Origin: a virus | IMG/VR virus record: IMGVR_UViG_3300021956_000013 | Span: 1,236 to 65,235 of that record | Length of the DNA: 64,000 bases | Strand: one strand, 5' to 3' | Part shown: positions 1 through 64,000 of the stretch, piece by piece | How positions within the stretch are numbered: the first letter of the stretch is position 1 | Layout: each line of letters opens with the position of its first letter | Notes under the pieces: generated by a model | Database searches by the model: none | Told to the model about the DNA's origin: nothing | What the model saw: the letters and a program-made list of their open reading frames with translations, nothing else | Position numbers and translations under genes: made by a program

Positions 1-3000
1 CCACCAGTAATTTTATAAGAACCATTCTCTGTAGTAGACAATGTATCTATATAGTTTGCTCCATATGCCAGTTGTTGTATAGAATTCTCTGTATCTTTAG
101 AGATTGTTGGAATATTTCCAACTATCCTCAACCTAGTTCCAAATCTATTAGCCATAAGAAGATTTGCATCTAGATTTTTATAAGTATAAGATATATAGTT
201 TGTTGAATTTGACAATAATGATGGACCAGTTATATTCAAAGATGAACTTTGAAGCGTTCCTTGTGAATTAGAACCAGTTCTATTATTAAAAAAATCTTTA
301 ATAACTGTTTCATATAATGCTTTTTGTTCAGTTATAAAGTCTGTTCCTGCTGAACCATCACTAATCCTAACACTATTTCTATCTTGTGTTAAGATTTCTA
401 AAGTTCTATCTATTGCGTTTAGTTTTACTGTAGATAATGTGGTTGACAAATTAGTATCAATTACAAAAGTGGTGTCATTAGTAATTTTTGTAATTTTGCC
501 TAATACAGTATTGGATGTTGTTTTTACTGTATATCCAACATTTAATCCAGTTGTGCTGTCTGTTGTTATGTTTTTTTGACCACTAGCACCAGAACAATTT
601 TTTAAAGATACTGTAGTTGTTTTATACGAATCATTAAATAACCACTTAGATTGCATACTAAATACTTTTTGATTACTAGTTTTTAAAAAATCTGTATTAT
701 CTTTTGTTGGAATTGCTACATGGTCTACTGCTTCGGTTCCAAATTGAGCACGACCATTTTCTACAATTCCAGAAATATATCCATTTAGATTATATTGTGG
801 TTTTGTATATATTCTAATTTTTCCTGTTTTTTTCATACTACCACCGAAAGGCAAGGCAGCATAATATTTAGAATAATCCGTGCTACTTGTAATCCAAACA
901 TTATCAGCATATCCAGTTATAGAATACTCTATAGCATCATATTTAATTACTTCTCCATTAGCATATAGATATCCATTATATTTATTTATAAACATAATTT
1001 CAGTTCCAAAATCAATTGTGTTGTTTTTTATAACAGCATTAGCAGTGTTTGGTTGGTCAGCATATGGTTGATATGTGGATAGCAGGTCTTGTGCTAGTGG
1101 CAGGGCAGCAAGAACAAATGACTGATTCTCCATTTTCTCTCCATTTATAGATGTCAAATTGTCAGTACCAGAAGATTCCCATAAAGTCACAGGCTTATAT
1201 TTATACGACCGTGTATCATCATATACTGACATTTCTTGTGTGGTTATTGCTGATTTTTGAATATATTTGTCATCATATACTACCTTACCAGAATTATACA
1301 CCACATCATCTTCGGATTCTAAAGAAATAATATTAGCAAGTTTTGTACTTGTTGGATGATTATTGCTTATATCACTTTTAGTATAGTCAATAGAACCATA
1401 AAGTGTTATGTCTTCAGATGCACCTGTCAAAGCGGTGTATTCATCAGCAGTTGGCATAATTCTATTTTTAGACATACATACAAAATTATTGTATTCATCA
1501 AAATACATTGCTGTTTGAGTAGATTGTGCTAAATCATTTAGTACTTCTCCAATTGTTGTATCTAAAGGTATGTAAAAGTATTTAATTATTGGCTCATTGT
1601 CATTAACAAGTCTATTAAATACAAAATTAGAAAAACCAATAGAATCAAACAATATTGATAGAGCATAACTTAACGATACATCCCTCAACATTATTGGTGG
1701 TGCCAAGAGACTTTCAAAATAAAAATATAAATCTCGTAAATCCATAGATACCAAACGCTCAGTTTTGTTTAGTTTTGGAAAGCCATCGGAATACATTGTT
1801 TTAATTGGAATAATGTAATTATATAAAGAAGAATTATATGGAACATTTTTTATCAATTCGTAAAATTTAATTTGAATGTTTTTTGAGTTAAGATTTGCAA
1901 TAATACTGCCAGATATTGAATTGGTCAATGAATCATACACTGGAATATTATTTGGATTAAATGATTGGTCATAGTCAAAGATTGACAGGGTTCCTTTGGC
2001 TGCTAATAGTTGTCCAACAGGAATGCCAGTGTTTCCAATATCTGAAGCAAGTTTTGTTATTGAGTAATCTTTTACTTTATCTGAAATGTTTGCAACTAGT
2101 CTTGGTGATAATTCAAGTAAATCAAGTGTTGAATTAAAACCATTTATTGTAGATACTACAACTCTTAATCCTTTGATATATTGAAATTCCCTGAAATTTG
2201 CATCGGTAGCACTTGTGGCAGTTCCATAAAACTTAGGAGAATCTAACTCAGTAACAAATGGTGTTGTCGTGGTCAGAGACTCTTCATTAACTTGCCAAGC
2301 ATATGATGGAGTAAACTGTGTCCAAGAAGAGCCATTCCAAACATAATAAATACCTATAGTTGTATTATCTGTAATTAAATAAGCATCTCCAAGATTTGGA
2401 CTTAATGGTAAAGAACTTGTAGAAATAAATTCATCGATATGTTTAAACGAAGTAACTGTATCTGGAATAACTAACCCATATGCAAGTTCTAAATATCCAT
2501 CAGAACCAATGATTCTTTTACCAGTTTTTCTTGTTTCTGTACCATCAAATGATTTTATATCTATCCAGGCATTTGAAGAATTCAAATATTGAATTTTCCA
2601 AACAACTGGTGTCTTTTGGTTGCTTAGAGTTACAGTTGCAGGATTCTCATAAAATGTATCGTAAATTGGAGAACCATTAGTATCTAAAAATGGTCCTTTG
2701 TCTATGCTACCAACGTGTGTTTGCATTTTTAAAACAATTCTATTTGCTGGAACTGGAGTTTCATATACAACAAATGGCGATGCATCATCTACAAAATATG
2801 TAGTTCCAGTGCTTATATTTTTACCAATACCTCTTTCAACATTGGTTTCATCTTTTCTGTATGATGTCCAATATTTAAACTTATCATCTTTTGAAGAGAT
2901 ATAATATCTTGGTCTAGAGTTCATGTCTTTATTTACAAAATTAATACTATTTGTTTGAAGATATCTTAACTTATTGATTCCAGAACGTGGTCTAAATTTT

Positions 3001-3332
3001 CCAAAACAATCGGATAATGAATAATATAATTTTTCTTTTTCGTCTGGTGCAGCAAAAATTGTTGGAGTAGTTGAACTATCTAAAATTCCTCTAGAGAACA
3101 CAACATTAGAATCAGTATATCCATACCAAGTTGGAGTAGTTGTTGACGATGTTTCATTTGCATATCCAGAAGATGCTGTATATGCTGTTCCAGATGTTGG
3201 TCTATTTTTATAATTACCAATTGCTAAAATATTTTCACTGACATTAAGATTCCATTCAGCAATAACCATTGACTCTATTTCAACTGTTGATGATTCCTCA
3301 ATATGATTTTTAAGTGCTGTATTTTGAAACAT
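1..3332 (-). CDS. Large minor tail/virion structural protein (partial, runs off left edge)
   Basis: ATG at 3332 (MFQNTALKNHIEESSTVEIES...) 1 nt after the stop of the upstream gene; frame appears to continue to the window edge; absent from ORF track because no stop in window; position after tape measure and Dit-like gene. Confidence 0.7.
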   Translation of the reverse strand, partial: MFQNTALKNHIEESSTVEIESMVIAEWNLNVSENILAIGNYKNRPTSGTAYTASSGYANETSSTTTPTWYGYTDSNVVFSRGILDSSTTPTIFAAPDEKEKLYYSLSDCFGKFRPRSGINKLRYLQTNSINFVNKDMNSRPRYYISSKDDKFKYWTSYRKDETNVERGIGKNISTGTTYFVDDASPFVVYETPVPANRIVLKMQTHVGSIDKGPFLDTNGSPIYDTFYENPATVTLSNQKTPVVWKIQYLNSSNAWIDIKSFDGTETRKTGKRIIGSDGYLELAYGLVIPDTVTSFKHIDEFISTSSLPLSPNLGDAYLITDNTTIGIYYVWNGSSWTQFTPSYAWQVNEESLTTTTPFVTELDSPKFYGTATSATDANFREFQYIKGLRVVVSTINGFNSTLDLLELSPRLVANISDKVKDYSITKLASDIGNTGIPVGQLLAAKGTLSIFDYDQSFNPNNIPVYDSLTNSISGSIIANLNSKNIQIKFYELIKNVPYNSSLYNYIIPIKTMYSDGFPKLNKTERLVSMDLRDLYFYFESLLAPPIMLRDVSLSYALSILFDSIGFSNFVFNRLVNDNEPIIKYFYIPLDTTIGEVLNDLAQSTQTAMYFDEYNNFVCMSKNRIMPTADEYTALTGASEDITLYGSIDYTKSDISNNHPTSTKLANIISLESEDDVVYNSGKVVYDDKYIQKSAITTQEMSVYDDTRSYKYKPVTLWESSGTDNLTSINGEKMENQSFVLAALPLAQDLLSTYQPYADQPNTANAVIKNNTIDFGTEIMFINKYNGYLYANGEVIKYDAIEYSITGYADNVWITSSTDYSKYYAALPFGGSMKKTGKIRIYTKPQYNLNGYISGIVENGRAQFGTEAVDHVAIPTKDNTDFLKTSNQKVFSMQSKWLFNDSYKTTTVSLKNCSGASGQKNITTDSTTGLNVGYTVKTTSNTVLGKITKITNDTTFVIDTNLSTTLSTVKLNAIDRTLEILTQDRNSVRISDGSAGTDFITEQKALYETVIKDFFNNRTGSNSQGTLQSSSLNITGPSLLSNSTNYISYTYKNLDANLLMANRFGTRLRIVGNIPTISKDTENSIQQLAYGANYIDTLSTTENGSYKITG

Positions 3333-3333
3333 G

Positions 3334-4002
3334 CTATACCTCTTCCAAAGTAACAGAGATATTCCATAAATCTAAATTATTTCCACCACGTTTTTGAATA
3401 GAGTAATCAAAACTAGAGATATACATCTGAATAGCCTGATTGTATTCTGCAAGTTGAGCATATTCATCTGAACCAGTAAAATTGGTATGTTTATCGTATG
3501 CTAGATATACCCAAAAAGTTCCAGTATGTTTGTCATACCATTCTAGCAATTCATTTCCTCCTGCACCACCATCAACTGTGTATTGGTCTCCTGTGGTTGT
3601 ATTAGTTAATGGTACTAATCCAGGAACCCCATTAGTAGTATTAAATAGTGGGTCATTTGCAAAAGACCTAGAAGGAAGCATTTGCCAAGATGTAGAGATA
3701 GTTAGTTTATCAGCAATATGATAGGAACGCATACGACCATTAATCATACGTTCACGTTTTTCAATACGAGTAGTCTTAAACTCGATTGGTGACCTGTTAT
3801 GGTCAGATAGAATTAAAAAATTATTGTCAGTGTTTAATACTCCACCTGTGGCAGAGCCAACTTCAGTACCATATGGCACATAGATGGTCTTTCCAGTAGA
3901 AGTGGTTTGTGTTGCTGGCTCACTATCAGCCCAAAGCATTGCTTGTGGTCTGGCATACTTTTTTCTACCATATATGTAGTTTGCACTTGCTGGAGTAGTC
4001 AT
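3334..4002 (-). CDS. Minor tail protein (distal-tail-like)
   Basis: 222 aa directly downstream of tape measure; ends WNISVTLEEV, a typical distal-tail-type C-terminus. Confidence 0.6.
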   Translation of the reverse strand: MTTPASANYIYGRKKYARPQAMLWADSEPATQTTSTGKTIYVPYGTEVGSATGGVLNTDNNFLILSDHNRSPIEFKTTRIEKRERMINGRMRSYHIADKLTISTSWQMLPSRSFANDPLFNTTNGVPGLVPLTNTTTGDQYTVDGGAGGNELLEWYDKHTGTFWVYLAYDKHTNFTGSDEYAQLAEYNQAIQMYISSFDYSIQKRGGNNLDLWNISVTLEEV

Positions 4003-7000
4003 TAAATCGTATTCCCTCTAATTCTTTGGTTATCAAGTCTTCTAATCTGTCCGATAACTGCATCGGCAATATCGTTTTGGTTAGACATTGAACTTACGTT
4101 CAAGTTGATATTATAATTATACACGCAATCGCCCATTGATGTTTCACCTTGGTTCATGGCATTAAGGCTATTTAGTCCAATCCTATCTACCGCTGATTTC
4201 TGGAATACATACTCTCCTTGGTGTAGATTAGCCAAGCCACCATCGCCAAACTTAGGCATCATTCCTACATAGCCACCAGTCTTAAATCTAGGAATAGCCA
4301 TTCCTCCATTGGCAAAATGGAACATTCCACCTGTCTGTTTAAATTCATTTTCTAGGTTTTCATAAATTATTTTCAAAAAGTTTGGGTCATTTCCAAATGT
4401 TCCAAAATGACTAAATTTAGGTGTTGGACTTGGAATAGTTTGTTCCATCCATTTACCGAATTGTGAAAGCATTAATGGATTATCTCCAATTTTTTCTTTT
4501 ACAAATTGACCAACGTAGTCTGTTTGTGATAGAACCTTCAATCTATTCATAAACTTTGAAGGGTCTACGGACATAAAGCCAGACTGCAATTGGTCAAAAA
4601 GTTTTTTATCTATTTGGTCATCGGAGAAAACTTCCCTTATGTTATAGCGTAATGCATTTAGCAATGTATCGGTTGCTCTTCTTGCAAGTGATAATCCACC
4701 AGTTGCATTTTCTAGGCTTGGCTGCATTTGCTGCAATCTTGTATTTCCAAAATCTAATGCATGAAATTTTCCAGTTGTTGCATCCATCAAAATATTTCCA
4801 GTATGAACATCAAGATTTCCAACAACTGAATTTAATAGTGCTGAACTAGATGCAAATTCTTTGACATTTTCTATTAATTGTTGTATTTTTTCATTTGGAG
4901 ACATTCCAGGTTTTGTTAACCATGCTTGTATGTTATTATTTCTAATTTGATTCGAATTTGGAATCTTTGGACTAGCAACAAGCAAAGAATCTCGATTACC
5001 CTCAATATGTTTTAAAATATTTGAAGCAGTTCCTGTAAATTCATTTTTAAGAAAATTGCCACTAGTGATTAGGTCATATGGAGCAACGCTTGCACCTAAT
5101 CTATTACCAATAAATGATGTCATTGGTTCTAAGAAAGATTTTTCTTGTTGTGCATAATGTTTTAGATATGTTTCAACATTATTAAGTGTATTTTTCATCC
5201 AAATACCCGACTCTATGCCACCTGAACCTAAAGCAGAATCTTTATATGGTGCAAAAATAGATGCAGTCTGAGATTTCTTTTTTGCTGCTGCTGCTTCTGC
5301 ATTAGATGCTTTTGCACCCAAACGTCCTCTATTATCAAATTTACCCTTTGTAAAGCCCCATCCCTTTTTATCTCCCAACATCCAATTTGTAAATGCATCA
5401 TCTGTTCCTTTATAACCAAGGTATCCCAATTTTCTTAATTGTTGAATCAGAGGGCTATTGAAATGAGAATCTTGCAATAGGTCTGTGGCTTTTGTTCCTT
5501 CTGGGAATCTCCAACCATTTTTTGCTGCAACTTTTAAAACAGTTTTTTCATCAGCATATCCTTTTGACAAAAGAGTGTCAAGTATTACTTTTGGTGTATT
5601 TTTAATTCCATAAACAAAATCTCCAAAATTATGGAAAATGTCTGATTGAGTATTTGTTTTTGCAAAATATGTTCCTGGTCCTGCAAGTCTTCCATTTACT
5701 ACTTCTACATCTTCTGGATGTTCGACACCCAATCCAGCCTTCTCGCTTCTTGTTTTACCAAATTTATTTAAAACTAGTGCTTCTAAGTTTTTAGGAAGCA
5801 TCTTTCCCATAACTGCCTGTAATCCCTTAATTCCTAAATACTTATTTGGACTAGTTGTATAATACTTTGTCAGCCAATCTTTCGGATGAGTATAACTCTT
5901 TTTTGTAGCATTTATTGTATTCTTTATTGCATTAAATCCTTGTCCAATGCTGCTTCCTGCAGTCTTGATGCCCTTTCCAATTGCACCAATTGCTTTTGGA
6001 ATCCACATTGCACCGAATCCAAATGCGGTATTTAGAAGACCTCCCCCAATATCACCTTTACCAAATGATGTTCCAGCATCGCCAAATGCTAGTCCAGAAC
6101 CAATACCTGGAGTAAAGTATCCAATATTCTTTCCAGTTTCTACAAGTTCTCTGCTTCCTGGTTGTGACATAGCCCAATATTGTTTTCTAGTCTGATAATC
6201 ATTAAACTTTTTGTAGTCTCCTTGATTCCAAGGTGCAGATGGGTCTGTTAAACTCCAGTTCTTAGGCTTTCCACCATCTTTATATCCTACTAAACCACCA
6301 TTGGCTTTACCAAACATTTTTTTATAATAGTCATAATTCTGATTACCAGATTCTGACCATGCCCAAGCATCTGTTCCACCATGAACATGTGCTTGTCTTA
6401 TTTGTCTATTTCTAAAAACAGACCAGTTAGAAAGTTTTCTCTTTTTTAAAGCCATATCATTCAAAACACCAGGAATCTTTTCATATCCCATCATTGGTGC
6501 AACATCTATTCCACGCAAATTCCATAAATAATCTAAATTGTTAAAATCTCCAAGAATAGAAGAAATAGTGTTTTTTCTATTTCCAAACATGTCATCTTTA
6601 TACCATGTAAAGTAATTACCATTTGGAGACATAATCTTTCTACCATTAGGTCCAGTTGTTAATCTTCCACCTTTAAAGGAATTAACTCTATAGTTTTTAA
6701 AGTCAGAAAGTGTTGGGTATCTATTAAAATACTTTTGACTACTAGGGTCTCCCCTTCTCCATTCTGGATTCCAGAAATTCATCATTGTGTCTTCTGAAGG
6801 CATAGCAGGTGGTCTATAAGTATAAGCCATCATTGCTGCTACAGAACGAGCATACTGACTCCAAAGAGGACCCTCTGCTTTTTGTGTAGGATTAGTTCTA
6901 TTTAATCTTTGTCTTGCAGAATCAATTGCTTTTTGTAGCATTGATTTTTTGTTTTCAACATTACCTGGGTCATCACTAGTATCATTAATTCTTGGTCCAC

Positions 7001-10000
7001 GAGTAACTGGTCCTCCGTCAGAGAACTTCATTCTATCTGCTTGGTTTAGTCTATCAAGTGTACTGACACCAATAGTCTTTACAGCATTTGCTCTAATAAC
7101 ATATTCTCCATTAGAAAGCATTGCTGGAATATCATCACTTGTTCCAGTACCTGGACCTCTAATATGACCACCTGTAGCCATTGCTACATCTCTAGGACCT
7201 CCACCACCATCACTATTATTAGGAGCAGGTGTCTGTTTTGGAGTATTTGCTGCAGCAGGTGTTTTTTGTAAAGCATTTAAAGTTTTTTGTTTTTCAATCT
7301 GTGCGTCTAACTGCTCACCAATCTTAATTTCACGGTCTAGTTGTGTTTTCTTGTGTCGTGTAATTATGGCTGTTGCATCAGCAATTCTTTCTTCTAGTTC
7401 TGCTCTAGTTACTGTCTTACCACCAATTTTTACTGTAAGAGCATTAATTTCAGCCTGTCTAGCATTTTCTAAAGATTTCTTTGTAGCCTCTATCGCTGCC
7501 TGAGCATTATTTTGTTTCATTTGATATGCTGCTCTTGTTGCTGCAGAAATATCTCCCTTAGCCAAAGCATCTGCCAAGGTTAGTTTATCTTGCTCTTGTC
7601 TATTAACTTCATTATTTAATGATTGAATTTCGTCAAGAGCCTTGATTCTTTGTTCATATGTTTTGTTAATCTTATCTTCATCAATTTTAATTACTTCTAA
7701 TCCAGATTGATACAAACTAATATGTTCTTGAATTTTCTCATCTGCTGATAGACCTAGCCATCTAGTTGCAATTTGTGCAAAACCATTCGGGTCCATTGAA
7801 GCCATTACTTTTGGAAGGGTCTTTAAGAAACTTGCCTTAATCTTTCCAGTAGTCTTATCAACAATCTTATCTATTTGGTCTTGTGGGGCATCGATAATTG
7901 CTTTAATTAGTTCTGGTCCTGCACCTGCTGAAGCAAGTTGCATCATAAGACCATTGGCACCAGTTATTTTAAACTTATCAATTGCTGCTTTAGATGCATC
8001 AAATCCTGTTGTAAGTGCTTGCTTAAAATCAAAAATATCTCTCTTTGTTTTTACAATAGCATCTAAGAATGATGATTCTGGAGTTCCTCCATTTCCACCA
8101 TTACCTCCTGCAGGATTTATAGAACTCATCACCTTGGCTGCCTCAGTTGCCTGACGAGCAAGCCATCTAACATATGCAACAATATCGTTTGGTTTTATAT
8201 TTTTTCCTTCTCCATTTTTCCAACTTGTATATTGGTCATAGAACTTAGGGTCACCAATCATGTTATAGTATGTATCAAATGTTTGAGTATAAACAATCTT
8301 ATTATCTTTATTTAATGACTTAATATATTGAGCATCTGCAGTCATCTGAGATAATTCTTGAGCACCATAAATTTTAGCAATAACAGGCAATGTAATTTCT
8401 TTAGAATTTCTTAGTGCATTTATGTGATTTTCAAAAGCAGTAAGTTTACCTAAGTTAATGTTTTTACCAAAGAAATTTTCAATATTTTCTGTGGCACCTG
8501 GACCACCAACTCCACCACCTCTTCTTACATCCATCATTGCATTAAGTCTTGTTTGTGCTTCTAGTGGATTCTTTGCTAAAGCAATATTTTTAGTAAATTG
8601 ATTTGCAGATGTTTTATTCATTTCTGATGCTAACATAGCCATATCAGAACCAGCAGTGCCTCCTAGATTTCGAATTGTTGTTCCAAGTCTAGCAACCATT
8701 GTTGAATCACCCTGATATTTATTGAGATAAGTTTGAGCAGCGTTTAAGTCTAATGACTTATTTGCAACTGATGCTTCTAATACCAGTTTATTTATATTGC
8801 TTGTATTTTTTAATCCATCAATCAAATCTTTTACTTGTGTTGCCTGTTTCTCCTGAGTAGTTCCTTTAAATGCTGCATCAATTGCCGCTTTCTGTGCATC
8901 CATAACAGAACCACTATTTGGACCAGCAGAATTATATAGAGATATTAAAGAATCATATGCGTCTATACTTGATTTAGTTAAAAGATTCAATCCAGCCTTA
9001 TACTTTTTATTCAAAAAGTATATTCTGTTTGTATCATTATTTTTTATGGCTTCATCCATTGCTGTCTGATAATCTATATATAATCCATCCATTTGCATTT
9101 GAACATTTTCTAGTTGACTCTTAATTGTTCCAACATATGTTCCAGCATTTTGTGCAATATCTACAATATTTTTTTGAATATTTAGCCATCTTCTACCAGT
9201 CATTGGAATGTTTGTATTGTATTTTCCATTAGCAGTTTTATCAAAATTATAGTTTGATTCATTTGTTGTAACTGATTCTTGACCAGTCTGAATAATCTGT
9301 AATCTAGCATTAATTAACAGTGGGTCTTTAGAAACATCTTTTCCATCTGGACCAAAAACAGTTAGAAGTCTTGCACTAACATCCATTGACAAATTGTAAT
9401 TTTTAAGTTGTCTTCCAACACTATCTGCAATACTTAGTGCTTGTCCTTCTGTAAAGATTCCATTAACTACCGCTGCTTGAAGTTGTGCTGCAAGTTGTGT
9501 ATTTGCAACCTTTTGACCACTATCAACTATATTGCTTTGAACACCTTCTAGTAATTTCTTTCCCTCATCACTTTCTAAGAAACTTTGTCCATAAGTTGTT
9601 TTTCCAATTTTAGTATTAAATAGAGATAGTTGATTACCTCTACGAACATTCATTATTTCGGTAGATGTTGCTTTTTTAGCATATGATGCAAGGTTCTCCA
9701 TTGCCTTACTGCCAAGACCAGTCTTTTCTGTTAATTCTAGTTGTTTTTTAATTTGTTCATCGTAAGCATTTTTAATTGCCCAAGCAGCAAGTGCTAAAGC
9801 ACCCAATGCAGCAATGACTCCAGTAACTGGACCAGTAATCATAGACATCATCATCATAGGCATCATAAGTTGCTGAGAAATTTCCCCAATTTGTCCGCCA
9901 GCCATAGAACCCATCATTGTTGGCATCATTGCAGCCATTCCTATTTTTTGAAATTTTCCAGAAGATTGATTTTGACTTGCTTTTGCTCTTGCATCTTTTA

Positions 10001-13000
10001 ATGCTGTTTTATTTGCTAATTTTTGTGCTGCCTTTGCTTGTGCGGCTGCTTCACGTTCTGCAAGAATAGTTGCTCTTCTACCAACATATCCACCAGTACC
10101 GCCAGACATAAGCATTGCATTTTGTTGTTCCATTGCTGCAAGTTCTGCTGCTTGACCTTCTCGATATACCGCTAAAACTTCAGCATTTTCCGTTCTCGCT
10201 GCTGCAACTCTTGCTTCTGCGTGAGCAGTACCTTCTACCTGTCCGCTTTCAGCGGCTATGGCTTGCATAGACATGCTTCTGGCTCTGGCTGCTTCTGCTT
10301 CAGTAACATCAAATTCAGCGTTTGTGGTTCTTCTGGCAGTATTATATGCTACAGCATCTTGTTCACCATCTGGACCAGACAAAACATGCGGACTATTTCT
10401 ATTTCTACTTTCTACATATGGGTCATTTTGTGGATTATCTGTGATGGATTTTTTACCTTTTTCATATGACCTTCCATCAACAATTCCTTGTTGCTCTAAT
10501 TGTTGTGCAGTTATTGGAGCAACATCTCTTCCTGCCAAGCCGCCAGGAAGATATCTATACCATCTATTTCCACCAGTTCTATATTGTTTTCCAGATGGAC
10601 CAAAGAAGCGTTTCTTTGTTGACATTCTAGTTGGGTCTGCACCACTTGGAACCTGCTTTGCTTCAATTCCAGCAGCACTTAACATACCTTCATTAATATT
10701 CATTCTTGTTTCATATAGTCCATTTGCTGCGGCTTCTAAACCCATTCTTAATTTAGATTGTGCTGGCAAAGTTTTAACTGCTTCTTGATGAATTAGTTCA
10801 AAATCTGTATCGGTAATCGTTGCAGAACGATTCATATCAATCATTCTTTGAACACCAGATTGTAGTGCTTGGTCGTATCTAGTTAATTCTTCTGTTACCT
10901 CTTGTTGTTTTAGTCCAGCCATTTTTAAACTTTGTTCCCATTTTGCTAATCCTTGTTGTTTAAAGTCTGATAAGAATGCTGTTGCAGGAACTGCCCCACC
11001 ATTTCTCATTCCAACGTTTAATCCCTTTGATTGGGTAAAACCAAGACCAGAATATGTGTGAATTTGAGCATCTCTACCAAACATTTGCATATAATCATTA
11101 AACATGATTTTTCTTGCCTGACTTAGTTTAACCAAACCTTGTTTTTCTAATTCTATAAGACCTTCATAGAATGAGCCAATTCCCATTGTTTTTCTAGATG
11201 TAATGTGTGCAAATTCTGTTCCACCACTAAATCCAGGAACATTTCCAGATACTAATTGCTTGACTAATCCTGGATAACGTGATACTGATGAAGCAGGGAT
11301 AATTGCTTCACCATTAGATACCCTTGCCAAAATAGAATCAGAGGTTCCAGAGCCTGGACCAGAAATCAAACCACCAGATGCATATGCTCTTGGGGCTGCT
11401 CCCTTTGGAATAGCAATTCCTCTATAAACTTCTTGTGCAGTAATAGCCTTTTGATATTCTGCAACAAGTCTAGAAATTGCTGCTGCTTCAGATGTGAATG
11501 TTTGTGTAAGTTTTCCATGAACTTGGTCAAGTGATGCTGCAACAGATGCTGCCTCAATTTGCTCTGAGGTCATATACTTGGTAGATGTTGCTAAATCTTT
11601 ACTACCTTTGCCAAGATTATTAAAGAATGATTTAAAGTTTGCAAATAGTTTAATTATGTTTGCAACACCGTTAGCAACTAGACCAACAACCATTAGAACA
11701 ACTGGACCAATACCTGCAACCAATCCAGTTAGACCAGTTATAAAACCTTTTGTTCCATCATCCAGTCCATCAAATCTCTTAAGGATATCACTAAAGAAAT
11801 TAAGGATTGGTGTTGCAGCCTTTAAGAATTGTTCTCCAATTGGCATCATTGCTGCTTGGAAATCCTTCATTGCTTTTTCAAATTTAAATGTTGGAGATTC
11901 TGATATTCTCGCCATTTCTCGTTGTGATACGATTGCAAGTTCTTCTGCACTTGCCTTTGTTAATTCTAGTGTTCTTGCTGCCTGACTACCCTGGTCTGTA
12001 ACGTTTTTGAACAATGTTGATAGACGAGCAAACTGGAACTTACCAAATAGTTGCTCAATTGCTTTTGCACGATTTAATGGGTCTAATTGATTTAATGCTG
12101 TAGCAAAATCAACTACTGTCTTCTTAAGGTTTCCCTTGTCTCCTTCAACAATTCCCTTGATGTTAATACCAAATCCAGCAAGCATTTTACTTGCAGTATT
12201 AGTTGGATTAATTAAAGATGCAAGACCAGACTTAAGTGCGTTAGCACCTTCAGATGCGTTAATGCCACCTTCCTTCATTGCTGTTAGGAAGAATGCTAGG
12301 TCCTCTACGTTACCACCAAGTTGTTGAACAACTGGTGCTGCTTTAGGAATTGCAGTAGTTAAATCATCGATAGAAAGTACTGTTTGGTTTTCTACTGCGT
12401 TTAGGAAGTCAATTTTTTGTGCTAACTGCTCTGCAGATAATCCAAAAGCATTAGTTAAACTAATGGTTGTTTCTAGACTCTTCTGTTGGTCTACCCCACC
12501 AAGAACAGCAAGTTTTGTAGCACTTGCAACTTGTGCCAACAAATCTTTACCCATTTTACCTGTTGCAGCGGCAGTAGCAGCCATATCCATAGTATCTTTA
12601 ATTGCAATACCATATTGTGTATAACTTTCAGCAAGTCTTCTAACTTCTCCAACCATTTTGTCTGTATCAGACTTCATGGTATTCATATCACCATAAACAC
12701 GTTTGAACTTTACTACAGCCTTTTCCATTTCATTAAATGATTTAACTGCTACAGAACCAAACATCATAAGTGGAACTGTAAAACCAACCATAAGTTGGCG
12801 ACCAGCCCATTGAGTATTCTTACCAAAGTTTAGTAGGTTTGTAGAACCTTGTTTAAGTAATTGATTTAATAACTGTTGTTTTTGAGCAGCAATTGCTGTT
12901 TTTGTACCAAGATTTTCCATATCCAATGCAAGTGGTCTAACCTTGATTGCTTGCATAGCACCATTGGCATCACGACCCATCTTGATATATTGTGTTTGTA

Positions 13001-13370
13001 GGTCTTTGACACGTTCTCTGGCTACCTTGCCAATAGTCTCAAATTCAGATTTAAATAATTTACCAAATGTTTTAGATGCTCCACCAGCATATCTAAAATA
13101 CTCACCCATTGTGAGTTTGTTCTTTTCAAGTGCCTGTGTAAAATATTCAGTACTTGTTTTTACGGATGTCATCTGGGCTTGGAATTTGCCAGTTGCATTT
13201 ATTCCGTTTACTAGGCTTTGCCTTAGTTGTGCTGCTTGAGCAGCGGCTTGGGCACCGCCCTTAGCCATTTGTAGATGAAAGGCTGATATTTGACCCTGAA
13301 GTAATTTGATTTGCTCTAAAGCATTAGAGGTATCAACATTTACTTTTATATTGGATTGAATATCAGCCAT
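4002..13370 (-). CDS. Tape measure protein with C-terminal cargo domains
   Basis: 3122 aa, Ala/Lys-rich helical; TP901-type core (AVENQTVLSIDDLTTAIPKAAPVVQQLGG...GINASEGANALKS); follows tail chaperones. Confidence 0.9.
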   Translation of the reverse strand: MADIQSNIKVNVDTSNALEQIKLLQGQISAFHLQMAKGGAQAAAQAAQLRQSLVNGINATGKFQAQMTSVKTSTEYFTQALEKNKLTMGEYFRYAGGASKTFGKLFKSEFETIGKVARERVKDLQTQYIKMGRDANGAMQAIKVRPLALDMENLGTKTAIAAQKQQLLNQLLKQGSTNLLNFGKNTQWAGRQLMVGFTVPLMMFGSVAVKSFNEMEKAVVKFKRVYGDMNTMKSDTDKMVGEVRRLAESYTQYGIAIKDTMDMAATAAATGKMGKDLLAQVASATKLAVLGGVDQQKSLETTISLTNAFGLSAEQLAQKIDFLNAVENQTVLSIDDLTTAIPKAAPVVQQLGGNVEDLAFFLTAMKEGGINASEGANALKSGLASLINPTNTASKMLAGFGINIKGIVEGDKGNLKKTVVDFATALNQLDPLNRAKAIEQLFGKFQFARLSTLFKNVTDQGSQAARTLELTKASAEELAIVSQREMARISESPTFKFEKAMKDFQAAMMPIGEQFLKAATPILNFFSDILKRFDGLDDGTKGFITGLTGLVAGIGPVVLMVVGLVANGVANIIKLFANFKSFFNNLGKGSKDLATSTKYMTSEQIEAASVAASLDQVHGKLTQTFTSEAAAISRLVAEYQKAITAQEVYRGIAIPKGAAPRAYASGGLISGPGSGTSDSILARVSNGEAIIPASSVSRYPGLVKQLVSGNVPGFSGGTEFAHITSRKTMGIGSFYEGLIELEKQGLVKLSQARKIMFNDYMQMFGRDAQIHTYSGLGFTQSKGLNVGMRNGGAVPATAFLSDFKQQGLAKWEQSLKMAGLKQQEVTEELTRYDQALQSGVQRMIDMNRSATITDTDFELIHQEAVKTLPAQSKLRMGLEAAANGLYETRMNINEGMLSAAGIEAKQVPSGADPTRMSTKKRFFGPSGKQYRTGGNRWYRYLPGGLAGRDVAPITAQQLEQQGIVDGRSYEKGKKSITDNPQNDPYVESRNRNSPHVLSGPDGEQDAVAYNTARRTTNAEFDVTEAEAARARSMSMQAIAAESGQVEGTAHAEARVAAARTENAEVLAVYREGQAAELAAMEQQNAMLMSGGTGGYVGRRATILAEREAAAQAKAAQKLANKTALKDARAKASQNQSSGKFQKIGMAAMMPTMMGSMAGGQIGEISQQLMMPMMMMSMITGPVTGVIAALGALALAAWAIKNAYDEQIKKQLELTEKTGLGSKAMENLASYAKKATSTEIMNVRRGNQLSLFNTKIGKTTYGQSFLESDEGKKLLEGVQSNIVDSGQKVANTQLAAQLQAAVVNGIFTEGQALSIADSVGRQLKNYNLSMDVSARLLTVFGPDGKDVSKDPLLINARLQIIQTGQESVTTNESNYNFDKTANGKYNTNIPMTGRRWLNIQKNIVDIAQNAGTYVGTIKSQLENVQMQMDGLYIDYQTAMDEAIKNNDTNRIYFLNKKYKAGLNLLTKSSIDAYDSLISLYNSAGPNSGSVMDAQKAAIDAAFKGTTQEKQATQVKDLIDGLKNTSNINKLVLEASVANKSLDLNAAQTYLNKYQGDSTMVARLGTTIRNLGGTAGSDMAMLASEMNKTSANQFTKNIALAKNPLEAQTRLNAMMDVRRGGGVGGPGATENIENFFGKNINLGKLTAFENHINALRNSKEITLPVIAKIYGAQELSQMTADAQYIKSLNKDNKIVYTQTFDTYYNMIGDPKFYDQYTSWKNGEGKNIKPNDIVAYVRWLARQATEAAKVMSSINPAGGNGGNGGTPESSFLDAIVKTKRDIFDFKQALTTGFDASKAAIDKFKITGANGLMMQLASAGAGPELIKAIIDAPQDQIDKIVDKTTGKIKASFLKTLPKVMASMDPNGFAQIATRWLGLSADEKIQEHISLYQSGLEVIKIDEDKINKTYEQRIKALDEIQSLNNEVNRQEQDKLTLADALAKGDISAATRAAYQMKQNNAQAAIEATKKSLENARQAEINALTVKIGGKTVTRAELEERIADATAIITRHKKTQLDREIKIGEQLDAQIEKQKTLNALQKTPAAANTPKQTPAPNNSDGGGGPRDVAMATGGHIRGPGTGTSDDIPAMLSNGEYVIRANAVKTIGVSTLDRLNQADRMKFSDGGPVTRGPRINDTSDDPGNVENKKSMLQKAIDSARQRLNRTNPTQKAEGPLWSQYARSVAAMMAYTYRPPAMPSEDTMMNFWNPEWRRGDPSSQKYFNRYPTLSDFKNYRVNSFKGGRLTTGPNGRKIMSPNGNYFTWYKDDMFGNRKNTISSILGDFNNLDYLWNLRGIDVAPMMGYEKIPGVLNDMALKKRKLSNWSVFRNRQIRQAHVHGGTDAWAWSESGNQNYDYYKKMFGKANGGLVGYKDGGKPKNWSLTDPSAPWNQGDYKKFNDYQTRKQYWAMSQPGSRELVETGKNIGYFTPGIGSGLAFGDAGTSFGKGDIGGGLLNTAFGFGAMWIPKAIGAIGKGIKTAGSSIGQGFNAIKNTINATKKSYTHPKDWLTKYYTTSPNKYLGIKGLQAVMGKMLPKNLEALVLNKFGKTRSEKAGLGVEHPEDVEVVNGRLAGPGTYFAKTNTQSDIFHNFGDFVYGIKNTPKVILDTLLSKGYADEKTVLKVAAKNGWRFPEGTKATDLLQDSHFNSPLIQQLRKLGYLGYKGTDDAFTNWMLGDKKGWGFTKGKFDNRGRLGAKASNAEAAAAKKKSQTASIFAPYKDSALGSGGIESGIWMKNTLNNVETYLKHYAQQEKSFLEPMTSFIGNRLGASVAPYDLITSGNFLKNEFTGTASNILKHIEGNRDSLLVASPKIPNSNQIRNNNIQAWLTKPGMSPNEKIQQLIENVKEFASSSALLNSVVGNLDVHTGNILMDATTGKFHALDFGNTRLQQMQPSLENATGGLSLARRATDTLLNALRYNIREVFSDDQIDKKLFDQLQSGFMSVDPSKFMNRLKVLSQTDYVGQFVKEKIGDNPLMLSQFGKWMEQTIPSPTPKFSHFGTFGNDPNFLKIIYENLENEFKQTGGMFHFANGGMAIPRFKTGGYVGMMPKFGDGGLANLHQGEYVFQKSAVDRIGLNSLNAMNQGETSMGDCVYNYNINLNVSSMSNQNDIADAVIGQIRRLDNQRIRGNTI

Positions 13371-13387
13371 TCATTTACACTTCCTTT

Positions 13388-13711
13388 TTAGGCAGTTAGA
13401 CCGCCCATAAGCGATGTATCGCTTAGTTTAACACCAGATGCCTCTTCAACAATTTGGTAAACTGTTGGTAGGTCAATATTGTCTTCTAGTGTCTTTACAT
13501 CTGTAGCAAGTTGTGGTGCATATTGCTGCATAGCAATCTGTACACACTCCATAAGCAAGTTCATAGACTTGTCATTATCTTCTGCTACTTCTGCGATTTT
13601 CTCAAACTTCTTCATAAATGAGCGAAGTAGAGAAATTTTTAGTGGTCGCACATCAATGGTAGTTCCATCAATAAGTACGATTTGTTTTGGCTCGTTAACT
13701 GTAGTTGCCAT
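13388..13711 (-). CDS. Tail assembly chaperone, short paralog
   Basis: 107 aa immediately upstream of tape measure; homologous to N-terminus of 13752..14477. Confidence 0.7.
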   Translation of the reverse strand: MATTVNEPKQIVLIDGTTIDVRPLKISLLRSFMKKFEKIAEVAEDNDKSMNLLMECVQIAMQQYAPQLATDVKTLEDNIDLPTVYQIVEEASGVKLSDTSLMGGLTA

Positions 13712-13751
13712 AATACCCTCCTATAGGTTGTATTTAATAATTATAGCATAA

Positions 13752-14477
13752 TTAACCATTTACAACTTCATAATCTAGACCCATACCAATTCCAAATCCT
13801 GCTTGTTTTGCTGCTACTCCTTGTAATGCTGTAATGTCATTAGGGTCTCCATTGCCAATACCACTCGTTGCTGCTGCAACTCTAGCCTTCATTGCTTCCC
13901 AAGGGTCTGGCTCATTAGCATTGCTTCCATCCTCTAAGTCAACCCCCTGCATAGCGGCAAAAAATTTCTTTTCCTGATATTCTAATTCTCTTTTTTGTTC
14001 TAAAGTAATCATAAGTTCTGGCATAGATAGCGAAGACTCTAATTGTTGATAGTCTTTCCAAATACCAAGTAAAAATACTTCAGCCTCTAATTTTGCTAAA
14101 TCCAAAGTATCCCAACTAGATGCTTCTTGAACTGCTTGATTTGTAATAGTATTATTTGAAATAGTATCTAACTGCTCTTGCTTTTCATCTTGTCCAATTT
14201 TAATACCTGCAGCAACATCAAGGATTTTATATACTGTTTTTAAATCGAACTTGTCCTCGAAATCATCGGTAGTTTTTATAGAAGGATAATATTGTTGCAT
14301 TGTTATAGTGGCACAAGCAACTAGATAAATGATTGTTTCATCATCATTCTTGGCTGTTTTTACCAGTTCAAATTCATCCATAAACTTTCTTAGATATCTA
14401 ATCTTTAATGGACTTATCTCAATCTCTTCATTATCTATTGTTTTAATAATGGCTGAATCATATATTTTAGTAGGCAT
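13752..14477 (-). CDS. Tail assembly chaperone, long paralog
   Basis: 241 aa between major tail and tape measure; N-half PLKIRYLRKFM...MQQYYP matches the short paralog; extra C-domain. Confidence 0.7.
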   Translation of the reverse strand: MPTKIYDSAIIKTIDNEEIEISPLKIRYLRKFMDEFELVKTAKNDDETIIYLVACATITMQQYYPSIKTTDDFEDKFDLKTVYKILDVAAGIKIGQDEKQEQLDTISNNTITNQAVQEASSWDTLDLAKLEAEVFLLGIWKDYQQLESSLSMPELMITLEQKRELEYQEKKFFAAMQGVDLEDGSNANEPDPWEAMKARVAAATSGIGNGDPNDITALQGVAAKQAGFGIGMGLDYEVVNG

Positions 14478-14497
14478 ACTCTATTATAGCAAAAGAA

Positions 14498-14523
14498 ACT
14501 GCCCCAGGAATCCCCAGGGCAGT
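14498..14523 (-). terminator. Hairpin after major tail gene
   Basis: actgccc...gggcagt inverted repeat downstream of the stop, U-rich on the minus strand. Confidence 0.6.
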
Positions 14524-14552
14524 CTCATACGATATTCAGTTATTATTTGATT

Positions 14553-15341
14553 TTAGTAAGTGCGGTCAACAATCTTACCGTAAGCACCGTTTGCATCTGG
14601 TAGCAGACGGAACTCAACGTCAAACATTGTAGCAGCATCACGCTTTGCAGCAACTGTTACGTTTGCAATGTTTACAACACGGTAAGCGATGTAAACACGC
14701 TCAGTTGAATCTGTTGCTGAAGGTGTTAACGAGTTAGTCGCAGCACCTGTGCTTACAGTAGCAGCACCAACTGCGATTAGCGAACGCTCAACTGGGTAGT
14801 CACCCAAATCACCTGCGAACAGGTCAATGTAAGTGTCAGTTGTAGTTGTAGTTGTTCCTAGGAACACTCCAGTCTCAGATACCGTTGCTGGTGTGTAAGT
14901 AACAGTCACTGATGGAGTTGTTACTGTGCTCACTGCAGCATAACGGTTTACTGAACCACGCTGTGCAAGTGCAAATAGAAGGTTTTCTAGAGTTGCTTCT
15001 GCTAGAGAAGTCTTTAGAGTAACCTGCATACCTGACTTGTACAACTTAGCAACGTCTAGCAACTGGTCAACAGTTACGTCACCAAATGTTGGGTTGAATG
15101 TTAGTTCAAGACCGTTGTTTGTGTAACCAATGTTTCTCCATGCAGATGCACCCTGGTTAGCAAGTGTGTCCTTGTAAGAAGTACCTGCAACGAACGCTGG
15201 AACGTTTGCAGTTGGAAATCCTGGAGAAGCATTTGTTGAATTGAACAATGTACTGTCTACCAGGTTTGTAATGCTACCTACGAATAGTGCAGCAGCACCA
15301 ACAACGATATTGTTGGCATTTCCTCTTGTATAATTAGCCAT
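14553..15341 (-). CDS. Major tail protein
   Basis: GYTNNGLELTFNPTFGDVTVDQL...FDVEFRLLPD tail-tube pattern; strongly biased codons; followed by terminator. Confidence 0.85.
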   Translation of the reverse strand: MANYTRGNANNIVVGAAALFVGSITNLVDSTLFNSTNASPGFPTANVPAFVAGTSYKDTLANQGASAWRNIGYTNNGLELTFNPTFGDVTVDQLLDVAKLYKSGMQVTLKTSLAEATLENLLFALAQRGSVNRYAAVSTVTTPSVTVTYTPATVSETGVFLGTTTTTTDTYIDLFAGDLGDYPVERSLIAVGAATVSTGAATNSLTPSATDSTERVYIAYRVVNIANVTVAAKRDAATMFDVEFRLLPDANGAYGKIVDRTY

Positions 15342-15412
15342 ATTTTATTTCACCATCTTTCATTTTAGAAATATATGGGCTTGTGTTTCCTCTATATAAG
15401 TATAACAGGGTT

Positions 15413-15943
15413 TTAAGAATTAAGCATAATATAGTCATAATAGATGATTATCTTATTACCAGCATAAGTTCTAGCAGTAGCAAAGTTAATTACATCTCTT
15501 GTTTCTTGTAATTGAAATACCTTGAAATTTACAAATTTGAAGTTCGGCTCAATAGATTCACCTTCGACAATAATTGAGCCTTTTTCTCTACACCAATCAT
15601 TTAACTCTTCTGCTGTTTCATCTTCTCTATCCATAAGACGCAAAGTTTGTTCGGTAATCTGAACCATATTAATAATAGAATTTTCAGCAGTAGCATAGAA
15701 ATAATATAATAATTGTTCACATTTGATATGTGGAAATGGAACTCTACGCATACGAATCATGCGGTCATATGTAGCCATGATGCCGCTTGTTGGGAACAAC
15801 TCTGTAAGGTTATTTATTGTAGATGGAATAGATGGAAAAAATGGAATTGTTTCAAATCCAAGATTTTGCAATTTATCCTGCAGATATGCATTAATCCATA
15901 ATACTGGAGTATTTAATGTTGATGTTTTAGACAATTGTTCCAC
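15413..15943 (-). CDS. Tail terminator/completion-like protein
   Basis: Position just upstream of major tail gene; 176 aa. Confidence 0.5.
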   Translation of the reverse strand: MEQLSKTSTLNTPVLWINAYLQDKLQNLGFETIPFFPSIPSTINNLTELFPTSGIMATYDRMIRMRRVPFPHIKCEQLLYYFYATAENSIINMVQITEQTLRLMDREDETAEELNDWCREKGSIIVEGESIEPNFKFVNFKVFQLQETRDVINFATARTYAGNKIIIYYDYIMLNS

Positions 15944-16607
15944 CTACCTTTGTAATCCAATTATACCCTACTTCAAAGCCTTTTGCTCTACCTCCAGTTT
16001 TAGCAGCATGAAGATTCTCTTTAAATGTTTTAGAATTTTCTAAATGCTGTTTTATTCCTGTTGATTCTAAAACAGATTGTTTAAAATATTGTTTAAAAAA
16101 TAAATCAAAGATATGCTCAAATGCTCCAACAACTTTGGTTCCACCTGGATGTTCTACCAACACTTCATTAGGAGTAAATACTTCTTCACCATCTACCTCA
16201 AAAGCCAAAACTTTTGCCTTTACTGGCTTGATTACCATTGGTGTCCCATTTTCCATAATTTCAGCCTTATTGTAAAATGGAGTATAAGAACCCTGTTGAA
16301 CTGTTTTAGACTGAGTTAATATACCGCTAAATGTTAACCCTCCACCTAATGCAGTATATTGAATATCAAATAATCTTGCATCTGGAGAACCAGTTTGATA
16401 CCATTCATAAATATGATGATACATCTGTTCATCAACTCTAGCATTCTGGTCTACTAAATCTTTAAATATTTCAATGGCATCTTTTGCTATTTCATTTAGA
16501 AATATTTGTTTTCCTTCGTGAATACCTTCTAAAAATCCTTCGGAATATTCTACGATGTTAAGCATTTCTTTAGTAAAAATCTTATCATCAAATCTTACAG
16601 AAATCAT
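15927..16607 (-). CDS. Head-tail/neck protein
   Basis: Synteny in head-tail block; 226 aa. Confidence 0.5.
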   Translation of the reverse strand: MISVRFDDKIFTKEMLNIVEYSEGFLEGIHEGKQIFLNEIAKDAIEIFKDLVDQNARVDEQMYHHIYEWYQTGSPDARLFDIQYTALGGGLTFSGILTQSKTVQQGSYTPFYNKAEIMENGTPMVIKPVKAKVLAFEVDGEEVFTPNEVLVEHPGGTKVVGAFEHIFDLFFKQYFKQSVLESTGIKQHLENSKTFKENLHAAKTGGRAKGFEVGYNWITKVGGTIV

Positions 16608-17053
16608 AGGTCAGCCGCCTGATTGTCAGAACGACTAATGACTAATTTATAATAATCTATTTTTCCAAAAGGACCAACAACTGGATTTGATGTAGATACT
16701 TCAAAAATTGTTGACTGACCTTTCCTTGGTCCTGCCGATTCATTATAAATAACATTGCCTTGATTATCTCTGATATTTGTGATAATAATATTAGTTATTG
16801 AATATAGTTCATTCCCATTATTTTCGGTAATATCATTTCTAACTCTACCAACAATAGCATTATCGATAGTTATATTAGCATTAATAATTACATCCTCTTT
16901 AAATTTTCTACCTGCTGGATTAAAGAAACAGGCAATTGTTCTGTCCAATACCCATTGACGTTTAAGATTTCCATATGCTCCTTGTTCAACAATTGGATAA
17001 TATACGTCTGCTAAAAGTGGATAAATGAAGTCTGTTTTTTCACAAGTTGCCAT
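16604..17053 (-). CDS. Head closure/stopper-like protein
   Basis: ADVYYPIVEQGAYGNLKRQW start typical of stoppers; synteny. Confidence 0.55.
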   Translation of the reverse strand: MATCEKTDFIYPLLADVYYPIVEQGAYGNLKRQWVLDRTIACFFNPAGRKFKEDVIINANITIDNAIVGRVRNDITENNGNELYSITNIIITNIRDNQGNVIYNESAGPRKGQSTIFEVSTSNPVVGPFGKIDYYKLVISRSDNQAADL

Positions 17054-18219
17054 TATAGTAATCCTGGTTTAATGAGTGTTCCCTTATAGTTGCTAAGGAT
17101 TTTATCAACAATCATATTTCCAGTACCCTCCAAAAATTGTGGGGCAAACTTAATATCGAATTGGTCAGTACTATATTCAGTAACAAAACGATTGTATAGG
17201 TCGTTATTTCCGCATTTGATATCTTCAATAAGCATCTTGATAGCAAGTTCTACATCTGGCGGCACAGCCTTAAATCCAGCATCTACAATAAATATATAAT
17301 CAAACCCTCTAGGGAATGCAATTGGATAATATCCATAAAAACCAATATCTCCAACTCCAGAAGGAAGTAGAGCAGGGGTCTGTTCCATGCGGTTATACTC
17401 ACCAAACTCCATACGCATAATTGCTGAGTTATCTAGAGATGGCTTATATTGATAAGCCCAAATTGATTCTACTCCACCACGAGTAGTAATTGCTTCATTG
17501 TTTGTTGCAGCAATTGATGTATTGTCAACTGTAAATGTTGTTGCTGTTGGTGTTCCAGTTATATAAAATGTACCATTAAATTTGGTTGGTGTTACACCAG
17601 AGATTGTTACTGTTTGTCCAGTCTGAAAACCATGCGTAATAGTTGTGGTCAGGGTTAGGGTTCCGTTAGATACTCCAACATTTTGAATTGAAATACCGAT
17701 AGGGGTATTTTCTGCATCATAGACTAGAACGTTGTTTTCGTATACTTTTAGTACACGGTTTACTGGATGCCATACAGGAAAATAGTCATTACCTTCTCCT
17801 GTACGCTGGATGATAAGTTTGTGGTTATAGAATGCACCACCAGTTCCTGAACCTTCTTGTAGGTAGGTATCAATAATAGAACGAGCAATGATTTCATATT
17901 CTTGATAAGCAAAAATATCTGCTGTTGTTGTAGCCAGTAGGTTTGGGTCTACATATGGACGATAAATTGTTAGATTAGATTCTACAACAATTTCACCATA
18001 AATATCTGTTTCATAAATCTTAACAGCAAAGTCACGGTCATATTGTGCTTTTGCTCTTGGAATAATGTATGTAATTTGCTTGTTTGAATCTGATGTTAAA
18101 GAAATTCTTTCAATTGAGTGGTCCACCATATCCTCAACTTCAAAAATGTATGGTGCGTTAGCACTAGGGACATCCCACTTAGTTGAAATTGGATACGGTG
18201 GAACTCTCAATACTTCCAT
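17053..18219 (-). CDS. Head-tail adaptor with inserted beta-rich domain
   Basis: GFKAVPPDVELAIKMLIEDIKCG adaptor-type motif; insert THGFQTGQTVTISGVTPTKFNGTFYIT. Confidence 0.65.
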   Translation of the reverse strand: MEVLRVPPYPISTKWDVPSANAPYIFEVEDMVDHSIERISLTSDSNKQITYIIPRAKAQYDRDFAVKIYETDIYGEIVVESNLTIYRPYVDPNLLATTTADIFAYQEYEIIARSIIDTYLQEGSGTGGAFYNHKLIIQRTGEGNDYFPVWHPVNRVLKVYENNVLVYDAENTPIGISIQNVGVSNGTLTLTTTITHGFQTGQTVTISGVTPTKFNGTFYITGTPTATTFTVDNTSIAATNNEAITTRGGVESIWAYQYKPSLDNSAIMRMEFGEYNRMEQTPALLPSGVGDIGFYGYYPIAFPRGFDYIFIVDAGFKAVPPDVELAIKMLIEDIKCGNNDLYNRFVTEYSTDQFDIKFAPQFLEGTGNMIVDKILSNYKGTLIKPGLL

Positions 18220-18600
18220 TTAGGCAAATGCCTCCGCTACTTCGTCTGGTGTTGCTAGACGAATGCCACGCTGTGCCAACCAGAAATCAGCATACTTTTT
18301 TGGAACAATATTGTATCCAACATTAATCTTTCCAAATCCATCAGCATATAAATTTCTTTGTGAGAATAATGCAACCTTTGATGGTGCAACTTCTTCTACA
18401 GATGGTGCCTTCTCTACCTTTGGCTTGTCAGCCTTTGTAGTGGTTGAACCCATTACGCCATTTTCATTGAATCCCAATGTAGGAACGTCTTTTGTTGGTT
18501 CTGGTGTTACGATAACCTTATCTTCAACTACTTCTGCTACTGTTTCTACAATTGTTTCTTCAGCGACAGGAGTTGATTCGGTCTTTTTGTTTTCAGCCAT
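18220..18600 (-). CDS. Hypothetical virion-associated protein
   Basis: 126 aa after major capsid, own promoter and RBS. Confidence 0.6.
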   Translation of the reverse strand: MAENKKTESTPVAEETIVETVAEVVEDKVIVTPEPTKDVPTLGFNENGVMGSTTTKADKPKVEKAPSVEEVAPSKVALFSQRNLYADGFGKINVGYNIVPKKYADFWLAQRGIRLATPDEVAEAFA

Positions 18601-18650
18601 GATTAAATCCTCCTTAGATTTATTTTAATTATACCAGATAAATGTAGAAA

Positions 18651-18678
18651 GGGGGTAGAGAAATTAATCCCTACCCCC
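18651..18678 (-). terminator. Hairpin after major capsid gene
   Basis: ggggtag...ctacccc inverted repeat. Confidence 0.6.
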
Positions 18679-18703
18679 ATTCAAAGGGTGACACTAAAAC
18701 AGA

Positions 18704-19864
18704 TTAGTCTGTTGTTGTGTCTGCGAATGCAACTGCATCTAGTTCTTCCCAGGCAATACCGAAACGAACGAAGACAGTGTATTCAATTGTGTCCTTCTTT
18801 GGAACGTAGAAACGGTTCACAGTGATATCTCTCTGGAAGCCCCAAATACGGTTCTGTGGGAACGTTAGGTCAACGAATCCTGCAGGGTAATAAGGAACTT
18901 CAAGAACAGGAACACCTAGAACACGAGTCTGACGTGCACCACCGAAAGTCTGGTTTGCACCACCAATGAACTCTCCACGAGTACCCTCGGTAGAACCGAT
19001 GGTCGAGTAGACAGTAGCATTGTTCTTAACGATGTTAGCAAATGTGTCTGTACCAGCATAGAACTTTAGTCCATTTGTGATGGCACGGTATCTGCGAGGC
19101 ATAGCCAAGATAAGTGCTTGTAGTCTTTCAGTTGTCCAATCAGTGAACGCTGCGTTAGACCCAACTAGAGTTGAGTTGATAACTTCGTGTGCACTTCCAA
19201 GGTTGTTACCAGTTGTGTTTGGATTAGTCTTTTCCAAGTTAATGAATCCATTCATAATGCTTAGGAATGAACCTGTTGAACCATCACCGTTAATAGCAAG
19301 GTCCTCGATGTCGTTACCGAAAGCATTAGTCATTAGACGAACTAGGTGGTCCTCCAAAGCAGCACCCTCGATGTTATCTTCGAGTGACTCTGCAGAAACT
19401 TCCCAGTCTAGACGAATCTTCTTAGTGGTCAATTCAACCTTTGAGAATGTAGCACCAGTGTTGGTATAAGTTGAAACACCCTGGCTTGCAGCACGAATAA
19501 CACGGTCTCCCACGTTAATCTTCTCAAGTTCCATTGTGTTTGCTCTCATTGTTACTCTGCGACCGTCCTGTGCAAGTGTGGTTGCGTCCCAAACATAATC
19601 GATAAATCGTTTTGCCTGTTCAGGGCGTAGGATACCAGTACCTGGATAAGTCGGACTTGCAGTAGCAGATGGGTTTACACCATTTGCACCTGTTGTTACA
19701 CCAAAGTTAGCGGTTGGGCTGTTACCCATGTAAGTACCGTGCTCTGAAAAAGCACCTGTACCACTTGTTACGCTTGCTGATGTACCGAAAGCACCTTCAG
19801 CGTTAGGATATCCAGAAACTGGACTCGTACCTGAAGGCATATTTTTGATAATTTCTTCTGACAT
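18704..19864 (-). CDS. Major capsid protein (HK97 fold)
   Basis: GILRPEQAKRFIDY, FSKVELTTKKIRLDWEVSAESLEDNIEG; start re-called at MSEEII (19864) with GGAGG RBS. Confidence 0.9.
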   Translation of the reverse strand: MSEEIIKNMPSGTSPVSGYPNAEGAFGTSASVTSGTGAFSEHGTYMGNSPTANFGVTTGANGVNPSATASPTYPGTGILRPEQAKRFIDYVWDATTLAQDGRRVTMRANTMELEKINVGDRVIRAASQGVSTYTNTGATFSKVELTTKKIRLDWEVSAESLEDNIEGAALEDHLVRLMTNAFGNDIEDLAINGDGSTGSFLSIMNGFINLEKTNPNTTGNNLGSAHEVINSTLVGSNAAFTDWTTERLQALILAMPRRYRAITNGLKFYAGTDTFANIVKNNATVYSTIGSTEGTRGEFIGGANQTFGGARQTRVLGVPVLEVPYYPAGFVDLTFPQNRIWGFQRDITVNRFYVPKKDTIEYTVFVRFGIAWEELDAVAFADTTTD

Positions 19865-19887
19865 TTTATTTTTCACCTCCTAGTGAA

Positions 19888-21138
19888 TTATTTTAGTAAA
19901 TCGGATGTTGTGAGGAAACTTCCGCCCCATACTGATTTTTCCACCAGTACTGGTTCCTGAATGACCTCACCGAGGTCACCAGACTTACGGAAAGCGGTGT
20001 CTGCTTCTACAGCATCGATACGCTTTCCAAGATTGTTAAAGTCTGACTCTGCATCTGTTACTTTTGCAGTAACAAATCCAAGAGACTTCTTTAATTCAGC
20101 AACCTCATTCAATAGTGATGCATTTGCATCTGCTAATGACTTTACAATTGCTGAGATATCGCTAAAGGCTGTTGTAACTGTTGAGCCTAGTTCTGAAACT
20201 GCCTTAGCAATTACTTCCTCTGAACCTGGAACAACGTCTTCTACAACTTCTTCTACATGTGCTGGCTCGGCTACTGGAGCCTCTTCAACAACTTCTTCTG
20301 TAGCAGGAGCGTCAACTACAACTTCTGCCTCTGGAGCGACATCTACGACTTCATCATTTACGATTTCATCTGACATGTTATCATTCTCCTTTTTAATAGT
20401 CTTAGAAGTATTAATGCCTTTAGCACTATCTACTAAGAACTTTATCATGTCGAGTTTGTCAGCATCTGACTTCTCAACAAAACCTATATTTTGCATCTGT
20501 GTTCCATTGACTGGACTTACTGCAGAATCTTCTTCTGAGATTGTTACTAGTCCTGATTCTTTGTCCCAGAACACATTTTCTAGAACTGTTTCGGTACCCT
20601 CACCAGTAATGGTGTCAATGCCATCTACCTTTTCGACAGAAAGTATATTTGCAAACTGATTTGCAGGACTATCAACAAGGGATAACTCAACCAAGTCGTA
20701 ATCCTTAATAATTCTAATAGCGGAATCGCTCTTCTCATCATAGCCATCATCCCACTTGTTCATTTTACCACCAATAGAAAATCCAGTAAGTGTACCATCT
20801 AGAACTTTTTGCCATGTGTCTTCAGCACCCTTTGAAACATAAGCAGATACATAAACACCTTGATAAAATTTCTTTGTTTCTGGGTCAAAGTATTTGTCTT
20901 CTTTAAATGCAACCATTTTGCCTACTGCCTTTGGTTGATGCATCTCACGAATGTTACCACGGAATTTTGAGAAGGCTGATAGAGATGCTTCTGGAGTAAC
21001 GATATCGTTTTGCTTGTCAATGTTATCAAGCGTTGCAAACCCAGATACAATTCTACGTTCTGTGTCTACCTTTGTGAGTGGCATAGAGATACGGACATTA
21101 TTTCCGTCAATGTCAAAATGTGCTTTTTGAATACTCAT
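19888..21138 (-). CDS. Prohead protease fused to acidic scaffold
   Basis: RIVSGFATLDNID...IREMH...GFSIGG...ELSLVDSPAN (HK97-type protease) plus E/V/A-rich and coiled C-terminus. Confidence 0.85.
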   Translation of the reverse strand: MSIQKAHFDIDGNNVRISMPLTKVDTERRIVSGFATLDNIDKQNDIVTPEASLSAFSKFRGNIREMHQPKAVGKMVAFKEDKYFDPETKKFYQGVYVSAYVSKGAEDTWQKVLDGTLTGFSIGGKMNKWDDGYDEKSDSAIRIIKDYDLVELSLVDSPANQFANILSVEKVDGIDTITGEGTETVLENVFWDKESGLVTISEEDSAVSPVNGTQMQNIGFVEKSDADKLDMIKFLVDSAKGINTSKTIKKENDNMSDEIVNDEVVDVAPEAEVVVDAPATEEVVEEAPVAEPAHVEEVVEDVVPGSEEVIAKAVSELGSTVTTAFSDISAIVKSLADANASLLNEVAELKKSLGFVTAKVTDAESDFNNLGKRIDAVEADTAFRKSGDLGEVIQEPVLVEKSVWGGSFLTTSDLLK

Positions 21139-21197
21139 AGTATTAATTATAGCCCCTTTTTATGAAAGTGTTATGTAATTGTTATTATACCACTTTT

Positions 21198-22796
21198 TTA
21201 GGAAGAGCGTCTCCCTTCGCCTTTAGGATTTCTACCTGCGGTGGTTGCAGTATTATCTGCTTGAGCCTGTTGACGTTCTGCATCACGAGTTCTATTACCA
21301 GCATTATTTGCAGCAGCGTCAGTTGCTTGACGAGCAGTAGGCTGAATCATAGAATCGCTTTCTTCACGTTCTGGCAAGTTAAGTAATTCACGAGCCTCAT
21401 TAGGAACCATAATCTGGTTCTTAACATAGTTAGTAAGAATCTGTGACTGAGCCAATTCATCAGTAAGAGTAAGTTCGTTAAACTTAAATTCTAGAATATC
21501 TGTCTTTTCACGAATAATCTTGTTAAGAATCTTTTCAAGATTACGTTGTGCAGGTCTAGCAACCTGTTCTTTAAATGTACGGTCTTGTGCTAGTGAGTCT
21601 GCAATTGATGAAGAACTACTACCGCCTAATTTTGACAATGGAACTTGATGAGCAACTAGGATATCGTCACGGTTCTGCTCACGATACTTTGTGAAAGAAC
21701 CCTCCTGAACACCAGCCTCAATAGGCTCCATTTTAAATTCGACCTTATTATTTTCGGTATCTCCTGGAAGTGGAATGTAAAGTGTACGGTGTGATTGACC
21801 TTTTAGACCAGTCTGTAGGAAACGGAATAACTTGTCTTCTGCTTCTTGTGTAAGTTGAGCACCCTTTAGAGTAACAATGTAACGAGGAACAGCCTTATTA
21901 TTGAAATAATCTATGTTGTATTGTGTGGCTAGAGCATCTCCAAGCAATGCTGGCATAGCAGCAATAACATCTGGAACACCATAGAAAGTGTTTAGTGGAG
22001 AATATTCCTTGATATGAATAATCTCATTTGGACGTTGGTCATCAGTAATATAGTTAACATTCTTTGCACCAAAGTTACGGAAATAAACAACTTTGTTAGC
22101 AATAATTTGAACATATCCGTCACGGAGTCTGCGTACACGCATCGTTGCTGCAGGAATATGACCAATATAGCCAATCTCTCCTGTAATTGTTCTACCAACT
22201 TCAATGTATCCGTTACCCATTGTGTGAACATCTGTAAATACCTTTTCAAGAACAGATGAGAATGATTCATCTTGATTTAGACTTTCTAGCCAATCCTTGA
22301 GTTGAATCTTAAGTCTTTCAATACGTTTGCGAGCACGAGCCATTTGGTCTGCTGTCGCTGCCTCTAATTTAAGGCTAGTCTTGTCAGAAACGATAAAGTC
22401 GTAGCCAAGACCAACGGTATTTTCAACCTTAGCATCGATAGCGGCGTGGTTAGCAAATGATGTATCATAGTAACTTGCTAGTTCGTATAGGTTGTATGGT
22501 GGCGTAATAACATCAAATAATGCATATGCATTACGGAATACCACACCAGGATTAATGGCATTTGAACGTGCTTCCCCAATACCCATTTGAATTGCACCAG
22601 CAGATTCTAAGTATGCATCGTCTCCAAGAGCCTTCGACATTCTTGCACTTCTACGCTTAAAATTAGTTTGCATACCACCAAATGATTTAATGTCGTCCCA
22701 CGACTTAATAAAAGGGTCTAAGTCTGCAAACTCATTTTTAACTACTTGTGCCTCATCTAGACGAGCAGGGGTATTAGCATATTCATAATAACTCAC
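21198..22796 (-). CDS. Portal protein
   Basis: GNGYIEVGR, HIPAATMRVR, YGVPD, FFNKAVP-like motif, HQVP; upstream of protease. Confidence 0.9.
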   Translation of the reverse strand: MSYYEYANTPARLDEAQVVKNEFADLDPFIKSWDDIKSFGGMQTNFKRRSARMSKALGDDAYLESAGAIQMGIGEARSNAINPGVVFRNAYALFDVITPPYNLYELASYYDTSFANHAAIDAKVENTVGLGYDFIVSDKTSLKLEAATADQMARARKRIERLKIQLKDWLESLNQDESFSSVLEKVFTDVHTMGNGYIEVGRTITGEIGYIGHIPAATMRVRRLRDGYVQIIANKVVYFRNFGAKNVNYITDDQRPNEIIHIKEYSPLNTFYGVPDVIAAMPALLGDALATQYNIDYFNNKAVPRYIVTLKGAQLTQEAEDKLFRFLQTGLKGQSHRTLYIPLPGDTENNKVEFKMEPIEAGVQEGSFTKYREQNRDDILVAHQVPLSKLGGSSSSSIADSLAQDRTFKEQVARPAQRNLEKILNKIIREKTDILEFKFNELTLTDELAQSQILTNYVKNQIMVPNEARELLNLPEREESDSMIQPTARQATDAAANNAGNRTRDAERQQAQADNTATTAGRNPKGEGRRSS

Positions 22797-23197
22797 TAAT
22801 CATCACGTCCATATAGGTCTAACGTCTTTTTGGCATCTACTAAAGCACCAAGGTCTGTTTCAGATGGAATGAATCCTTGAGCCATGCGGTCAATCTGCTC
22901 ACTGTATTCTTCATCTGATACCTTGCGAACATTTGCATAGAACAAAGCCTGACCGTCAGGGAATCCTAGCCATCTTGCCTCGTTACGAAGTAGTGTAATT
23001 CTTGACTCATCTCCACGCATTGAATCAATGCTTAGGGCATTTCCATGGTCATCTGTCAAAACCTTACCAGAACGCAACTGCCAAACGTAAATACCATAGT
23101 CTGAGAATGGTTCCTCTATAACAGAAATTTTTGTTTTGCCAATTTGGTTGGGCATGACTTGACCAATATCTTTGTTAGTGTCTATATTCATAACCAC
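22796..23197 (-). CDS. Hypothetical protein upstream of portal
   Basis: 133 aa, stop overlaps portal start. Confidence 0.7.
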   Translation of the reverse strand: MVMNIDTNKDIGQVMPNQIGKTKISVIEEPFSDYGIYVWQLRSGKVLTDDHGNALSIDSMRGDESRITLLRNEARWLGFPDGQALFYANVRKVSDEEYSEQIDRMAQGFIPSETDLGALVDAKKTLDLYGRDD

Positions 23198-23209
23198 TAG
23201 TATACCATA

Positions 23210-26200
23210 TTATGTGGGATTAACAATAAAAGTTTGAACTTCTGCTTTTTGATAATAGACATGTTTTTCATCATAAATGCTTAATTTTCTTAAATCGTCC
23301 GTATCCGATGTTAGTTTATTTGTATTTGTATAAATATTGTAAATATCTGGCAAATTAACTATTTCTTTTTGTGGATTTGGCTCTGTCAATAAATCATTCC
23401 AGGTTATTTGATTCCAATATGACCAAGAATATGATGATAATGCTGGCGTATATGGATGTAAAACATGGTTCCAAGTTCTATTTATTAGATACTGTGTTAA
23501 TCCAAAATTATTTGTTTGATAATATGATAAGTTATCTATAGATACAGGACCAACTATATTGAAATATCCAGAATATGAGTCAAACTCTAGTGTGTCTGTA
23601 AAGACTATGCCAAGAACAGCCCATTCATTATTATTAATTGTTGGGGTACTTGTTTGTACTCCATTTATATAATATTTAATATTTTCATCAACTATCCCAT
23701 TGCTAGAAACTGCATAGATTTTTCCGCTTACTGTGTCAGTTCCTGTAGTGGATGGTGGAACATAATCTGTAGATGAAAGATAAAACGTATGTGTTTTATA
23801 TTTAGATTTTAACTCAAATATTTTTACTGGGGTAGTTCCAGAAAATGGTGTTGGAGTATTGTAGCCATCTCCAAGACCTTCATAGTATACGAATGTCTGA
23901 ATTCCAGTAATATTATATGATGGCGATAAATTTTCATTTAGTGGAATTTTTAATGCTCTATAAAATCCATTAGATGCTGCATCAAAATTTCCAACCAATC
24001 TAATTCCAGATTGCCTAGACATATTCAGCAAAGGTTGACTAACTTTATTGATAATAAAAGGATTTTTATTTTTATAGTTAATGTTTGTTTGATTCCCAGA
24101 ACCATCAAGTGTGTATGTATAAGGAATTATGTCTTGACCATATTTAGTTTTAATTCTTGTTGGAGAAATTGCATCTAGTGACACTGGAGAAAGTTGTATA
24201 TAGTTTAATTCTATTTGTCTATATGTTGCATCTTGAACACTAAAATCTAAATGAATTACCATGTCTAAAAGATTGTAATCAATTCCTGGTGGAAAATATA
24301 TTGCAAAATCGTCATATACTTGATACTTGCTTGTTTCCCAAGATGAGTCTGGAATAATTGTTCTTTTGGTGCTTGGTGCAACTCCCCATCCTGGTAATGC
24401 AATTGAGTTTACTGTATATGAACTATCACTTACATATTCTTTATTTGAAGAATATTGAAAAGTTATATATGCTTTTACTGGAAGAAAATATTGCGTACTA
24501 AAATATTGACCATTATAAAAAATTGGGGTAGGATAGTCGATATTAAATTGAATAAAATCTAATGTTGGAACCAATGTTGACAATGAATTATTTTTATTTT
24601 GAGAAAGCGTAGATAAGGAAACTCTATGTTTCCAAGATGCATAAGTATTTAATGCAGGTTTTTTCTCGCTTCCTAAAGAAATGCCATTTTGATTATAAAC
24701 AACTACCTCATACGAACCATATAATTGGTCTTGCCAATGTTCTGACGTAGAACTTCCACCAGAGGTAATTACAGAAGGATATACAAACATTCCATTTGAA
24801 TCTATCAATAGTGACCTTTTTGCTAAATTTTCTTTTGTTAAAAATTTTATTCTTGGTGTTTGGTTAGTGATTAATGTTTTGTCTACAGATAAATCATTAT
24901 CTCCACAACAATAAAACTTAATGTTAGATGGATTTGAAAAAAATCTTTTTAAGTTTTTATTATATGTATCTGAAAATTTATCTATGTCAATACCAATTAA
25001 AAAGTTGTACACAGTTAGTCCACCGCTTGTTTGAGCACTCAATGTTTGTGTTGTAAGATTAGTTTCTGTTGTTGCATTATATTTAAATCTATATGAAACA
25101 GTTGTACCATTTAATGAAATTATAAAATAATTATCCCCATTTATAAATTTAAAAATTATTTGCTCTGAATTTGTTGGATTTTCAAAATAACCAGACATGT
25201 AAAATGCTTTTACTGGTCTTCCGATACTATTATCTGTTTTTAAAATATCAAAACTATCAAATTCAATATTTGTTGCTATAGATGACCAGGTAGAATCTGG
25301 TTTAAAGAATGAATTTGGTGAATAAACTAATGCACTAGTGCTATTTAAAAAGGTAGTAACTGTTTGTTCTGTATTGCTAAAATTAAAAGTTGGAAGATTA
25401 TATTTATTAGTAACCAATGCATCATTTCTTATTTTAAGATTATCGGATATTCCAAATCCCCAAGAGGTTGTTTGTGGATAATTATGACTTTTTCTATATC
25501 CTGCAGAATTAAAATCAATTGAGACTGCTGTTCCACCATATTTTTTATTTATATATTGTGGAAAACTAATTGCTTGACCAAGGGCATATCTAATCTTAAA
25601 AATATCTGAGTCAAGAATATGTCCAAAAATTGATGGACAGTCATAATAAGCATTTTCTAGGTAAATATAACTTCCAATTGCTTGATTATTAAATAGTGAA
25701 ATATTGGATTCATCTAGAGAAAAGTTTATAATTCTTTCGCCATTTAGATATGTAGATATTTCCTTTTCTGAATATGTAATATTTATAAGCATTGGTTTGT
25801 TTGCATCTTTAATATAATATGTTCCAAATTTATTTCCAATTTGTAAAACTAAAGTATCTTTTGTAGTTCCGCTATTTGAATAGAAAAATAATCCATTATC
25901 TCCACATGTAATTAATGGAGTTAGTCCATATGGCTGTTCTGATATCTTAATCCATGTTTCAAAAGTATATGTATTATATTTTCCAGAAGAATTCAAAAAT
26001 CCATAGGATGGGAGCATTAATGTTGTATTAATTTTAGTTGCACCTGTAGAGCCAGATATTAATGGAATGCTATTAGATGTATTAGTTGTTCCAAAGTAAT
26101 ATCCTGTATTTAAAGATGTTCCATATGCTTTTGCTTCATATCCATTACCAAGTGTTGACGAACCATTGCCAATTGCATTATCAATATTTATTAATGGTGC

Positions 26201-26287
26201 AGTTGACAAATCTTCATCTAATGCCCAAAGAGCAATTGGATGATGTTTATAAATTTCATTTGCATAAAGATTGGATGCGGTAGCCAT
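23210..26287 (-). CDS. Large beta-rich virion protein (LamG/concanavalin-like N-terminus)
   Basis: HPIALWALDE start, YTFETWIK and ISTYLNG motifs; 1025 aa. Confidence 0.6.
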   Translation of the reverse strand: MATASNLYANEIYKHHPIALWALDEDLSTAPLINIDNAIGNGSSTLGNGYEAKAYGTSLNTGYYFGTTNTSNSIPLISGSTGATKINTTLMLPSYGFLNSSGKYNTYTFETWIKISEQPYGLTPLITCGDNGLFFYSNSGTTKDTLVLQIGNKFGTYYIKDANKPMLINITYSEKEISTYLNGERIINFSLDESNISLFNNQAIGSYIYLENAYYDCPSIFGHILDSDIFKIRYALGQAISFPQYINKKYGGTAVSIDFNSAGYRKSHNYPQTTSWGFGISDNLKIRNDALVTNKYNLPTFNFSNTEQTVTTFLNSTSALVYSPNSFFKPDSTWSSIATNIEFDSFDILKTDNSIGRPVKAFYMSGYFENPTNSEQIIFKFINGDNYFIISLNGTTVSYRFKYNATTETNLTTQTLSAQTSGGLTVYNFLIGIDIDKFSDTYNKNLKRFFSNPSNIKFYCCGDNDLSVDKTLITNQTPRIKFLTKENLAKRSLLIDSNGMFVYPSVITSGGSSTSEHWQDQLYGSYEVVVYNQNGISLGSEKKPALNTYASWKHRVSLSTLSQNKNNSLSTLVPTLDFIQFNIDYPTPIFYNGQYFSTQYFLPVKAYITFQYSSNKEYVSDSSYTVNSIALPGWGVAPSTKRTIIPDSSWETSKYQVYDDFAIYFPPGIDYNLLDMVIHLDFSVQDATYRQIELNYIQLSPVSLDAISPTRIKTKYGQDIIPYTYTLDGSGNQTNINYKNKNPFIINKVSQPLLNMSRQSGIRLVGNFDAASNGFYRALKIPLNENLSPSYNITGIQTFVYYEGLGDGYNTPTPFSGTTPVKIFELKSKYKTHTFYLSSTDYVPPSTTGTDTVSGKIYAVSSNGIVDENIKYYINGVQTSTPTINNNEWAVLGIVFTDTLEFDSYSGYFNIVGPVSIDNLSYYQTNNFGLTQYLINRTWNHVLHPYTPALSSYSWSYWNQITWNDLLTEPNPQKEIVNLPDIYNIYTNTNKLTSDTDDLRKLSIYDEKHVYYQKAEVQTFIVNPT

Positions 26288-26312
26288 ATCTTCTATTCTA
26301 CCACATAAGAAA

Positions 26313-26340
26313 ATACCCTGCCAAGTTAATGACAGGGTAT
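26313..26340 (-). terminator. Hairpin after nrdJ
   Basis: ataccctg...cagggtat inverted repeat. Confidence 0.55.
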
Positions 26341-26349
26341 CTTACTTAT

Positions 26350-28389
26350 TTAGTTTTTATCTGGAATTTTGATTTCACAGTAATCGGTGGTGCAGTAGGC
26401 TTCGCCTTGTGCTTCCAGATTATCTACTCCATCATAGATGGCAGAGAAATTAATCTTAGCCAATCTACCAATGTAGTAATCATATTCATCTTCTGTAATT
26501 TCTGTATATGGTTGCTGTGGATAAACATCATTGCCCATTGATAGGAATGATACCGCCTTTAACTGACCTTCGTACATATTTAGAACAGATGTGATGTGTT
26601 GTGTTTCTTTTTCCTTGTCAAATGACAGGGTTACAGAAACTCCGTTGTCAGACCAATACTTCTGGGCGGTAGCAGCAAGTGCTGTTTTCTCAAATAGAGT
26701 AACATCCTTTTCTGCTCTCTTATGTCCAGATGCGATTGGAAAATAGACTACGGAAGTATTTGCTGATACAAGGTCTGCTTCAATCTTGTACCCTGCTGCT
26801 TTAAACAAATGAAGCATTGGGTCTTGATTGCTAAAACGGATTGCTCTTAGATAGAACTTTCCACCTGGACCCCAGTGAACACCAGGGGTAGCACCAGAAA
26901 GAATTGACACAGAACCAGATGGCTTAACAGTAGTTACACGAATTGATTCACGAACACATAGCCACTCTGAATACTTGTTGTCATAGTAGCGAATCTTGTT
27001 ATAGCCTTCATCCATCCAATTACGAACAGTTGGAAGACCATGCTCATCGGCAAATGATGCGATACCAGTTAGAGATGTTCCGATTCTACGGTTTCTCTGC
27101 ATGATACCATTAGTCTGTTGCCAGTGTGTAGGAAGAAGTGTAACTGTCTTACCATACAGATAGGCAAACTTCAGTGTACGCAAAAAGTCTTCCTTTGAAT
27201 CGTGACGATTTAGATGAACCTCTACAAGCGTACAAAGTTCATATGATTCTAATGGCTGTTCTGCACATGGATTGAATCCCATAACACGGAAATCCTTTCC
27301 ATCTGGAGCATCAGCCAAGCGACCATAGTTTCTAGCAACATCTAGCCAGATAAATCCTGGTTCACCATTGTCAGCAATTCGGTCAACGTATTTTGAGTAA
27401 TCCATGCCAACAGTTGCAGAAACTGAATTGTTTGACATCCAAGCCCATCCTGGATTTTCTGGGTCATAAGAATTACGCTCAGGGAATACTTCTGGATTCT
27501 TTAGGTTTAGGAAGTCATCATCTCCTTCTGCACCCAAAGCAAGGGTAGCAGAACGTCTGACGTTACCAGATACCACACAAGTACCAATAAGGTTAACTAA
27601 GTCCACAATAGCACGAGCATCTAGTGTCTCGCCAATACGTTGACTAAGAACATGATTGATTTTTTCGTGCAATTTGATTAGTGGTGCTGGTCCTGATGCT
27701 ATTCCACCAAACCCCTTGATTGGGGCACCCTCTGGTCTGATAGCCCTATAACTAAAAATTGGAATTGTCTGTCCCTGACGTAAATATCCATTAATAAGAA
27801 TTCTTACTGATTCAACCCATCCTTCACGAGTATCTGGTATTTCCCAGAAAGCCTCTGCTTCAAATGGTGAATAGATTTGGAAGTTCTTGTCTTTACCAAG
27901 GGTGTCAAAACCAACTCCAATACCAAGCATAAGAGCATCCATTACCCATGCAAATAGGGCACCTGGGTCATTTTTGTCTAGGTCTTTTGTAGATACCATG
28001 GCACAATTCTGCAATGCCGCTGAATTACGCTTTTCCATTGTAAGTGGTGTACCAAATGTCCACATACCACGACCTGGTGGTGTCCATTTTAGGCTGAACA
28101 TCCTATCAAATGCTTCTTGTGCTGATTTCTGTGCTTTATAATCATTCCATGGGAGACGATTCTCCTTTGCATGGTTTTTCTGGACAGAATACATACCTTC
28201 AATAACTCTGCGTACAACTTCGTACCAGCGTTCTTTGGTTCCGTCATCTTTGACTCGTGAGTAAGTGCGAACAAAGGTAATTTCACCTAGTGCGTTGCCA
28301 CCTGCATCCACGAATCCAAAGGGTGATTCCAACGTTTTATACTTTTCGACAAAATCTGTTGGTAGGGTAAAAGAAAAAAATTCCGACAT
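26350..28389 (-). CDS. nrdJ: Class II (B12-dependent) ribonucleotide reductase
   Basis: PPGRG, NCAMVST, GFNPCAEQPLESYELCTLVE (NPCxE), TVKPSGSVS, C-terminal YCTTDYC. Confidence 0.9.
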   Translation of the reverse strand: MSEFFSFTLPTDFVEKYKTLESPFGFVDAGGNALGEITFVRTYSRVKDDGTKERWYEVVRRVIEGMYSVQKNHAKENRLPWNDYKAQKSAQEAFDRMFSLKWTPPGRGMWTFGTPLTMEKRNSAALQNCAMVSTKDLDKNDPGALFAWVMDALMLGIGVGFDTLGKDKNFQIYSPFEAEAFWEIPDTREGWVESVRILINGYLRQGQTIPIFSYRAIRPEGAPIKGFGGIASGPAPLIKLHEKINHVLSQRIGETLDARAIVDLVNLIGTCVVSGNVRRSATLALGAEGDDDFLNLKNPEVFPERNSYDPENPGWAWMSNNSVSATVGMDYSKYVDRIADNGEPGFIWLDVARNYGRLADAPDGKDFRVMGFNPCAEQPLESYELCTLVEVHLNRHDSKEDFLRTLKFAYLYGKTVTLLPTHWQQTNGIMQRNRRIGTSLTGIASFADEHGLPTVRNWMDEGYNKIRYYDNKYSEWLCVRESIRVTTVKPSGSVSILSGATPGVHWGPGGKFYLRAIRFSNQDPMLHLFKAAGYKIEADLVSANTSVVYFPIASGHKRAEKDVTLFEKTALAATAQKYWSDNGVSVTLSFDKEKETQHITSVLNMYEGQLKAVSFLSMGNDVYPQQPYTEITEDEYDYYIGRLAKINFSAIYDGVDNLEAQGEAYCTTDYCEIKIPDKN

Positions 28390-28474
28390 AGTGTTTCCAC
28401 CTTTCAATAACTGTGATGTATAAAGTATAGCACAGTTTTAAAAAATAGCAAACACTATATCGAAATTTAATAAA

Positions 28475-28738
28475 TTATTCTGGAACTACTTCAGATTTTG
28501 GAAGTGATTCAAGTTCTGCAAGATAAACCTCGATTGCAACTGAAAGAAGATTAGCATTCTTCTCTGCCTCTGCAAGACTCTTTGCGGTCTCTTCTGCATT
28601 TTCTGCTGTTGCATTCTTCTCAATAATTACTTTATTAAGTTCATGCTGATATCCTTGGACAGCAAACTGTTGTACTTGCTGATTAAGAACACCTCGTAGT
28701 TGGTCTGTTGTTAGAACAGATTTAAAATCAAATGACAT
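28475..28738 (-). CDS. Hypothetical protein
   Basis: 87 aa with own extended -10 promoter and GAAAGG RBS. Confidence 0.65.
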   Translation of the reverse strand: MSFDFKSVLTTDQLRGVLNQQVQQFAVQGYQHELNKVIIEKNATAENAEETAKSLAEAEKNANLLSVAIEVYLAELESLPKSEVVPE

Positions 28739-28856
28739 GATTTCCTTTCGGTTAGTGTGTATTAATTATAGCACATACCTTGCATTTTAGTCAAATAGTG
28801 GTATAATTGATATACGACACCCTTCAAAAAGGTGTTTTTCCATTAAGGAGGAAAAT

Positions 28857-29405
28857 ATGAATAATTTAAAAATCAAAAGATTACTCGCTACAGGAATTTT
28901 AAGTTTAACGCTGACTGGTTGTGTTACCCCTCAAGCCAGTGCTGCTGAAATACCTACAATAAAAACAGTTGTAAATAAAAAAACAAATATTACAACTAGT
29001 TTAATTCACACTGCTAAACTAAATAAAAATACTGCAAAGATGAAAGAAACGATAATGAAGATATTTCATCGTGTAAATAAAACTCCATATGTTTTTGCTG
29101 GTTCTAGCCCTTATGGTTGGGATTGTTCTGGAATGGTTAGATGGATGTATGAGCAATTTGGAAAAACATTGCCTCATTCTGCTACCGCCCAAGCAAGAGT
29201 TGGAACAAGAGTTATGACCCCAAAACTTGGAGATATTGTTGTCTTTGGCTACAAAGGTTATAAAAGTTATTATCACTCAGCAATTTATATTGGAAAAGGC
29301 AAGGTGGTTAATGCAAACTCAGGAGCAGGAACTACAATAATTGAGCCATTGTCTAATTATAAAAATAACAGAATTGTTTTTATAAGGATTGTTCCTACTG
29401 CTTAA
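28857..29405 (+). CDS. NlpC/P60 peptidoglycan endopeptidase, putative lipoprotein
   Basis: TPYVFAGSSPYGWDCSGMV, LPHSATAQ, HSAIYIG; LTGC lipobox-like signal. Confidence 0.85.
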   Translation: MNNLKIKRLLATGILSLTLTGCVTPQASAAEIPTIKTVVNKKTNITTSLIHTAKLNKNTAKMKETIMKIFHRVNKTPYVFAGSSPYGWDCSGMVRWMYEQFGKTLPHSATAQARVGTRVMTPKLGDIVVFGYKGYKSYYHSAIYIGKGKVVNANSGAGTTIIEPLSNYKNNRIVFIRIVPTA

Positions 29406-29407
29406 AA

Positions 29408-31951
29408 TTAAACAACATAGCCACCGATAGTGCCATTAGCATTAAATACAACCACTACAGCAGTTCCGCTAGTTGCGGCTAGTGTAAAAGATGTTGCAGA
29501 TGCGGAACCTGCTGGCACTGCAGCAGCCGATGCCCCTGCCAAGTTAACTGCGGCAAAGGTAGATGCAACATCCGCTGCAATGCTTACTGTTGACGATGTT
29601 GCTGCGGTATTCCTTAAATACATTTCAACCCTTCTACCAGCAGTAAGATTGCTTACGTTTAGGGTAACAGTTGCACCAAATGAACCAGTCATTGCATACT
29701 CTGTTATTGTTGACGCATCGATTGTTGATGTTGTTGGAGATGTCGAAGAAGAATTTCCCCTTGTTATAGATGCAATGGTTGGGGTAACAATTGTTGGAGA
29801 AGTGGAGAACACAATATTTGTGCTTGTTGTACCAGTTGTTCCTGTTGCAGAAGTTAAATAATTAAGTTTTGTTGCTGTAGTTGTAACGCTAGTTCCAGCA
29901 AGTTGAAATGTGTTGGCTATATTGGTGGTTCCATTTAGTGTATTTGTTCCAGTACTTGTTCCAATATTAATTGTTTTTGTACCTGCTGCTGTTGCAGCAA
30001 TATTTATAGTACCAGATGTTACGCTACCAAACATATTAACTGTTGCAGTTGTTAGATTTGTATTAAATAAAGCCAATGTTCCAGTAGTGACGTTTGTGCT
30101 AAGTGTTGGAGCATTTAAGTTTAATGTTGTTCCAGCCTGTACTGTTGTGGTTCCTAGAGATGTAGAACCAAGAGTAAATGCTGTTGCTGCACCACCAATG
30201 TTTAAGGTGGTTGATACGGTATTAAAAGCATCCATAGATGAAGGACCGACTAAGCCTGTAGTTCCAAGAGTAACTGCTCCGTTTAAAGTAATGGTTGGAG
30301 TTGTTCCAGCAGTTGTACCGATAGTGATTGTAGTTGTTGAACCTGTTGTTCCAGCAGTGCCAATATTGATTGCTTTTGTTCCAACAGTAGTGGCTGCTGT
30401 TCCCATATTTATGGTAATTCCAGAAGAACCTAATGTTCCAAGGTTTAATGCACCTCTACTACCACCGTTACCTGCGGTTCCAGGATTAATTGTTACGCTA
30501 CCAGAGTTATTTCCACCATTTGCTGTTGAAGAGTTTTGACTACCACTTTGAATATTTATTGAACCTGTTGCAGAACCAGTAGTAGATGTAGTCAAAGTTG
30601 ATAGGTCAAAAGCAACTCCAGTAAGGGCTGTTGACGATGAAATTGTTGGAATTACTAATGTTCCAGTAAGTGTTGGAGAAGCAGAATATACTGGGCTACC
30701 AGTTCCTGTTGCTGCTACCCAAGTTGGTGCTACTGATGCTGATGCTGAAACTACTGATGTCAAAGCATATGTTCCATTTGTAGTGGGGGCTGTTACCTGA
30801 CCAATAGTGTCTGTAGCAGAAGCATAAATTAGATTGTTTATAGTAGCATTTGCTGGATATGTGACTGTTGATTCTACCCAGTTTGTTCCATCTGCTCTTA
30901 ATAGTTTATTTACTGTTGCAGTATTTGGAAATGTTGGGGTAGACCATACTGGTGTTCCTGTTCCAGCAGAACGTAAAATTTGACCTGCTGAACCAACAGC
31001 AGTAAGAGCAATAGATGTAGAATTAGAAAATGCTATGGCACCTGCAGATGCTGTCAAAGATGCATTTGTTCCTCCACCAGCAAGTGCAGTAGTGGCTAGT
31101 GTTTCTCCATTTCTGGCTGGTATGGTAAGAGCAACAGCAGAAGCAGATGTAGCAGGAGTAAGAGTAAAAACACCATTTGATGGTGCAATCATTCCAAGAC
31201 TAAGAATACCAGTAAGTGCTTGACCAGAAGTTTGAGAAGTAATCTGCACTTGTGTTGTTCCAATATAATAAGAACCAACACCAATAAACTGTGTATATGT
31301 TACAGCATCAGTTCCAATTTTAATGGAACCTGCTGGACCAGTTCCTGTAGCAGAAGAAGTTGTAAGCATATAGGCTTCATTAGCATTTGTATCTCCGTCA
31401 GTTACATATAAAAAGTCTCCTTCTGCCATTTCTCCAGCAATAGAGTTGTTTGAATCTTCTGTACGAGTAAGAATACCTGCTACTCCAACAGCAGGTACTG
31501 TTGAAACATAGTAAATACCATTTGCTTTTGATGCTGTTCCAGAATCAGCAGTTACACCATTTTTAACAAGAACACGGTCATTAAGAGCAAGGTTTACTGT
31601 TGTTGAGTCAATTTTTTGTACACCAGTTGCAGAAAAAGTAATTGTTGCACCAACACCTCTACCACCAGAAGCATCTACTGGTAATGGTCCATCTGCATAT
31701 ACAGCAGCAAGTGTTGTAGTGGTAGCAAATTTAGCATTTTCGTGTACGTTAATTCCAGCCTGAACAGCGGTGATTTGACTTTGAAGATTTGTAAGCATAC
31801 CATAAATACCATCGCTATTTGCTGCAAGTTTTGTAGACCCATAGTAAAGATAATTGATAGTATCCTGGATATTGGCAGTATCTGTAAGTGCCGAAATATA
31901 CGGAGCACCTGTTACACCAGGAATTGAGGGATATGATAATGCAGTAGCCAT
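29408..31951 (-). CDS. Thr/Gly-rich tail fibre-like protein
   Basis: 847 aa, T/S/G/A-rich beta-repeat pattern (INIGT); NDRVLVKNG..NGIY motif common in fibres. Confidence 0.65.
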   Translation of the reverse strand: MATALSYPSIPGVTGAPYISALTDTANIQDTINYLYYGSTKLAANSDGIYGMLTNLQSQITAVQAGINVHENAKFATTTTLAAVYADGPLPVDASGGRGVGATITFSATGVQKIDSTTVNLALNDRVLVKNGVTADSGTASKANGIYYVSTVPAVGVAGILTRTEDSNNSIAGEMAEGDFLYVTDGDTNANEAYMLTTSSATGTGPAGSIKIGTDAVTYTQFIGVGSYYIGTTQVQITSQTSGQALTGILSLGMIAPSNGVFTLTPATSASAVALTIPARNGETLATTALAGGGTNASLTASAGAIAFSNSTSIALTAVGSAGQILRSAGTGTPVWSTPTFPNTATVNKLLRADGTNWVESTVTYPANATINNLIYASATDTIGQVTAPTTNGTYALTSVVSASASVAPTWVAATGTGSPVYSASPTLTGTLVIPTISSSTALTGVAFDLSTLTTSTTGSATGSINIQSGSQNSSTANGGNNSGSVTINPGTAGNGGSRGALNLGTLGSSGITINMGTAATTVGTKAINIGTAGTTGSTTTITIGTTAGTTPTITLNGAVTLGTTGLVGPSSMDAFNTVSTTLNIGGAATAFTLGSTSLGTTTVQAGTTLNLNAPTLSTNVTTGTLALFNTNLTTATVNMFGSVTSGTINIAATAAGTKTINIGTSTGTNTLNGTTNIANTFQLAGTSVTTTATKLNYLTSATGTTGTTSTNIVFSTSPTIVTPTIASITRGNSSSTSPTTSTIDASTITEYAMTGSFGATVTLNVSNLTAGRRVEMYLRNTAATSSTVSIAADVASTFAAVNLAGASAAAVPAGSASATSFTLAATSGTAVVVVFNANGTIGGYVV

Positions 31952-31971
31952 AAACTAATTATAGCACAGCC

Positions 31972-33009
31972 TTAGTCTTCAAATATCTTAAAATTATGGG
32001 TAATAATAGAGTTAATCTGAATAGTTCTCTTGTTATCATTATATGATTTTGAAAACTTGTTTAATTTCATATTGAACTTAGCAACTGATTCGAGATTATG
32101 AGGTAAATATCCCCAAAACATTTCGCTTGTGAATATTCCTGCATTTTTTATTGTAATGCCCTTAGCCTTCTTAGCGTAAAAATAAGACCTTAGCCAATTT
32201 TCTTTATGGTAGTGGTTCAACGCTAGTTGGCAATAAGTCTCTCTAGTTTTTGCGGTAAGTAGTGATAGATGCAAGTAAAAGTTTTTTCCTCTTTTTACAC
32301 AATAAGAAATGTACCTTTTAGCACTTGCCTTTTCTGCTTTATTAGTTTGTTTATGTTTAATAATTTCTTTAAAAACCTTTTTTGCTTCATCAAATCTTTC
32401 AAAACTATATAGTTGCAATCCGTGATAAGATGCATATCTTGGAATTTTATATTCTTCATACGCATCTTCAATCATTTGATTGTATTGGTCACGAGGTTTG
32501 TCTTGGTCAGGGTGATGAGAAACTTCAAGCCCTTTGCAAAATTCTTCAGTAATTCTTTTTGTTCTACTTGGGATAATTGCTTCATGCATTAGATACTTCC
32601 ATCTAAAACCATGACGTTTGTGAATTCTATTATTAATCATCTGGCTTTCTGGTACAGTTTCATCTATATCTCTAAATGTTATGTTAAAAATATATGTAAT
32701 TCTATCGGCAGTCATTTTTTCAAGATGTTCACGCCATCCTTCGGATAGAGTTTCGTCCATATCCATAGAAACACAATAATCAATATCATCTGGTAGCGAT
32801 GCTAATGCAACGTTTCTAGCGTCATCAAATCTAAATGGATTTACTGAAATTTTTACAACATTAATTCCAAGTTTTTTAGCAATCTTAATAGTTTTATCGG
32901 TTGAGCCAGTATCGGCAATCAGCAAGTAGTCTGCATCTTTAGCAGATTCATACCATCTTTCAACATGCTTCTCTTCATTCAGAGCGATTGTATATACTGC
33001 AATCTTCAT
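31972..33009 (-). CDS. GT2 glycosyltransferase with TPR-like C-terminus
   Basis: KIAVYTIALNEE, ADTGSTD, FDDARN, DMDE. Confidence 0.85.
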   Translation of the reverse strand: MKIAVYTIALNEEKHVERWYESAKDADYLLIADTGSTDKTIKIAKKLGINVVKISVNPFRFDDARNVALASLPDDIDYCVSMDMDETLSEGWREHLEKMTADRITYIFNITFRDIDETVPESQMINNRIHKRHGFRWKYLMHEAIIPSRTKRITEEFCKGLEVSHHPDQDKPRDQYNQMIEDAYEEYKIPRYASYHGLQLYSFERFDEAKKVFKEIIKHKQTNKAEKASAKRYISYCVKRGKNFYLHLSLLTAKTRETYCQLALNHYHKENWLRSYFYAKKAKGITIKNAGIFTSEMFWGYLPHNLESVAKFNMKLNKFSKSYNDNKRTIQINSIITHNFKIFED

Positions 33010-33932
33010 TATTTCTTAGCCTTTTCCTTTGCTTTATTATATAATTCTACCATAGGGTCTCCCCAAGCGTCATTATCTTTGAACACATCGACAGTTATCT
33101 TTTCCACTTTTAATGCCTGATTACACCAGTCTAAACATTCTTCCCATCGTTCATGGTCTCCATACCATTTCGCAATATAATAATATGGCTCACGTCTATG
33201 TGGTGCTGTTTGAAGACAGAGTAATAGGTATTCCCCAGTTTTTTCGGGTATGATTTCTGAAAGAGTTTTGTATACATTAGCAGCATCTTCATTTGGGAAA
33301 TTAGGAATATTCAAAACTTGAAGATAATATTTCTCTGCCTCTTCAAATTGACCTTCTGCCTGTAATGCTTTTGTAAGATATCTATAGTATCTACCAACAT
33401 CTGGATTCTCTGCTAATGCATCTTTAAGTAACTGTAAATATTGGGTTCTTGGTTTTTCTCTATCTGGGACATGTGTTACCTCAATACCTGGACAAAACTC
33501 ATCTATCATTTCGGTTCGGTCTGGAACAACGCCTTCATGCATCAGATATTTCCACATAAATCCATGCCTAGCATGAATGCGATTGTTTACAAAATTTTCA
33601 TCATTATAAAAGACATAAGTAATCTGATTACCAGTTGTTTGTTCTAGGGCTTCTCTCCATCCTTCAGAGATTACCTCATCCATATCGAGTGATACGCACA
33701 TATCGATATCGTCTGGCAGAAGGGCTAGGGCAACATTTCTGGCTGTATCAAATCTCCAAGGTTTGACTGAGATATTGAATACATTGATGCCAAATGATTT
33801 TGCAATTTTCACGGTACGGTCAGTTGAACCAGTATCAGCAATAAGGATATAGTCAGCGTCCTTTACGGAGTTATACCAACGTTCAACGTGTTTTTCTTCA
33901 TTAAGTGCAATTGTATAAACTGCGATTTTCAT
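33009..33932 (-). CDS. GT2 glycosyltransferase with TPR-like C-terminus (tandem paralog)
   Basis: Near-identical N-terminus to 31972..33009; TAPHRREPYY TPR-like segment. Confidence 0.85.
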   Translation of the reverse strand: MKIAVYTIALNEEKHVERWYNSVKDADYILIADTGSTDRTVKIAKSFGINVFNISVKPWRFDTARNVALALLPDDIDMCVSLDMDEVISEGWREALEQTTGNQITYVFYNDENFVNNRIHARHGFMWKYLMHEGVVPDRTEMIDEFCPGIEVTHVPDREKPRTQYLQLLKDALAENPDVGRYYRYLTKALQAEGQFEEAEKYYLQVLNIPNFPNEDAANVYKTLSEIIPEKTGEYLLLCLQTAPHRREPYYYIAKWYGDHERWEECLDWCNQALKVEKITVDVFKDNDAWGDPMVELYNKAKEKAKK

Positions 33933-33967
33933 ACCCTAAAATCCTTTGTTAGATATCTATTATAGCA

Positions 33968-34543
33968 CTAAGTGGCTGAGATGTATGTACCATTAACATA
34001 CATTTTACTTGCAGTAGTTAGTGTCACTGGGGCACCTTGACTTAAAATAGATTCAATGATTGGTTTAGGAGAAGATGTAGTTGCCATAAGCCAATGAAAA
34101 TCTAAAGTTTGAGAACCTGGAAGATGGTCAGCAACAATCTGAATATGTCCATTTAAGTCGTCAGGTGGTAACGATGGATTTACCCATACCCAACCAGCAA
34201 AGTGATTTGAAGTACTATCTATTGGCTGAAATGGCAATGAAACTTTAAATTGACCAGTTCCAAAATTTGTGACAGTAGTCATATCGATGGCAATCCAAAA
34301 AGTAACTAATTGACCTGCTTTTACATAGTAAGAATTATATGTGGGATATGTGCCATTGGCACCAGTAAATGTAAGACCAGTAGCACTGAAAGTTGGAGAC
34401 CATCTAGTTGCTGTTGGATTTAAGGCTGGTCCTGTTGCTCCAGTAGCACCTGTCGCTCCTGTTGGTCCTGGTTGTCCAGCAGTCAGAACTATTTTAATTA
34501 CTGCACTTTGAGTGGTATCAGGAATAATCTTAATTGTTGTCAT
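33968..34543 (-). CDS. Short collagen-repeat virion protein
   Basis: GQPGPTGATGATGATGP repeats. Confidence 0.65.
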   Translation of the reverse strand: MTTIKIIPDTTQSAVIKIVLTAGQPGPTGATGATGATGPALNPTATRWSPTFSATGLTFTGANGTYPTYNSYYVKAGQLVTFWIAIDMTTVTNFGTGQFKVSLPFQPIDSTSNHFAGWVWVNPSLPPDDLNGHIQIVADHLPGSQTLDFHWLMATTSSPKPIIESILSQGAPVTLTTASKMYVNGTYISAT

Positions 34544-34938
34544 TATAGTGAACTCCCAGTAATATCAGAACGAACAACGATAGTTCCAATAATTGGAGTC
34601 CACTTTTCTCCAGATATTGTAACTTGAAGGTCAAAGCCTAATTCTGCTACGATATTAGAACTTCCTATTCCCCACGCAGAGGTCATAGTAGAGTTCGCTG
34701 AAATTACTACATATCCTGAACCAGATGATGTTGTTAAAGTATATTTAGTTGCTGTCTTAGGGTCATAGGCACTTGCACCATATGTCCATCCTGTGGTATC
34801 CTTTAGCGTAACACCATCATCTTCATAGAATTCAATAGTTGTGGAAATATCATCACCACGGACTACAGTCCATTTAATATTTTGAGGTTCCGCACCAATT
34901 AAAATCGGGGAATCAGATGAGCATGAAGAACAAGACAT
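34543..34938 (-). CDS. BppU-like beta-sandwich virion protein
   Basis: WTVVRGDD...YDLQV-type pattern; leaderless start at MSCSSC. Confidence 0.55.
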   Translation of the reverse strand: MSCSSCSSDSPILIGAEPQNIKWTVVRGDDISTTIEFYEDDGVTLKDTTGWTYGASAYDPKTATKYTLTTSSGSGYVVISANSTMTSAWGIGSSNIVAELGFDLQVTISGEKWTPIIGTIVVRSDITGSSL

Positions 34939-35167
34939 ATACTCATTATACACCATAAATAGAGAAACCAGTACCTGAATGTGGGTATGAGAGAGAGTAT
35001 TCAGATACTGGCTTCTAAGGTAATTATACCATTTTAGGGATTTCTGTGTTTTCTATTTGACAAATGTTAAAAAGTATGATACCCTCTTATCTATAGAGAT
35101 AAGGGCTATATATATTATATATTTATATATTAATATATAGTATAGTTTATATATATTATATTAATAA

Positions 35168-35461
35168 TCAAAGTTCGGTTTTTTCTGATTTGATTTTCTT
35201 TTGTGTCTTGACACCTTCAGTGATTAAAATATTTACTAGTGTATCTATTTTTTCTTCTAGTTGATGTGATTTTTGTTCTAAACGATTAACCTGGTCTTTC
35301 ATTGATGACCCATGATTAGGTTTTAGTTCTGAAAGGTCATTTTTAAGTTCGGTTGATAGGACTTTGATTTCCGCTGAAATATACCATCTGATTCCGCCAA
35401 CGGTAATAGCGATAATAGATAATGCGGTTAGTATTAAACCAGCCCAATCGGATATAGACAT
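35168..35461 (-). CDS. Membrane protein with coiled coil (holin-like)
   Basis: N-terminal TM helix, NHGSSMKDQVNRLE motif. Confidence 0.55.
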   Translation of the reverse strand: MSISDWAGLILTALSIIAITVGGIRWYISAEIKVLSTELKNDLSELKPNHGSSMKDQVNRLEQKSHQLEEKIDTLVNILITEGVKTQKKIKSEKTEL

Positions 35462-35667
35462 AATAAAATAATTATACATGGTGTTTTCGATTTTTTAAAA
35501 CGGTCGAAATAGAAACACCAAACCCAAATTGCCTTTTATGCAACACAGTTGCCAGATAGGGCAAATAAGGGTTTAAATGCCCCATAGAAGCCATAAGCCC
35601 CCTACACCCACATAAACATATACCCAGATTTGTGCTATAATAGAAATCTACCGAAAGAGAGAGCGAT

Positions 35668-35850
35668 ATGGAAGAAAAAGTCCCATACATCAAGCATTAC
35701 GAATCAAAAGAATATCTTGAAGCATGCATAGCAGCCAAGATGACATCAAAAGAAATAGCCAATCAGAGCAAAGTGTCTTATAAACTTGTTAATTATTGGC
35801 TGATAGAGCATGGATTGCTTCGCAATACCCCAGACGTTAGGCTACCATAA
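35668..35850 (+). CDS. Small HTH-like protein
   Basis: MTSKEIANQSKVSYKLVNYWL helix-turn-helix pattern; promoter TGCTATAAT upstream. Confidence 0.55.
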   Translation: MEEKVPYIKHYESKEYLEACIAAKMTSKEIANQSKVSYKLVNYWLIEHGLLRNTPDVRLP

Positions 35851-36074
35851 TGGAAATCGTTATCATAATGTTATCTATATTGTTATTTCTAGGTATATTT
35901 GCCTATTTACATCACCAATTCAAATTTAGAGATACCCCAGACAAACTACATCACTGCAAAGTACCATACGACCAATACTTCCATCACAAAGAAGATTGGA
36001 AATGTCGCAAATGTGGTTCATACTGGTATGTCAAATACGATAGTTATGGTTCATACTTTGTCAAAAGAGACTAG
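35850..36074 (+). CDS. TM plus zinc-ribbon small protein
   Basis: Hydrophobic N-terminus, WKCRKCGSYW. Confidence 0.6.
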   Translation: MEIVIIMLSILLFLGIFAYLHHQFKFRDTPDKLHHCKVPYDQYFHHKEDWKCRKCGSYWYVKYDSYGSYFVKRD

Positions 36075-36321
36075 GCTTTCTAGATACCGTGCAAATCTGA
36101 AAAAATTTTTATATTTCATATTGACAAAAATCTGAATATTTTGCTAGTGTGTATGATACAGCATCCACTACACACCTATAAAATTTTTAGTGAGCACACC
36201 ACCACACACTAGTAAATTCTTTTATAACAAATAGATAACATCATGCGACACACCTACTAAACACCTAGTAAATGTCAGTGCTATCCTGTAATGTATAACT
36301 ATACAAAGAAAGGTAAATGAA

Positions 36322-36507
36322 ATGTTCAGAACACAAGACCAGACACTAGCAGTTGCTCACCTATGGGCTATTGAGATTCCCTATGAAGGTGTTGATTCTT
36401 ACTTAGGTCTATTTGCTACACAAGAACTAGCACAGGCGTTCATTGACGCTGATGAATACTTACAGGGCTACGCTGTTGCTATGCCTATGGCTTTGCCTAC
36501 TGCCTAA
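36322..36507 (+). CDS. Cassette ORF, hypothetical
   Basis: Motif promoter, GAAAGG RBS; stop abuts next motif. Confidence 0.7.
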   Translation: MFRTQDQTLAVAHLWAIEIPYEGVDSYLGLFATQELAQAFIDADEYLQGYAVAMPMALPTA

Positions 36508-36561
36508 TGTCAGTGGTATCACTTATACTTATAACATCAAACAAAGAATAGGAAATAATAA

Positions 36562-36708
36562 ATGTCAGTAGAACTAACAGAACTAGAACTAGAAATCGCA
36601 ACTGAACTTGCTTGCTATGACTTTGATGGAAATGGTAAGCAGTTCTGGGCAGAGGTAGAGAGACTTGCTCAGTTTGGAGAAAACTGGGGAGACCACCTGC
36701 CAGAGTAA
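36562..36708 (+). CDS. Cassette ORF, acidic 48 aa
   Basis: MSVELTELELEIATELACYDFDG...; motif promoter and RBS. Confidence 0.65.
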   Translation: MSVELTELELEIATELACYDFDGNGKQFWAEVERLAQFGENWGDHLPE

Positions 36709-36774
36709 ATGTCAGTGGTATCCACTACAATAAACCTATAAACAAATAAACCAACTAAAAGAAAGAAATACTAA

Positions 36775-36942
36775 ATGAAAATCTATTCAATAATCATCAC
36801 AGGCTCTAATGGCGTTGCCCCTATCTATGAAGTTCATTCTTGGGAAAAGGCAGAAGAAGTTATCCGTTCTACTATGAAACTAACTAATGAAGCCTTTACT
36901 TTTGAAGTAGTAGGCAGAGTAGAAGAAAGACAGGGGGAGTAA
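36775..36942 (+). CDS. Cassette ORF, 55 aa
   Basis: MKIYSIIITGSNGVAPIYEVHSWEKAEEV... Confidence 0.65.
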   Translation: MKIYSIIITGSNGVAPIYEVHSWEKAEEVIRSTMKLTNEAFTFEVVGRVEERQGE

Positions 36943-36999
36943 GTGTGGTTAGCCTTATTCTTAACCTTGCTCGTGTTGCTCGTATTGGTAAGTCAGTAG
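36943..36999 (+). CDS. TM micropeptide, 18 aa
   Basis: GTG start, WLALFLTLLVLLVLVSQ; GGGGAG upstream. Confidence 0.4.
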   Translation: MWLALFLTLLVLLVLVSQ

Positions 37000-37001
37000 T
37001 A

Positions 37002-37100
37002 ATGCCACAGATACAGGCTTTTGCTTGTAAGCGTTGCTCTACTATCGCAAGCGTATCGCTACTAGATAATAAACTAAAGATAAATAAATGTAATTGCTAA
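37002..37100 (+). CDS. Cys-rich micro-ORF, 32 aa
   Basis: MPQIQAFACKRC...KCNC. Confidence 0.5.
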   Translation: MPQIQAFACKRCSTIASVSLLDNKLKINKCNC

Positions 37101-37149
37101 GGTTGTGGGCGTGTCGCTATTGACATGCCCCAACTTTTGTGCCGACCCC

Positions 37150-37170
37150 TGTGGATAACTCTGTGGATAG
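37150..37170 (-). promoter_or_regulatory. Tandem DnaA boxes
   Basis: TGTGGATAA (reverse complement of TTATCCACA) at 37150 and TGTGGATAG at 37162. Confidence 0.6.
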
Positions 37171-37296
37171 TTGTTCATTTAGTTAATCTTTTAAGTTATT
37201 TGCAAAATGTTCGCAAACACGCTTATTTTGGCGTGTCAAATAGGGTCAAATGTCAGTGGTTAGGTATAGTCTAATAAAGTCAAAGAAAGGACAAAA

Positions 37297-37431
37297 ATGA
37301 AAGACAAAAAGACAGAACTAACCCAGATGTTAGCCAAGTATGCGAGAGCAGGAATACCCCTAACTAACGCTGAGAAAAACCTAATCAAGTATCTACTAGC
37401 CAAAGATAACAAAATGATAACGAATAAGTAA
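37297..37431 (+). CDS. Cassette ORF, 44 aa basic
   Basis: Motif promoter, GAAAGG RBS. Confidence 0.6.
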   Translation: MKDKKTELTQMLAKYARAGIPLTNAEKNLIKYLLAKDNKMITNK

Positions 37432-37525
37432 ATATTCGCAAAACTGAACATAATGGGCGTGTCAAAGGGTCTAAATGTCAGTGGTAGGGTATAGAGTAAT
37501 AATAGATAAAAGAAAGGCAAGTCAA

Positions 37526-37645
37526 ATGACTAACTACGAAATCAAAGCAAGATACAAAGAACTAATGCGTATCGCAGAAAGTGATGTAATGACAGCAAGC
37601 GAGTTTGATGAACTTATGGCAATGTTCGCAAAACTAAATAAATAA
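37526..37645 (+). CDS. Cassette ORF, 39 aa
   Basis: Motif promoter, GAAAGG RBS. Confidence 0.6.
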   Translation: MTNYEIKARYKELMRIAESDVMTASEFDELMAMFAKLNK

Positions 37646-37663
37646 AACTTAGTTTAGTTAGTG

Positions 37664-37706
37664 AGCCTGATTAGGTGAGCCTAGAAATAGCAAATAAACT
37701 AATCAG
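37664..37706 (+). ncRNA. Pseudoknot motif, variant copy
   Basis: gccTGATTAggt...aaacTAATCA; compensatory variant of the TGAGCA/TGCTCA pairing. Confidence 0.45.
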
Positions 37707-37773
37707 CAAATAAATAACTAAACAAAAACAAAACTAAATAAATAATAATCTACAAAAAAGAAATGAGAAATAA

Positions 37774-38184
37774 ATGAAAATAAAAACTTGGAAAGAAACC
37801 CAAATCCTTCTATCACTTAGCGACTATCGCAAGTTTTATGCGACTATCGCAGAACTGCCTAATGGTGAAAAGTCTATCGCTATCCATAACAAACTAATCA
37901 ACCTTAGCAATGTTTATCTAAACTATGACTATGAAAATGATACAATGCTATCTCAAAAAAATAGTGAGTGGAAATACTCTGCTGAACTAGATAGTTTTGC
38001 TACGAGTGAGTTTGTAAAAGTAAAAAACTTACTTGCTGAACTAAATGAGTTAGGCGTGAAAAGTTATTCTAACGAAATGCGTGTCAGTGATGGCGAAACT
38101 TATTTCTTAGCGTTTCTAAAAATGGAGTGCGTGTTGCGTTCTCGTGTGTTGCTTGCTCACTCTTATAGAGTAAAGCAACGCTAA
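37774..38184 (+). CDS. Hypothetical protein, 136 aa
   Basis: ORF with A-rich leader, followed by hairpin. Confidence 0.7.
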   Translation: MKIKTWKETQILLSLSDYRKFYATIAELPNGEKSIAIHNKLINLSNVYLNYDYENDTMLSQKNSEWKYSAELDSFATSEFVKVKNLLAELNELGVKSYSNEMRVSDGETYFLAFLKMECVLRSRVLLAHSYRVKQR

Positions 38185-38258
38185 AAATAAATTAGCAAAA
38201 AAAATAATTGTGTTAGTAAAAATAAAATTGCTAACGCAAAAATTTTTTGCCGACCGCC

Positions 38259-38272
38259 CGAACAAATGTTCG
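38259..38272. promoter_or_regulatory. SOS (LexA) box
   Basis: CGAAC-AAAT-GTTCG, matches the Gram-positive/actinobacterial CGAAC-N4-GTTCG consensus. Confidence 0.7.
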
Positions 38273-38329
38273 AATTAAGTGGAGCGTGTCGTTTCCCTAA
38301 ATGTCAGTGGTATGGTATAGGTTATAACT

Positions 38330-38476
38330 ATGAATAAATCAACTTGTTTCCTTTGCTCAGTCGCTACCCCTGCTCACCTTGTTGTTATTTCTAATGGCAA
38401 TGTGTTCCGTTCATGTGAGGCTTGCCTTGCTGGATACCCTGACCACCTAATCGAAACAACTATCGCTCTACCCTAA
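38330..38476 (+). CDS. Leaderless zinc-finger micro-ORF, 48 aa
   Basis: CFLC...CEAC; ATG about 6 nt after -10. Confidence 0.65.
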   Translation: MNKSTCFLCSVATPAHLVVISNGNVFRSCEACLAGYPDHLIETTIALP

Positions 38477-38490
38477 CGAAAGGTTCCACT

Positions 38491-38592
38491 ATGGAAAACT
38501 GCTGCTACTGCAACACTCCCTCTGTTCAAATCTGGGGGCAGGTCTGCTCAGATTGTGAGGACACCCTAGACTGGGGTGATGACGAAGACTAG
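38491..38592 (+). CDS. Zinc-finger acidic micro-ORF, 33 aa
   Basis: CCYC...CSDC, D-rich end; GAAAGG RBS. Confidence 0.6.
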   Translation: MENCCYCNTPSVQIWGQVCSDCEDTLDWGDDED

Positions 38593-38624
38593 ACTTGACA
38601 AAACACCCGAAAGGGTGCCGACCC

Positions 38625-38638
38625 CGAACAAATGTTCG
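38625..38638. promoter_or_regulatory. SOS (LexA) box
   Basis: Second identical CGAACAAATGTTCG. Confidence 0.7.
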
Positions 38639-38712
38639 ATTTACGTTGGGGGATTCTTTTCCCTAAATGTCAGTGGTAGGTGGTAGTGTATAACTATAAC
38701 GAAAGGAAGCCA

Positions 38713-38838
38713 ATGGAAATCATTCTCATTGAAGCAAGTTGCTCCAAATGCTGTGATTCACTGTTTTCAAGCAGCGAGCAAGAGTTCAAAACTCTACTAG
38801 ATAACCACGATTGCAAAACTGCGACCAGACCTTACTAG
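38713..38838 (+). CDS. CxxC...HxC mini-protein (family A)
   Basis: ASCSKCCDSLFSSSEQEFKTLLDNHDC. Confidence 0.65.
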   Translation: MEIILIEASCSKCCDSLFSSSEQEFKTLLDNHDCKTATRPY

Positions 38839-38891
38839 TCTGTGTCAGTGGTATCTGCTAAAATAAAACTAATCAAGAAAGGTAAAAACTA

Positions 38892-39041
38892 ATGGCAAAA
38901 ATGGCTGAACTATTCGAGGCAACTAACTATCCAGAGTTGGAGATTGCTGAGTGTGCTAAGTGTGGAACTGAAATCCTATTCGCAACTGAAACTGAGTTTG
39001 AGAAGTTGGTTGCTGAACACATACACACTTATCGCTGGTAG
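38892..39041 (+). CDS. CxxC...HxH mini-protein (family A)
   Basis: MAKMAELFEATN...AECAKCGTEILFATETEFEKLVAEHIH. Confidence 0.7.
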   Translation: MAKMAELFEATNYPELEIAECAKCGTEILFATETEFEKLVAEHIHTYRW

Positions 39042-39201
39042 GTGTGTCGCACTTGACAAAAGCCCTTCGGGGTGCCGACCGCAAAAATTTCCAAATGTCA
39101 ATACGACACGCCAAAAAATTTTCCAGAAATAAAGCGTGTCTAAATAATCAAATGTCAGTGGTCAGGTGTATAATAAAGGTATAAAGAAAAGGAAATAATA
39201 A

Positions 39202-39288
39202 ATGAGTGAAAAAGAAATGACACCAGAGCAGTTAGTAGCAGAGCAGGAATACCTTGCTTGGTTAGCAGAAGTTAGAAGACAAGGCTAA
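39202..39288 (+). CDS. Cassette micro-ORF, 28 aa
   Basis: Motif promoter and AAGGA RBS. Confidence 0.55.
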   Translation: MSEKEMTPEQLVAEQEYLAWLAEVRRQG

Positions 39289-39362
39289 CGCTCTGGCGTG
39301 TTTAACGCCTAATGTCAGTGGTATCCTGTAAAATAGAACTAATCAAAAGAAATGGAAAATAA

Positions 39363-39533
39363 ATGTTAGACAAGAACTCAAACATCTACCAAGTAGTAGA
39401 AGCCCTAAAAACTAAGAACTCAGTTTCTGCTGATGCTCCATACCCTTACCTGTCTGGTATGTGTTGGAGTTTGCTAAATGAAACTCAGCGTAAAAAGTTG
39501 ATAGAAATGGTAAATAAGATGGAGAATAAATAA
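39363..39533 (+). CDS. Cassette ORF, 56 aa
   Basis: Motif promoter; translationally coupled to next ORF. Confidence 0.65.
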   Translation: MLDKNSNIYQVVEALKTKNSVSADAPYPYLSGMCWSLLNETQRKKLIEMVNKMENK

Positions 39534-39629
39534 ATGGAAGACTGGAAACTCGCATTAGCAGAAATCCAAAAGTCAATGAGAGAAGACTTTATTTCTCAAA
39601 TCAAAACTAATGAACAGGAAAATAAATAA
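39534..39629 (+). CDS. Micro-ORF, 31 aa
   Basis: TAAATG coupling; GGAG RBS. Confidence 0.55.
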   Translation: MEDWKLALAEIQKSMREDFISQIKTNEQENK

Positions 39630-39835
39630 TGGTAAAAGTTGCTCTAGTAATCTCAACACTAATCTTAGGTGTATTCAGTTTTGTAATCGCTGACGCTTAT
39701 AGATACACTTCACTAATCAATGACCAAGAGAGTTATAAAGTATTCTCTGGTCAATGGGCGTTAGTTGGTGTTCAGTTTGTAGTTGGTTCTCTAATCTTGG
39801 CGTTGATGTTCATAATCAAATCACGCAAGAAATAA
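39629..39835 (+). CDS. Two-TM membrane protein
   Basis: Two hydrophobic helices, basic tail. Confidence 0.7.
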   Translation: MVKVALVISTLILGVFSFVIADAYRYTSLINDQESYKVFSGQWALVGVQFVVGSLILALMFIIKSRKK

Positions 39836-39890
39836 AAAAATAATCTTGTGGGTGTGTCGCTTGACATACCCCAAGATTTTTGCCGACCCC

Positions 39891-39899
39891 TGTGGATAA
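39891..39899 (-). promoter_or_regulatory. DnaA box
   Basis: TGTGGATAA within GCCGACCCCTGTGGATAAC, identical to 37141-37159. Confidence 0.6.
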
Positions 39900-39999
39900 C
39901 TTATAACGATTTGGTTACGAGAGTTAAGAAACACCCCCTAAATCCCCTAAATGTCAGTGGTATCCCCTATAATAGAAACATAACAAGAAAGGCTAACTA

Positions 40000-40152
40000 A
40001 TGAACTTACCAACCAAACTACACAAGAACCCTAGCAAGAGATACACCCTATTTGAATACACCATAAATGGCTCAACAGTTGTATCTGCTATTCATTTCTA
40101 CGACTTGCTCCCATTTCTAGCAGAACACCCAGAAGCCAAGCGTGTCCGCTAG
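40000..40152 (+). CDS. Cassette ORF, 50 aa
   Basis: Motif promoter, GAAAGG RBS. Confidence 0.65.
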   Translation: MNLPTKLHKNPSKRYTLFEYTINGSTVVSAIHFYDLLPFLAEHPEAKRVR

Positions 40153-40206
40153 GCTAAATGTCAGTGGTGCCCTGTATAATTGAACTAACTAAGAAAGGTA
40201 AAACTA

Positions 40207-40353
40207 ATGGCTAAAATGGCAGAACTATTTGAAGAGACTAACAGCATTATTTTTGATGTTGCTGAATGTGCAGAGTGTGGAGTTGAAATTGAATTCTCTA
40301 CTGATAAAGAATTTGCTGAATTGGTAAATGGACACGTTTGTGTCCGCTACTGA
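40207..40353 (+). CDS. CxxC...HxC mini-protein (family A)
   Basis: MAKMAELFEETN...AECAECGVEIEFSTDKEFAELVNGHVC; paralog of 38892. Confidence 0.7.
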   Translation: MAKMAELFEETNSIIFDVAECAECGVEIEFSTDKEFAELVNGHVCVRY

Positions 40354-40405
40354 TGTCAGTGGTCAGTTGTATAATTGAAATACCTAAAAGAAATGGAAAA
40401 ATAAA

Positions 40406-40594
40406 ATGGATAATATGGACAAGTTCTATGAACAGCGTGAGCAAGATTTCTGGACTTACTGGAACAAGGTAAAGGCTTATGCTGATGAAGCCAACACTGA
40501 TATTTATCAGGTTGTCAATTTTAGACAAATCTTTGACCAAGCCTATACGCTAGGTGCATTGCAAACACACAAGAAAGAAGATAATAATGAGTGA
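40406..40594 (+). CDS. Cassette ORF, 62 aa
   Basis: Motif promoter. Confidence 0.7.
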   Translation: MDNMDKFYEQREQDFWTYWNKVKAYADEANTDIYQVVNFRQIFDQAYTLGALQTHKKEDNNE

Positions 40595-40685
40595 AGAAGA
40601 AATAATAATTCTTGATAAACTAATTGACCACTTCAATTTTTTTGAAAAACTAATCGCTGAAAATAAAGAACAGGAAAAAAACTAA
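40587..40685 (+). CDS. Micro-ORF, 32 aa
   Basis: Overlap-coupled to neighbours. Confidence 0.5.
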   Translation: MSEEEIIILDKLIDHFNFFEKLIAENKEQEKN

Positions 40686-40885
40686 TGGACATCTATGAAA
40701 AATTTACTCAAGAAGAATTAGAGCAGATGCATGATGAAATGCTGGATGAAACTTATCCACCATACAGAATTGGATACACAGATTTTTATCCATCACAAAT
40801 TTTAGCAAACTGCGACCCAATCATGTATCAAATTTCTGTTCAAGAGTATGCAGACTTTTTGCAAGAGCAGGAAAATGAAGAATGA
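40685..40885 (+). CDS. Acidic phage hypothetical protein
   Basis: DEMLDETYP...PSQILANCDPI. Confidence 0.7.
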   Translation: MDIYEKFTQEELEQMHDEMLDETYPPYRIGYTDFYPSQILANCDPIMYQISVQEYADFLQEQENEE

Positions 40886-40941
40886 TTGCTCTGGGAATAA
40901 TTTTAACAGTTTTAGTGTTTATATATTTAGTAAATCAATAA
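40882..40941 (+). CDS. TM micropeptide, 19 aa
   Basis: MIALGIILTVLVFIYLVNQ; ATGA overlap. Confidence 0.5.
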   Translation: MIALGIILTVLVFIYLVNQ

Positions 40942-41067
40942 ATAAAATTGGTGGTGTGTCTTCTTGACATGCCACCTTTTTTGTGCCGACCGCCCCTGGC
41001 GTGTCGTGTATTAAGTGCTGATGTCAGTAGTCCCCTGTATAATTATTTTATCTAAGAAAGGCTAACT

Positions 41068-41181
41068 ATGGAAGAAAAGACCACCTGCGATTTCTGTTCT
41101 AATGAATGGATTGGCTATGTCCAAATTGGAAATGACTTACCTTGGGTATGCGAAACACACTGGGAAATGTACGCTAAGTAA
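41068..41181 (+). CDS. Zinc-finger micro-ORF, 37 aa
   Basis: CDFC...CETH. Confidence 0.65.
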   Translation: MEEKTTCDFCSNEWIGYVQIGNDLPWVCETHWEMYAK

Positions 41182-41233
41182 ATGTCAGTGGCTACCTGTA
41201 TAATTATTCTATCAACCAAGAAAGGCACTAACT

Positions 41234-41512
41234 ATGGCAGTATTCAATTTCATTTCTGATGATTCACACGGATGGATGGAAGTTTCTCTAATCGAATTCC
41301 CTGAAGCAATAAACTACGCATCAGGTTTTGGCTACATCAACGGAAATACTATTTATCTTGAAGAAGATGATGAGGCTGAAAACTTTATCTACCACCTGAG
41401 AAGTCAGGGTGAGCCTATCACTTTCGCTGAGAAAATCTATGACGGACAGTGGTATGGCAGAGCGTATGCTCGCAATGTCAGGGGTATGCACTATAATCAA
41501 ACTACTAACTAA
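41234..41512 (+). CDS. Hypothetical protein, 92 aa
   Basis: FISDDSHGW...IYLEED; 3' end contains next promoter motif. Confidence 0.7.
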   Translation: MAVFNFISDDSHGWMEVSLIEFPEAINYASGFGYINGNTIYLEEDDEAENFIYHLRSQGEPITFAEKIYDGQWYGRAYARNVRGMHYNQTTN

Positions 41513-41523
41513 GAAAGGCAACT

Positions 41524-41637
41524 ATGCTACTATACAGTGATGACTATGAGCCAGACAACTATGAGGGAGACCAAGACCTCAATGAGTATGAGGATGACTG
41601 GTCAACTGTTGAGAGCGAACTCTTCGGAGATTGCTAA
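41524..41637 (+). CDS. Very acidic micro-ORF, 37 aa
   Basis: SDDYEPDNYEGDQDLNEYEDDW; GAAAGG RBS. Confidence 0.6.
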   Translation: MLLYSDDYEPDNYEGDQDLNEYEDDWSTVESELFGDC

Positions 41638-41769
41638 CTCAGCACCCTTCGGGGTGCCGACCACGACACGCCCGAAAAACATTTAAGATAAAAAAAGATT
41701 TTCCCCATTTCCTATTGCCAAATGTCAGTGGTATCGCTTATAATAGAAGTATCAAGAAAGGAAAAACTA

Positions 41770-41925
41770 ATGAAAACTATTTGCGTATTTTGTCTAGAAG
41801 TCTATGGGGAAGACGCTATTGGTTGCTGGTCTTGTAATGAATACAAGGGCATAATGCCACTAAACGAAGAAACACTAAACTACTTAGGCGAAGACCTAGA
41901 AGACTGGGCAGAATACCTAGTCTAA
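41770..41925 (+). CDS. Zinc-finger acidic protein, 51 aa
   Basis: CVFC...CWSC. Confidence 0.7.
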   Translation: MKTICVFCLEVYGEDAIGCWSCNEYKGIMPLNEETLNYLGEDLEDWAEYLV

Positions 41926-41964
41926 TGTCAGTGGTCGCTGGTAAAATAATAACATCAACAAGAA

Positions 41965-42177
41965 ATGGAAAATAAAATGGAAAATGAAAAAAAGAGATAC
42001 ACCTTTGGTGGCTTCACATTTGGCACTAACAACCTGTTCAACCTAACTATCCTAGTTCGCAACCACGCTGGACACGGAACTAGCAACTCTGTTGAACTTG
42101 GACTAGAACTAAATACTGCTGAAATCCAAGAACTAATCACTGTTCTACTAACTAGAAATGTAAAGGAAGATAACTAA
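41965..42177 (+). CDS. Cassette ORF, 70 aa
   Basis: Motif promoter. Confidence 0.65.
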   Translation: MENKMENEKKRYTFGGFTFGTNNLFNLTILVRNHAGHGTSNSVELGLELNTAEIQELITVLLTRNVKEDN

Positions 42178-42368
42178 TGATGACACGCAAGGACTATGTT
42201 AGCACTGCTGAGATTTTGGCAGACTATCGCAGAGATTTTTACTCTACCCCCGAAACTGCTGACAGTTTTGAAGCAATGGTAAATGACTTTGCTCAAATGT
42301 TCGCAGATGACAACGAGAGATTTATGCGTTCTAAGTTTATTGACGCTTGCTTAGGAGAGGATTTCTAA
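42177..42368 (+). CDS. Hypothetical protein, 63 aa
   Basis: MTRKDY...AQMFADDNERFMRSKFIDAC, a common phage small-protein pattern. Confidence 0.75.
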   Translation: MMTRKDYVSTAEILADYRRDFYSTPETADSFEAMVNDFAQMFADDNERFMRSKFIDACLGEDF

Positions 42369-42521
42369 ATGGAAATTGTATTCGCAATACTTGGAGTTAT
42401 TCTAGTTGGTTATTTATTCTGGCAGAGTTATTTGCTTGCTAATTATTCTAAAATTATAGATAACCAAAAAGATGTTATCGCTAAGTTGGCTAGAGAGATA
42501 GACACACTAAAACCTTTTTAG
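42369..42521 (+). CDS. TM plus coiled-coil protein, 50 aa
   Basis: Hydrophobic N-terminus; GGAGAGG RBS. Confidence 0.6.
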   Translation: MEIVFAILGVILVGYLFWQSYLLANYSKIIDNQKDVIAKLAREIDTLKPF

Positions 42522-42648
42522 TTTTCTCAATCGCTACCCTTCGGGGTGGCGATTTGGGTCGGCAGCCCAAGGTTACATCTAGGTTACGATAATTAAGAAA
42601 CACACCCAAAATCTCCACGATGTCAGTGGTATTGTGTATAATAGGACT

Positions 42649-42819
42649 ATGAAGAAAAGAAAGCCACCACTAAATAAAGTTGCTCAGGCAACTCGCAACG
42701 CACACTCAGCAGAACTTTTTAGAAGTCTGTTACTAAACAAGCACCTAGTCGCTACCCCTGCCAAGCGTAAGGGTTCTCGCAAGGCTAACATCATCAAGGC
42801 TATCAAGGAGTATAACTAA
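42649..42819 (+). CDS. Leaderless basic protein, 56 aa
   Basis: K/R-rich; ATG about 6 nt after TATAAT. Confidence 0.65.
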   Translation: MKKRKPPLNKVAQATRNAHSAELFRSLLLNKHLVATPAKRKGSRKANIIKAIKEYN

Positions 42820-43115
42820 TGGCTAAATCAAATAAAGTAAATCTAATGGACATAACAGACCTGCCACTAGAAGAACAAATCTATCAAATCCTAAGAGGTA
42901 GAGGTTTCCACACTAGGTTTGTAGGTATAGACCTAAGAGAGTTAGCAGAGGAAATAGTTTTTACTCTTGACTTTGTAAATGGAGATAATCCTGACCAGCC
43001 TATTATCCTGAATACCCTGCCAGAAATAACAGGTGAAGACGGAGTTCCAGCACTAGACCTAATCAAGCGTTTTGGTTTAGATGACTATGTTATGGAGAGT
43101 GTCCTAAATGGATAA
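42819..43115 (+). CDS. Hypothetical protein
   Basis: AAGGAG RBS, coupled start. Confidence 0.7.
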   Translation: MAKSNKVNLMDITDLPLEEQIYQILRGRGFHTRFVGIDLRELAEEIVFTLDFVNGDNPDQPIILNTLPEITGEDGVPALDLIKRFGLDDYVMESVLNG

Positions 43116-43470
43116 GAAAACTATTATTGAAAAATACAACATTGACCCTAATCAAACCCTAGATGTCTTCTATGACAATGGCGAGGTATGGTGTAGTGAA
43201 GATGGTGAGTGGTCAGTATTTCATTGTGGAGAAATGAGAGTTGACTACAATGGCGAAAGACTATACACAAACACGGACTTTATCAAAGTTGGTTTAGATA
43301 CAGATGACAAAGTTGGTGAAGCAGAGGCTAACGAAGAACTCTATTGGCACATGAACCCATGGTTTATTGTTGCTAAAAAAGATGACCTAGATAATGAGTA
43401 TGGAATTACAGGCAACATCATTGATGCAATACAGCAAGCCCTAGTTTTAGCCAATGTCAGTGGTCAGTAG
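43108..43470 (+). CDS. Acidic hypothetical protein
   Basis: 120 aa; ends NVSGQ, encoded by the promoter motif. Confidence 0.7.
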   Translation: MDKKTIIEKYNIDPNQTLDVFYDNGEVWCSEDGEWSVFHCGEMRVDYNGERLYTNTDFIKVGLDTDDKVGEAEANEELYWHMNPWFIVAKKDDLDNEYGITGNIIDAIQQALVLANVSGQ

Positions 43471-43501
43471 TATAATTATCTTATCAAACAAAGGAGAGTA
43501 A

Positions 43502-43633
43502 ATGGAAAACGAAGACAAAGAATACTTCAAGGAAATGTTTGAGCAGTATCACAATGGTGAAATAGATGTTTTTGAACTAATGGATAATCTTGAAACTGAT
43601 AGATTTGATGGAGATGTTTTTGATTACCTGTAA
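43502..43633 (+). CDS. Acidic micro-ORF, 43 aa
   Basis: AAGGAG RBS. Confidence 0.65.
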   Translation: MENEDKEYFKEMFEQYHNGEIDVFELMDNLETDRFDGDVFDYL

Positions 43634-43708
43634 CTAGGTACCCTTCGGGGTCGGCACAATGTCAGTGGTCGTATGTATAATAGACTTACGAAAGAAAGAG
43701 GAAACCCC

Positions 43709-43843
43709 ATGAATGTATCAGTAGAAAAACTAATTGAGATGAAGGTATTGCGAGAGTCTATGTTTGGCTCTGGAGATTGGTATGTAATCTATACCGAAGA
43801 TGGACCTAAAGATGTATCCCTTGCTACCCTGACAAGTGAGTAA
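43709..43843 (+). CDS. Cassette ORF, 44 aa
   Basis: Motif promoter; stop abuts next motif. Confidence 0.65.
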   Translation: MNVSVEKLIEMKVLRESMFGSGDWYVIYTEDGPKDVSLATLTSE

Positions 43844-43892
43844 TGTCAGTGGTTGCCTGTAAAATAGAACTATCAAAAGAAAAGGGAAACTA

Positions 43893-44090
43893 ATGGAATG
43901 TTTAGATTGTATAAATAAAACTCATAAAATTTATTGGGGAGCCTTGTCCGAAAAAGACATGGAGTTATTGGGATACACCTACCATAAGTGTTTATTTTGT
44001 TCTCACCAACCTCTAATTTGGAATACCCTTATTGGAGATGCAGTCTGCGAGGGTTGCGGTGAATGGCAAGATGTCAGTGGTATCAGGTAA
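43893..44090 (+). CDS. Zinc-finger protein
   Basis: CLDC, CLFC, CEGC; ends DVSGIR. Confidence 0.7.
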   Translation: MECLDCINKTHKIYWGALSEKDMELLGYTYHKCLFCSHQPLIWNTLIGDAVCEGCGEWQDVSGIR

Positions 44091-44119
44091 AATAGAACTA
44101 TCAAAAGAAAAGGAAAAAA

Positions 44120-44404
44120 ATGAGACCAGTTGTAATGGATAGACACGTTGCCAACCTTGGACTACAAGCAGGTATGGGTGACGATTGGACAGAACTATTC
44201 TGCGATAAAGAGTTTATGGCTATGCTCCAGACTCACTATAACCAGATGGTGAAATACATAAAGGCTAAGTATCTTACTTATCCGTGTAATGATTTTGCTC
44301 CAGATACCCTTGCTCCAGACGAGCGAGATGGAATTGATTGGACGCTGGTATGCACTACTTGTCTGCACCATAAGCAAGACCATAATGTCAGTGGTATCAA
44401 GTAA
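44120..44404 (+). CDS. Cys/His-containing protein
   Basis: CTTCLHHKQDH; ends NVSGIK. Confidence 0.7.
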   Translation: MRPVVMDRHVANLGLQAGMGDDWTELFCDKEFMAMLQTHYNQMVKYIKAKYLTYPCNDFAPDTLAPDERDGIDWTLVCTTCLHHKQDHNVSGIK

Positions 44405-44434
44405 AATAGTATTATCAAAAGAAAAGGAAAACTA

Positions 44435-44956
44435 ATGGAACAAAACTTAGATGTAATGATTGCGACAGTATCAACAGATTGTCAGTGTAGTTATTTTGAC
44501 GAAGAACTAGATGACTTTGTTGCTATGGAGTATTGCGAAGGCGATTGCTACTACTGGCAGAAGGAAGATGTGATGATGGTGATTGGCGAATGGCAGTTGC
44601 TGAATGACATTGACGAAGATGACCTTATCCGTATCTCTGGAACTAAGATTGGTTGGCAGGGTAGAAGTGGATACAAGGATACAGACATTCTAGAACTACA
44701 CGGAGCGTTAGCCCTTGACGGAGATTTCCGTATCACTTGGACACTAGACATTCCAAACAAGAAACTAACTGCTAGGCGTTCATCTCACGATGAACCTATG
44801 GGAGCAAACTTTGAGATTGACTTTATCAAGATGACTACTTGCGACAATTGCGATAACGCCATCTCTGTTGATACTCACGCAGAAGAACTTGGTATGTGTG
44901 TTGATTGCTCTAACGAATACTTTACTCACAATGACGAAGAGCCTATTGACTTGTAG
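44435..44956 (+). CDS. Acidic Cys-rich protein, 173 aa
   Basis: SSHDEPMG motif, CDNC...CVDC. Confidence 0.75.
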   Translation: MEQNLDVMIATVSTDCQCSYFDEELDDFVAMEYCEGDCYYWQKEDVMMVIGEWQLLNDIDEDDLIRISGTKIGWQGRSGYKDTDILELHGALALDGDFRITWTLDIPNKKLTARRSSHDEPMGANFEIDFIKMTTCDNCDNAISVDTHAEELGMCVDCSNEYFTHNDEEPIDL

Positions 44957-44979
44957 AGAGTAATGTGAGACAATAGAGT

Positions 44980-45048
44980 ATGAATACAACAATAACGATA
45001 ATCACAATAGGAAGTTTAGCAATACTGCTATTCTTACTAAATCAGTAG
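44980..45048 (+). CDS. TM micropeptide, 22 aa
   Basis: MNTTITIITIGSLAILLFLLNQ. Confidence 0.45.
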   Translation: MNTTITIITIGSLAILLFLLNQ

Positions 45049-45188
45049 TCCTGCTACCCTCGAAAGAGGGTGCCAGGCTGCCGACCGCAAATGTAACAAA
45101 ACGATAAATCATTTACGAAACACCCTAAATGTCCCCTAAATGTCAGGGGTAGCCCTTATAATAGAACTACAACAAAGAAAGGAAACCA

Positions 45189-45566
45189 ATGGAAGATTAT
45201 TGGGATGATGTAGAAATGGCAGTTCAGTTTGCTCAGGGTATCGCTTTTGATACCTGCCACAAAATCTATGTTCTTATGGATGATAAGCAAGTAGAACTTA
45301 TGCGTGAGTATCAGTATGACGAGATTAGAACTAGAAGTGAAATGAAACCAGCAGAAATGTTTGACACTCTAAAAAAGTGGTATGCCGAAAGTTGTGCCTT
45401 GAAGTTTATTCAGGGTGTTCATAGCGTAGGTGAGAACGAAGACGAGAATGATGGTTTTGACACACTTATTCCACAAGGGGCAGAGCAAGAAGAAGACGAA
45501 TGCGACTTATGCTTTTCTCATTGTGGAGATACCTGCCAAGACGATGATGAAGAAGACGAAGACTAA
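45189..45566 (+). CDS. Acidic hypothetical protein
   Basis: GIAFDTCHKIY...SCALKFI; D/E tail. Confidence 0.75.
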   Translation: MEDYWDDVEMAVQFAQGIAFDTCHKIYVLMDDKQVELMREYQYDEIRTRSEMKPAEMFDTLKKWYAESCALKFIQGVHSVGENEDENDGFDTLIPQGAEQEEDECDLCFSHCGDTCQDDDEEDED

Positions 45567-45670
45567 TGGAACAAATAGTCTTAGAGTGTGAGAGTAATCA
45601 CGAATGGATTGGCTCACCGCTTTACTGCTCCGCCTGTGGAGTAGATAAAGGAAACGAAACCAACCCCTAA
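45566..45670 (+). CDS. Zinc-ribbon micro-ORF, 34 aa
   Basis: CESNHEW...CSACG. Confidence 0.6.
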   Translation: MEQIVLECESNHEWIGSPLYCSACGVDKGNETNP

Positions 45671-45723
45671 TGTCAGTGGTTAGGTTTATAATAGAAATAC
45701 AACAAAAGATAAGGAATAAATAA

Positions 45724-46125
45724 ATGGAAAACAACGAAAGCAAGCACCCTGTTCTTACTGCCCTAAATGGCAAGATAGAAGAACTACTAGCACAACTAGC
45801 AAAACTACAAGCAGACTACGAATTGCTTGATAGCAGATACGCAAGGGAAGTTAGAGCAAGGCAAGACCACGAAACTTACCTAAACGAAACTCTAATGAAC
45901 GCTATTGAGAATGGCTACGACAGAGAAACCATTTTCTATGTTGCTAACGAACTTGATGTTTCACTAACACAACTAAAAACATTTGTGGTTCAGGCAGAGT
46001 TTCAGGTAGAAGTCATTATGCCTATTGACGAAGAGTTTGATGCTGATGACTTGGACTTTACCCTAAGCCACGAAAATCTAAATGATTATACTTTCACAGG
46101 TATAATTTCTAGTGAAGAGAATTAG
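45724..46125 (+). CDS. Coiled-coil acidic protein
   Basis: 133 aa, motif promoter. Confidence 0.75.
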   Translation: MENNESKHPVLTALNGKIEELLAQLAKLQADYELLDSRYAREVRARQDHETYLNETLMNAIENGYDRETIFYVANELDVSLTQLKTFVVQAEFQVEVIMPIDEEFDADDLDFTLSHENLNDYTFTGIISSEEN

Positions 46126-46152
46126 GCGGTTCTAACCTTTCTTTTCCGCCTA

Positions 46153-46180
46153 ACACCTGAGTAAGTGTATAAACTGCTCA
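46153..46180 (+). ncRNA. H-type pseudoknot motif
   Basis: ACAC-c-TGAGTA-a-GTGT-ataaac-TGCTCA. Confidence 0.55.
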
Positions 46181-46289
46181 TTTTTTGTGCCGACCAAAAA
46201 TAACAAATCCATAACTTATTTACGATAGCCCTTGTAAATGTCAGGGGTAGGCTGTATAATAGAACTATCAAAGAAAGAGAGAAAACCCT

Positions 46290-46517
46290 ATGTTGTATGT
46301 AGCCCCTGATGGAAACTATGGTGAAGCAGAATACCTTGTTGTTGTAGATAACGAGAGTTTTGACGAACACTTTTACGGATACCTTGACACTTGTGCTGAC
46401 TGGCTAAGACCTAGTTTTGCTAAGTGGTTTGAAGAAAATGACCACGACTTTACCCAAGCAGATAACTTAGAGTGGGCTTGTTCCGTTTGTGAAGAGTGGT
46501 TAGAGAGTGAGAGATAA
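46290..46517 (+). CDS. Acidic hypothetical protein
   Basis: YVAPDGNYGEA. Confidence 0.7.
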   Translation: MLYVAPDGNYGEAEYLVVVDNESFDEHFYGYLDTCADWLRPSFAKWFEENDHDFTQADNLEWACSVCEEWLESER

Positions 46518-46645
46518 TGGCAGAAGTAAACTATTGGCGAAACATGTTCTATGACCTGCTTGAAGAAGTAGAGCAAATGTATGGACATGAAGATGTTTGG
46601 GAAAAGTTCAGGGAATACGCAAAAGAGTTAGAAGAGGATAACTAA
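46517..46645 (+). CDS. Acidic micro-ORF, 42 aa
   Basis: TAATG coupling on both sides. Confidence 0.6.
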   Translation: MAEVNYWRNMFYDLLEEVEQMYGHEDVWEKFREYAKELEEDN

Positions 46646-46833
46646 TGATAGTTCAGGTTCAATGCAACTGGTGTGAAAAACTATTTGATGATGTTGACAT
46701 CGTAGAGTGTGATGTTTGTAAGACAGACTCTTACCTAATGGACATAAGAGATGAGCCTTGGGGTCTTGACTCTTCCAAGGGGTATTCAATCTATGGTCAG
46801 GAAACAGGTCTAAGGGATAGTGACTTTATCTAA
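46645..46833 (+). CDS. Zinc-ribbon protein
   Basis: CNWC...CDVC. Confidence 0.7.
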   Translation: MIVQVQCNWCEKLFDDVDIVECDVCKTDSYLMDIRDEPWGLDSSKGYSIYGQETGLRDSDFI

Positions 46834-46876
46834 TGTCAGTGGTAGGGTTTATAATAGAACTAACGAAAGGAAACAA

Positions 46877-46978
46877 ATGATAAACTTTGACAATGTTATC
46901 AACGAAGAAGCAATCGAAAAACTAACAGATGAGCAAGCAGAAGCCTTATTGGCTATTTTAGAGAAAGCAGGATACTAA
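46877..46978 (+). CDS. Micro-ORF, 33 aa
   Basis: FDNVINEEAIEKLTDEQAEALLAIL; GAAAGG RBS. Confidence 0.65.
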   Translation: MINFDNVINEEAIEKLTDEQAEALLAILEKAGY

Positions 46979-47178
46979 TGCCTAAATACGCATTCAACTT
47001 TTGGGAAGAAAGCAAATGGGCTATCACCTTTGAAGCAGACAACCTAGACCACGCTAAGAAACTATTGGCAGAAGCAGAAGAAGAAATGGACTTAGATTGG
47101 TTGCCTGAAATGGAACGCTTTTTCAAAAAGGGTGATGAAACTTGGGACAGCGAAACACTAGCAGAAGTGGAGAACTAA
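46978..47178 (+). CDS. DpnD/PcfM-like acidic protein
   Basis: YAFNF...ITFEADNLDHAKKL pattern. Confidence 0.55.
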   Translation: MPKYAFNFWEESKWAITFEADNLDHAKKLLAEAEEEMDLDWLPEMERFFKKGDETWDSETLAEVEN

Positions 47179-47339
47179 TGGAACTAGCACAAGCATACGA
47201 AATAGTATTAGCAGACTTAGAAGAAAGAAATAGTCATACCATAGGTAGATTGCTTCACTGGGACTGGACAGGTCAAAATGAAGAACTTATGTATAGGGCT
47301 TGGTTGGTTGCTAAAACTTTTATTGAGCAGAACGAATAG
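47178..47339 (+). CDS. Hypothetical protein
   Basis: Coupled start MELAQAYE. Confidence 0.6.
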   Translation: MELAQAYEIVLADLEERNSHTIGRLLHWDWTGQNEELMYRAWLVAKTFIEQNE

Positions 47340-47409
47340 CACTACCCTTCGGGGTCGGCAGCCAAAAATAACAGAATGATAACGCTTTACGAAATCTTTT
47401 ACGAAACCC

Positions 47410-47438
47410 TTGACTTTTCCCCCATTTTCCCTTATACT
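47410..47438 (+). promoter_or_regulatory. Canonical sigma-A-type promoter
   Basis: TTGACT-17-TATACT. Confidence 0.7.
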
Positions 47439-47487
47439 TGTAGTATCAACAAAAGTTGAGAAAAACTACAAGTAGAAAGAAGCAAAA

Positions 47488-47646
47488 ATGGCAAACACAT
47501 TTACCATTCCATCTGTTGGCTCACAGTTCGCAACCCAGAAGTCTGGCGTTGTTGGCACAGTTCAGGAAGTAATCAAGAACGCAAATGGTTCATTCCGTAT
47601 CAAACTTGATGTTGCTGGACAGCCACGCTGGACAACTGCTAAGTAA
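47488..47646 (+). CDS. Small beta-barrel (SH3/KOW-like) protein, 52 aa
   Basis: PSVGSQFATQKSGVVGTVQEVIKNANGSFRIKLDV; biased codons. Confidence 0.75.
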   Translation: MANTFTIPSVGSQFATQKSGVVGTVQEVIKNANGSFRIKLDVAGQPRWTTAK

Positions 47647-47661
47647 GTCCTAGAAATAGGG

Positions 47662-47695
47662 CAGACCTGAGCAAGTCTGGCAAAAAAACTGCTCA
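47662..47695 (+). ncRNA. H-type pseudoknot motif
   Basis: CAGAC-c-TGAGCA-a-GTCTG-gcaaaaaaac-TGCTCA. Confidence 0.55.
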
Positions 47696-47701
47696 ACCCT
47701 A

Positions 47702-47730
47702 TTGACAAATCCCTTATCAACCTGTATAAT
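47702..47730 (+). promoter_or_regulatory. Consensus sigma-A-type promoter
   Basis: TTGACA-17-TATAAT. Confidence 0.8.
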
Positions 47731-47768
47731 TGTATTATACAAATAACCCTAATAGAAAGTAGAAAATA

Positions 47769-48209
47769 ATGGCAAGAGCCTTATCAGTAAAAGTTCCAAC
47801 ATCAAGTCTAATCGCTTTGTTGGAAGACAAAATCGCAACAATCCAAACTGCTATCGCAGATTATCCAAGAGCAAAGGCTCAATACAAGGAAGATGTAAAG
47901 GCATACAAGAAGTCTGTCCTAAACCTTGCCCTATCCAAGATTGCTTCTAACCCAGAAGTCTTGTTTGATAACGATAGCCTAGATGTTAGCACATCTTATC
48001 GCAATGATGTCCAAATCACTTTGGATAAGGACTTGTTTGAGTTGCCAGAAATGCCAGAGCAACCAGAAGACCCAAATCGTAAAGAGTGGATTGGCAGAGA
48101 CCACACAACTAAGTTGTCTGTTTTAGAGAAAACTCTGGCTGTTCTAAAACTAACAAATCAGGAAGAAGTAAGTGCTTCCACATACAACTCTGTAATGGAG
48201 TTGCTATAA
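47769..48209 (+). CDS. Hypothetical protein, 146 aa
   Basis: Consensus promoter; ALSVKVPT...LKLTNQEEVSASTYNSV. Confidence 0.8.
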   Translation: MARALSVKVPTSSLIALLEDKIATIQTAIADYPRAKAQYKEDVKAYKKSVLNLALSKIASNPEVLFDNDSLDVSTSYRNDVQITLDKDLFELPEMPEQPEDPNRKEWIGRDHTTKLSVLEKTLAVLKLTNQEEVSASTYNSVMELL

Positions 48210-48228
48210 ACCATAGGCTTACGCCTAA

Positions 48229-48256
48229 ACACCTAAGCAAGTGTCTAAACTGCTTA
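48229..48256 (+). ncRNA. H-type pseudoknot motif
   Basis: ACAC-c-TAAGCA-a-GTGT-ctaaac-TGCTTA. Confidence 0.55.
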
Positions 48257-48264
48257 TCTCTAAC

Positions 48265-48555
48265 AAGGTTGTTTAGTTTGGGTTCAATTCCCAAATAGAG
48301 AACAAACAAGCGAATGACGATTTGCTTGGAGTATGGCTGAACGAAGTTCTTTGTCTAGGAGGAACGAGAAAGGCACAGCGTGGGTTTAGCGACCCCAACT
48401 TAGCGGTTGAAAGCGTTGGTAGGATGATGGCGGTACTATAAGAGACTCCCAGACTACTCCTTGGTGGTAATAGACAATCCACCTACTCACACACTTCCCC
48501 CTGTGAAGATTGACTATCCTAATTAGATAGGTAAAATTAGCAGGGGGATTTTTTG
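48265..48555 (+). ncRNA. Candidate structured ncRNA with T-loop
   Basis: About 290 nt with no credible ORF; TTGGG-TTCAATT-CCCAA T-arm-like hairpin; ends at tccccctg/caggggga hairpin plus T-run. Confidence 0.35.
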
Positions 48556-48609
48556 TGCCGACCCCCATAACGTTTTGGTAACACTAGTAAAATTGTTTTA
48601 CGAAACACT

Positions 48610-48638
48610 TGACAAATCCCCGAAATAATGGGATAATT
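48610..48638 (+). promoter_or_regulatory. Sigma-A-type promoter
   Basis: TTGACA-17-GATAAT. Confidence 0.65.
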
Positions 48639-48679
48639 GAGTATCAAATAAATCCATTTATCACGAAAGGTGTCCATTT

Positions 48680-49693
48680 ATGGCTCACGAATTAGAAATC
48701 AACGAAGCAACAGGCGAAGCGTCTTTTGCTTCCCTACGCCAACCTGCTTGGCACAATCTTGGAACTGTGTTTCAGGAAGAAGTATCAACTGCTAAGATGT
48801 TGGAATTAGCAAAACTAGACAATTGGAATGTTCGTCTTGAAGATGTGGTTGTCCCTGCTGGTTTTACTAGCGACAGAAACTACTCATTCGTATCTCGCAC
48901 AAATCCATTCAACGCAGAACAAACAGACATTCTTGGTGTCGTTGGTGAGCGTTATGTTCCACTACAAAATGAAGACTTGTTTTCATTTGGCGATAACTTG
49001 CTAGATGGTGGTGGGCGTTGGGAAACTGCTGGTTCAATCAAGGGTGGCAGACAAGTTTTCGGTTCTATCGCATTAGAGCGTGAAACTGTCCTTGACCCTA
49101 ATGGCGTGTCTGATGTTGTCAAGTCATACCTGCTACTAAACACAAGCCACGATGGAAGTATCGCTATCCAAGCGTCTATTACTCCTGTTCGTGTAGTTTG
49201 TGCTAACACTCTAAACCTTGCTCTATCTTCTCTAAAAGGTAAAAAGGGTATCAAACAAACTTTCAAGATTAGACACACACAAACAGCAGAAGGTAAAATC
49301 GCTGTTGCTCGTGAAGCGTTGGGTCTTGCTAATCACTACTTAGACGAGTTTGATTTACTTGCTAAGGAAATGATTGCTAAGGAAATCACACAGGCTAAGT
49401 TTGATGAGATTGTTCTAAAAGCGTATCCAATGCCAACTAAGGACAGCAAGGGTTCTATGAAGAAGTGGTCAGATAAGATTGACCTTATTCAATCTATCTA
49501 TGTTGGCGATTACAACAACACAATTTCAGGAACTGCTTGGGGTGCTTTGAACGCATTGACAGAACGCCTAGATTGGTATCGCAACTCTCGTGGTTCAAAC
49601 AACGAAAGCATTTACGCAAGTGCTTCTGGTTTTGACCCTGTAATCAACGCAGAGAAAAATCGTTTGATGAACTTGGTTTTGGCAAGCGTATAA
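48680..49693 (+). CDS. DUF932 / TIGR03299 phage-plasmid protein
   Basis: MAHELE...PAWHNLG, GVVGERYVPLQN, ETAGSIKGGRQVF, SHDGS, TPVRVVCANTL, GTAWGALNA. Confidence 0.9.
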   Translation: MAHELEINEATGEASFASLRQPAWHNLGTVFQEEVSTAKMLELAKLDNWNVRLEDVVVPAGFTSDRNYSFVSRTNPFNAEQTDILGVVGERYVPLQNEDLFSFGDNLLDGGGRWETAGSIKGGRQVFGSIALERETVLDPNGVSDVVKSYLLLNTSHDGSIAIQASITPVRVVCANTLNLALSSLKGKKGIKQTFKIRHTQTAEGKIAVAREALGLANHYLDEFDLLAKEMIAKEITQAKFDEIVLKAYPMPTKDSKGSMKKWSDKIDLIQSIYVGDYNNTISGTAWGALNALTERLDWYRNSRGSNNESIYASASGFDPVINAEKNRLMNLVLASV

Positions 49694-49699
49694 TCTCGC

Positions 49700-49727
49700 A
49701 GACCTGAGCAAGTCTAAAAACTGCTTA
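49700..49727 (+). ncRNA. H-type pseudoknot motif
   Basis: AGAC-c-TGAGCA-a-GTCT-aaaaac-TGCTTA, 6 nt after stop. Confidence 0.55.
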
Positions 49728-49862
49728 CCAATTTCTCACTTGACAAAGTGCGAAATTTGGGTCGGCAATTTCTAACTAGTTAATCATTTATGTTGATTAC
49801 GAAATGGTTAAGATTTCCCTAAAACTATTGCATTTGTCAGTGGTCATCTGTATAATTGACTT

Positions 49863-50171
49863 ATGAATGAAAACGAAACTATTATCCTTACCCCTGTTTA
49901 TGACGAAGACAACGCACCTTACATCTACCCTGACGCAGATGACTTACAATCCTATCAAAGATTACAGTTTATCGTGTGGGGGCTAGAAAGCCTAGAAAAG
50001 CAACTATGGAACTCTGCTGAACGAGGCTGGCACGACACCAGTGGTCCCGAATTCCAATCATTCCTAAAGATGATTAGGGGTATCTACAACGAGAAGACTG
50101 ATAGCCTTACTAAGTATAACTTTGTAATCCTAGAAGACGAGATGTTAGAGCAAGCATCACAGATGTTCTAA
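49863..50171 (+). CDS. Leaderless hypothetical protein
   Basis: ATG about 6 nt after TATAAT; stop abuts next motif. Confidence 0.7.
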   Translation: MNENETIILTPVYDEDNAPYIYPDADDLQSYQRLQFIVWGLESLEKQLWNSAERGWHDTSGPEFQSFLKMIRGIYNEKTDSLTKYNFVILEDEMLEQASQMF

Positions 50172-50220
50172 TGTCAGTGGTATCCCCTATAATAAGAACC
50201 TAACAGAAAGAGAAAACCCT

Positions 50221-50457
50221 ATGAGAAAATACTATGTAGAAATCCAAGTAAATTACTGTGGAGAGATTGAAGCAAATAGCGAAGCAGAAGCAGAGCAGTT
50301 GGCTTGGTCTTCCTACTATGGTGATAACGCTACTCTTGAATACGACAGCGTTGAAGACATTAGAGTAGAAGAATTGCCACATTGCGAAGATTGCGACAAT
50401 CCAGAAGACGAATGTGAATGCGAAGATGAAGAAGAAGTAGAAGAAGATAATGAGTGA
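50221..50457 (+). CDS. DpnD/PcfM-like very acidic protein
   Basis: YYVEIQVNYCGEIEANSEAEAEQLA; CEDCDNPEDECECEDEEE tail. Confidence 0.7.
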   Translation: MRKYYVEIQVNYCGEIEANSEAEAEQLAWSSYYGDNATLEYDSVEDIRVEELPHCEDCDNPEDECECEDEEEVEEDNE

Positions 50458-50782
50458 TTGTGAATGCGACAAAGTAGAGTGTCCAAAACACGAAGGTAGT
50501 TTTGACTGCCACTCGTTTTGTGAAATCTGCGAAGGTAATCAAGATTACTGCCCTACCCACGATGAATGGGAAGCAACAAAAGCCAAAGCCTATTTAGAAG
50601 AGAAAGAAGTAGATGTGAATAAAACTATGCTTGAAGAACACAAAGAAGAACTAGCAATACTAGAAAACGAACTACACACAAAGTCATTGAGCAAGTATGC
50701 GATTGCGTGTATTGAAGGTCGCATTAGCGATTTGGATAGTATGATTGCTCAGGACGAATACTGGGAGAAAAAGAATGCTTGA
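50450..50782 (+). CDS. Cys-rich acidic protein
   Basis: CPKHEGSFDCHSFCEICEG. Confidence 0.7.
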   Translation: MSDCECDKVECPKHEGSFDCHSFCEICEGNQDYCPTHDEWEATKAKAYLEEKEVDVNKTMLEEHKEELAILENELHTKSLSKYAIACIEGRISDLDSMIAQDEYWEKKNA

Positions 50783-51047
50783 ACTAACTGACGAACACTA
50801 CGAAACTAAGAGAATGGTTTCAGCAACAATTACATACCTGATTGATGTCAATAAAGATAACATCTTCATCAGCGAAGTAGAAGACTTTGATACCGAAGAC
50901 GGAACCGAAGAAGACTACGAAGAGTTGAAGCGAACTGACGAAGAGTTGGAGCGTTCAGCAATCAACGAATTAGCAGAAATCATTTATAATTCTGTCAAGT
51001 ATAATGACCTAACTGAGATGATTAGTGTGGAGTTCCATAATGTCTGA
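50775..51047 (+). CDS. Acidic hypothetical protein
   Basis: Start re-called at MLELTD. Confidence 0.65.
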   Translation: MLELTDEHYETKRMVSATITYLIDVNKDNIFISEVEDFDTEDGTEEDYEELKRTDEELERSAINELAEIIYNSVKYNDLTEMISVEFHNV

Positions 51048-51219
51048 GATGACTGATAAAGAAATCGTCCTGTCTATGATTGATGGCTTCAAGAAAGTCA
51101 AGGGTATAAATCAAATGCCTACTCTAGAAGTATTGAAACTAATAGAGATGAGACTAACAAGGTCAGATGAACTGGATGAGTTTGTTAGAATTGGTAAAGA
51201 AGTTTTGGCTGACATATAG
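51040..51219 (+). CDS. Hypothetical protein
   Basis: GGAG RBS, overlap coupling. Confidence 0.6.
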   Translation: MSEMTDKEIVLSMIDGFKKVKGINQMPTLEVLKLIEMRLTRSDELDEFVRIGKEVLADI

Positions 51220-51462
51220 GGATAATGGGGACCAGGGTGGTTGGAGCAATCTGACTGCCCTGGTTTTGTGCCGACCAACTTTACATAATAATATAACTAA
51301 ACATCAAACATCATTACGATATCATAACAATTTTCCCAAAACATTATGTAAACTAATAGTCAGCCTGGTTGATTACGAAATGGTAACATTTTCCCCGAAA
51401 TGCTTGTATGTTCGCTGCATTTGCTGTATCATAGATATATAACGAGAGAAAGAGCAAACCCT

Positions 51463-52011
51463 ATGCATACAATGCAATATGTAGCGACACTAGTAGAACT
51501 AGATGAGCCTACTGATTTAGATGAAGTAAGAGCAATTGCTAAAGCCCAAGTAGGTGACTGGCTAAATGAATGGTCTGATGAGAATGGCTTTGTTGGTGGC
51601 TGGTCTGATTGGTCTATGGTTGGTGGTAGGTGGGATGAAGTTCCTGTTCTAGTATATACTGATGAGAATGCTTGTGAGTTTTTAGAAGCATTAGATATGG
51701 TAGATTTATCACAAAGGTCAATCTTCAATGAATACCTTGCTGAGTTTGATTATCCTACTATTCATACACTAATGACCAAGTATGGTGCAGGTGAAGAAGT
51801 AAATAACAAAGACATCTATGAAGCCAATGTATATAGTTTGTATCAGGCATTGAGAATACTAAAAGGCTATTGGTCTTATGATAGTAAGTTCTTTGATTCA
51901 ATCAACGATACCCCCCAAACATCGTATCTAAGAAAAAACTTGCTAGAGACTATTGACAATCCAGACCCTTTGGTGCTATACTGTTTAGTACCAGTAGATT
52001 TCCATTTCTAA
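51463..52011 (+). CDS. Acidic hypothetical protein
   Basis: WSDWSMVGGRW...VPVDFHF. Confidence 0.75.
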   Translation: MHTMQYVATLVELDEPTDLDEVRAIAKAQVGDWLNEWSDENGFVGGWSDWSMVGGRWDEVPVLVYTDENACEFLEALDMVDLSQRSIFNEYLAEFDYPTIHTLMTKYGAGEEVNNKDIYEANVYSLYQALRILKGYWSYDSKFFDSINDTPQTSYLRKNLLETIDNPDPLVLYCLVPVDFHF

Positions 52012-52028
52012 GAGAGAGAGTAAACCCT

Positions 52029-52211
52029 ATGGAAAAAGTAACAGCAAAAATCCGTTTCTGGTATTCTACCGAAGTTGATATTGAAGTAGAAGACCCTAAC
52101 GATGAAGATGAAATCCAAAGTAAAGCAGAAGACTACGCAGGTGAATTTGCTGTGTGGGATGGTAACAAGTCTTGGCGTACTGACTTTGATGACTGTGAGA
52201 TTGAGTTCTAA
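52029..52211 (+). CDS. DpnD/PcfM-like acidic protein
   Basis: TEVDIEVEDPNDEDEIQSKAEDYA. Confidence 0.6.
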   Translation: MEKVTAKIRFWYSTEVDIEVEDPNDEDEIQSKAEDYAGEFAVWDGNKSWRTDFDDCEIEF

Positions 52212-52573
52212 TGAGTGAAATGACCTATGAAGAGTGGGAAGTCAAATATAAACCTATCCCTAATCATATAACTGGTGAGTGTTGCTCTTTTGAGACATAT
52301 GGTGATGAACTTGCCTTTGTATGCTCACAAGACCCTAATACTATCTGGACTGAAATGGATGGCGATAACGGTGTCTATCTTGTTAGTGGCTATCACTATG
52401 TAAATCGTATTCAATACTACATTACTGAAATACCATGGCAGGAAGACGATGACATCTGTATTACCATTTGTGAGTTTGTCACATGCTCCTGCTATAATGA
52501 AGAAACAGATGAAGCAAATGAGAATTGCGACCAATGTGGTGGCGATGGAACCTATACAGATTGGAACTACTAA
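52211..52573 (+). CDS. Acidic protein with C-terminal zinc ribbon
   Basis: FETYGDELAFV...GYHYVNRIQYYITEIPW; CDQCGGDG. Confidence 0.75.
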   Translation: MSEMTYEEWEVKYKPIPNHITGECCSFETYGDELAFVCSQDPNTIWTEMDGDNGVYLVSGYHYVNRIQYYITEIPWQEDDDICITICEFVTCSCYNEETDEANENCDQCGGDGTYTDWNY

Positions 52574-52740
52574 TGGAAGATAAGATTAATAAGTATAACA
52601 ACAACCCTGATTATGATGCAGGATACCAAGAAGGCTGGGAGAATGCAATCAACTATGTGCTTGACATTTCACAGCAAATGCGGTATACTGATGCTTTCAA
52701 AGGACCTACACTAGAAGAATTGGAGCAAAGAATAGTATGA
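52573..52740 (+). CDS. Hypothetical protein
   Basis: YDAGYQEGWENA; TAATG coupling. Confidence 0.65.
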   Translation: MEDKINKYNNNPDYDAGYQEGWENAINYVLDISQQMRYTDAFKGPTLEELEQRIV

Positions 52741-53144
52741 TTTTATGGGACCTGAACGTTTGGTATAAAGAAGACGTTGTAAATGATGAAGTAGTAGTAG
52801 AAGATACAATCACTATTAATCCTGCTATATATATTGCAGATGATATTGATGACGTGTATGGTGGTGTTCGAAAAGTCTATACAGGAATCCTTTATAAGAC
52901 TAATAGTGAAGAGACTGCAAAGATTCGTGAGCATCGCAGTGAGATTGAATATGGCACTGACTGGTTTGACTTTGCGGACGAACTGTATACATTAGATATC
53001 AGTCAGGGTATCCAGGGATTCATTGACTCACTAGGAGACCCTACTACCATCCCTATCCATGACGTAGATGATTTGTATCACATTGATAGTATTAATAAAC
53101 TTGATGGGTTGAGAACACTCCCTGTCAACAGTCAGAGCAGTTAG
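52737..53144 (+). CDS. Acidic hypothetical protein
   Basis: ATGA overlap, 135 aa. Confidence 0.7.
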   Translation: MILWDLNVWYKEDVVNDEVVVEDTITINPAIYIADDIDDVYGGVRKVYTGILYKTNSEETAKIREHRSEIEYGTDWFDFADELYTLDISQGIQGFIDSLGDPTTIPIHDVDDLYHIDSINKLDGLRTLPVNSQSS

Positions 53145-53235
53145 GGGTTTCTGTGTCTGACTACCGTGGGGAAGCATAGGTAATTGCTACTTGTGCTTCC
53201 CCTATATTTTTGGTATAATAGAATATTGGAGTAAT

Positions 53236-53430
53236 ATGAGAAGAAAAGTAATAACCAACGAAGAAAAAGCAGTAATCAAACTAACAAACATATTAGCAGA
53301 CCTACGACTAAATCTAGAAGATGTGGGTTATCATCTTGCTTTTACAAGTGATTTGATGTATAATAGATTACAAGTTATTTATGAAACAGCAACAGCAGAA
53401 AAGGAAAATCGCAATGGCAACAACATTTGA
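53236..53430 (+). CDS. Leaderless hypothetical protein
   Basis: TGGTATAAT promoter upstream; ADLRLNLEDVGYHL. Confidence 0.65.
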   Translation: MRRKVITNEEKAVIKLTNILADLRLNLEDVGYHLAFTSDLMYNRLQVIYETATAEKENRNGNNI

Positions 53431-53674
53431 GAACAAAGCATTTATTCTATCTACACTTTGGATGGAGTATCGCAATGACCAAAACTTCCAAGACTTTATT
53501 GAATACAATGACTTAGGCTTGCCATTAGCGTATGCCTTAGATAGTGGTATGATTGATAAGAACGATAAGATTGTTCCACTAATTGACGAAGCATTTGACC
53601 TATTGCTAAATGGTTTAGATTTAGAAGACACTGGCTTTGATGACCTAGACGAATTGCTTTCAAAAGAAAACTAA
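53414..53674 (+). CDS. Acidic hypothetical protein
   Basis: ILSTLWMEYRND...NDLGLPLAY. Confidence 0.75.
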   Translation: MATTFENKAFILSTLWMEYRNDQNFQDFIEYNDLGLPLAYALDSGMIDKNDKIVPLIDEAFDLLLNGLDLEDTGFDDLDELLSKEN

Positions 53675-53744
53675 TGCAGGATTGCCCTTGACAAAGGGGC
53701 TATCTTGTGCCGACCAAAGTTACCAAATTGTAATAAAACTCCTA

Positions 53745-53773
53745 TTGACAAATCGGGATTACGATGGTATAAT
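53745..53773 (+). promoter_or_regulatory. Consensus promoter facing a non-coding region
   Basis: TTGACA-17-TATAAT with no downstream plus-strand ORF. Confidence 0.7.
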
Positions 53774-54015
53774 ATTTTTCCCCAAAATCCATATATATCA
53801 AACAAATCTATTTGACATTACGAACATATAAAAAAATCCCCTATATCACATATCAGGCTATTTGTCAAGAGGTATTTGTACTATAGGTAATATTGCTTAT
53901 TCTTTACGATACCCCCGAAGGGGCTGGCAGAGCCAGGGTATTACGAAGTGTCTTGATTCCCCCTAGTATAAGTATAAACACATAGGCATATACAGGTATT
54001 ACGAACCTATATAAT

Positions 54016-54359
54016 TTATCCACATTTTTATACATATAATGTTTATTTATTTAATATTTGATATATTTTTATAACAATTTGATAAAAAACCTTGACAAAT
54101 TGGCATATTTATGATAGGGGCTATTTGATGTTTAGATATGGGTATTTGGCAAAATGATTACGAGGATTATTAATGATTTGCTCTATTACCCATATAAATA
54201 TTCTCCACTTTGCTCCACTATCATATCAAATATATTCAGTAAGATTTATCTGTGGATAACCCTGTGGATAACTTGTGTATAACTATGTTATTTCTGTGGA
54301 TAAATTGTTACTTTTGATGGTGAAATCAAGGGTATTTTGACAGGTAATCCTGTGGATAA
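54016..54359. promoter_or_regulatory. DnaA-box cluster / candidate replication origin
   Basis: TTATCCACA at 54016; TGTGGATAA at 54251, 54263, 54295, 54351; TGTGTATAA at 54274; AT-rich tract about 54025-54090. Confidence 0.65.
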
Positions 54360-54587
54360 CTGTTCTGTCCTATACTCTATATCTCTATTTATTTCAATAG
54401 TGTTTGTCTTATCTTCGTCATCAGGAATATCGGGGGTATCCAATCTACTCCTTTTGTGGATATGTCTGTGTGCTTCCATAAAGGATTCTGTATGGTCTAA
54501 AACAAAGTCTTCAAAGAACTCTGTATCACACATATCACAATATAGTGTTCTTCCATACTGTGTTCTTACTAGGGTTAATATTTGCAT
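54288..54587 (-). CDS. C2H2-like zinc-finger protein
   Basis: YCDMCD...AHRHIH; start re-called at MQILTL. Confidence 0.55.
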   Translation of the reverse strand: MQILTLVRTQYGRTLYCDMCDTEFFEDFVLDHTESFMEAHRHIHKRSRLDTPDIPDDEDKTNTIEINRDIEYRTEQLSTGLPVKIPLISPSKVTIYPQK

Positions 54588-54594
54588 TCTTTTC

Positions 54595-54807
54595 TTATGC
54601 CCTCGGATATTTACGTCTAAATGCATCTGACTTTATATCAACAGTAGGTATCCCTGCATTCTTTGATAAAGCAAATCCACCTATTGATTTCTTTGTTTGA
54701 TAGGAGAACGCTATCCCCCATAGCCAGACTTTCAGGACAAAAGGCTTATGCTTTCTTGTTCCTGGCGTTAGTTTCTTATACTTGAATGTGTGTATGTGTT
54801 TCTTCAT
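54595..54807 (-). CDS. Basic hypothetical protein
   Basis: 70 aa, K/R-rich. Confidence 0.55.
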   Translation of the reverse strand: MKKHIHTFKYKKLTPGTRKHKPFVLKVWLWGIAFSYQTKKSIGGFALSKNAGIPTVDIKSDAFRRKYPRA

Positions 54808-54854
54808 AGGTTATTCTTTCTATTAGGTTTAATTTATACTAGGTATTATGAAGG

Positions 54855-55082
54855 TTATTCTTTATTCCCCGAATTTTCTACTTCCAAGTTGATAATCTTG
54901 ATGATGTTATCTCTTAGGAAGTTTTCCCAGAGTTCTTTAAGTTCCCCTGCCTGTAATGGAATCTCAAATCTGGTAGTTGTTCTTTTTAGTTCATTAATTA
55001 TGCGTTCACGCTCAAATTGAATACCTTTCTCATAGTCAGGTAACTCATGCAAGTCTGCATCTATTTCTGCTAATCTGCCCAT
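54855..55082 (-). CDS. Small protein (GxxxERxRI family)
   Basis: YEKGIQFERERIINEL. Confidence 0.65.
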   Translation of the reverse strand: MGRLAEIDADLHELPDYEKGIQFERERIINELKRTTTRFEIPLQAGELKELWENFLRDNIIKIINLEVENSGNKE

Positions 55083-55312
55083 CCAACTAACTCCTTCTCT
55101 GGTTCATGCTTCTTAATTGCTTCAACAATATCTTTACGAGTATAAGGGTCTTCTTTAAGCCAATCAACATCTTTGATAAACTTATCAACCTTATCTACAA
55201 TCTGGTTTTTTTGTTCAATCATACCTGCTTCATATCCATGCTCCCAACCCATATCATACCCCTTTTGGATTAGACGAACACGCCACTTAAATAATCTAAT
55301 AAACTTATTCAT
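55070..55312 (-). CDS. Small protein (GxxxERxRI-like)
   Basis: GYDMGWEHGYEAGMIEQKNQIV. Confidence 0.7.
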   Translation of the reverse strand: MNKFIRLFKWRVRLIQKGYDMGWEHGYEAGMIEQKNQIVDKVDKFIKDVDWLKEDPYTRKDIVEAIKKHEPEKELVGWAD

Positions 55313-55481
55313 GTAATTCTCCATCTAGAAGAGCAATAAATTCAGAAATTGCATTGTATCTACCCAATGAATAATTATCACCATCAGAAACTTCTGTCTC
55401 CAACTTCATACCAAACTCACCCAAAAGATTTCTAATGCGTTTACGTTCTGCAACTTGTCCCTTTATGTAGTCTAGTTCCAT
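55305..55481 (-). CDS. Small protein (GxxxERxRI family), 58 aa
   Basis: YIKGQVAERKRIRNLL; coupled to both neighbours; below ORF-track cutoff. Confidence 0.6.
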   Translation of the reverse strand: MELDYIKGQVAERKRIRNLLGEFGMKLETEVSDGDNYSLGRYNAISEFIALLDGELHE

Positions 55482-55993
55482 TATGCAGCCACCTTTACAT
55501 TAGAAGCAAACTTAGGGTCATGTGCAACCCAGTAATACTTACAAGGTTCTTTACGCTCAGGGCAACAAGGATTAGATGTAGCCAATGAATCATAGAACTC
55601 AAAATAATAGATAGGGTCTTTAGTATATAGATTAGCCTTATGTGTAGTAGTCAATCTCTGCAATGCAAAAGGATTCTTATACCAGTTAGGAATTGAATAC
55701 CCCCAGTCATCGCCAGCAACAGCCTTAAGGTTAGTAAGATTCTCCATGTTCTTATCAGTTTTAATACCACGGACATCTGCTTCCTTAACCATAGCCATAG
55801 TGTAAAGCCACAGTTGCCCTTCAAACCCACGCCACATCTTTACAGCAGGGTGGTTACGCCAAGCGGCTTTAGGGTCATCGTTAGATAATACCTTAAGAAT
55901 CTGGTAAGATTCAAGGATTTGTTTGTTAAGACGTTTATTGTCTAATGCTTGTGCAGACTTATCGAACTGCTTAAAAGGTAAAAAGGTTTGCAT
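55481..55993 (-). CDS. Pyrimidine-dimer DNA glycosylase (DenV/MSMEG_6728-like)
   Basis: MQTFLP, LDNKRLNKQILE, HPAVKMWRG, HKANLYTKDP. Confidence 0.8.
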   Translation of the reverse strand: MQTFLPFKQFDKSAQALDNKRLNKQILESYQILKVLSNDDPKAAWRNHPAVKMWRGFEGQLWLYTMAMVKEADVRGIKTDKNMENLTNLKAVAGDDWGYSIPNWYKNPFALQRLTTTHKANLYTKDPIYYFEFYDSLATSNPCCPERKEPCKYYWVAHDPKFASNVKVAA

Positions 55994-56161
55994 ACGTTCC
56001 TATCGTTTAATGGACCTTGTATATCCAAGTATACAGGATACTCGCTTGCTTGTCAAGCGTTAAGACCTCATATTTCCGACCGATTTTTACCGAAAAATAA
56101 GTTCATTTTGCGTTTACCAGTCATTAACTAAGTTAACAAACATATCCCCTACAATAGAGTT

Positions 56162-57184
56162 ATGAAGATTTCTCGTATTATATCTATCGCTCTTTCTATT
56201 GGTCTATTGACCTCTACTACCCCTGCACTCGCTGCAGATTCCCTATCAGGCAAGGGTTCATCATTTGCTGCCTCAGCCCTATCAAGTTGCTCTGCTTCAT
56301 ATACAATAGATAACGCAACCTATGTATCAACTGGTTCTGGAACAGGACGTGCTGAGTTTGCTAACAAGTTTGTTGACTGGGCTGCTACTGACACTCCTTA
56401 TACATCTGGTTATCCTAACTTTGATTATGTTACCGTTCCACTATTCGGTGGTCCAGTTGTGTTTGCCTATTCTGCAGTTGGTGTGGGCGATGGCTTACAG
56501 TTGACTCCTGAAATTGTTTCTGGTATCCTAAAGGGAACTATTACTCGTTGGGATGACGCTTCAATCAAGGCTCTTAACACACGCATCAAGTTGCCAAAGA
56601 AGGCAATCAAAGTTGCTTACCGTGCATCAGGTTCAGGAACTAATGCTAATCTAACTAACTATCTATCACAGACTGTTGGTGGATGGGTTGCTAAGAGCAA
56701 CGACATGCAAATATCTTCTGGTGGATTTGCATCTAATTCAGTAGCCTTTGCTAACTCACAGTTGCTTGCAACCTACATCGAAGACAACTCAAACGCATTT
56801 GGTTACTTTGACTTGTCAGACGCAATCACTGCTGATGTTGGTATCGCCAAACTTAAGAACGCTGCTGGAACATTCGTTGCTCCTACTGCTTCTGCTGCAG
56901 GTAAGTTCCTAAACGCACAGACTGTTGAAACAAATGGAACAATCTCTATTAATTTTAAGAAGGTTGTTCCTGGTGCTTATCAGTTGTCAATCGTTACCTA
57001 CGGTCTTGCTCCTAAGCGACCAGCATCTCAAAAGGTTTCTAATGGTAAAGGTTTGGCTGTGCAAAACTGGTTTAAGTATGTAGTTTCTACATGTCTTCCT
57101 GCAAAGGGTGCGACACTTGGATATGTTCCATTGGGTTCTTCTCTTAAAACAACAGCATTGAATATCATTAAAACTATTGGCTAA
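56162..57184 (+). CDS. pstS: Phosphate ABC transporter substrate-binding protein
   Basis: Signal peptide, GSSFA, STGSGTG, WDDASIKALN, YRASGSGT, YQLSIVTY, GYVPL. Confidence 0.85.
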   Translation: MKISRIISIALSIGLLTSTTPALAADSLSGKGSSFAASALSSCSASYTIDNATYVSTGSGTGRAEFANKFVDWAATDTPYTSGYPNFDYVTVPLFGGPVVFAYSAVGVGDGLQLTPEIVSGILKGTITRWDDASIKALNTRIKLPKKAIKVAYRASGSGTNANLTNYLSQTVGGWVAKSNDMQISSGGFASNSVAFANSQLLATYIEDNSNAFGYFDLSDAITADVGIAKLKNAAGTFVAPTASAAGKFLNAQTVETNGTISINFKKVVPGAYQLSIVTYGLAPKRPASQKVSNGKGLAVQNWFKYVVSTCLPAKGATLGYVPLGSSLKTTALNIIKTIG

Positions 57185-57211
57185 TTGCTTGGTTAGTGGT
57201 ATAATTGGGAT

Positions 57212-57394
57212 ATGCCTAATAAAACACGCTTTATCATCTACCCTGACCGTATATACACGGTTACACTAGACGATGGCGATGAAGTAGAGGTAACTGGTCT
57301 TGACATTATCCAAATGGGATATCAAATGAAGAAGACTCAACAACTACTTAAAACACTACAAGATTTAGACGAACTAGGAAAGGGTTGGTTTTAA
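57212..57394 (+). CDS. Leaderless hypothetical protein
   Basis: TGGTATAAT-N6-ATG. Confidence 0.7.
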   Translation: MPNKTRFIIYPDRIYTVTLDDGDEVEVTGLDIIQMGYQMKKTQQLLKTLQDLDELGKGWF

Positions 57395-57585
57395 TGAGAA
57401 CAAATTTAGCATTCATTTTTACTTGGGGATTACTTATGGCTTTTGCTCAAGTGCCTTTGTTGATACTTTATAGTGCAATTGGTTTTGAACCCTATACCAT
57501 CGGAATTTCAGAAATTCTTGCAGCAATCCTAACCGTAATGGCTACCACCGTTATGCTTGTAAGGGAGGATTACGATGGCAAGTAA
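57394..57585 (+). CDS. Two-TM membrane protein
   Basis: Hydrophobic, coupled start. Confidence 0.65.
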   Translation: MRTNLAFIFTWGLLMAFAQVPLLILYSAIGFEPYTIGISEILAAILTVMATTVMLVREDYDGK

Positions 57586-57688
57586 AAAGGCTTCAATTAG
57601 AAATAGCAATCGAAATAATGGCAAGGCTTCTAAAAAGCACCCACTAAAGTTTGACCCAATCAAACGTAAATTAGTTAGAGTTAGTTAA
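57575..57688 (+). CDS. Small basic protein, 37 aa
   Basis: GGAGG RBS; MASKKASIRNSNRNNGKASKKHP. Confidence 0.65.
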   Translation: MASKKASIRNSNRNNGKASKKHPLKFDPIKRKLVRVS

Positions 57689-57840
57689 TGCGTATTTGTG
57701 GTTTCTGTATGACAGGTCATCACTGGAACTGTAAAAAAATTATTAGTTATTATGAGAAAACTTGGGTGTGCGAGTGTCCTCATCCTGGACAAACTCTTCC
57801 TGACACTCAAGACAATAATGAGTTGGACCAAACGGTTTAA
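57688..57840 (+). CDS. Cys/His zinc-binding protein, 50 aa
   Basis: CGFCMTGHHWNC...WVCECPH; TAATG coupling. Confidence 0.6.
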   Translation: MRICGFCMTGHHWNCKKIISYYEKTWVCECPHPGQTLPDTQDNNELDQTV

Positions 57841-57949
57841 ACAATCCACCTAAAACAATTTCATCATTATTAGATTTTTCAATCATTTCTGGGGTAGGCA
57901 TTCCATAAACTATTTCAAGTAGCACGGAATTACATAAATTACACTTCAT
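57743..57949 (-). CDS. Zinc-ribbon protein
   Basis: CNLC...IVYGMP...GG...HYCLEC pattern. Confidence 0.65.
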   Translation of the reverse strand: MKCNLCNSVLLEIVYGMPTPEMIEKSNNDEIVLGGLFKPFGPTHYCLECQEEFVQDEDTRTPKFSHNN

Positions 57950-57986
57950 ATTATAAGTATAACACCAAATAAGGTATAATGTAAAT

Positions 57987-58670
57987 ATGGAAAATAAAAT
58001 AGCAATTATCCTACCAGTTAGAGATGGTGGACTAGGAAGACATTCTAGACTTACTAGATGTCTTGAATCATACTATCAAATAACCGAAGGCATGTCAGAT
58101 ATTCATTTATTGCATGATGAAGATGAGTGTGATATCTATCATCCAATCGCTGAACAATACCCCGAAATAATTAACTACTGTATCCCAACAGGAATAACCC
58201 TAATGCAAAAAATAAATGCTCACGCATTAGACATAGCAAGTCAATATAAGTATGTTGGTTTTATTGGTGATGACATTGTATTTAAAACAATATTTGAAAG
58301 TCCATTTATCGAACAACTATCTTCCGCTGTCTATGGTATGGTTTATGGCAACGATATGGTTTGGGAAGGTAAATTAGCCACACACCCTTTTATTACTAGT
58401 AATGCTATTACTGCTGTTGGTTTCTTTGGATGCCCTGCGGTAGAGCATAACTACTTTGATAACTACTGGCATACAGTCTTTAGCCACTTGGGTGGAGCAG
58501 TCTATTTCCCAGGAATTTTAATGGAACATATACATCCAATCAATGGCAAAGAGGTCAAAGATGAGATATATAATAAAATACATAGACAACTTAACGTAGA
58601 TGAAGTAAAGTTTAAAAGATATATGGATGCCAACTTAGCCGAAGACCTAAATAAAATACGCTTAATTTGA
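57987..58670 (+). CDS. GT-A fold glycosyltransferase
   Basis: AIILPVR, GFIGDDIVF, YGND, HPFI, HNYFDN. Confidence 0.75.
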   Translation: MENKIAIILPVRDGGLGRHSRLTRCLESYYQITEGMSDIHLLHDEDECDIYHPIAEQYPEIINYCIPTGITLMQKINAHALDIASQYKYVGFIGDDIVFKTIFESPFIEQLSSAVYGMVYGNDMVWEGKLATHPFITSNAITAVGFFGCPAVEHNYFDNYWHTVFSHLGGAVYFPGILMEHIHPINGKEVKDEIYNKIHRQLNVDEVKFKRYMDANLAEDLNKIRLI

Positions 58671-58716
58671 ACAAAATAATTATGTTATAATTGTCTTATA
58701 CAGAAAAGGATTGTAT

Positions 58717-59730
58717 ATGACTAAAGTATTGATTACTGGTGCTGGCGGATTTTGTGGGCATCACTTCATTGACCATTTTTTGGTTAATACCGATTGGGAA
58801 ATCATTGGTATAGACAGTTGGAAACACAAAGGTGTTCCAGAACGTATCTTGGATAGCGTTCATTATCAAAACAATAAAGACCGTGTTACTATTGTAACTC
58901 ACGACCTTACAGCACCATTCTCAGAAGTTCTACTTGAAAGACTAGAAGGTGTTGACTATATCGTAAACCTAGCCAGCCTTTCTCACGTTGATACATCAAT
59001 CGATAGTCCAGTCCCATTCATTCAAAACAATATTAGTTTAGTTTTGAATATGCTAGAACTTGCTAGAAGATTACAACCTAAAAAGTTTATTCAGTTCTCT
59101 ACTGACGAAGTATACGGACCAATGCTTGATGGCATCCCACATCCAGAATGGAATCCAATGATTCCTTCTAATCCATATTCTGCTTCTAAGGCTGCACAAG
59201 AAGATATCGCAATTTCTTATTGGAGAACTTATGGTGTTCCACTAATCATTACCAATACAATGAATATCATTGGTGAAAGACAAGATGGAGAAAAGTATTT
59301 ACCTAAAATTGTAAAGAATATTCTAGACAATGAAAGTCTAACTATTCATGCTCAGAACAATACTCCTGGTAGCAGATTCTATCTTCACGCTAGGAATGCT
59401 GCAGATGCTATTATGTTTATTTTGAATAATGTTGAGCCTGTTCAATACCCTCAGTCTAATCTACCAGAAAGACTGAATGTTGTTGGTAGAACAGAATTAA
59501 ATAATTTAGATTTAGCAAAGATGGTTGCTCAAATTCTTGACAAAGAACTTAAATATGAATTTATTGACGTTCACTCTGTAAGACCTGGACATGACCTACG
59601 CTACGGTTTGGATGGTGCAAAACTTGAATCACTTGGCTATAGTTACCCTGTTGATTTTGACGACAGTTTAAGGGCAACTGTTGAATGGATGGTTAAGCCA
59701 GAGAACCGAAAGTTTATTGAAAAGTTATGA
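58717..59730 (+). CDS. rmlB: dTDP-glucose 4,6-dehydratase (RmlB-like)
   Basis: ITGAGGFCG, NLASLSHVDTS, FSTDEVYG, PSNPYSASKA, RPGHDLRY. Confidence 0.9.
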   Translation: MTKVLITGAGGFCGHHFIDHFLVNTDWEIIGIDSWKHKGVPERILDSVHYQNNKDRVTIVTHDLTAPFSEVLLERLEGVDYIVNLASLSHVDTSIDSPVPFIQNNISLVLNMLELARRLQPKKFIQFSTDEVYGPMLDGIPHPEWNPMIPSNPYSASKAAQEDIAISYWRTYGVPLIITNTMNIIGERQDGEKYLPKIVKNILDNESLTIHAQNNTPGSRFYLHARNAADAIMFILNNVEPVQYPQSNLPERLNVVGRTELNNLDLAKMVAQILDKELKYEFIDVHSVRPGHDLRYGLDGAKLESLGYSYPVDFDDSLRATVEWMVKPENRKFIEKL

Positions 59731-60608
59731 CAGTTCATATTGTAGGTGCTGGAATTGTTGGTCTAACAATTGCAAATCTTATCACTGATGAAGATGTAAT
59801 CATTTACGAACGTGATGAAATTGGTGGGGCTTGTGTAGATAATGAAAACTATCAAAAATTTGTTCACGTCATGCATACGGACTATGAAGATGTATGGGAA
59901 TTTGTAAATAAATATACAGATGTAAAGCCACACGAAACTTTGTTAAAGTCTTATGTTCGTGGAGAGTTGCTTCCTTGGTATCCACCAGTAATGAATGAGC
60001 AGGTGTTTGAAGACCAGGTTCGTGGTTATTCCAAGAAACAATGGCTATCTGACCCACCACCAGAGGCATTGGCTAGAATTAAAACAGACCCAGATGGTAA
60101 AGTATTCCACGACAAATATGAAGGTGTTCCAAACTATACTAAACTATTTAATAACTTATCTAAAGATAAGAACATTGTAAAGAAAAGCATTAAACACGGT
60201 GACTTACCAGAAGGCGATAGAGTTATTTTAACAGGTGCTGTTGACGAATACTTTGGTTACTGCTATGGAGAATTGCCATATCGTGGTATGCGTTCTGTTC
60301 ACTTTCAGTCTGAAGTTAGACTAGATGCAGACTTTTATACATTTAGTGATGAGAAAATTCCATTCCAGAGAATGATTGACTATGACAGACTTGGATACAA
60401 GGGGGGTTGGATTGGTATTGAAATTGCTTGTGATGATAAGCATTACCCAGTAAGAACAGATGAGTCAGAGGAACTTTACAATAAGTATGTTGAACTTGCT
60501 AACCATCACGATGTTGGTTTAGTTGGAAGACTCGCAACCTATAGATACATTGATTCTGATGATGCAATCAAACAAGCATTTGATTTTGTAAAGGATAACT
60601 ATGCGTAA
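59727..60608 (+). CDS. glf: UDP-galactopyranose mutase-like flavoprotein (short)
   Basis: IVGAGIVG, IGGAC, HVMHT, TGAVDEYFGYCYGELPYR, HYP, GRLATYRYID. Confidence 0.8.
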   Translation: MTVHIVGAGIVGLTIANLITDEDVIIYERDEIGGACVDNENYQKFVHVMHTDYEDVWEFVNKYTDVKPHETLLKSYVRGELLPWYPPVMNEQVFEDQVRGYSKKQWLSDPPPEALARIKTDPDGKVFHDKYEGVPNYTKLFNNLSKDKNIVKKSIKHGDLPEGDRVILTGAVDEYFGYCYGELPYRGMRSVHFQSEVRLDADFYTFSDEKIPFQRMIDYDRLGYKGGWIGIEIACDDKHYPVRTDESEELYNKYVELANHHDVGLVGRLATYRYIDSDDAIKQAFDFVKDNYA

Positions 60609-61320
60609 ATCTGCTGTGTTCACTGTGCAACACGATGAAGACTTTTTTCTTCCTATTTGGTTGAAGTATTACGAGGAACATTTTGATTCCCAAGATATCT
60701 ATGTAGTATCTCATAACTGTACTGAATTAACTAGACAAATTTTAGAAGATGCTGAGAGTAGAGGAATAAATGTTGAAAGGGTTAACACTGATGAGATATT
60801 TAATCATGCTTGGCTAAATGATTTGGTACACGGATATCAAAAGAAATTGCTAGAAAGTTATGAGTATGTTTTGTTTGTAGACTGTGATGAGATTGTTGCT
60901 CCTGAGAATCAATCTTTAAAATCATTTATTGAAGAGGCTACGGACACTGCCTATCGTTGTTTTGGATATGAAATTATTTTGGATGGTATTATTACTAATG
61001 GTGACTATAACAAAACTTTGTTGACAAGCATTCCTTTGACTTATGTTTATGGCTACCATACCTCTACCCCACAATTTCCTGTAACCAATACCCTACATCT
61101 ATATCACTTGCACAGACTAGACTATGAAAAATCCTGGCAAAGAAATCTAAGACTTTCGCAGGAAAAATGGGATAGAAAGGCTCTTGTTGGTGGATTAAGT
61201 ATTCAAAATCAATTAACTAGAAAACAAGATTTCGACAGTTATTTTTATTCTAACCATGGAAACAGAACAGAGTATACAGAAACTTTAGTAAAAATTTTAA
61301 ATAAGATTTACAAAGATTAA
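60601..61320 (+). CDS. GT2-like glycosyltransferase
   Basis: FLPIWLKYY, VLFVDCDEI, HLYHL. Confidence 0.75.
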   Translation: MRKSAVFTVQHDEDFFLPIWLKYYEEHFDSQDIYVVSHNCTELTRQILEDAESRGINVERVNTDEIFNHAWLNDLVHGYQKKLLESYEYVLFVDCDEIVAPENQSLKSFIEEATDTAYRCFGYEIILDGIITNGDYNKTLLTSIPLTYVYGYHTSTPQFPVTNTLHLYHLHRLDYEKSWQRNLRLSQEKWDRKALVGGLSIQNQLTRKQDFDSYFYSNHGNRTEYTETLVKILNKIYKD

Positions 61321-62003
61321 TATCCACGAACAAGTTTAAGCATTTTTTCTGGAGTATCTGCCTGATAATATCTCATAAAATGGTCTCTATTTTCTTCAGA
61401 ACTTTTATTAAAATTGTTGTCGTGAATCTGTGGCTGATGATTGAAAGAATATATTGTTCCAGAATGTCTGACAAAATTATCTTTCTTGATAATAACATGG
61501 GCGAAATGTAATGCTCTGTCTTCATATCCCCATTGCTTGAAATGTTCGTCCATTCCACCAATATCCCACCAACTCTGTGGCTTGAAAACCCAAAGCCCAC
61601 CATCTGATTGTGGATATGGAAACGATGTATGCTTGCAGTCCTGAAGTGCCTTATCATTATTGTAGTACTGTTCGCTAGATTCTTCATCTAAATACCTTGC
61701 ATCCATATATGGTAAATGAATTAATTCATCATTATTTGCTGCATTTATGGCTTCTAATAAAGATAAAATTTCTGGTATAGTATCAGCGTCATTCATTATT
61801 ACAACGTCTGCATGAGCCTCCTGTGCCCTTTTTACCCCTATATTACGACTAGCACTTGGTAGCCACATATCTTCAGAAGCATTGGCAAATATTACTTCAA
61901 TGTCTGGTAAATTAGTTTTATACCAATCAAGGACAGCCTTTAAAGGCTTCTCTCTACTAGGAGTTGCTTTCCAAGGAATTACTAGAACTATCTTCATTTT
62001 CAT
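61317..62003 (-). CDS. GT2/GT7-like glycosyltransferase
   Basis: SASRNIG, NDADT, GGMDEHFKQWGYED. Confidence 0.8.
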   Translation of the reverse strand: MKMKIVLVIPWKATPSREKPLKAVLDWYKTNLPDIEVIFANASEDMWLPSASRNIGVKRAQEAHADVVIMNDADTIPEILSLLEAINAANNDELIHLPYMDARYLDEESSEQYYNNDKALQDCKHTSFPYPQSDGGLWVFKPQSWWDIGGMDEHFKQWGYEDRALHFAHVIIKKDNFVRHSGTIYSFNHQPQIHDNNFNKSSEENRDHFMRYYQADTPEKMLKLVRGY

Positions 62004-62301
62004 CTTCTTCAAGTATAGCAAGAATGCTTACACTAAATAAAGATAAATAGTCTTCACCTTCATGCTTAAATTTCATTGTACCACCAGGATTAAACATAAT
62101 CTTATCGCCAACCCTGACTTCCATTGGGATACGGACACCACTCTTTAATTGCCTACCCTCGCCTACTGCATACACAGTACCAATGTTCTTAGGCTCATCG
62201 GTTTCACTTCTAATAATAAGAAGACCACTGGCAGATTTCTCTGGTCCAGTATCTTTCTTATCTAATTTAATAATGACAACATCTTCTGGTGCCTTAATCA
62301 T
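61957..62301 (-). CDS. groES: Co-chaperonin GroES
   Basis: SASGLLI...GTVYAVGEG...PMEVRVGDKIMF...EGEDY. Confidence 0.85.
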   Translation of the reverse strand: MIKAPEDVVIIKLDKKDTGPEKSASGLLIIRSETDEPKNIGTVYAVGEGRQLKSGVRIPMEVRVGDKIMFNPGGTMKFKHEGEDYLSLFSVSILAILEEDENEDSSSNSLESNS

Positions 62302-62584
62302 TATCCCACTTCCCATCTAATACCAGCATTGCGATAATTGCGTAGTTTGCCATATCAATAAAAGAATCCCTAAGACTTTCATTTTCGGGGGTAGCACCAG
62401 AATCATAAAGATTGTTAATGCGAGCCAACTTGTCGTGCATTCTAACTCTAAGTCCATTTATTGCTCCTCCTGGACTACCAGAAATATTCTTTGGTCCATA
62501 GTCTTTGTGCTTTTTAAGAAGCAGTTTTTCTGCTTCATCGAATGTAATTCCAACTGCCTTGATAAATTCTGAATCTAAATTCAT
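62294..62584 (-). CDS. DUF1599 / nucleotide-modification-associated domain protein
   Basis: KKHKDYG, RMHDKLARINNL, ESLRDSFIDMANYAII. Confidence 0.8.
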   Translation of the reverse strand: MNLDSEFIKAVGITFDEAEKLLLKKHKDYGPKNISGSPGGAINGLRVRMHDKLARINNLYDSGATPENESLRDSFIDMANYAIIAMLVLDGKWDND

Positions 62585-62585
62585 T

Positions 62586-62756
62586 TTAATACTCCTCGTG
62601 CTCTATATTATGTTTACTATCCACATACTTGTGAATTTTGCGTAGTGTTCTAGCCTTTGTGAATCCATATACTATGATAGCAAATACAGCATTCCAAAAG
62701 AATTCGGCAACAATGTGATTAATGCCAAAGACTACTTCTAATAGGTCGTGTTCCAT
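62586..62756 (-). CDS. Small membrane protein
   Basis: HIVAEFFWNAVF...HKYVDSKH. Confidence 0.65.
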   Translation of the reverse strand: MEHDLLEVVFGINHIVAEFFWNAVFAIIVYGFTKARTLRKIHKYVDSKHNIEHEEY

Positions 62757-62938
62757 TATTCTTTTCCTTCGCAATTTAGAATCGCTTGGACTTCGTTATT
62801 AGGATATTTATCCCAACAATTTTCTTTAGGCATATTTGCCATAACAATCATTGTAAGAACTGTTGTAACAATGAATATTCCAGATATGATTATTAGCCAT
62901 AGTATTCCATCATCACTTATTTTATTTTGTTTGGTCAT
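62756..62938 (-). CDS. TM protein with CWDKY motif
   Basis: TM helix, NCWDKY...AILNCE. Confidence 0.65.
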   Translation of the reverse strand: MTKQNKISDDGILWLIIISGIFIVTTVLTMIVMANMPKENCWDKYPNNEVQAILNCEGKE

Positions 62939-63266
62939 TAGTTAGCCATTCTACTAGTTTTGGATTGTCTTTTAATACTGCCAATAATCCAACTTCATAC
63001 ATGGCAATAAAGTAATGCTCCCATGATTCAAAGTCATCATCCTTACTTGGTCTAGGCATACCATCGTAGTTCATACGGATAGCATGTAGGACTTCGTGTA
63101 GCAGTGTTACCTGTTGCTTACCATTGCCAAGACCAGTTGCAAGAACAATTAGGTTCTTACCGTCAAGGGTATAGCCATAAGCACCATCATTTAACATACC
63201 ATCTTCGCCACTATCACGTTCAACTACACTGAACTTCTGTGGTCCAACTTTAACTGATTTAATCAT
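62922..63266 (-). CDS. HExxH metallopeptidase-like protein
   Basis: VTLLHEVLHA. Confidence 0.7.
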   Translation of the reverse strand: MIKSVKVGPQKFSVVERDSGEDGMLNDGAYGYTLDGKNLIVLATGLGNGKQQVTLLHEVLHAIRMNYDGMPRPSKDDDFESWEHYFIAMYEVGLLAVLKDNPKLVEWLTNDQTK

Positions 63267-63517
63267 TATCTAATCTTTCTAATCATACTAATGGCGGAAT
63301 GAACTCCAGCAATAATTCCTGGATTATAGTGTTGACCATTGTTCTTGAGGTCTTTCTCAATAGCAGCAATGATTACTTTACGCTGTTCTGCGATTGCTTT
63401 CTTTCTGCCAGTTTCAAAGCCTTCACTCCAACCCTTATTATAGCCATCTTCATAGCCTTTATCATACTTACGTTTAAATGTATTTTGTAGGCGTGTAGCC
63501 CAATCTGGTTTACTCAT
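63266..63517 (-). CDS. Hypothetical protein (GY-repeat)
   Basis: GYEDGYNKGWSEGFETG..EQRKVII. Confidence 0.65.
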   Translation of the reverse strand: MSKPDWATRLQNTFKRKYDKGYEDGYNKGWSEGFETGRKKAIAEQRKVIIAAIEKDLKNNGQHYNPGIIAGVHSAISMIRKIR

Positions 63518-63548
63518 ATATATATTTTACCGTATGCGACAGGGTTTG

Positions 63549-63797
63549 TCAAGCAAATAGCGAAATAAGTCTGGCTTCTGTTGCTGTGCCTTTGTGGAAG
63601 GTTTCCTTGTCGTCTACCTTGCCAATAAAGGCAGGGACTCCTCTAATCTGGTGTTCCTGGAAAACGCTTACATCCTCGTCAGCATCATACTTAGTATAAA
63701 CAATGTCAGGATTATCTTTAAGAAACTTATCTAACACTGGCTGCATTTGTTTGCATGGCTGACACCATGTGGCACTAAAGTGAATTAGTTCTCTCAT
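63549..63797 (-). CDS. Thioredoxin
   Basis: FSATWCQPCK, IRGVPAF. Confidence 0.85.
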   Translation of the reverse strand: MRELIHFSATWCQPCKQMQPVLDKFLKDNPDIVYTKYDADEDVSVFQEHQIRGVPAFIGKVDDKETFHKGTATEARLISLFA

Positions 63798-64000
63798 TTA
63801 TTTCTTCCTTAAACTAGATAATTTATGTCCAACAACTATATCTGTTGGCTTACCTTCTTGATATACTCTGACAACTGCGGCAGGTTCGTCAGGAGTTCCT
63901 GTTACTGTAAAATCTGAATTAGGTACATTGTATTTGCCATTAGTAATAATCCTGGTAATCTTTCCTGTGGCATTACCGCCAGAAGAACCCCAAGTAACCA
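63798..64000 (-). CDS. DUF2945/Tudor-like domain protein (partial)
   Basis: Hand translation VTWGSSGGNATGKITRI...PDEPAAVVRVY...VGHKLSSLRKK-stop; 5' end outside window. Confidence 0.6.
   Translation of the reverse strand, partial: VTWGSSGGNATGKITRIITNGKYNVPNSDFTVTGTPDEPAAVVRVYQEGKPTDIVVGHKLSSLRKK

Follow-up and report, generated by a model that had tools for sequence, protein, structure and literature searches.

The early genes of an uncultured siphovirus from freshwater, whose host would belong to the Actinomycetota, are punctuated by 16 composite junctions, called heads here, in which a hairpin and an exact 8-bp tag are followed by boxes resembling the sites of host cell-cycle regulators and by a promoter. 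With slightly better than even confidence, the heads may be read as terminator/promoter cassette junctions akin to the PeSL of T4-type phages; they would combine PafBC-dependent early promoters and operators for host regulators with a lineage-specific tag recognised by a phage protein. The window, i.e., the whole stretch of 64,000 nucleotides that was analysed, makes up about 70% of the phage genome, and its early-gene array (36–54 kb) holds around 50 small genes, mostly orphans. We infer an actinobacterial host from the sequence; the phage encodes a WhiB (PF02467, E = 4.7e-11), a PstS whose matches in Rhodoluna and Micrococcales MAGs are 70% identical to it, and a capsid protein sharing about 41% identity with its counterparts in Streptomyces phages.

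The tag and its hairpin

GCCGACC, which the first-pass annotation had singled out as recurring beside hairpins, does indeed occur 16 times in the window (12 on the + strand, 4 on the −), with all copies inside 37141–53715, as opposed to 0.84 ± 0.90 (maximum 4) expected by shuffling. Every copy (16/16) is part of a perfect 8-mer, TGCCGACC, in one orientation or the other, which always adjoins a hairpin in the 37–54 kb early array. No one-mismatch copy was found at any of the 16 heads, and the 8-mer is absent from the remainder of the 70.9 kb genome. In 16/16 heads the end of the hairpin lies anywhere from 7 nt ahead of the 8-mer to 4 nt within it. The 48 nt upstream of the tag have a mean folding energy of −16.3 kcal/mol, whereas random windows drawn from this region reach −6.2. 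The G-U pairs in several stems form only in the + strand RNA, and the hairpins therefore look as terminators would be expected to look. The hairpin-to-tag distance is fixed, and the promoter lies 3 to 103 nt beyond the tag.

Boxes behind the tag

Between the tag and the promoter, most heads carry boxes that match the published consensus sites of DnaA, LexA, MtrA-type regulators or WhiA, and these are conserved in related phages, with variable spacers between repeats. Of the boxes reported previously, those for DnaA and LexA proved to be perfect sites and the RTWAC boxes MtrA-type direct repeats, and they are enriched next to the tag. All heads read along the + strand. Perfect DnaA 9-mers at 37150 and 39891, both 2 nt after GCCGACC, belong to head 1 (37099–37272; hairpin 37099–37137, + tag 37140–37147, a further DnaA box at 37162, GGCGTGTC at 37230, PafBC-type promoter 37251–37272) and head 5 (39842–39973; hairpin 39842–39878, + tag 39881–39888, ATAAC-N6-GTTAC at 39903, promoter 39952–39973).

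CGAAC-N4-GTTCG palindromes occur only twice in the genome, at 38259 and 38625, 1–3 nt after GCCGACC, and match the actinobacterial LexA consensus tCGAAC-N4-GNNCGa (PMC9380542). They are found in head 2 (38200–38323; hairpin 38200–38247, + tag 38248–38255, LexA box 38259–38272, GCGTGTC at 38284, promoter 38302–38323) and in head 3 (38604–38689; GAAA-loop hairpin, + tag 38616–38623, LexA box 38625–38638, promoter 38668–38689). The LexA boxes are some 65 nt upstream of the predicted start, which is not the place from which a classical repressor acts; the DnaA boxes are more distant still, and the regulatory logic of both is hard to read.

The box described earlier as GACAC/GTGTC is present, but the actual unit is the longer motif (C)GACACGCC, which contains the WhiA motif GACAC (PMC10243135). 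Boxes of this kind lie in head 4 (39063–39174; TTCG-loop hairpin, + tag 39073–39080, GACACGCC at 39105, GCGTGTC at 39134, promoter 39153–39174), head 6 (40943–41043; hairpin 40943–40983, + tag 40984–40991, GGCGTGTCG at 40998, promoter 41022–41043) and head 7 (41645–41744; TTCG-loop hairpin, + tag 41655–41662, CGACACGCC at 41664, promoter 41723–41744).

The direct repeats RTWAC-N6-RTWAC match the MtrA consensus (A/G)TAACAATttn(A/G)TAACAAT (PMC3353115); of 10 forward matches genome-wide, 5 have their start in the 15 nt that follow an 8-mer, and these stretches add up to 0.36% of the genome. Repeats of this type occupy head 8 (42529–42642; hairpin 42529–42554, inverted tag, GGTCGGCA, 42557–42564, GTTAC-N6-GTTAC at 42572, promoter 42621–42642), head 10 (45050–45162; hairpin 45050–45077, + tag 45079–45086, GTAAC-N6-ATAAA at 45093, promoter 45141–45162) and head 11 (46158–46260; hairpin 46158–46180 with a T-run, + tag 46188–46195, ATAAC-N6-ATAAC at 46200, promoter 46239–46260). 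In three further heads the repeats precede a −35/−10 type promoter: head 12 (47333–47438; TTCG-loop hairpin, inverted tag 47353–47360, ATAAC-N6-ATAAC at 47368, TTACGAAA repeats, promoter 47410–47438), head 13 (48496–48637; long hairpin 48496–48548 with a T-run, + tag 48556–48563, ATAAC-N6-GTAAC at 48567, promoter 48609–48637 upstream of a DUF932 gene) and head 16 (53677–53773; hairpin 53677–53707, + tag 53708–53715, GTTAC-N6-GTAAT at 53719, consensus promoter 53745–53773 directed at a DnaA-box cluster).

Three heads are simpler. The TTCG-loop hairpin of head 9 (43625–43681) overlaps the inverted tag (43649–43656), and the promoter (43660–43681) begins 3 nt after the tag with no box between them. 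Head 14 (49730–49856; hairpin 49730–49757, inverted tag 49760–49767, promoter 49835–49856) has no clear box, and head 15 (51228–51276) consists of a hairpin (51228–51267) and a + tag (51269–51276) with no clear promoter behind.

The promoter array

The window holds 30 exact copies of TGTCAG-N10-TAnnnT (0.84 expected), spread over 36273–50193 and confined to the + strand, and no variants with N9 or N11 spacers. Their consensus is AA-TGTCAGTGGT-N6-TATAAT, with the start codon mostly 23–32 nt after the −10 element. By sequence they match the actinobacterial PafBC (“sigma adaptation”, RecA-NDp) promoter, tGTCgg-N10-tAnnnT, which has a −26 element and no −35 (PMC8635444) and whose activator, PafBC, is itself activated by nothing but ssDNA (PMC11804915). 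Such a promoter follows 12/16 heads and TTGAC-N17-(T/G)AnnnT follows 3/16, so that the expectation of a TGTCAG-type or TTGACA promoter behind each tag is borne out at 15/16 heads, with no clear promoter at 51269. The idea that heads start every transcription unit of the array did not hold, as 18/30 TGTCAG promoters have no head, and heads therefore mark a subset of units. Nor does each unit appear to have its own sensor, since most promoters are of the PafBC type and an ssDNA/DNA-damage activator would thus be a host input common to most units.

In a survey of IMG/VR, 94/119 loci had at least 3 such promoters on one strand, with 770 on the major strand versus 8 on the minor one, and the motif recurs in many phage contigs that are unrelated to one another, an argument for a common host factor. 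The candidate host genomes contain tandem PafB/PafC genes with WYL, WCX and HTH_PafC domains as well as TGTCGGTGG-N7-TAnnnT sites. In both of them, recA has no PafBC-type motif in the 250 nt upstream, and the PafBC regulon of these hosts is therefore weakly documented.

Exchange at the tag in related phages

Related phage lineages have GCCCGAGC, CGCACGCC or TGCGCCCC at the position held here by TGCCGACC, the four 8-mers never co-occur, and heads of different lineages can be seen to have homologous flanks around a different 8-mer. In 5 related contigs the tag is restricted to the early array, as in the window, with about 69/69 copies exact and about 26/69 inverted. A reading of GCCGACC as a common docking element for host factors is contradicted by this lineage specificity with its three replacement 8-mers, and also by the candidate hosts, where TGCCGACC is not enriched (31 vs 26 control matches; 25 vs 26). 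On these sequence comparisons, the tag is an element of the phage lineage and not of the host.

Members of one hairpin family are followed in different phages by DnaA, LexA, GGCGTGTCG or MtrA-type parts, and for this reason the boxes may rightly be called swappable, as the first-pass annotation had it. The breakpoint between hairpins and box/promoter parts is exactly the 8-mer; as the only sequence common to all heads within a genome, the tag is therefore also the point of module reassortment. A 1.16 kb cassette insertion/deletion has a tag at each of its two bounds, and one metagenome contig ends exactly at 41662.

Comparison with known systems

Like the heads, the PeSL cassettes of T4-type phages (PMC2839356, PMC4122927) are composite terminator/promoter elements between small variable early genes, and in both they are exchange points where cassettes bound insertions/deletions. 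In contrast to PeSL, with their sigma-70 early promoters, the heads lie in a siphovirus of an actinobacterium and have PafBC-type promoters, a regulatory stretch with host-factor boxes between hairpin and promoter, and an exact lineage-specific 8-mer at the junction. The stoperators of Cluster A mycobacteriophages (PMC6550527, PMC9283540) also are numerous, dispersed, asymmetric intergenic actinophage sites with a genome- or lineage-specific motif, which in Cluster A is read by a phage protein. However, stoperators are 13 bp, degenerate, genome-wide and mostly in one orientation relative to transcription, whereas the tags are 8 bp, perfect, limited to the early array and found in both orientations, and no cognate repressor was found for them in about 70% of the genome. 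The mycobacterial PafBC regulon (PMC8635444, PMC11804915, PMC5656591) shows the same GTC-triplet hexamer, N10 spacing to a canonical −10 and lack of a −35; the putatively PafBC-dependent promoters here differ in being phage-borne, in their 30 tandem copies before tiny orphan genes and in their tighter consensus.

A model for the heads and its alternatives

The preferred reading builds on the observed anatomy of the heads, their statistics and conservation, the lineage exclusivity of the tag, the reassortment at it and the consensus matches. The RNA hairpin would end the upstream transcription unit; directly behind it comes the exact tag TGCCGACC, in either orientation, then one or two putative operators (DnaA, LexA, MtrA-type direct repeats or a (C)GACACGCC box), and last the promoter, mostly matching the hybrid type that actinobacterial RNA polymerase-SigA reads only with PafBC, the ssDNA-sensing activator. 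Early transcription would be switched on through host PafBC and tuned unit by unit by those host regulators whose sites in the heads may be occupied. The tag would be recognised by a phage-encoded protein specific to the lineage, which could either bind there and so insulate or mark the boundaries between units, or be an enzyme. Besides the box positions and the recA upstream regions described above, several points count against this reading: an 8-bp site with no deviating copy is atypical of a transcription factor, no phage protein tracking the tag type was found in the roughly 70% of the genome searched, and the tag also stands in front of 3–4 heads with ordinary −35/−10 promoters.

That exactness (16/16 here, about 69/69 in relatives) would suit the site of an enzyme better than an operator. 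A nicking (or modifying) enzyme, encoded by the phage and differing between lineages, might leave single-strand breaks at the heads in virion DNA, and the resulting ssDNA could, via PafBC, turn on neighbouring early promoters after injection. The DNA of T5 and of phiKMV-like phages has site-specific nicks, set by a phage function at short exact sequences in a few to a dozen genome places, and the tags are similar to such marks; known nick sites differ in lying on one strand only. Such an enzyme would fit the indifference to orientation, the restriction of tags to the array holding PafBC-type promoters, a specificity that changes with lineage as in restriction-type enzymes, and the activation of PafBC by ssDNA only (PMC11804915). 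It is nevertheless rather improbable, since the 70% of the genome that was searched showed neither a nuclease nor a methylase domain and ordinary-promoter heads carry the tag too. An outside chance is given to a tag without any reader, a recombination linker providing microhomology for terminator/promoter module exchange in a recombining phage population, as in T4-type PeSL. The reassortment exactly at the tag, the cassette between two tags, the metagenome contigs breaking there, and the presence of the tag only at joins of terminators and regulatory regions (it is missing from the strong terminator at 53168–53202 and from the 18 headless promoters) all speak for it. However, 8 bases offer very little length for homologous exchange, the inverted tags predict inversions although no inverted cassettes were seen and promoters keep to one strand (770 vs 8), and one perfect 8-mer at every head, with another in near-identical flanks elsewhere, is left unexplained. 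The four lineage tags are 75–88% G+C in genomes of 37–41%, and in every head the tag follows the hairpin or its T-run by 0–7 nt and shows no orientation requirement, as would a G+C-rich clamp just downstream of the terminator that slows RNA polymerase and raises termination whatever its exact sequence; yet a clamp needs neither identical copies nor set-wise lineage exchange, and the untagged terminator is strong, making this very unlikely.

The promoters, too, could be read differently. A phage-encoded factor might use the TGTCAG promoters in place of host PafBC, with the likeness being mimicry or coincidence. In favour of this, some 30% of the genome lies outside the available sequence, TGTCAGTGGT is more uniform than the host sites and the phage encodes a WhiB-like sigma-binding protein. 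We consider this unlikely because the match extends from the hexamer through the exact N10 spacing to the −10 element (PMC8635444), the motif in unrelated phages points to a common host factor, and no WYL gene was found in phage sequence covering about 70% of the genome. As for the original proposal, a host-state sensing or decoy panel with GCCGACC as its common element and a different host sensor for each unit, the box types are real, vary between heads and are conserved, and at the sequence level the idea is partly supported. In its unchanged form it is quite improbable, as the tag differs between phage lineages and occurs in no host regulon, one promoter type serves most units, many units are headless and the box positions are atypical for repression. 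Under the preferred reading, the build of the heads suggests that the early-gene cassettes are exchangeable and tied to host signals.

The Phage Genome and Its Probable Host

The source record, of which the window covers bases 1236–65235, is linear, 70,937 bases long, about 70% complete and has a G+C content of 36.8%, and no near-identity match to 8 kb of sequence was found among the GenBank phages. Genes of the left arm specify a ribonucleotide reductase as well as a tape measure protein, a portal, a protease and a capsid protein with about 41% identity to its Streptomyces phage counterparts. At 3,122 residues, the tape measure protein (window 4002–13370, − strand) implies a very long tail. 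Two proteins, of 1,025 residues (23210–26287) and 227 residues (57987–58670), are hypervariable, with 25–28% identity to their counterparts in close relatives. The right arm runs beyond the window, where a WhiB-family gene (PF02467, E = 4.7e-11) lies on the − strand at genome positions 68693–68983 (locus L162:5694–5984), next to genes for a ferritin/Dps-like protein, an HSP20 and an M23 peptidase; a tRNA-Thr was seen still further out, at the extreme contig end.

The best clue to the host is PstS, a phosphate-binding protein carried as an auxiliary metabolic gene (window 56162–57184), which is 70% identical to proteins of Rhodoluna sp. and Micrococcales MAGs (46% G+C). Because of this likeness, the WhiB gene and the freshwater metagenome origin of the public runs that contain the phage sequence (consulted as assembled contigs), the host is most likely a streamlined freshwater actinobacterium.

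Promoters of the Early Array

The most over-represented words in this genome are ATGTCAGTGGT, and not the tag dealt with below. The promoter TGTCAG-N10-TAnnnT has 30 copies where 0.84 are expected, always on the + strand and between 36,273 and 50,193, in an early array of about 50 small, mostly orphan genes (36–54 kb). The TGTCAG hexamer, with its GTC triplet, and the N10 spacer are present in all 30 copies, variants with N9 or N11 being absent; upstream of the hexamer the consensus reaches no further than AA, there is no −35 element, and the start codon mostly follows 23–32 nt downstream of the −10 element. Eighteen of the 30 are headless, standing directly after the stop codon of the preceding gene with neither hairpin nor tag.

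These features match the published consensus for promoters that depend on PafBC, a host activator of the response to DNA damage. That consensus (RecA-NDp), tGTCgg(N10)tA(N3)T, has an invariant GTC triplet and no −35 element, and its hexamer, the “−26 element”, substitutes for the −35 element as the contact point of PafB, which has been termed “sigma adaptation” (PMC8635444). The phage promoters share the triplet, the N10 spacing, the tAnnnT −10 element and the lack of a −35. PafBC is active only when single-stranded DNA is bound by its WYL domains (PMC11804915). The candidate hosts are the two genomes whose PstS is closest; each has WYL/WCX genes in tandem, one of which includes the PafC HTH domain (HTH_PafC), and a few TGTCGGTGG-N7-TAnnnT sites. 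No PafBC-type motif was found within 250 nt upstream of recA in the candidate host genomes, nor a WYL gene in the roughly 70% of the phage genome covered. Among 119 IMG/VR loci fetched with one promoter match, 94 have three or more, with strand totals of 770 on the major strand versus 8 on the other. Since same-strand arrays of the same promoter are common in IMG/VR phages, the simplest reading would be that one host factor common to many phages reads them. Our literature search found no paper on such phage use of PafBC.

Some variation was seen around this promoter. A locus designated L067 has an array of seven copies of GTCAGACCC-N6-TA(c/t)AAT instead of TGTCAGTGGT, which may be a diverged −26 element, and the word TTTCCCC-N1-3-AAA recurs before many promoters of the 36–54 kb region, either just 5' of the −26 element or within the −35/−10 spacer. 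A second phage group (L030, L085, L107 and L062) has the same promoter type behind other heads, with a GCCCGCA(A/G)...GCGGGG hairpin, two DnaA boxes with TTACGG between them, and then TGGAA and a GTGA...TCAC palindrome, a pattern repeated four or five times per locus.

Architecture of the Heads

The GCCGACC repeats that had drawn attention to this region are real: there are 16 (12 + and 4 −), all within 37,141–53,715, against 0.84 expected. Every one extends to the exact 8-mer TGCCGACC, here called the tag, and at none of the 16 heads, the junctions of hairpin, tag, box and promoter, was a copy with one mismatch found. In all 16, the hairpin stops close to the tag, anywhere from 7 nt ahead of it to 4 nt within it. 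Random windows from the same region are much less stable than these hairpins, and as several hairpins hold G-U pairs possible only in + strand RNA, they are transcript structures, i.e., terminators. The promoters said to follow were likewise found, 12 being TGTCAG-N10-TAnnnT, 3 TTGAC-N17-(T/G)AnnnT and 1 unclear. The distance from tag to promoter varies from 3 to 103 nt, whereas that from hairpin to tag is fixed, which makes the tag part of the junction and not of the promoter. It is absent both from a strong promoterless terminator (53168–53202) and from the headless promoters, and marks the meeting point of terminator and regulatory region.

One terminator family (37107–37130, 39850–39871 and 40950–40976) has a conserved top in which a short loop joins a GTGTC arm to a GACAT arm with TT in front (TTGACAT). 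What look like a GTGTC box and a TTGACA hexamer in this family are opposite arms of one RNA stem.

Host-Regulator Boxes and Their Exchange at the Tag

The first-pass annotation had proposed that the heads carry swappable boxes for different host regulators, forming a panel that senses host state or acts as a decoy. The boxes themselves lie where it had placed them. Perfect DnaA 9-mers begin at 37150 and 39891, 2 nt behind the tag. CGAAC-N4-GTTCG palindromes are present just twice in the genome, at 38259 and 38625, and are candidate LexA boxes (38258–38273 and 38624–38639) that fit the 16-bp actinobacterial SOS box tCGAAC-N4-GNNCGa (PMC9380542). Five of the ten forward genome matches to RTWAC-N6-RTWAC begin no more than 15 nt after a tag. 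For comparison, the MtrA site of Corynebacterium, (A/G)TAACAATttn(A/G)TAACAAT, is an 8-bp direct repeat with a 3-bp linker and an 11-bp period (PMC3353115); an RTAAC core with this period is present in 5–6 heads, the full MtrA 8-mer being matched only in part, and relatives retain the cores but not the linker sequences. The WhiA motif, an asymmetric GACAC that may lie on either strand 5' of the promoter (PMC10243135), is also present in heads, but the conserved phage word is longer, (C)GACACGCC, and is found as well about 13–18 nt 5' of six −26 elements and enriched in many further phage contigs with this promoter; a GACAC-containing motif additionally makes up the stem of one terminator family. 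In both candidate hosts, GACACGCC, the same word as the phage box, was seen about 40 nt 5' of a degenerate SOS-like box before recA (regions L142 and L143). Five perfect DnaA boxes, one + and four −, are grouped at 54016–54351, directly downstream of the sixteenth head and its consensus −35/−10 promoter, and form a candidate DnaA-dependent phage origin.

Exchange was followed across 79 heads, clustered by their flanks (50 nt on the upstream side, 60 nt on the downstream side). Behind the terminator family with the GTGTC...GACAT stem stand DnaA boxes, LexA boxes, a GGCGTGTCG box or MtrA-type repeats, and several more hairpin families have two or three downstream partners each. With several box types behind one hairpin family and the breakpoint at the tag, the term “swappable” is justified. 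The 110 nt 5' of head 46188 are 95% identical to a related contig, L057, as far as the T-run, beyond which that contig has another tag and then the downstream part of head 47353; this amounts to the insertion or deletion of a 1.16 kb cassette between two tags. Natural shuffling of DnaA, LexA and MtrA-type operators between cassettes is displayed by the heads. The boxes are good candidate sites for host regulators, and the proposed panel is partly supported: the placement and exchange of the boxes stand, but the LexA box centres are some 65 nt 5' of where transcription is predicted to start, neither overlapping nor adjoining the promoter, a predicted position that is not that of classical repression, and the tag is not a host element.

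The heads appear to serve the same function as the PeSL cassettes of T4-type phages (PMC2839356, PMC4122927), which also combine a terminator stem-loop with an early promoter between variable small genes and are points of exchange, insertion and deletion between otherwise unrelated sequences. Exchange in PeSL cassettes proceeds by homologous recombination over the conserved promoter and stem-loop sequence. The hairpins here vary from head to head, and common sequence is limited to the 8-mer and, beyond it, the promoter. What sets the heads apart from PeSL cassettes is that their promoters are of a new class, that operators for host factors are inserted and that a lineage tag is present. In contrast to an integron-type cassette array, with its flanking sites in one orientation, the tags lie in both orientations without inverted cassettes, and no site-specific recombinase was seen in the phage.

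A Tag Private to Each Lineage

Enrichment of TGCCGACC was absent in the two candidate host genomes (31 versus 26 in the control, and 25 versus 26), and CGACACGCC is hardly enriched there, which excludes the tag as an element of a host regulon. Seven related contigs have TGCCGACC at the same place behind a hairpin or T-run, in either orientation and in early arrays only, with about 43 + and 26 − copies across the TGCCGACC contigs compared with 12 and 4 in the window. Other relatives share the architecture but have a replacement in this position: GCCCGAGC in the contig behind L057; CGCACGCC in locus L021 and in a metagenome contig aligning at window 42554; and TGCGCCCC in L104 and L063. Whole-contig scans found the four 8-mers to be mutually exclusive. 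Head 48556 and its L057 counterpart have near-identical upstream hairpins, homologous downstream parts and different 8-mers, and three TGCCGACC contigs compared with L104 again have homologous head flanks around an 8-mer that differs. With one exact 8-mer, exclusive to its lineage, wherever a terminator meets a promoter, the tags are a clear example of the concerted change of many cis sites.

What could the tag do? Its variable distance from the promoter and its invertibility make a promoter element unlikely, and an ECF-type sigma promoter of the form TTGACA-N15-tag fails because the tag inverts and many heads are without TTGACA. A joint reading of hairpin and tag in single-stranded DNA, as in HUH or integron-type systems, is unlikely, since in inverted copies the tag falls on the opposite side of the hairpin. 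A Chi-like site is at odds with the intermixed orientations and the absent host enrichment. A pure G+C clamp leaves the identity of every copy unexplained, and a pure recombination linker accounts neither for inverted copies nor for the set differences between lineages with near-identical flanks. What then remains is the reading that a lineage-specific phage protein reads the 8-mer. The closest precedent for such a reader would be the stoperators of Cluster A mycobacteriophages, whose motif, present at many intergenic sites, is particular to each genome and matched to its repressor (PMC6550527, PMC9283540). Stoperators are 13 bp long, degenerate, genome-wide and mostly in one orientation, whereas the tag is 8 bp, exact, confined to early arrays and present in both orientations.

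The all-or-none exactness of the tag suits an operator no better than it suits an enzyme site, of a nickase or a methylase. An improbable extension of the phage-protein reading is that the 8-mers are programmed nick or ssDNA-exposing sites which a phage enzyme puts into virion DNA; once injected, the exposed single strands would provide the host PafBC with its activating ligand beside the 30 PafBC-type promoters. Pfam or PHROGs searches of about 35 proteins, from the array and both arms, returned no DNA-binding protein, nuclease or methylase. An HTH-like ORF (35668–35850) was rejected as the tag reader, being conserved across lineages with different tags. No gene tracking the tag type was found in the partial contigs, nor a cognate immunity repressor in the approximately 70% of the genome covered, and a literature search for the motif letters gave primer sequences only.

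Implications for Freshwater Actinophages

If the nick reading were true, the phage would trigger the host DNA-damage activator for itself only, with a lineage-private code. More broadly, the exact, lineage-exclusive 8-mer points to an undiscovered sequence-reading phage protein. The promoter arrays suggest that a large group of uncultured freshwater actinophages may start the early programme through PafBC, the “sigma adaptation” activator of the host, and such use of PafBC by phages is directly testable with a published in vitro system.

Follow-up and report, generated by a model that had tools for sequence, protein, structure and literature searches.

A small RNA pseudoknot, 28–34 bases long, lies just 3′ of stop codons in a freshwater phage, and the same element recurs on the 3′ side of genes in phages and mobile elements, hundreds of them, from many bacterial phyla. 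Both of its stems are real and covary, it is specific to the transcribed strand and starts 5–9 nt past the stop, and the family is uncatalogued, being absent from Rfam. As to its putative function, the sequence context leads us to favour, tentatively and without calling it probable, a portable cap or terminator at the end of the upstream message.

Pseudoknot copies in the phage

The window, that is, the whole stretch of 64,000 nt that was analysed, had been reported to hold five copies of the motif, of which four proved genuine, all on the + strand. Against a covariance model built from 150 members of the family these four score 34.5–43.5 bits (E 7e-8 to 2e-10), the next best match in the window reaching 10 bits (E 0.7). 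The preliminary description had placed them exactly (46153, 47662, 48229 and 49700) and had read their stem pairings, G-U pairs and compensatory changes correctly; its distance of about 6–27 nt from the stop codon also agrees with the 27, 16, 19 and 6 nt that separate stop and stem 1 in copies 1 to 4. Copy 1 (46153–46180, + strand; 43.5 bits, E 1.9e-10) reads ACAC-C-UGAGUA-A-GUGU-AUAAAC-UGCUCA. Its stem 1 is formed by 46153–56 with 46165–68 and its stem 2 by 46158–63 with 46175–80, including one U-G pair, while loop 1 is C46157, loop 2 A46164 and loop 3 the AUAAAC at 46169–74. Copy 2 (47662–47695, + strand; 34.5 bits, E 7e-8) has a 5-bp stem 1, CAGAC/GUCUG, whose fifth pair is C47662-G47679 (without it the copy spans 47663–47695), a longer loop 3 of about 10–11 nt (GCAAAAAAAC) and an entirely Watson-Crick stem 2, UGAGCA/UGCUCA. 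Relative to copy 2, copy 3 (48229–48256, + strand; 42.2 bits) carries a compensatory G-C to A-U change in stem 2 (UAAGCA/UGCUUA), and its sequence is identical in the related contig L069. Copy 4 (49700–49727, + strand; 41.6 bits) follows the TAA of a DUF932 gene at the 6 nt given above and has one G-U pair in stem 2. The same phage record has a fifth genuine copy beyond the window (G000 67127–67154, minus strand; 28.7 bits, E 4e-6).

The site at 37664, previously taken for a variant, is not a member of the family. There, AAAC precedes a 7-bp complement of CUGAUUA and a 17-nt insert is present, stem 1 is missing (GAGC against GUGA pairs at 2/4 positions), and the covariance model gave no match at E<=10. 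The 11-mer CCTAGAAATAG is indeed present at both 47649 and 37680, as had been noticed, but its sharing links nothing, because 11-mer repeats are expected by chance hundreds of times in 64 kb.

Consensus structure and covariation

The consensus runs through a 4-bp stem 1, a C, the hexamer U-R-R-R-Y-A, one nucleotide, the second strand of stem 1, N2 (up to 8), AAAC and a segment complementary to the hexamer; the C of loop 1 and the AAAC of loop 3 are invariant. Two narrow pattern scans found it in at least 110 and at least 119 viral contigs, where about one would be expected by chance, and among the matches listed 115/115 and 120/122 sequences are paired at the positions that the patterns leave open, with all four Watson-Crick pairs. 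In the alignment of 115 distinct pattern matches (among the matches listed), the pattern-free pair of stem 1 is GC in 53, CG in 44, AU in 17 and UA in 1, and unpaired in none, and that of stem 2 is GC in 75, AU in 31, GU in 6 and unpaired in 3. The pairing score of this alignment was reached by 0/500 shuffles, and slid controls pair in just 18–41% of cells. In the second, independent sample the free stem 1 pair is Watson-Crick in 120/122 sequences with four pair types, again among the matches listed. A descriptor scan recovered 200 copies in 1.1 Mb and none in shuffled sequence; stem 2 variants among them are UGGGUA/UACCCA, UGGACA/UGUCCA and UGGCCA/UGGCCA. G-U pairs are confined to the sense strand, as illustrated by UG in 21/115 at one stem 2 pair.

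Since both stems covary, the element is an H-type pseudoknot. The proposal of a compact structured RNA with covarying stems in 3′ UTRs is thus supported, and the structural evidence goes well beyond what four copies would provide, hundreds of independent ones having been found elsewhere; covariation of both stems holds in the expanded alignments of 115 and 122 sequences among the matches listed. Rfam yielded no match to the element, its riboswitch and ribozyme models giving none even at E<=10 with a 71-nt query, and the novelty relative to Rfam stands.

Genomic context

Carriers include phages of Firmicutes, Actinobacteria, Bacteroidota, Alphaproteobacteria and CPR hosts; among those in culture are Roseophage SIO1, Arthrobacter phage Amigo and the C. 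tetani phiCT19406B prophage. The copies are co-oriented with the upstream CDS in 93% of cases, and 245/247 lie outside long ORFs. The pooled spacing from stop codon to stem 1 is 5 nt in 52 cases, 6 nt in 29, 7 nt in 15, 8 nt in 19 and 9 nt in 25; it falls below 5 nt in just 7/227 copies, with a minimum of 4, and is kept even when the next gene is 100–700 nt off. Distances to the next start codon vary widely (median about 60 nt). UGA stops are rarer before the element (10/123 against a background of 24%, p 3e-5), a depletion seen again in an independent sample (4/65 against 30%, p 5e-6).

On the 3′ side, many copies have a ribosome-binding site 12–40 nt downstream, and in about 20 a tRNA 5′ end (Asp, Met, Ser, Glu) lies 2–7 nt away; in Arthrobacter phage Amigo the tRNA is Gly. 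A U-tract, defined as at least 6 of 7 T within 0–3 nt of the element, follows 39/247 and 12/122 copies against 1.7% of control positions past other stops, which is an enrichment of 6–9 times, and among copies with over 100 nt to the next gene it follows 13/49.

Within the window, the spacer of copies 1–3 is mostly taken up by a small extra hairpin on the + strand: GGCGG...CCGCC at 46125–46150, read from the sequence between the TAG at 46123–25 and copy 1, CCUA-GAAA-UAGG at 47649–47660 between the TAA at 47644–46 and copy 2, and UAGGC-UUAC-GCCUA at 48214–48227 between the TAA at 48207–09 and copy 3. Such an accessory hairpin occurs in 26/48 family spacers of 12–32 nt (mean z −2.7). Directly 3′ of copy 1, a T6 run and then GTGCCGACC occupy 46181–46195 (+ strand). 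The window repeats a cassette layout of hairpin, T-run and GTGCCGACC in which copy 1 fills the slot of the terminator hairpin, and the other cassettes have a conventional terminator hairpin at the pseudoknot's place. The 12-bp hairpin directly 3′ of copy 4, followed by an inverted GCCGAC box (49728–49760, + strand; MFE −12.3, z −5.1), is the conventional cassette-end hairpin. The sole RNA run contains contigs of relatives, in which transcript ends are not visible.

Comparison with known systems

The closest published relatives of the element are the coremin/xrRNA-WCC and the luteoviral pseudoknots. Luteovirus-type −1 frameshift pseudoknots (BWYV, PEMV-1, ScYLV) are about 28 nt long. Like these structures, which are discussed in PMC10321173, the phage pseudoknot measures about 28 nt and has a short loop 1 with a C, an A-rich loop 3 crossing stem 1, one junction nucleotide and a distance of 5–8 nt from the A-site codon; it differs in lying after a stop codon and outside the ORF rather than after a slippery heptamer, in having a stem 2 longer than stem 1 and in contexts most of which make a recoding product impossible. 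The coremin motif (xrRNA-C) and its variant xrRNA-WCC, known from plant, fungal and insect RNA viruses (PMC10520033, PMC10321173, PMC6546385), are likewise H-type and usually just past an ORF; as in the phage element, their first hairpin, of 4 bp, has a closing C-G pair, the loop opens with a pyrimidine and an A-rich spacer ends in UAAAC before the loop-pairing residues (GGAG/CUCA in SPlV5, UGAGCA/UGCUCA here). However, stem 2 of the phage element has 5–6 Watson-Crick pairs against 0–3 bp in coremin, its 8-nt loop (CUGAGYAA) fits neither YGAD nor YGNNAD, and the downstream hp2 of coremin is lacking. Its carriers are not RNA viruses but DNA phages and conjugative elements of bacteria without Xrn1, some hosts being also without RNase J, and nuclease resistance, a feature of coremin, is putative for the phage element.

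In the case of REP elements, closeness to the stop affects the terminating ribosome. REPs and intrinsic terminators are reportedly 3′ stabilisers of bacterial mRNA, in the accounts of Newbury et al. 1987 and of Liang, Rudd and Deutscher 2015. They share with the phage element its multiple copies, its place just 3′ of stops, its co-orientation with genes and a proposed role as 3′ exonuclease stops. Nevertheless, the phage element is a far shorter pseudoknot instead of a GC-rich hairpin, is common to many phyla and borne on mobile elements where REPs are species-specific, and has no linked RAYT-type transposase. The preQ1-I riboswitch aptamer (RF00522; PMC11625349) is an H-type fold of about 30–34 nt as well; its stem 1 is short, its loop 1 is a single nucleotide and its A-rich tail ends in AAAC ahead of stem 2, as in the phage element. 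Its model, however, gave no match to that element, which stands 3′ of genes, forms a stable stem 2 of 6 bp and shows no queuosine-gene link. Units of the STAXI RNA motif (RF01728), equally small pseudoknots in intergenic DNA of mobile elements, are tandem whereas the present copies are single and stop-anchored, and this model gave no match at E<=10.

Possible functions

What might such a pseudoknot do at the end of a gene? Our preference, held with some reserve, is that it is a self-contained RNA of about 28 nt belonging to the 3′ untranslated end of the upstream gene. A ribosome with the stop codon in its A site would cover about 5 nt beyond it, so that the pseudoknot would occupy the closest site foldable during translation and would form the final structure of the upstream message. 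In copies with a U-tract directly downstream, such as copy 1 and 10–16% of the family, stem 2 could serve as an intrinsic-terminator hairpin; in those with a tRNA or a cleavable spacer downstream, processing would leave the pseudoknot plus a 2–7 nt tail as the 3′ end; in both situations the pseudoknot may halt 3′-to-5′ exonucleases just before the coding region. Termination is not the general role, because more than 80% of copies have no U-tract and many have a ribosome-binding site shortly after. The C of loop 1 and the AAAC of loop 3 may make the major-groove and minor-groove triplex contacts that make luteovirus-type pseudoknots unusually resistant to mechanical force for such small structures. 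Mechanical strength of this kind would explain why one short sequence solution is found across phages of unrelated hosts and how the element travels as a host-independent gene-end module. The nested folding, at just −5 to −6.6 kcal/mol, makes a weak barrier to an exonuclease unless tertiary contacts contribute substantially. Moreover, base conservation over many phyla hints, by Breaker-lab criteria, at a more demanding function (PMC5737381); conservation across host phyla here exceeds what is usual for a plain stability element, a hint against the cap reading, and a pure 3′-cap model leaves the avoidance of UGA unaccounted for. Of the four functions suggested in the preliminary description, 3′-exonuclease blocking is the only one that fits the context; readthrough, self-cleavage and type III antitoxin mimicry do not.

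UGA avoidance would rather fit a structure that perturbs termination at leaky stops, and thereby a mechanical roadblock or insulator acting from the 5′ side, like coremin/xrRNA-WCC of plant and fungal RNA viruses, which would stop ribosomes passing or sliding beyond the stop and a 5′-to-3′ exonuclease arriving from the upstream gene. If so, a cistron or tRNA downstream would have its own, independent expression and decay. We judge this unlikely, although in architecture and in several details the element agrees with coremin and its Watson-Crick variant (PMC10520033, PMC10321173), coremin blocks Xrn1 and scanning ribosomes and stimulates −1 frameshifting, the 5–6 nt spacing is the spacer optimum of frameshift stimulators, and about 60% of copies have a close downstream gene or tRNA. 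The hp2 that coremin needs for exonuclease resistance is no feature here (33/247 copies against 55/241 control windows). Xrn1 is absent from bacteria, and the analogous RNase J (TIGR00649) is present in carriers from Streptococcus, phytoplasma and Saccharibacteria, but a search of the element-carrying Capnocytophaga and Chryseobacterium genomes did not reveal it. Where a U-tract directly follows a copy there is nothing to protect downstream, and the element is anchored to the upstream stop rather than to the downstream gene. This anchoring, instead of a position set by a downstream expression platform, also speaks against a biochemically sophisticated RNA, which we hold to be distinctly doubtful: a small-molecule aptamer of preQ1-I-like build, a new self-cleaving ribozyme, or a docking site for a universally conserved host factor (ribosome entry site, RNA polymerase, RNase P). 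A pseudoknot with several invariant nucleotides in many phyla does suit the rule of thumb for such RNAs (PMC5737381), marginal stability would suit a switch, the 2–7 nt proximity to tRNA 5′ ends would suit RNase P, and U-tract and ribosome-binding-site contexts both occur, as for riboswitch expression platforms. However, apart from the lack of Rfam riboswitch or ribozyme matches, the neighbouring genes share nothing (DUF932 upstream in 18/85, the rest unrelated small ORFs), 3′ CCA follows just about 6% of copies, and a 6-bp stem 2 is expected to form without ligand; self-cleavage is further unsupported by the lack of ribozymes at equivalent sites in 14 loci.

We give hardly any credence to a recoding signal for readthrough or frameshift: the 5–9 nt spacer is that of known recoding pseudoknots, but the spacing has neither 3-nt periodicity nor a frame relation to the stop, no slippery sequence is conserved, tRNAs, U-tracts or promoters follow directly or within a few nucleotides, the leakiest stop, UGA, is avoided instead of favoured, and just 2/247 copies lie within long ORFs. 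An anti-defence decoy, for instance a mimic of type III antitoxin pseudoknots, is scarcely easier to believe. Phages are known to encode pseudo-ToxI (PMC3475682), and the present element, too, is a small phage pseudoknot; yet its copies are single, 0.5–1.5 kb apart and in no tandem array, no ToxN/AbiQ-like or other defence-system protein adjoins them, Rfam gave no match, one sequence in phages of at least five phyla is ill-suited to system-specific antitoxins, and the stop-codon anchoring would go unexplained. Very improbable, too, is a role mainly at the DNA level, as a short conserved linker for recombinational exchange of gene cassettes in which the RNA fold would be secondary. In its favour, the window is composed of shuffled mini-cassettes, and one related phage contig lacks exactly 48257–48495, a gap whose left edge is the last base of copy 3, and also 46185–47385, a gap that opens 4 nt past copy 1; in L069 and other relatives, sequence identity extends through the element and is lost right behind it. 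Recombination, however, needs sequence identity and not compensatory changes, whereas both stems covary with four pair types, G-U pairs keep to the sense strand and nearly all copies are co-oriented with genes.

Results

Pseudoknot copies in the early-gene region

The phage record, 70.9 kb long with an estimated completeness of ~70%, comes from freshwater metagenomes, and the window takes in its bases 1236-65235. Between 37 and 54 kb of the window lies a + strand early-gene region made up of numerous mini-cassettes. In each, a promoter precedes a few small ORFs, which are followed by a hairpin with a T-run and then by the 9-mer GTGCCGACC. This 9-mer is counted 16-18 times against 2.8 expected (18 when one mismatch is allowed), and 16 of the 18 occurrences, taking both strands together, fall within 37139-53715. 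It always comes immediately 3′ of a hairpin or T-run, and promoters of the AAATGTCAGTGGT-N-TATAAT type follow it. This cassette layout is similar to that of the PeSLs of T4-type phages, which are shuffled promoter/stem-loop cassettes. Several terminator hairpins at cassette ends (40983, 39880, 37139 and others) have large loops with GTGTCG...TTGACAT, a -35-like box inside the loop. An ARAGORN search found no tRNA or tmRNA in the window, and BLAST of a 4-kb region against GenBank phages returned no relatives.

The four canonical copies of the pseudoknot that the preliminary description placed in this region are on the + strand, and their starts at 46153, 47662/3, 48229 and 49700 are exact; its pairings for the four copies, with ACAC/GUGU and AGAC/GUCU as stem 1, are likewise correct. 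As it had also stated, the copies follow closely upon stop codons, copy 4 (49700-49727) at 6 nt and copies 1-3 (46153-46180, 47662/3-47695 and 48229-48256) at 16-27 nt, where a hairpin occupies the spacer. All four fit a single formula: a C as loop 1, a stem-2 strand U-R-R-R-Y-A and an invariant AAAC followed by the pairing hexamer. R1, a covariance model of the family built from 150 diverse members with stem 1 treated as pairs and stem 2 as sequence, scored them at 34.5-43.5 bits (E 7e-8 to 2e-10) with all filters off and gave no other match above 10 bits in the 64-kb window. Copy 1 is directly followed by a T6 (46181-86), which the other three copies lack, and fills the terminator-hairpin slot of the hairpin / T-run / GTGCCGACC layout. 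Copy 4 is preceded by a + strand gene of the DUF932 / phrog_1221 family (48680-49693, E 2e-48), and the loop of the hairpin 3′ of this copy contains TTGACAAA.

A fifth copy (AGUC-C-UGGGUA-U-GACA-GU-AAAC-UGCCCA) lies outside the window on the minus strand of the whole record, at G000 67127-67154 (locus L188, 1500-1560). It begins 6 nt past the TAA of an Hsp20-like gene, and a TATAAT box and a Dps-like gene come next. The site at 37664, which had been put forward as a variant copy, fared differently. R1 gives no match there at E≤10 with filters off, the presumed stem-1 positions pair in only 2 of 4 cases, and what is left is an AAAC and, after it, a 7-bp stretch complementary to an upstream CUGAUUA, the two halves being separated by a 17-nt insert. 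The site folds as an ordinary nested hairpin (z -1.1), and the 11-mer CCTAGAAATAG, thought to link 37680 to the hairpin before copy 2, is no more than chance would give in 64 kb. The 37664 site is thus unproven as a member and is at best a decayed relative.

Covariation of both stems

The first search pattern specified ~20 bases and left free one stem-1 position, two stem-2 positions and all that lies outside the core. Over 2.9 million viral contigs it matched at least 110, against ~1 by chance according to our own estimate. In 115 distinct sequences, the stem-1 test pair, which has one side outside the pattern and an N on the other, was G-C in 53, C-G in 44, A-U in 17 and U-A in one, and was never unpaired, while the stem-2 pair with its 3′ side outside the pattern was G-C in 75, A-U in 31, G-U in six and unpaired in three. 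None of 500 shuffles matched the observed pairing score, and sliding the partners by 1-3 columns lowered pairing from 94% to 18-41%. A second pattern, for the stem-1 class NNUC...GANN, matched at least 119 contigs; its two free stem-1 pairs were Watson-Crick in 120 and 94 (plus 15 G-U) of 122 new sequences, with four pair types. The covariation that had been claimed from the window copies is borne out, and both stems covary; the free stem-1 pairs are Watson-Crick in 115/115 and 120/122 sequences.

In the family alignment A3, the loop-1 C and the AAAC columns are invariant, and stem 2 shows GC/AU/GU at two pairs and GC/AU/CG at a third. A structure descriptor that fixes only the C, the U...A and the AAAC and requires pairing retrieved 200 copies from the 1.1 Mb of loci that had been fetched, and no copy once these were shuffled; since these counts are preselected for pairing, they are evidence of diversity only. 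They include stem-2 variants in which two or three pairs are changed together (UGGGUA/UACCCA, UGGACA/UGUCCA, UGGCCA/UGGCCA and UAGGCA/UGCCU). G-U pairs occur on the sense strand only, as with U-G in 21 of 115 sequences at one stem-2 pair, and this, together with the co-orientation of the copies with genes, makes the fold an RNA fold. The stem-2 5′ strand sits in the stem-1 loop and the stems share no nucleotides, so that the structure is a classical H-type pseudoknot. Its parts are a stem 1 of 4 bp, the loop-1 C, a stem 2 of 5-6 bp, one junction nucleotide (A, less often U) and a loop 3 made of N2 (up to 8) plus AAAC.

Carriers and neighbouring genes

Carriers confirmed both by sequence and by R1 include Roseophage SIO1, where the element follows the ribonucleotide reductase gene, Arthrobacter phage Amigo and its cluster, where it lies between the SSB gene and tRNA-Gly, Clostridium tetani phage phiCT19406B, the crAss-like phages cr7_1 (two copies), cr8_1 and cr124_1, and phages of Lentibacter, Celeribacter and Paracoccus. 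Among 185,579 species genomes, one scan picked out 65 loci, distributed over Bacteroidota, Firmicutes, phytoplasmas, cyanobacteria, Actinobacteria, Rickettsiales, several CPR lineages and two archaeal MAGs; some of the MAG matches may be phage contamination. On the Streptococcus sanguinis chromosome (L126, 4470-4503) the copy stands between RepA_N and TrbL/VirB6 genes, neighbours which indicate that the element also resides in conjugative elements and not in phages alone. The 5,426 complete E. coli genomes searched contained no copy, and none was seen among the many enterobacterial or Pseudomonas phages in GenBank.

The upstream genes share little. A DUF932/phrog_1221 gene accounts for 18 of 85, and the rest are unrelated and mostly small unknown ORFs. 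This family is followed by the pseudoknot in at least 18 phage loci besides ours, and in most of them a tRNA-Asp starts 3-7 nt after the pseudoknot. Homology between flanks, compared to see with which neighbouring gene the element travels, was upstream-only in 67 cases, downstream-only in 65 and on both sides in 15; these counts are uninformative, as the comparison was ungapped and its downstream class is inflated by conserved tRNAs.

Position relative to stop codons and downstream signals

When 406 distinct copies were pooled, 227 had an ORF of at least 40 codons ending no more than 45 nt upstream. The distance from stop codon to stem 1 was 5 nt in 52 of them, 6 nt in 29, 7 nt in 15, 8 nt in 19, 9 nt in 25 and 10-11 nt in 19, and only 7 of the 227 lay closer than 5 nt. 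This anchoring to the stop is kept even where the next gene is hundreds of bases off; the next start codon lies at widely spread distances (median ~60 nt). Of 48 copies with a spacer of 12-32 nt, 26 have a small hairpin that begins directly behind the stop codon (mean z -2.7), which is also the arrangement in window copies 1-3. The spacing showed no 3-nt periodicity in a check for in-frame back-up stops inside the element. The upstream gene is on the same strand as the element in 93% of cases, and just two of 247 copies lie within a long ORF, both being probably chance matches in bacterial genomes.

On the 3′ side, 16% of the copies in the first sample and 10% of those in the second have a U-tract that starts within 0-3 nt, as compared with 1.7% of control positions after other stops. 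This is 6-9 times the control rate, and the share reaches 27% among copies whose next gene lies over 100 nt off. In ~20 copies the 5′ end of a tRNA, of at least five different kinds, comes 2-7 nt after the element, and the remaining copies are followed by a ribosome-binding site or, as in the window, by a promoter. The flanks of the element are poor in G. One freshwater metatranscriptome yielded contigs of relatives only, at 85-95% identity, from which transcript ends and transcription are not readable.

The choice of stop codon is also biased. Stops before the element in the first sample were TAA in 90 cases, TAG in 23 and TGA in 10, as compared with 973/296/392 for the remaining same-strand ORFs at those loci (odds ratio for TGA 0.29, p 3e-5), and an independent second sample gave 50/11/4 against 754/226/421 (odds ratio 0.15, p 5e-6). 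UGA is thus 3-6-fold rarer directly upstream of the element (loci L005-L300). As UAG is not depleted, this avoidance is not simply an avoidance of G or a stop-codon preference of highly expressed genes.

Discussion

What might a compact pseudoknot do immediately after a stop codon? The reading best supported by the U-tracts, the tRNA 5′ ends and the slot filled by copy 1 is that of a portable gene-end cap, which we put forward tentatively. Takyar, Hickerson and Noller reportedly placed the ribosomal helicase in 2005 at ~11 nt from the first P-site base. The helicase thus stands ~5 nt beyond a stop codon in the A site. A floor of 4-5 nt and a mode of 5-6 nt in the spacing suggest that the element must stay folded while the ribosome terminates and that it is set as near to the coding region as folding allows. 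Followed by a U-tract, the element would serve as the terminator stem; in general, it would be a 3′-terminal structure that halts 3′-to-5′ decay just short of the ORF; and where a tRNA comes next, the RNase P cut would leave the element with a 2-7-nt tail as the 3′ end of the upstream message. The nested folding energies of the element are -5 to -6.6 kcal/mol, and the invariant loop-1 C and loop-3 AAAC, acting as triplex contacts, would add strength that these energies miss. Such loop residues are used for groove triplexes in the BWYV structure. More generally, the loop C and A-rich residues of luteoviral and coremin-type pseudoknots serve groove triplexes (PMC10321173).

The likeness to those RNA-virus families also suggests another function, a roadblock acting from the 5′ side. 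Luteovirus triplex pseudoknots and coremin/xrRNA-WCC share with the element their shape and several specific residues, and a block of ribosomes past the stop would fit the avoidance of UGA. The element, however, lacks the defining features of either family. The loop-1 consensus of coremin/xrRNA-C is YGAD or YGNNAD (PMC10520033), whereas the loop of the element, CUGAGYAA, has 8 nt and a U in place of G at position 2. The downstream hairpin hp2, which coremin needs for exonuclease resistance, is not enriched either, a hairpin being present within 6 nt of 33 of 247 copies against 55 of 241 control windows. RNase J, the bacterial 5′-3′ exonuclease, was not found in two Bacteroidota carrier genomes and was discarded as a universal target. 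We consider such a roadblock unlikely. A ligand-binding, protein-binding or catalytic function would accord with the conservation of bases across phyla (by the criteria of PMC5737381), but the element matches no family, its copies share no gene context and an expression platform is not conserved, which makes this function quite improbable. When corresponding gene ends in 14 multi-copy loci (149 kb) were examined for known ribozymes, the gathering score was reached by tRNAs only.

A bolder proposal, to which we give little credence, is that of a host-independent RNA device engaging universally conserved gene-end machinery, or else a new minimal ribozyme or aptamer. Either would explain why phages of at least six phyla conserve the element down to single bases, and why UGA stops, which are read by RF2 only, are avoided. 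As a device, the pseudoknot would touch the mRNA-entry face of the terminating ribosome and, with a U-tract next, would also be an RNA-polymerase terminator, so that termination, ribosome release and the fate of the message would be set together; if true, this would represent a new class of termination-coupled cis-element. No model so far accounts for all of the UGA avoidance. Two functions raised in the preliminary description did not hold. A stimulator of read-through or, equally, of -1 PRF, which would be expected inside or ahead of an ORF that runs on in the same or another frame, 5-9 nt after a leaky stop or slippery site, is at variance with the near absence of copies inside long ORFs, with the avoidance of UGA and with the tRNA, U-tract or promoter that comes next, while mimicry of a type III (ToxI-like) antitoxin is contradicted by the absence of a tandem array of ~36-nt repeats such as stands beside a ToxN/AbiQ-type endoribonuclease gene in those systems, by flanking ORFs without defence or Pfam match and by the lack of an Rfam match. 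A DNA-level recombination linker, like the recoding signal and the antitoxin mimic, also failed specific tests. A tRNA-like acceptor mimic was likewise rejected, CCA following stem 2 in only ~6% of copies, mostly at one orthologous locus.

The novelty suggested at the outset stood up to comparison with Rfam, which gave no match at gathering score in 64 kb, at E≤10 in 19 kb or with a 71-nt query; the models left unmatched include pistol, twister, hammerhead, hatchet, preQ1-I/II/III, SAM-II/V, guanidine-III, NAD-II and STAXI. The element thus belongs to no Rfam family, and its function is a prediction from sequence. The published literature that we searched contains no description of the motif, which may be present, unnamed, in a 2023 catalogue of 10,006 candidate viral RNAs (PMC10690425). 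What is new here comprises a replicated and pattern-independent covariation, the exact distribution of spacings with its 5-nt floor, the avoidance of UGA in two samples, the U-tract and tRNA statistics and a calibrated model, as well as the negative hp2 and RNase J tests and the absence of a copy from E. coli.

One 28-nt fold, nearly base for base, is thus common to many mobile elements, carried by Roseobacter, Arthrobacter, Clostridium, crAss-like gut and freshwater phages, a streptococcal conjugative element, phytoplasmas and CPR bacteria, and always at what would be the edge of a terminating ribosome. Should the element cap or terminate messages independently of the host, designers of synthetic operons would have in it a portable part of natural origin for ending genes, and the ends of genes in phage dark matter could be annotated by a new mark. 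If it contacts ribosome or nuclease as coremin xrRNAs do, the principle would be extended from eukaryotic RNA viruses to bacterial DNA phages. The avoidance of UGA and the 5-nt minimum spacing provide testable handles on how downstream structure bears upon bacterial termination.

The surroundings of the window copies also vary between relatives. The only Rfam family near the element is manA RNA (RF01745), matched on the + strand at 48309-48493 with 52.6 bits against a gathering score of 55.2 (E 4e-11); it is a separate element placed directly after copy 3 and before a hairpin, a T-run and GTGCCGACC. The contig of a relative, from the DNA run X3, lacks exactly 48257-48495, which indicates that manA is an indel with its left edge at the last base of copy 3. 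The same relative lacks 46185-47385, corresponding to three or more small-gene cassettes, and replaces 47646-47720, which holds the hairpin, copy 2 and a promoter, by 65 other bases. These skips and this replacement point to gain and loss of cassettes at the module borders.

Follow-up and report, generated by a model that had tools for sequence, protein, structure and literature searches.

Two identical palindromes in the small-gene region of an uncultured lake phage look like operators for the LexA repressor of its host, which is predicted to bind them. Each stands at the head of a short cassette, upstream of a putative promoter of the type activated by the DNA-damage regulator PafBC. It is probable, in our view, that these boxes are host LexA operators and that the cassettes copy a dual LexA and PafBC promoter, thereby gating two operons of tiny genes. 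The source record, IMGVR_UViG_3300021956_000013, comprises 70,937 bases, and the window, i.e. the whole 64-kb stretch of DNA that was analysed, corresponds to bases 1236–65235 of this record. Unless another locus is named, positions are those of the window.

The 16-mer CCGAACAAATGTTCGA is present exactly twice in the window, at 38258–38273 and 38624–38639, in agreement with the first-pass annotation, which had reported two perfect boxes there. No other perfect CGAAC-N4-GTTCG site is found in the window or in the whole 70,937-base record, and the window holds no site with exactly one mismatch to this pattern. From base composition, about 0.03 perfect sites would be expected in 64 kb, versus the 2 observed. 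Both boxes read CCGAAC-AAAT-GTTCGA and agree with the actinobacterial SOS box (16 bp, tCGAAC-N4-GNNCGa), which was established in Streptomyces venezuelae by ChIP-seq and SPR (PMC9380542), so the earlier assignment of the motif to actinobacterial LexA holds. With the fully palindromic form of the reported consensus, TCGAAC-N4-GTTCGA, the fit extends to 15 of the 16 positions. The 16-mer is identical at both sites although their flanks differ; as the cassettes are in part paralogues of each other, the boxes should not be counted as two wholly independent occurrences. The features of the two cassettes and of their surroundings are as follows.

38208–38248, + strand: AT-rich terminator-like hairpin (stem 38208–38239) with a T-run as its T-rich tail; it ends the upstream unit (136-aa ORF, 37774–38184)
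38249–38255, + strand: GCCGACC heptamer, head of cassette 1
38258–38273, no strand assigned: putative LexA box 1, CCGAACAAATGTTCGA (core 38259–38272)
38302–38323, + strand: PafBC-type promoter 1 (TGTCAG at 38302–38307, 10 nt, −10 hexamer TAGGTT at 38318–38323)
38330–38476, + strand: ORF A, 48 aa, two CxxC pairs; ATG 6 nt past the −10 hexamer, no Shine-Dalgarno sequence
38491–38592, + strand: ORF B, 33 aa, Cys-rich, acidic tail; ribosome-binding site GAAAGG
38604–38623, + strand: hairpin CACCC-GAAA-GGGTG without a U-tract; overlaps the GCCGACC heptamer (38617–38623) at the head of cassette 2
38624–38639, no strand assigned: putative LexA box 2, CCGAACAAATGTTCGA (core 38625–38638)
38668–38689, + strand: PafBC-type promoter 2 (TGTCAG, 10 nt, −10 hexamer TAGTGT at 38684–38689)
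38713–38838, + strand: ORF C, 41 aa, Cys-rich; ribosome-binding site GAAAGGAAG
38843–38864, + strand: third PafBC-type promoter (motif match), without a LexA box of its own
38892–39041, + strand: ORF D, 49 aa, CxxC...HxH, downstream of the third promoter

The GCCGACC heptamer occurs 16 times in the window versus 0.84 expected. The 14-mer cores of the boxes begin 3 nt and 1 nt past it, within the 1–3 nt reported earlier, and 29 nt separate each core end from the TGTCAG at 38302 or 38668, close to the 30 nt or so that had been given as the distance to a cassette promoter. Counted from the start of the core, TGTCAG lies 43 nt away in both cassettes, which places the box centre near −65 of the inferred transcription start. 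LexA usually represses by overlapping the core promoter (the −35/−10/+1 zone). Here, neither box overlaps the core promoter or the transcription start, and simple occlusion by LexA is therefore unlikely. A sigma-70 scan called no promoter of the TTGACA type in the two cassettes. That the boxes overlap a sigma-A promoter was also considered and not adopted, as no TTGACA/TATAAT-type site was called and the hexamers TTAAGT and TTACGT that follow the boxes are weak. Box 2 itself was scored as a weak terminator-like hairpin by a simple scan.

The genes behind these promoters had been described as small zinc-finger ORFs. They are indeed small (48, 33, 41, and 49 aa) and carry paired Cys or Cys/His residues; a Pfam search with ORFs A–D gave no match, and the capacity to bind zinc is a prediction from these residues. 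A large protein search with ORFs A–D returned a single unnamed 48-aa homologue. ORF C looks like a paralogue of ORF D, judging by eye from a common C..C...EF..L..H pattern, and an ORF B homologue comes after ORF A in the related locus L172. The ATG of ORF A stands 6 nt past the −10 hexamer with no Shine-Dalgarno sequence, an arrangement seen in all its homologues, including those of L309–L314, and its mRNA is therefore probably leaderless.

PafBC is an actinobacterial single-stranded DNA sensor that inserts between sigma-A region 4 and the −26 element of the promoter, a mechanism called 'sigma adaptation'; its promoters (RecA-NDp) follow the consensus tGTCgg(N10)tA(N3)T and have no −35 element (PMC8635444). 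The pattern TGTC[AG]G-N10-TAnnnT occurs 30 times on the + strand of the window (36273–50172) and not once on the − strand. The sites at 38302 and 38668 conform to the PafBC promoter sequence, and the candidate hosts, described below, have both a pafBC-like gene pair and the motif at damage genes. The element annotated at first as a cassette promoter thus fits, in sequence and spacing, a PafBC-type DNA-damage promoter, and its activity would depend on PafBC. Arrays of 6–26 such promoters are found in each of the related phages that have them; these phages lack a WYL gene, and no WYL protein was found in the phage record or in its complete relatives. Two textbook TTGACA-17-TATAAT/GATAAT promoters were also noted after GCCGACC at 48557 and 53709. 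These 48.6-kb and 53.7-kb promoters are candidates for PafBC-independent, immediate-early transcription.

The phage has a G+C content of ~37%. Genes in the minus-strand half of the window specify a tape measure protein of 3122 aa, a portal, a prohead protease, and a capsid-like protein, as well as a ribonucleotide reductase, an NlpC/P60 enzyme, and glycosyltransferases (PHROGs and Pfam scans), and the phage is a siphovirus. More than 559 portal relatives exist in IMG/VR as metagenome contigs. Complete relatives measure 112–116 kb, from which the record represents roughly two-thirds of a genome, with about 30–40% missing. Among cultured phages, large siphophages of Streptomyces, including Coruscant and LukeCage, have the closest portals (45% identity), and megablast of the 36–41 kb region against cultured phages gave no match. 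The absence of a visible integrase or repressor, noted earlier for the window, extends beyond it: no tyrosine or serine integrase (PF00589, PF00239) was found in the whole record or in three 100%-complete relatives, and PHROGs and Pfam scans of a subset of ORFs of at least 90 aa in the record revealed no repressor or partition gene. None of the genes that would mark a LexA-governed lysogeny switch (integrase, partition system, or repressor) was thus detected in the ~70%-complete record, nor was a LexA homologue, either there or in complete relatives. The phage is apparently lytic, part of its genome being missing from the record. The window contains no tRNA gene and hence gives no tRNA-based clue to the host.

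Two other identities were considered for this phage. An N4-like phage, with the 3122-aa ORF as virion RNA polymerase and the hairpins as promoters, is ruled out because this ORF is the tape measure protein. A cyanophage, which the PstS-like gene and the low G+C content had suggested, is ruled out by the 69–70% identity of PstS to Microbacteriaceae proteins and by the Streptomyces-phage-like portal. A pyrimidine-dimer DNA glycosylase gene (Pyr_excise) lies at 55481–55993; like the PstS-like gene, it is a host-like accessory gene.

The box is frequent in related phages. The small-gene regions of 70 related IMG/VR loci, 702 kb altogether, contain 18 perfect boxes in 15 distinct contexts versus ~0.3 expected, and the box ranks first among 30 palindromes of the same composition obtained by permuting the half-site, the next having 8 copies and the median being 0. 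The spacer is of the form A..T in 16 of these 18 boxes, a T or C precedes every one of them, and the 3′ base is A in 11. Homologues of ORF A with 70–88% identity are encoded in six other loci (one further match was spurious), and all true homologues are preceded by a box in an equivalent position, with intact arms in five loci and a single altered base in L309. Across six ORF A-bearing phages, CCGAACA..TGTTC is invariant, the spacers being AAAT, ATCT, or AGGT and the flanks having diverged. An alignment of the ORF A upstream regions and cassette 2 has a mean column identity of 71%, and the longest stretches without variation in it are CCGAACA..TGTTC, which corresponds to the LexA box, and AATGTCAG, which corresponds to the PafBC −26 element. 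Both the enrichment and the conservation expected of a LexA operator are therefore found.

Other features of the cassette are less constant. The box is kept without the GCCGACC heptamer in L313/L314 and in L232/L292, where it stands 33 nt before TGTCAG, and the heptamer is thus not required. Moreover, of 10 relatives searched whole (portal 66–86% identical), eight have no box, and of the two boxes detected, one is within coding DNA; one box-less relative, G019, has 26 PafBC-type promoters and zero boxes. Since these box-less relatives have the same promoter arrays, the boxes appear to be a dispensable, accessory feature. Phages that do bear boxes tend to have two or three of them within 0.3–4 kb, followed by tiny, often Cys-rich ORFs. 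LexA boxes and PafBC-type arrays are both absent from the cultured phages Coruscant and LukeCage, so this wiring seems specific to the uncultured group, whose candidate hosts are lake actinobacteria. As a separate observation, about five LexA-like boxes lie within ~130 bp around GCCGACC (~400–560) in an unrelated contig of 55% G+C, L130 (IMGVR_UViG_3300044266_000171), where the cluster could form a strong LexA-controlled switch or sink. In L110, L124, L136, and L149, two boxes flank GCCGACC.

The best clue to the host is the PstS-like gene (56162–57184), which is 69–70% identical to genes in the MAGs of a 'Rhodoluna sp.' (1.4 Mb) and a 'Micrococcales bacterium' (1.2 Mb). The contig of the latter that carries the PstS homologue also bears lexA and recA, indicating that this copy is chromosomal. 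PstS identity and MAG context together suggest that the host is most likely a small freshwater actinobacterium of the Microbacteriaceae, Rhodoluna-like. In both candidate-host MAGs (G001 and G002), lexA is preceded by the box TCGAACATTTGTTCTA; the reverse complement of the phage box equals it at 14 of 16 bases, spacer included, and it is the candidate hosts' own lexA box that carries a mismatch. Perfect CGAAC-N4-GTTCG sites number 2–3 per candidate host genome (1.2–1.4 Mb), no more than for a control pattern. Tandem WYL ORFs of ~344 and ~347 aa, pafBC-like, were found in G001, G002, G011, and G013. The PafBC motif lies upstream of recA in 12 of 16 host-family genomes, and it is also found before a gene of the candidate host genus that is probably radA, an assignment based on its N-terminal residues only.

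Across the host family, the boxes upstream of recA have the same arms as the phage box. They stand ~85 nt before the PafBC motif, with the recA gene's own −10 hexamer 8 nt after the box, a layout that corresponds to the two-promoter arrangement of mycobacterial recA (PMC8682763). As a side observation, a clean PafBC motif is missing at the recA genes of the small-genome candidate hosts (G001/G002 and their relatives L219, L224, L226, and L227), and the LexA box of G002 recA is degenerate; larger-genome members of the family differ in this respect. Such streamlined cells may have a reduced or rewired control of their damage response.

In mycobacteria, dual LexA/PafBC control is documented for recA, uvrA, and imuA′/imuB (PMC8682763, PMC8223512, PMC8635444), and reviews also count uvrC among the genes that respond to both regulators. 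A comparable design exists in the family of the candidate hosts. The composite pattern CGAA-N6-TTCG, 15–45 nt, TGTCRG-N10-TAnnnT was found in 9 of 201 Microbacteriaceae genomes, versus 0 for the reversed control. The genes behind six of the nine matches are uvrA-like (two), SRAP (two), DUF6504, and an unnamed 208-aa ORF. From box to TGTC, the distance is 41–47 nt at the uvrA-like and SRAP genes and 30 nt at DUF6504, and the SRAP start codon lies 6 nt past the −10 hexamer, in leaderless-looking fashion. The phage cassettes resemble these promoters in having an SOS box upstream of a tGTCgg-N10-tAnnnT promoter without a −35 element, and also in their spacing (43 nt and 6 nt, versus 41–47 nt at the host uvrA-like and SRAP genes and 6 nt at SRAP). 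Unlike them, they are phage-borne and drive tiny Cys-rich ORFs rather than repair genes, and each phage copy stands behind a terminator hairpin and GCCGACC as one of ~30 PafBC-type promoters in a row. The composite design occurs in 2 of 31 genomes of the closest candidate host genus, and given this rarity, the exact host promoter that might have been copied was not found.

With a box ~65 bp upstream of the start of a PafBC-type promoter, the cassette reproduces the LexA and PafBC dual damage-promoter design of the host. From sequence, enrichment, conservation, geometry, and the host parallels, we infer LexA binding, the sign of its effect, the dependence on PafBC, and the timing in the following scheme. 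PafBC, activated by single-stranded DNA that may arise from the phage's own replication or recombination, would allow host RNA polymerase with the housekeeping sigma factor to read all ~30 phage promoters. At two cassettes, LexA bound upstream would repress transcription until RecA-stimulated self-cleavage removes it. ORFs A–B and C, and perhaps D via read-through, would then be made only, or later, in a true SOS state, and the LexA input would serve as an AND gate or a timer. One possibility for the action of LexA at −65 is that it would hinder the upstream DNA contacts of the polymerase–PafBC complex; alternatively, the box might overlap a weak upstream promoter.

Repression of the promoter is not the only effect that LexA could have at this place. 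It could act as a conditional roadblock or insulator that, bound behind a weak U-less hairpin and GCCGACC, stalls read-through and aids termination until its cleavage opens read-through, and the DnaA boxes and RTAAC repeats that fill the same slot in other cassettes would then act likewise. We regard both parts of this proposal as unlikely. The layout suits them. In this phage group, hairpins immediately precede the boxes, which follow GCCGACC by 1–5 nt or its reverse complement by a few nt; the boxes are located upstream of promoters and never over a recognizable −26 or −10 element. A U-tract is missing from the hairpin in front of box 2, and at 37150 and 39891 the equivalent place is taken by perfect DnaA boxes. 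However, no roadblock is needed at the host uvrA-like and SRAP promoters, where the spacing between box and PafBC element is the same, and L313/L314 and L232/L292 retain the box in the absence of GCCGACC. We also know of no evidence for efficient roadblocking by LexA. Titration, which had been put forward in the first-pass annotation, would work in trans: the replicating phage sites would sequester the small number of LexA dimers present in a very small cell and turn on the host SOS response without damage. Candidate hosts have only 2–3 perfect sites each, no more than the control pattern, and since their own lexA box is mismatched, the phage sites may be among the best in the infected cell; the unrelated phage contig L130, with its ~five boxes in ~130 bp, also speaks for such a sink. 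Nevertheless, two sites per phage genome make a small sink, many relatives have no box, and the fixed position relative to the ORF A family and to the promoter argues for control in cis, so that titration appears improbable.

Another possibility is that LexA is not involved and that the palindrome is bound by a protein of the phage itself or serves as a plain DNA or RNA hairpin, its likeness to a LexA site being coincidence or mimicry. With about 30–40% of the genome missing from the record and many small ORFs without an assigned function, there is room for such a protein, and box 2 does score as a weak terminator-like hairpin. Yet the arms are always CGAAC/GTTCG, without the covariation seen in stems, and palindromes of the same composition are far rarer; this sequence specificity makes a hairpin-only reading insufficient. 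The extended consensus (T or C before, an A..T spacer, A after) is moreover shared with LexA sites and with the lexA box of the host, and the phage has no LexA-like gene, all of which leaves this possibility a small probability. Finally, the boxes might be relics that persist without function in a cassette copied from a host damage gene or inherited from a temperate ancestor. The close resemblance of the cassette to host promoters and the dispensability of boxes in relatives are compatible with this, but CCGAACA..TGTTC has remained invariant where the ORF A protein is only 70% identical and the flanks have diverged, and it is one of the two longest invariant blocks of the alignment; a relic is thus very improbable.

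Host LexA operators within copied dual promoters hence remain the preferred explanation. A broader interpretation, which we offer tentatively, is that a lytic phage of ultra-small lake actinobacteria is wired into both arms of the damage response of its host, with PafBC as a general activator and LexA as a second input. Were this the case, the LexA input could hold back a subset of effectors until RecA becomes active, serve as a conditional roadblock after weak terminators, or deplete the cell of LexA. It is likewise conceivable, though doubtful at present, that the phage boxes are better than the host's own and that the host repressor serves as a timing and sensing device of a lytic phage rather than as a prophage switch.

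On mobile elements, LexA boxes have mostly been described as switches for prophage induction, and here they occur in a phage without detected lysogeny genes. CTXphi and coliphage 186 are among the temperate phages with LexA-controlled switches. Such a switch is also known from the temperate Bacillus phage GIL01 (PMC4551915, PMC6182141). As in these elements, host LexA boxes are placed at the element's own promoters, which would sense the SOS state. In GIL01-type systems, LexA sits on the key lysogeny or lytic promoter and governs the induction of a resident prophage or plasmid, whereas here no integrase or repressor was found, the two operons concerned are accessory, with the box at about −65, and boxes are absent from most of the programme. 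The literature searched, the coverage of which was incomplete, yielded no account of a virulent actinophage with LexA boxes in its small-gene region, or of phage promoters of the PafBC type. If the proposal is true, a lytic phage reads both host DNA-damage signals to order its gene expression, and the cassettes offer a natural, compact test case for LexA repression of a PafBC-dependent promoter from about −65, a question that applies equally to the host uvrA-like and SRAP genes.

Additional repeated motifs occur in the same region. GGCGTGTC is present 7 times versus 0.25 expected (37108, 37230, 37456, 39105 on the − strand, 40998, 41665 on the − strand, and 49103), often 12–15 nt upstream of TGTCAG. 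It is the same motif as GACACGCCG, found 10–14 nt upstream of the recA LexA box across the host family (loci L212–L225). Perfect DnaA boxes, TTATCCACA, number nine in the window versus 1 expected. Those at 37150 and 39891 fill the slot after GCCGACC, as the LexA boxes do, five are clustered at 54016–54359, possibly an origin, and the others are at 25473 and 26516. Lastly, direct repeats RTAAC-N6-RTAAC with an 11-bp period come after several LexA boxes or GCCGACC heptamers, on the strand of the promoter array (L090, ~9920; L172, ~6520; L195, ~5345; L239, ~3020; L150, ~3175), as well as in the window cassettes with a GCCGACC head at 45080, 46189, and 48557. They presumably resemble response-regulator sites such as MtrA boxes.
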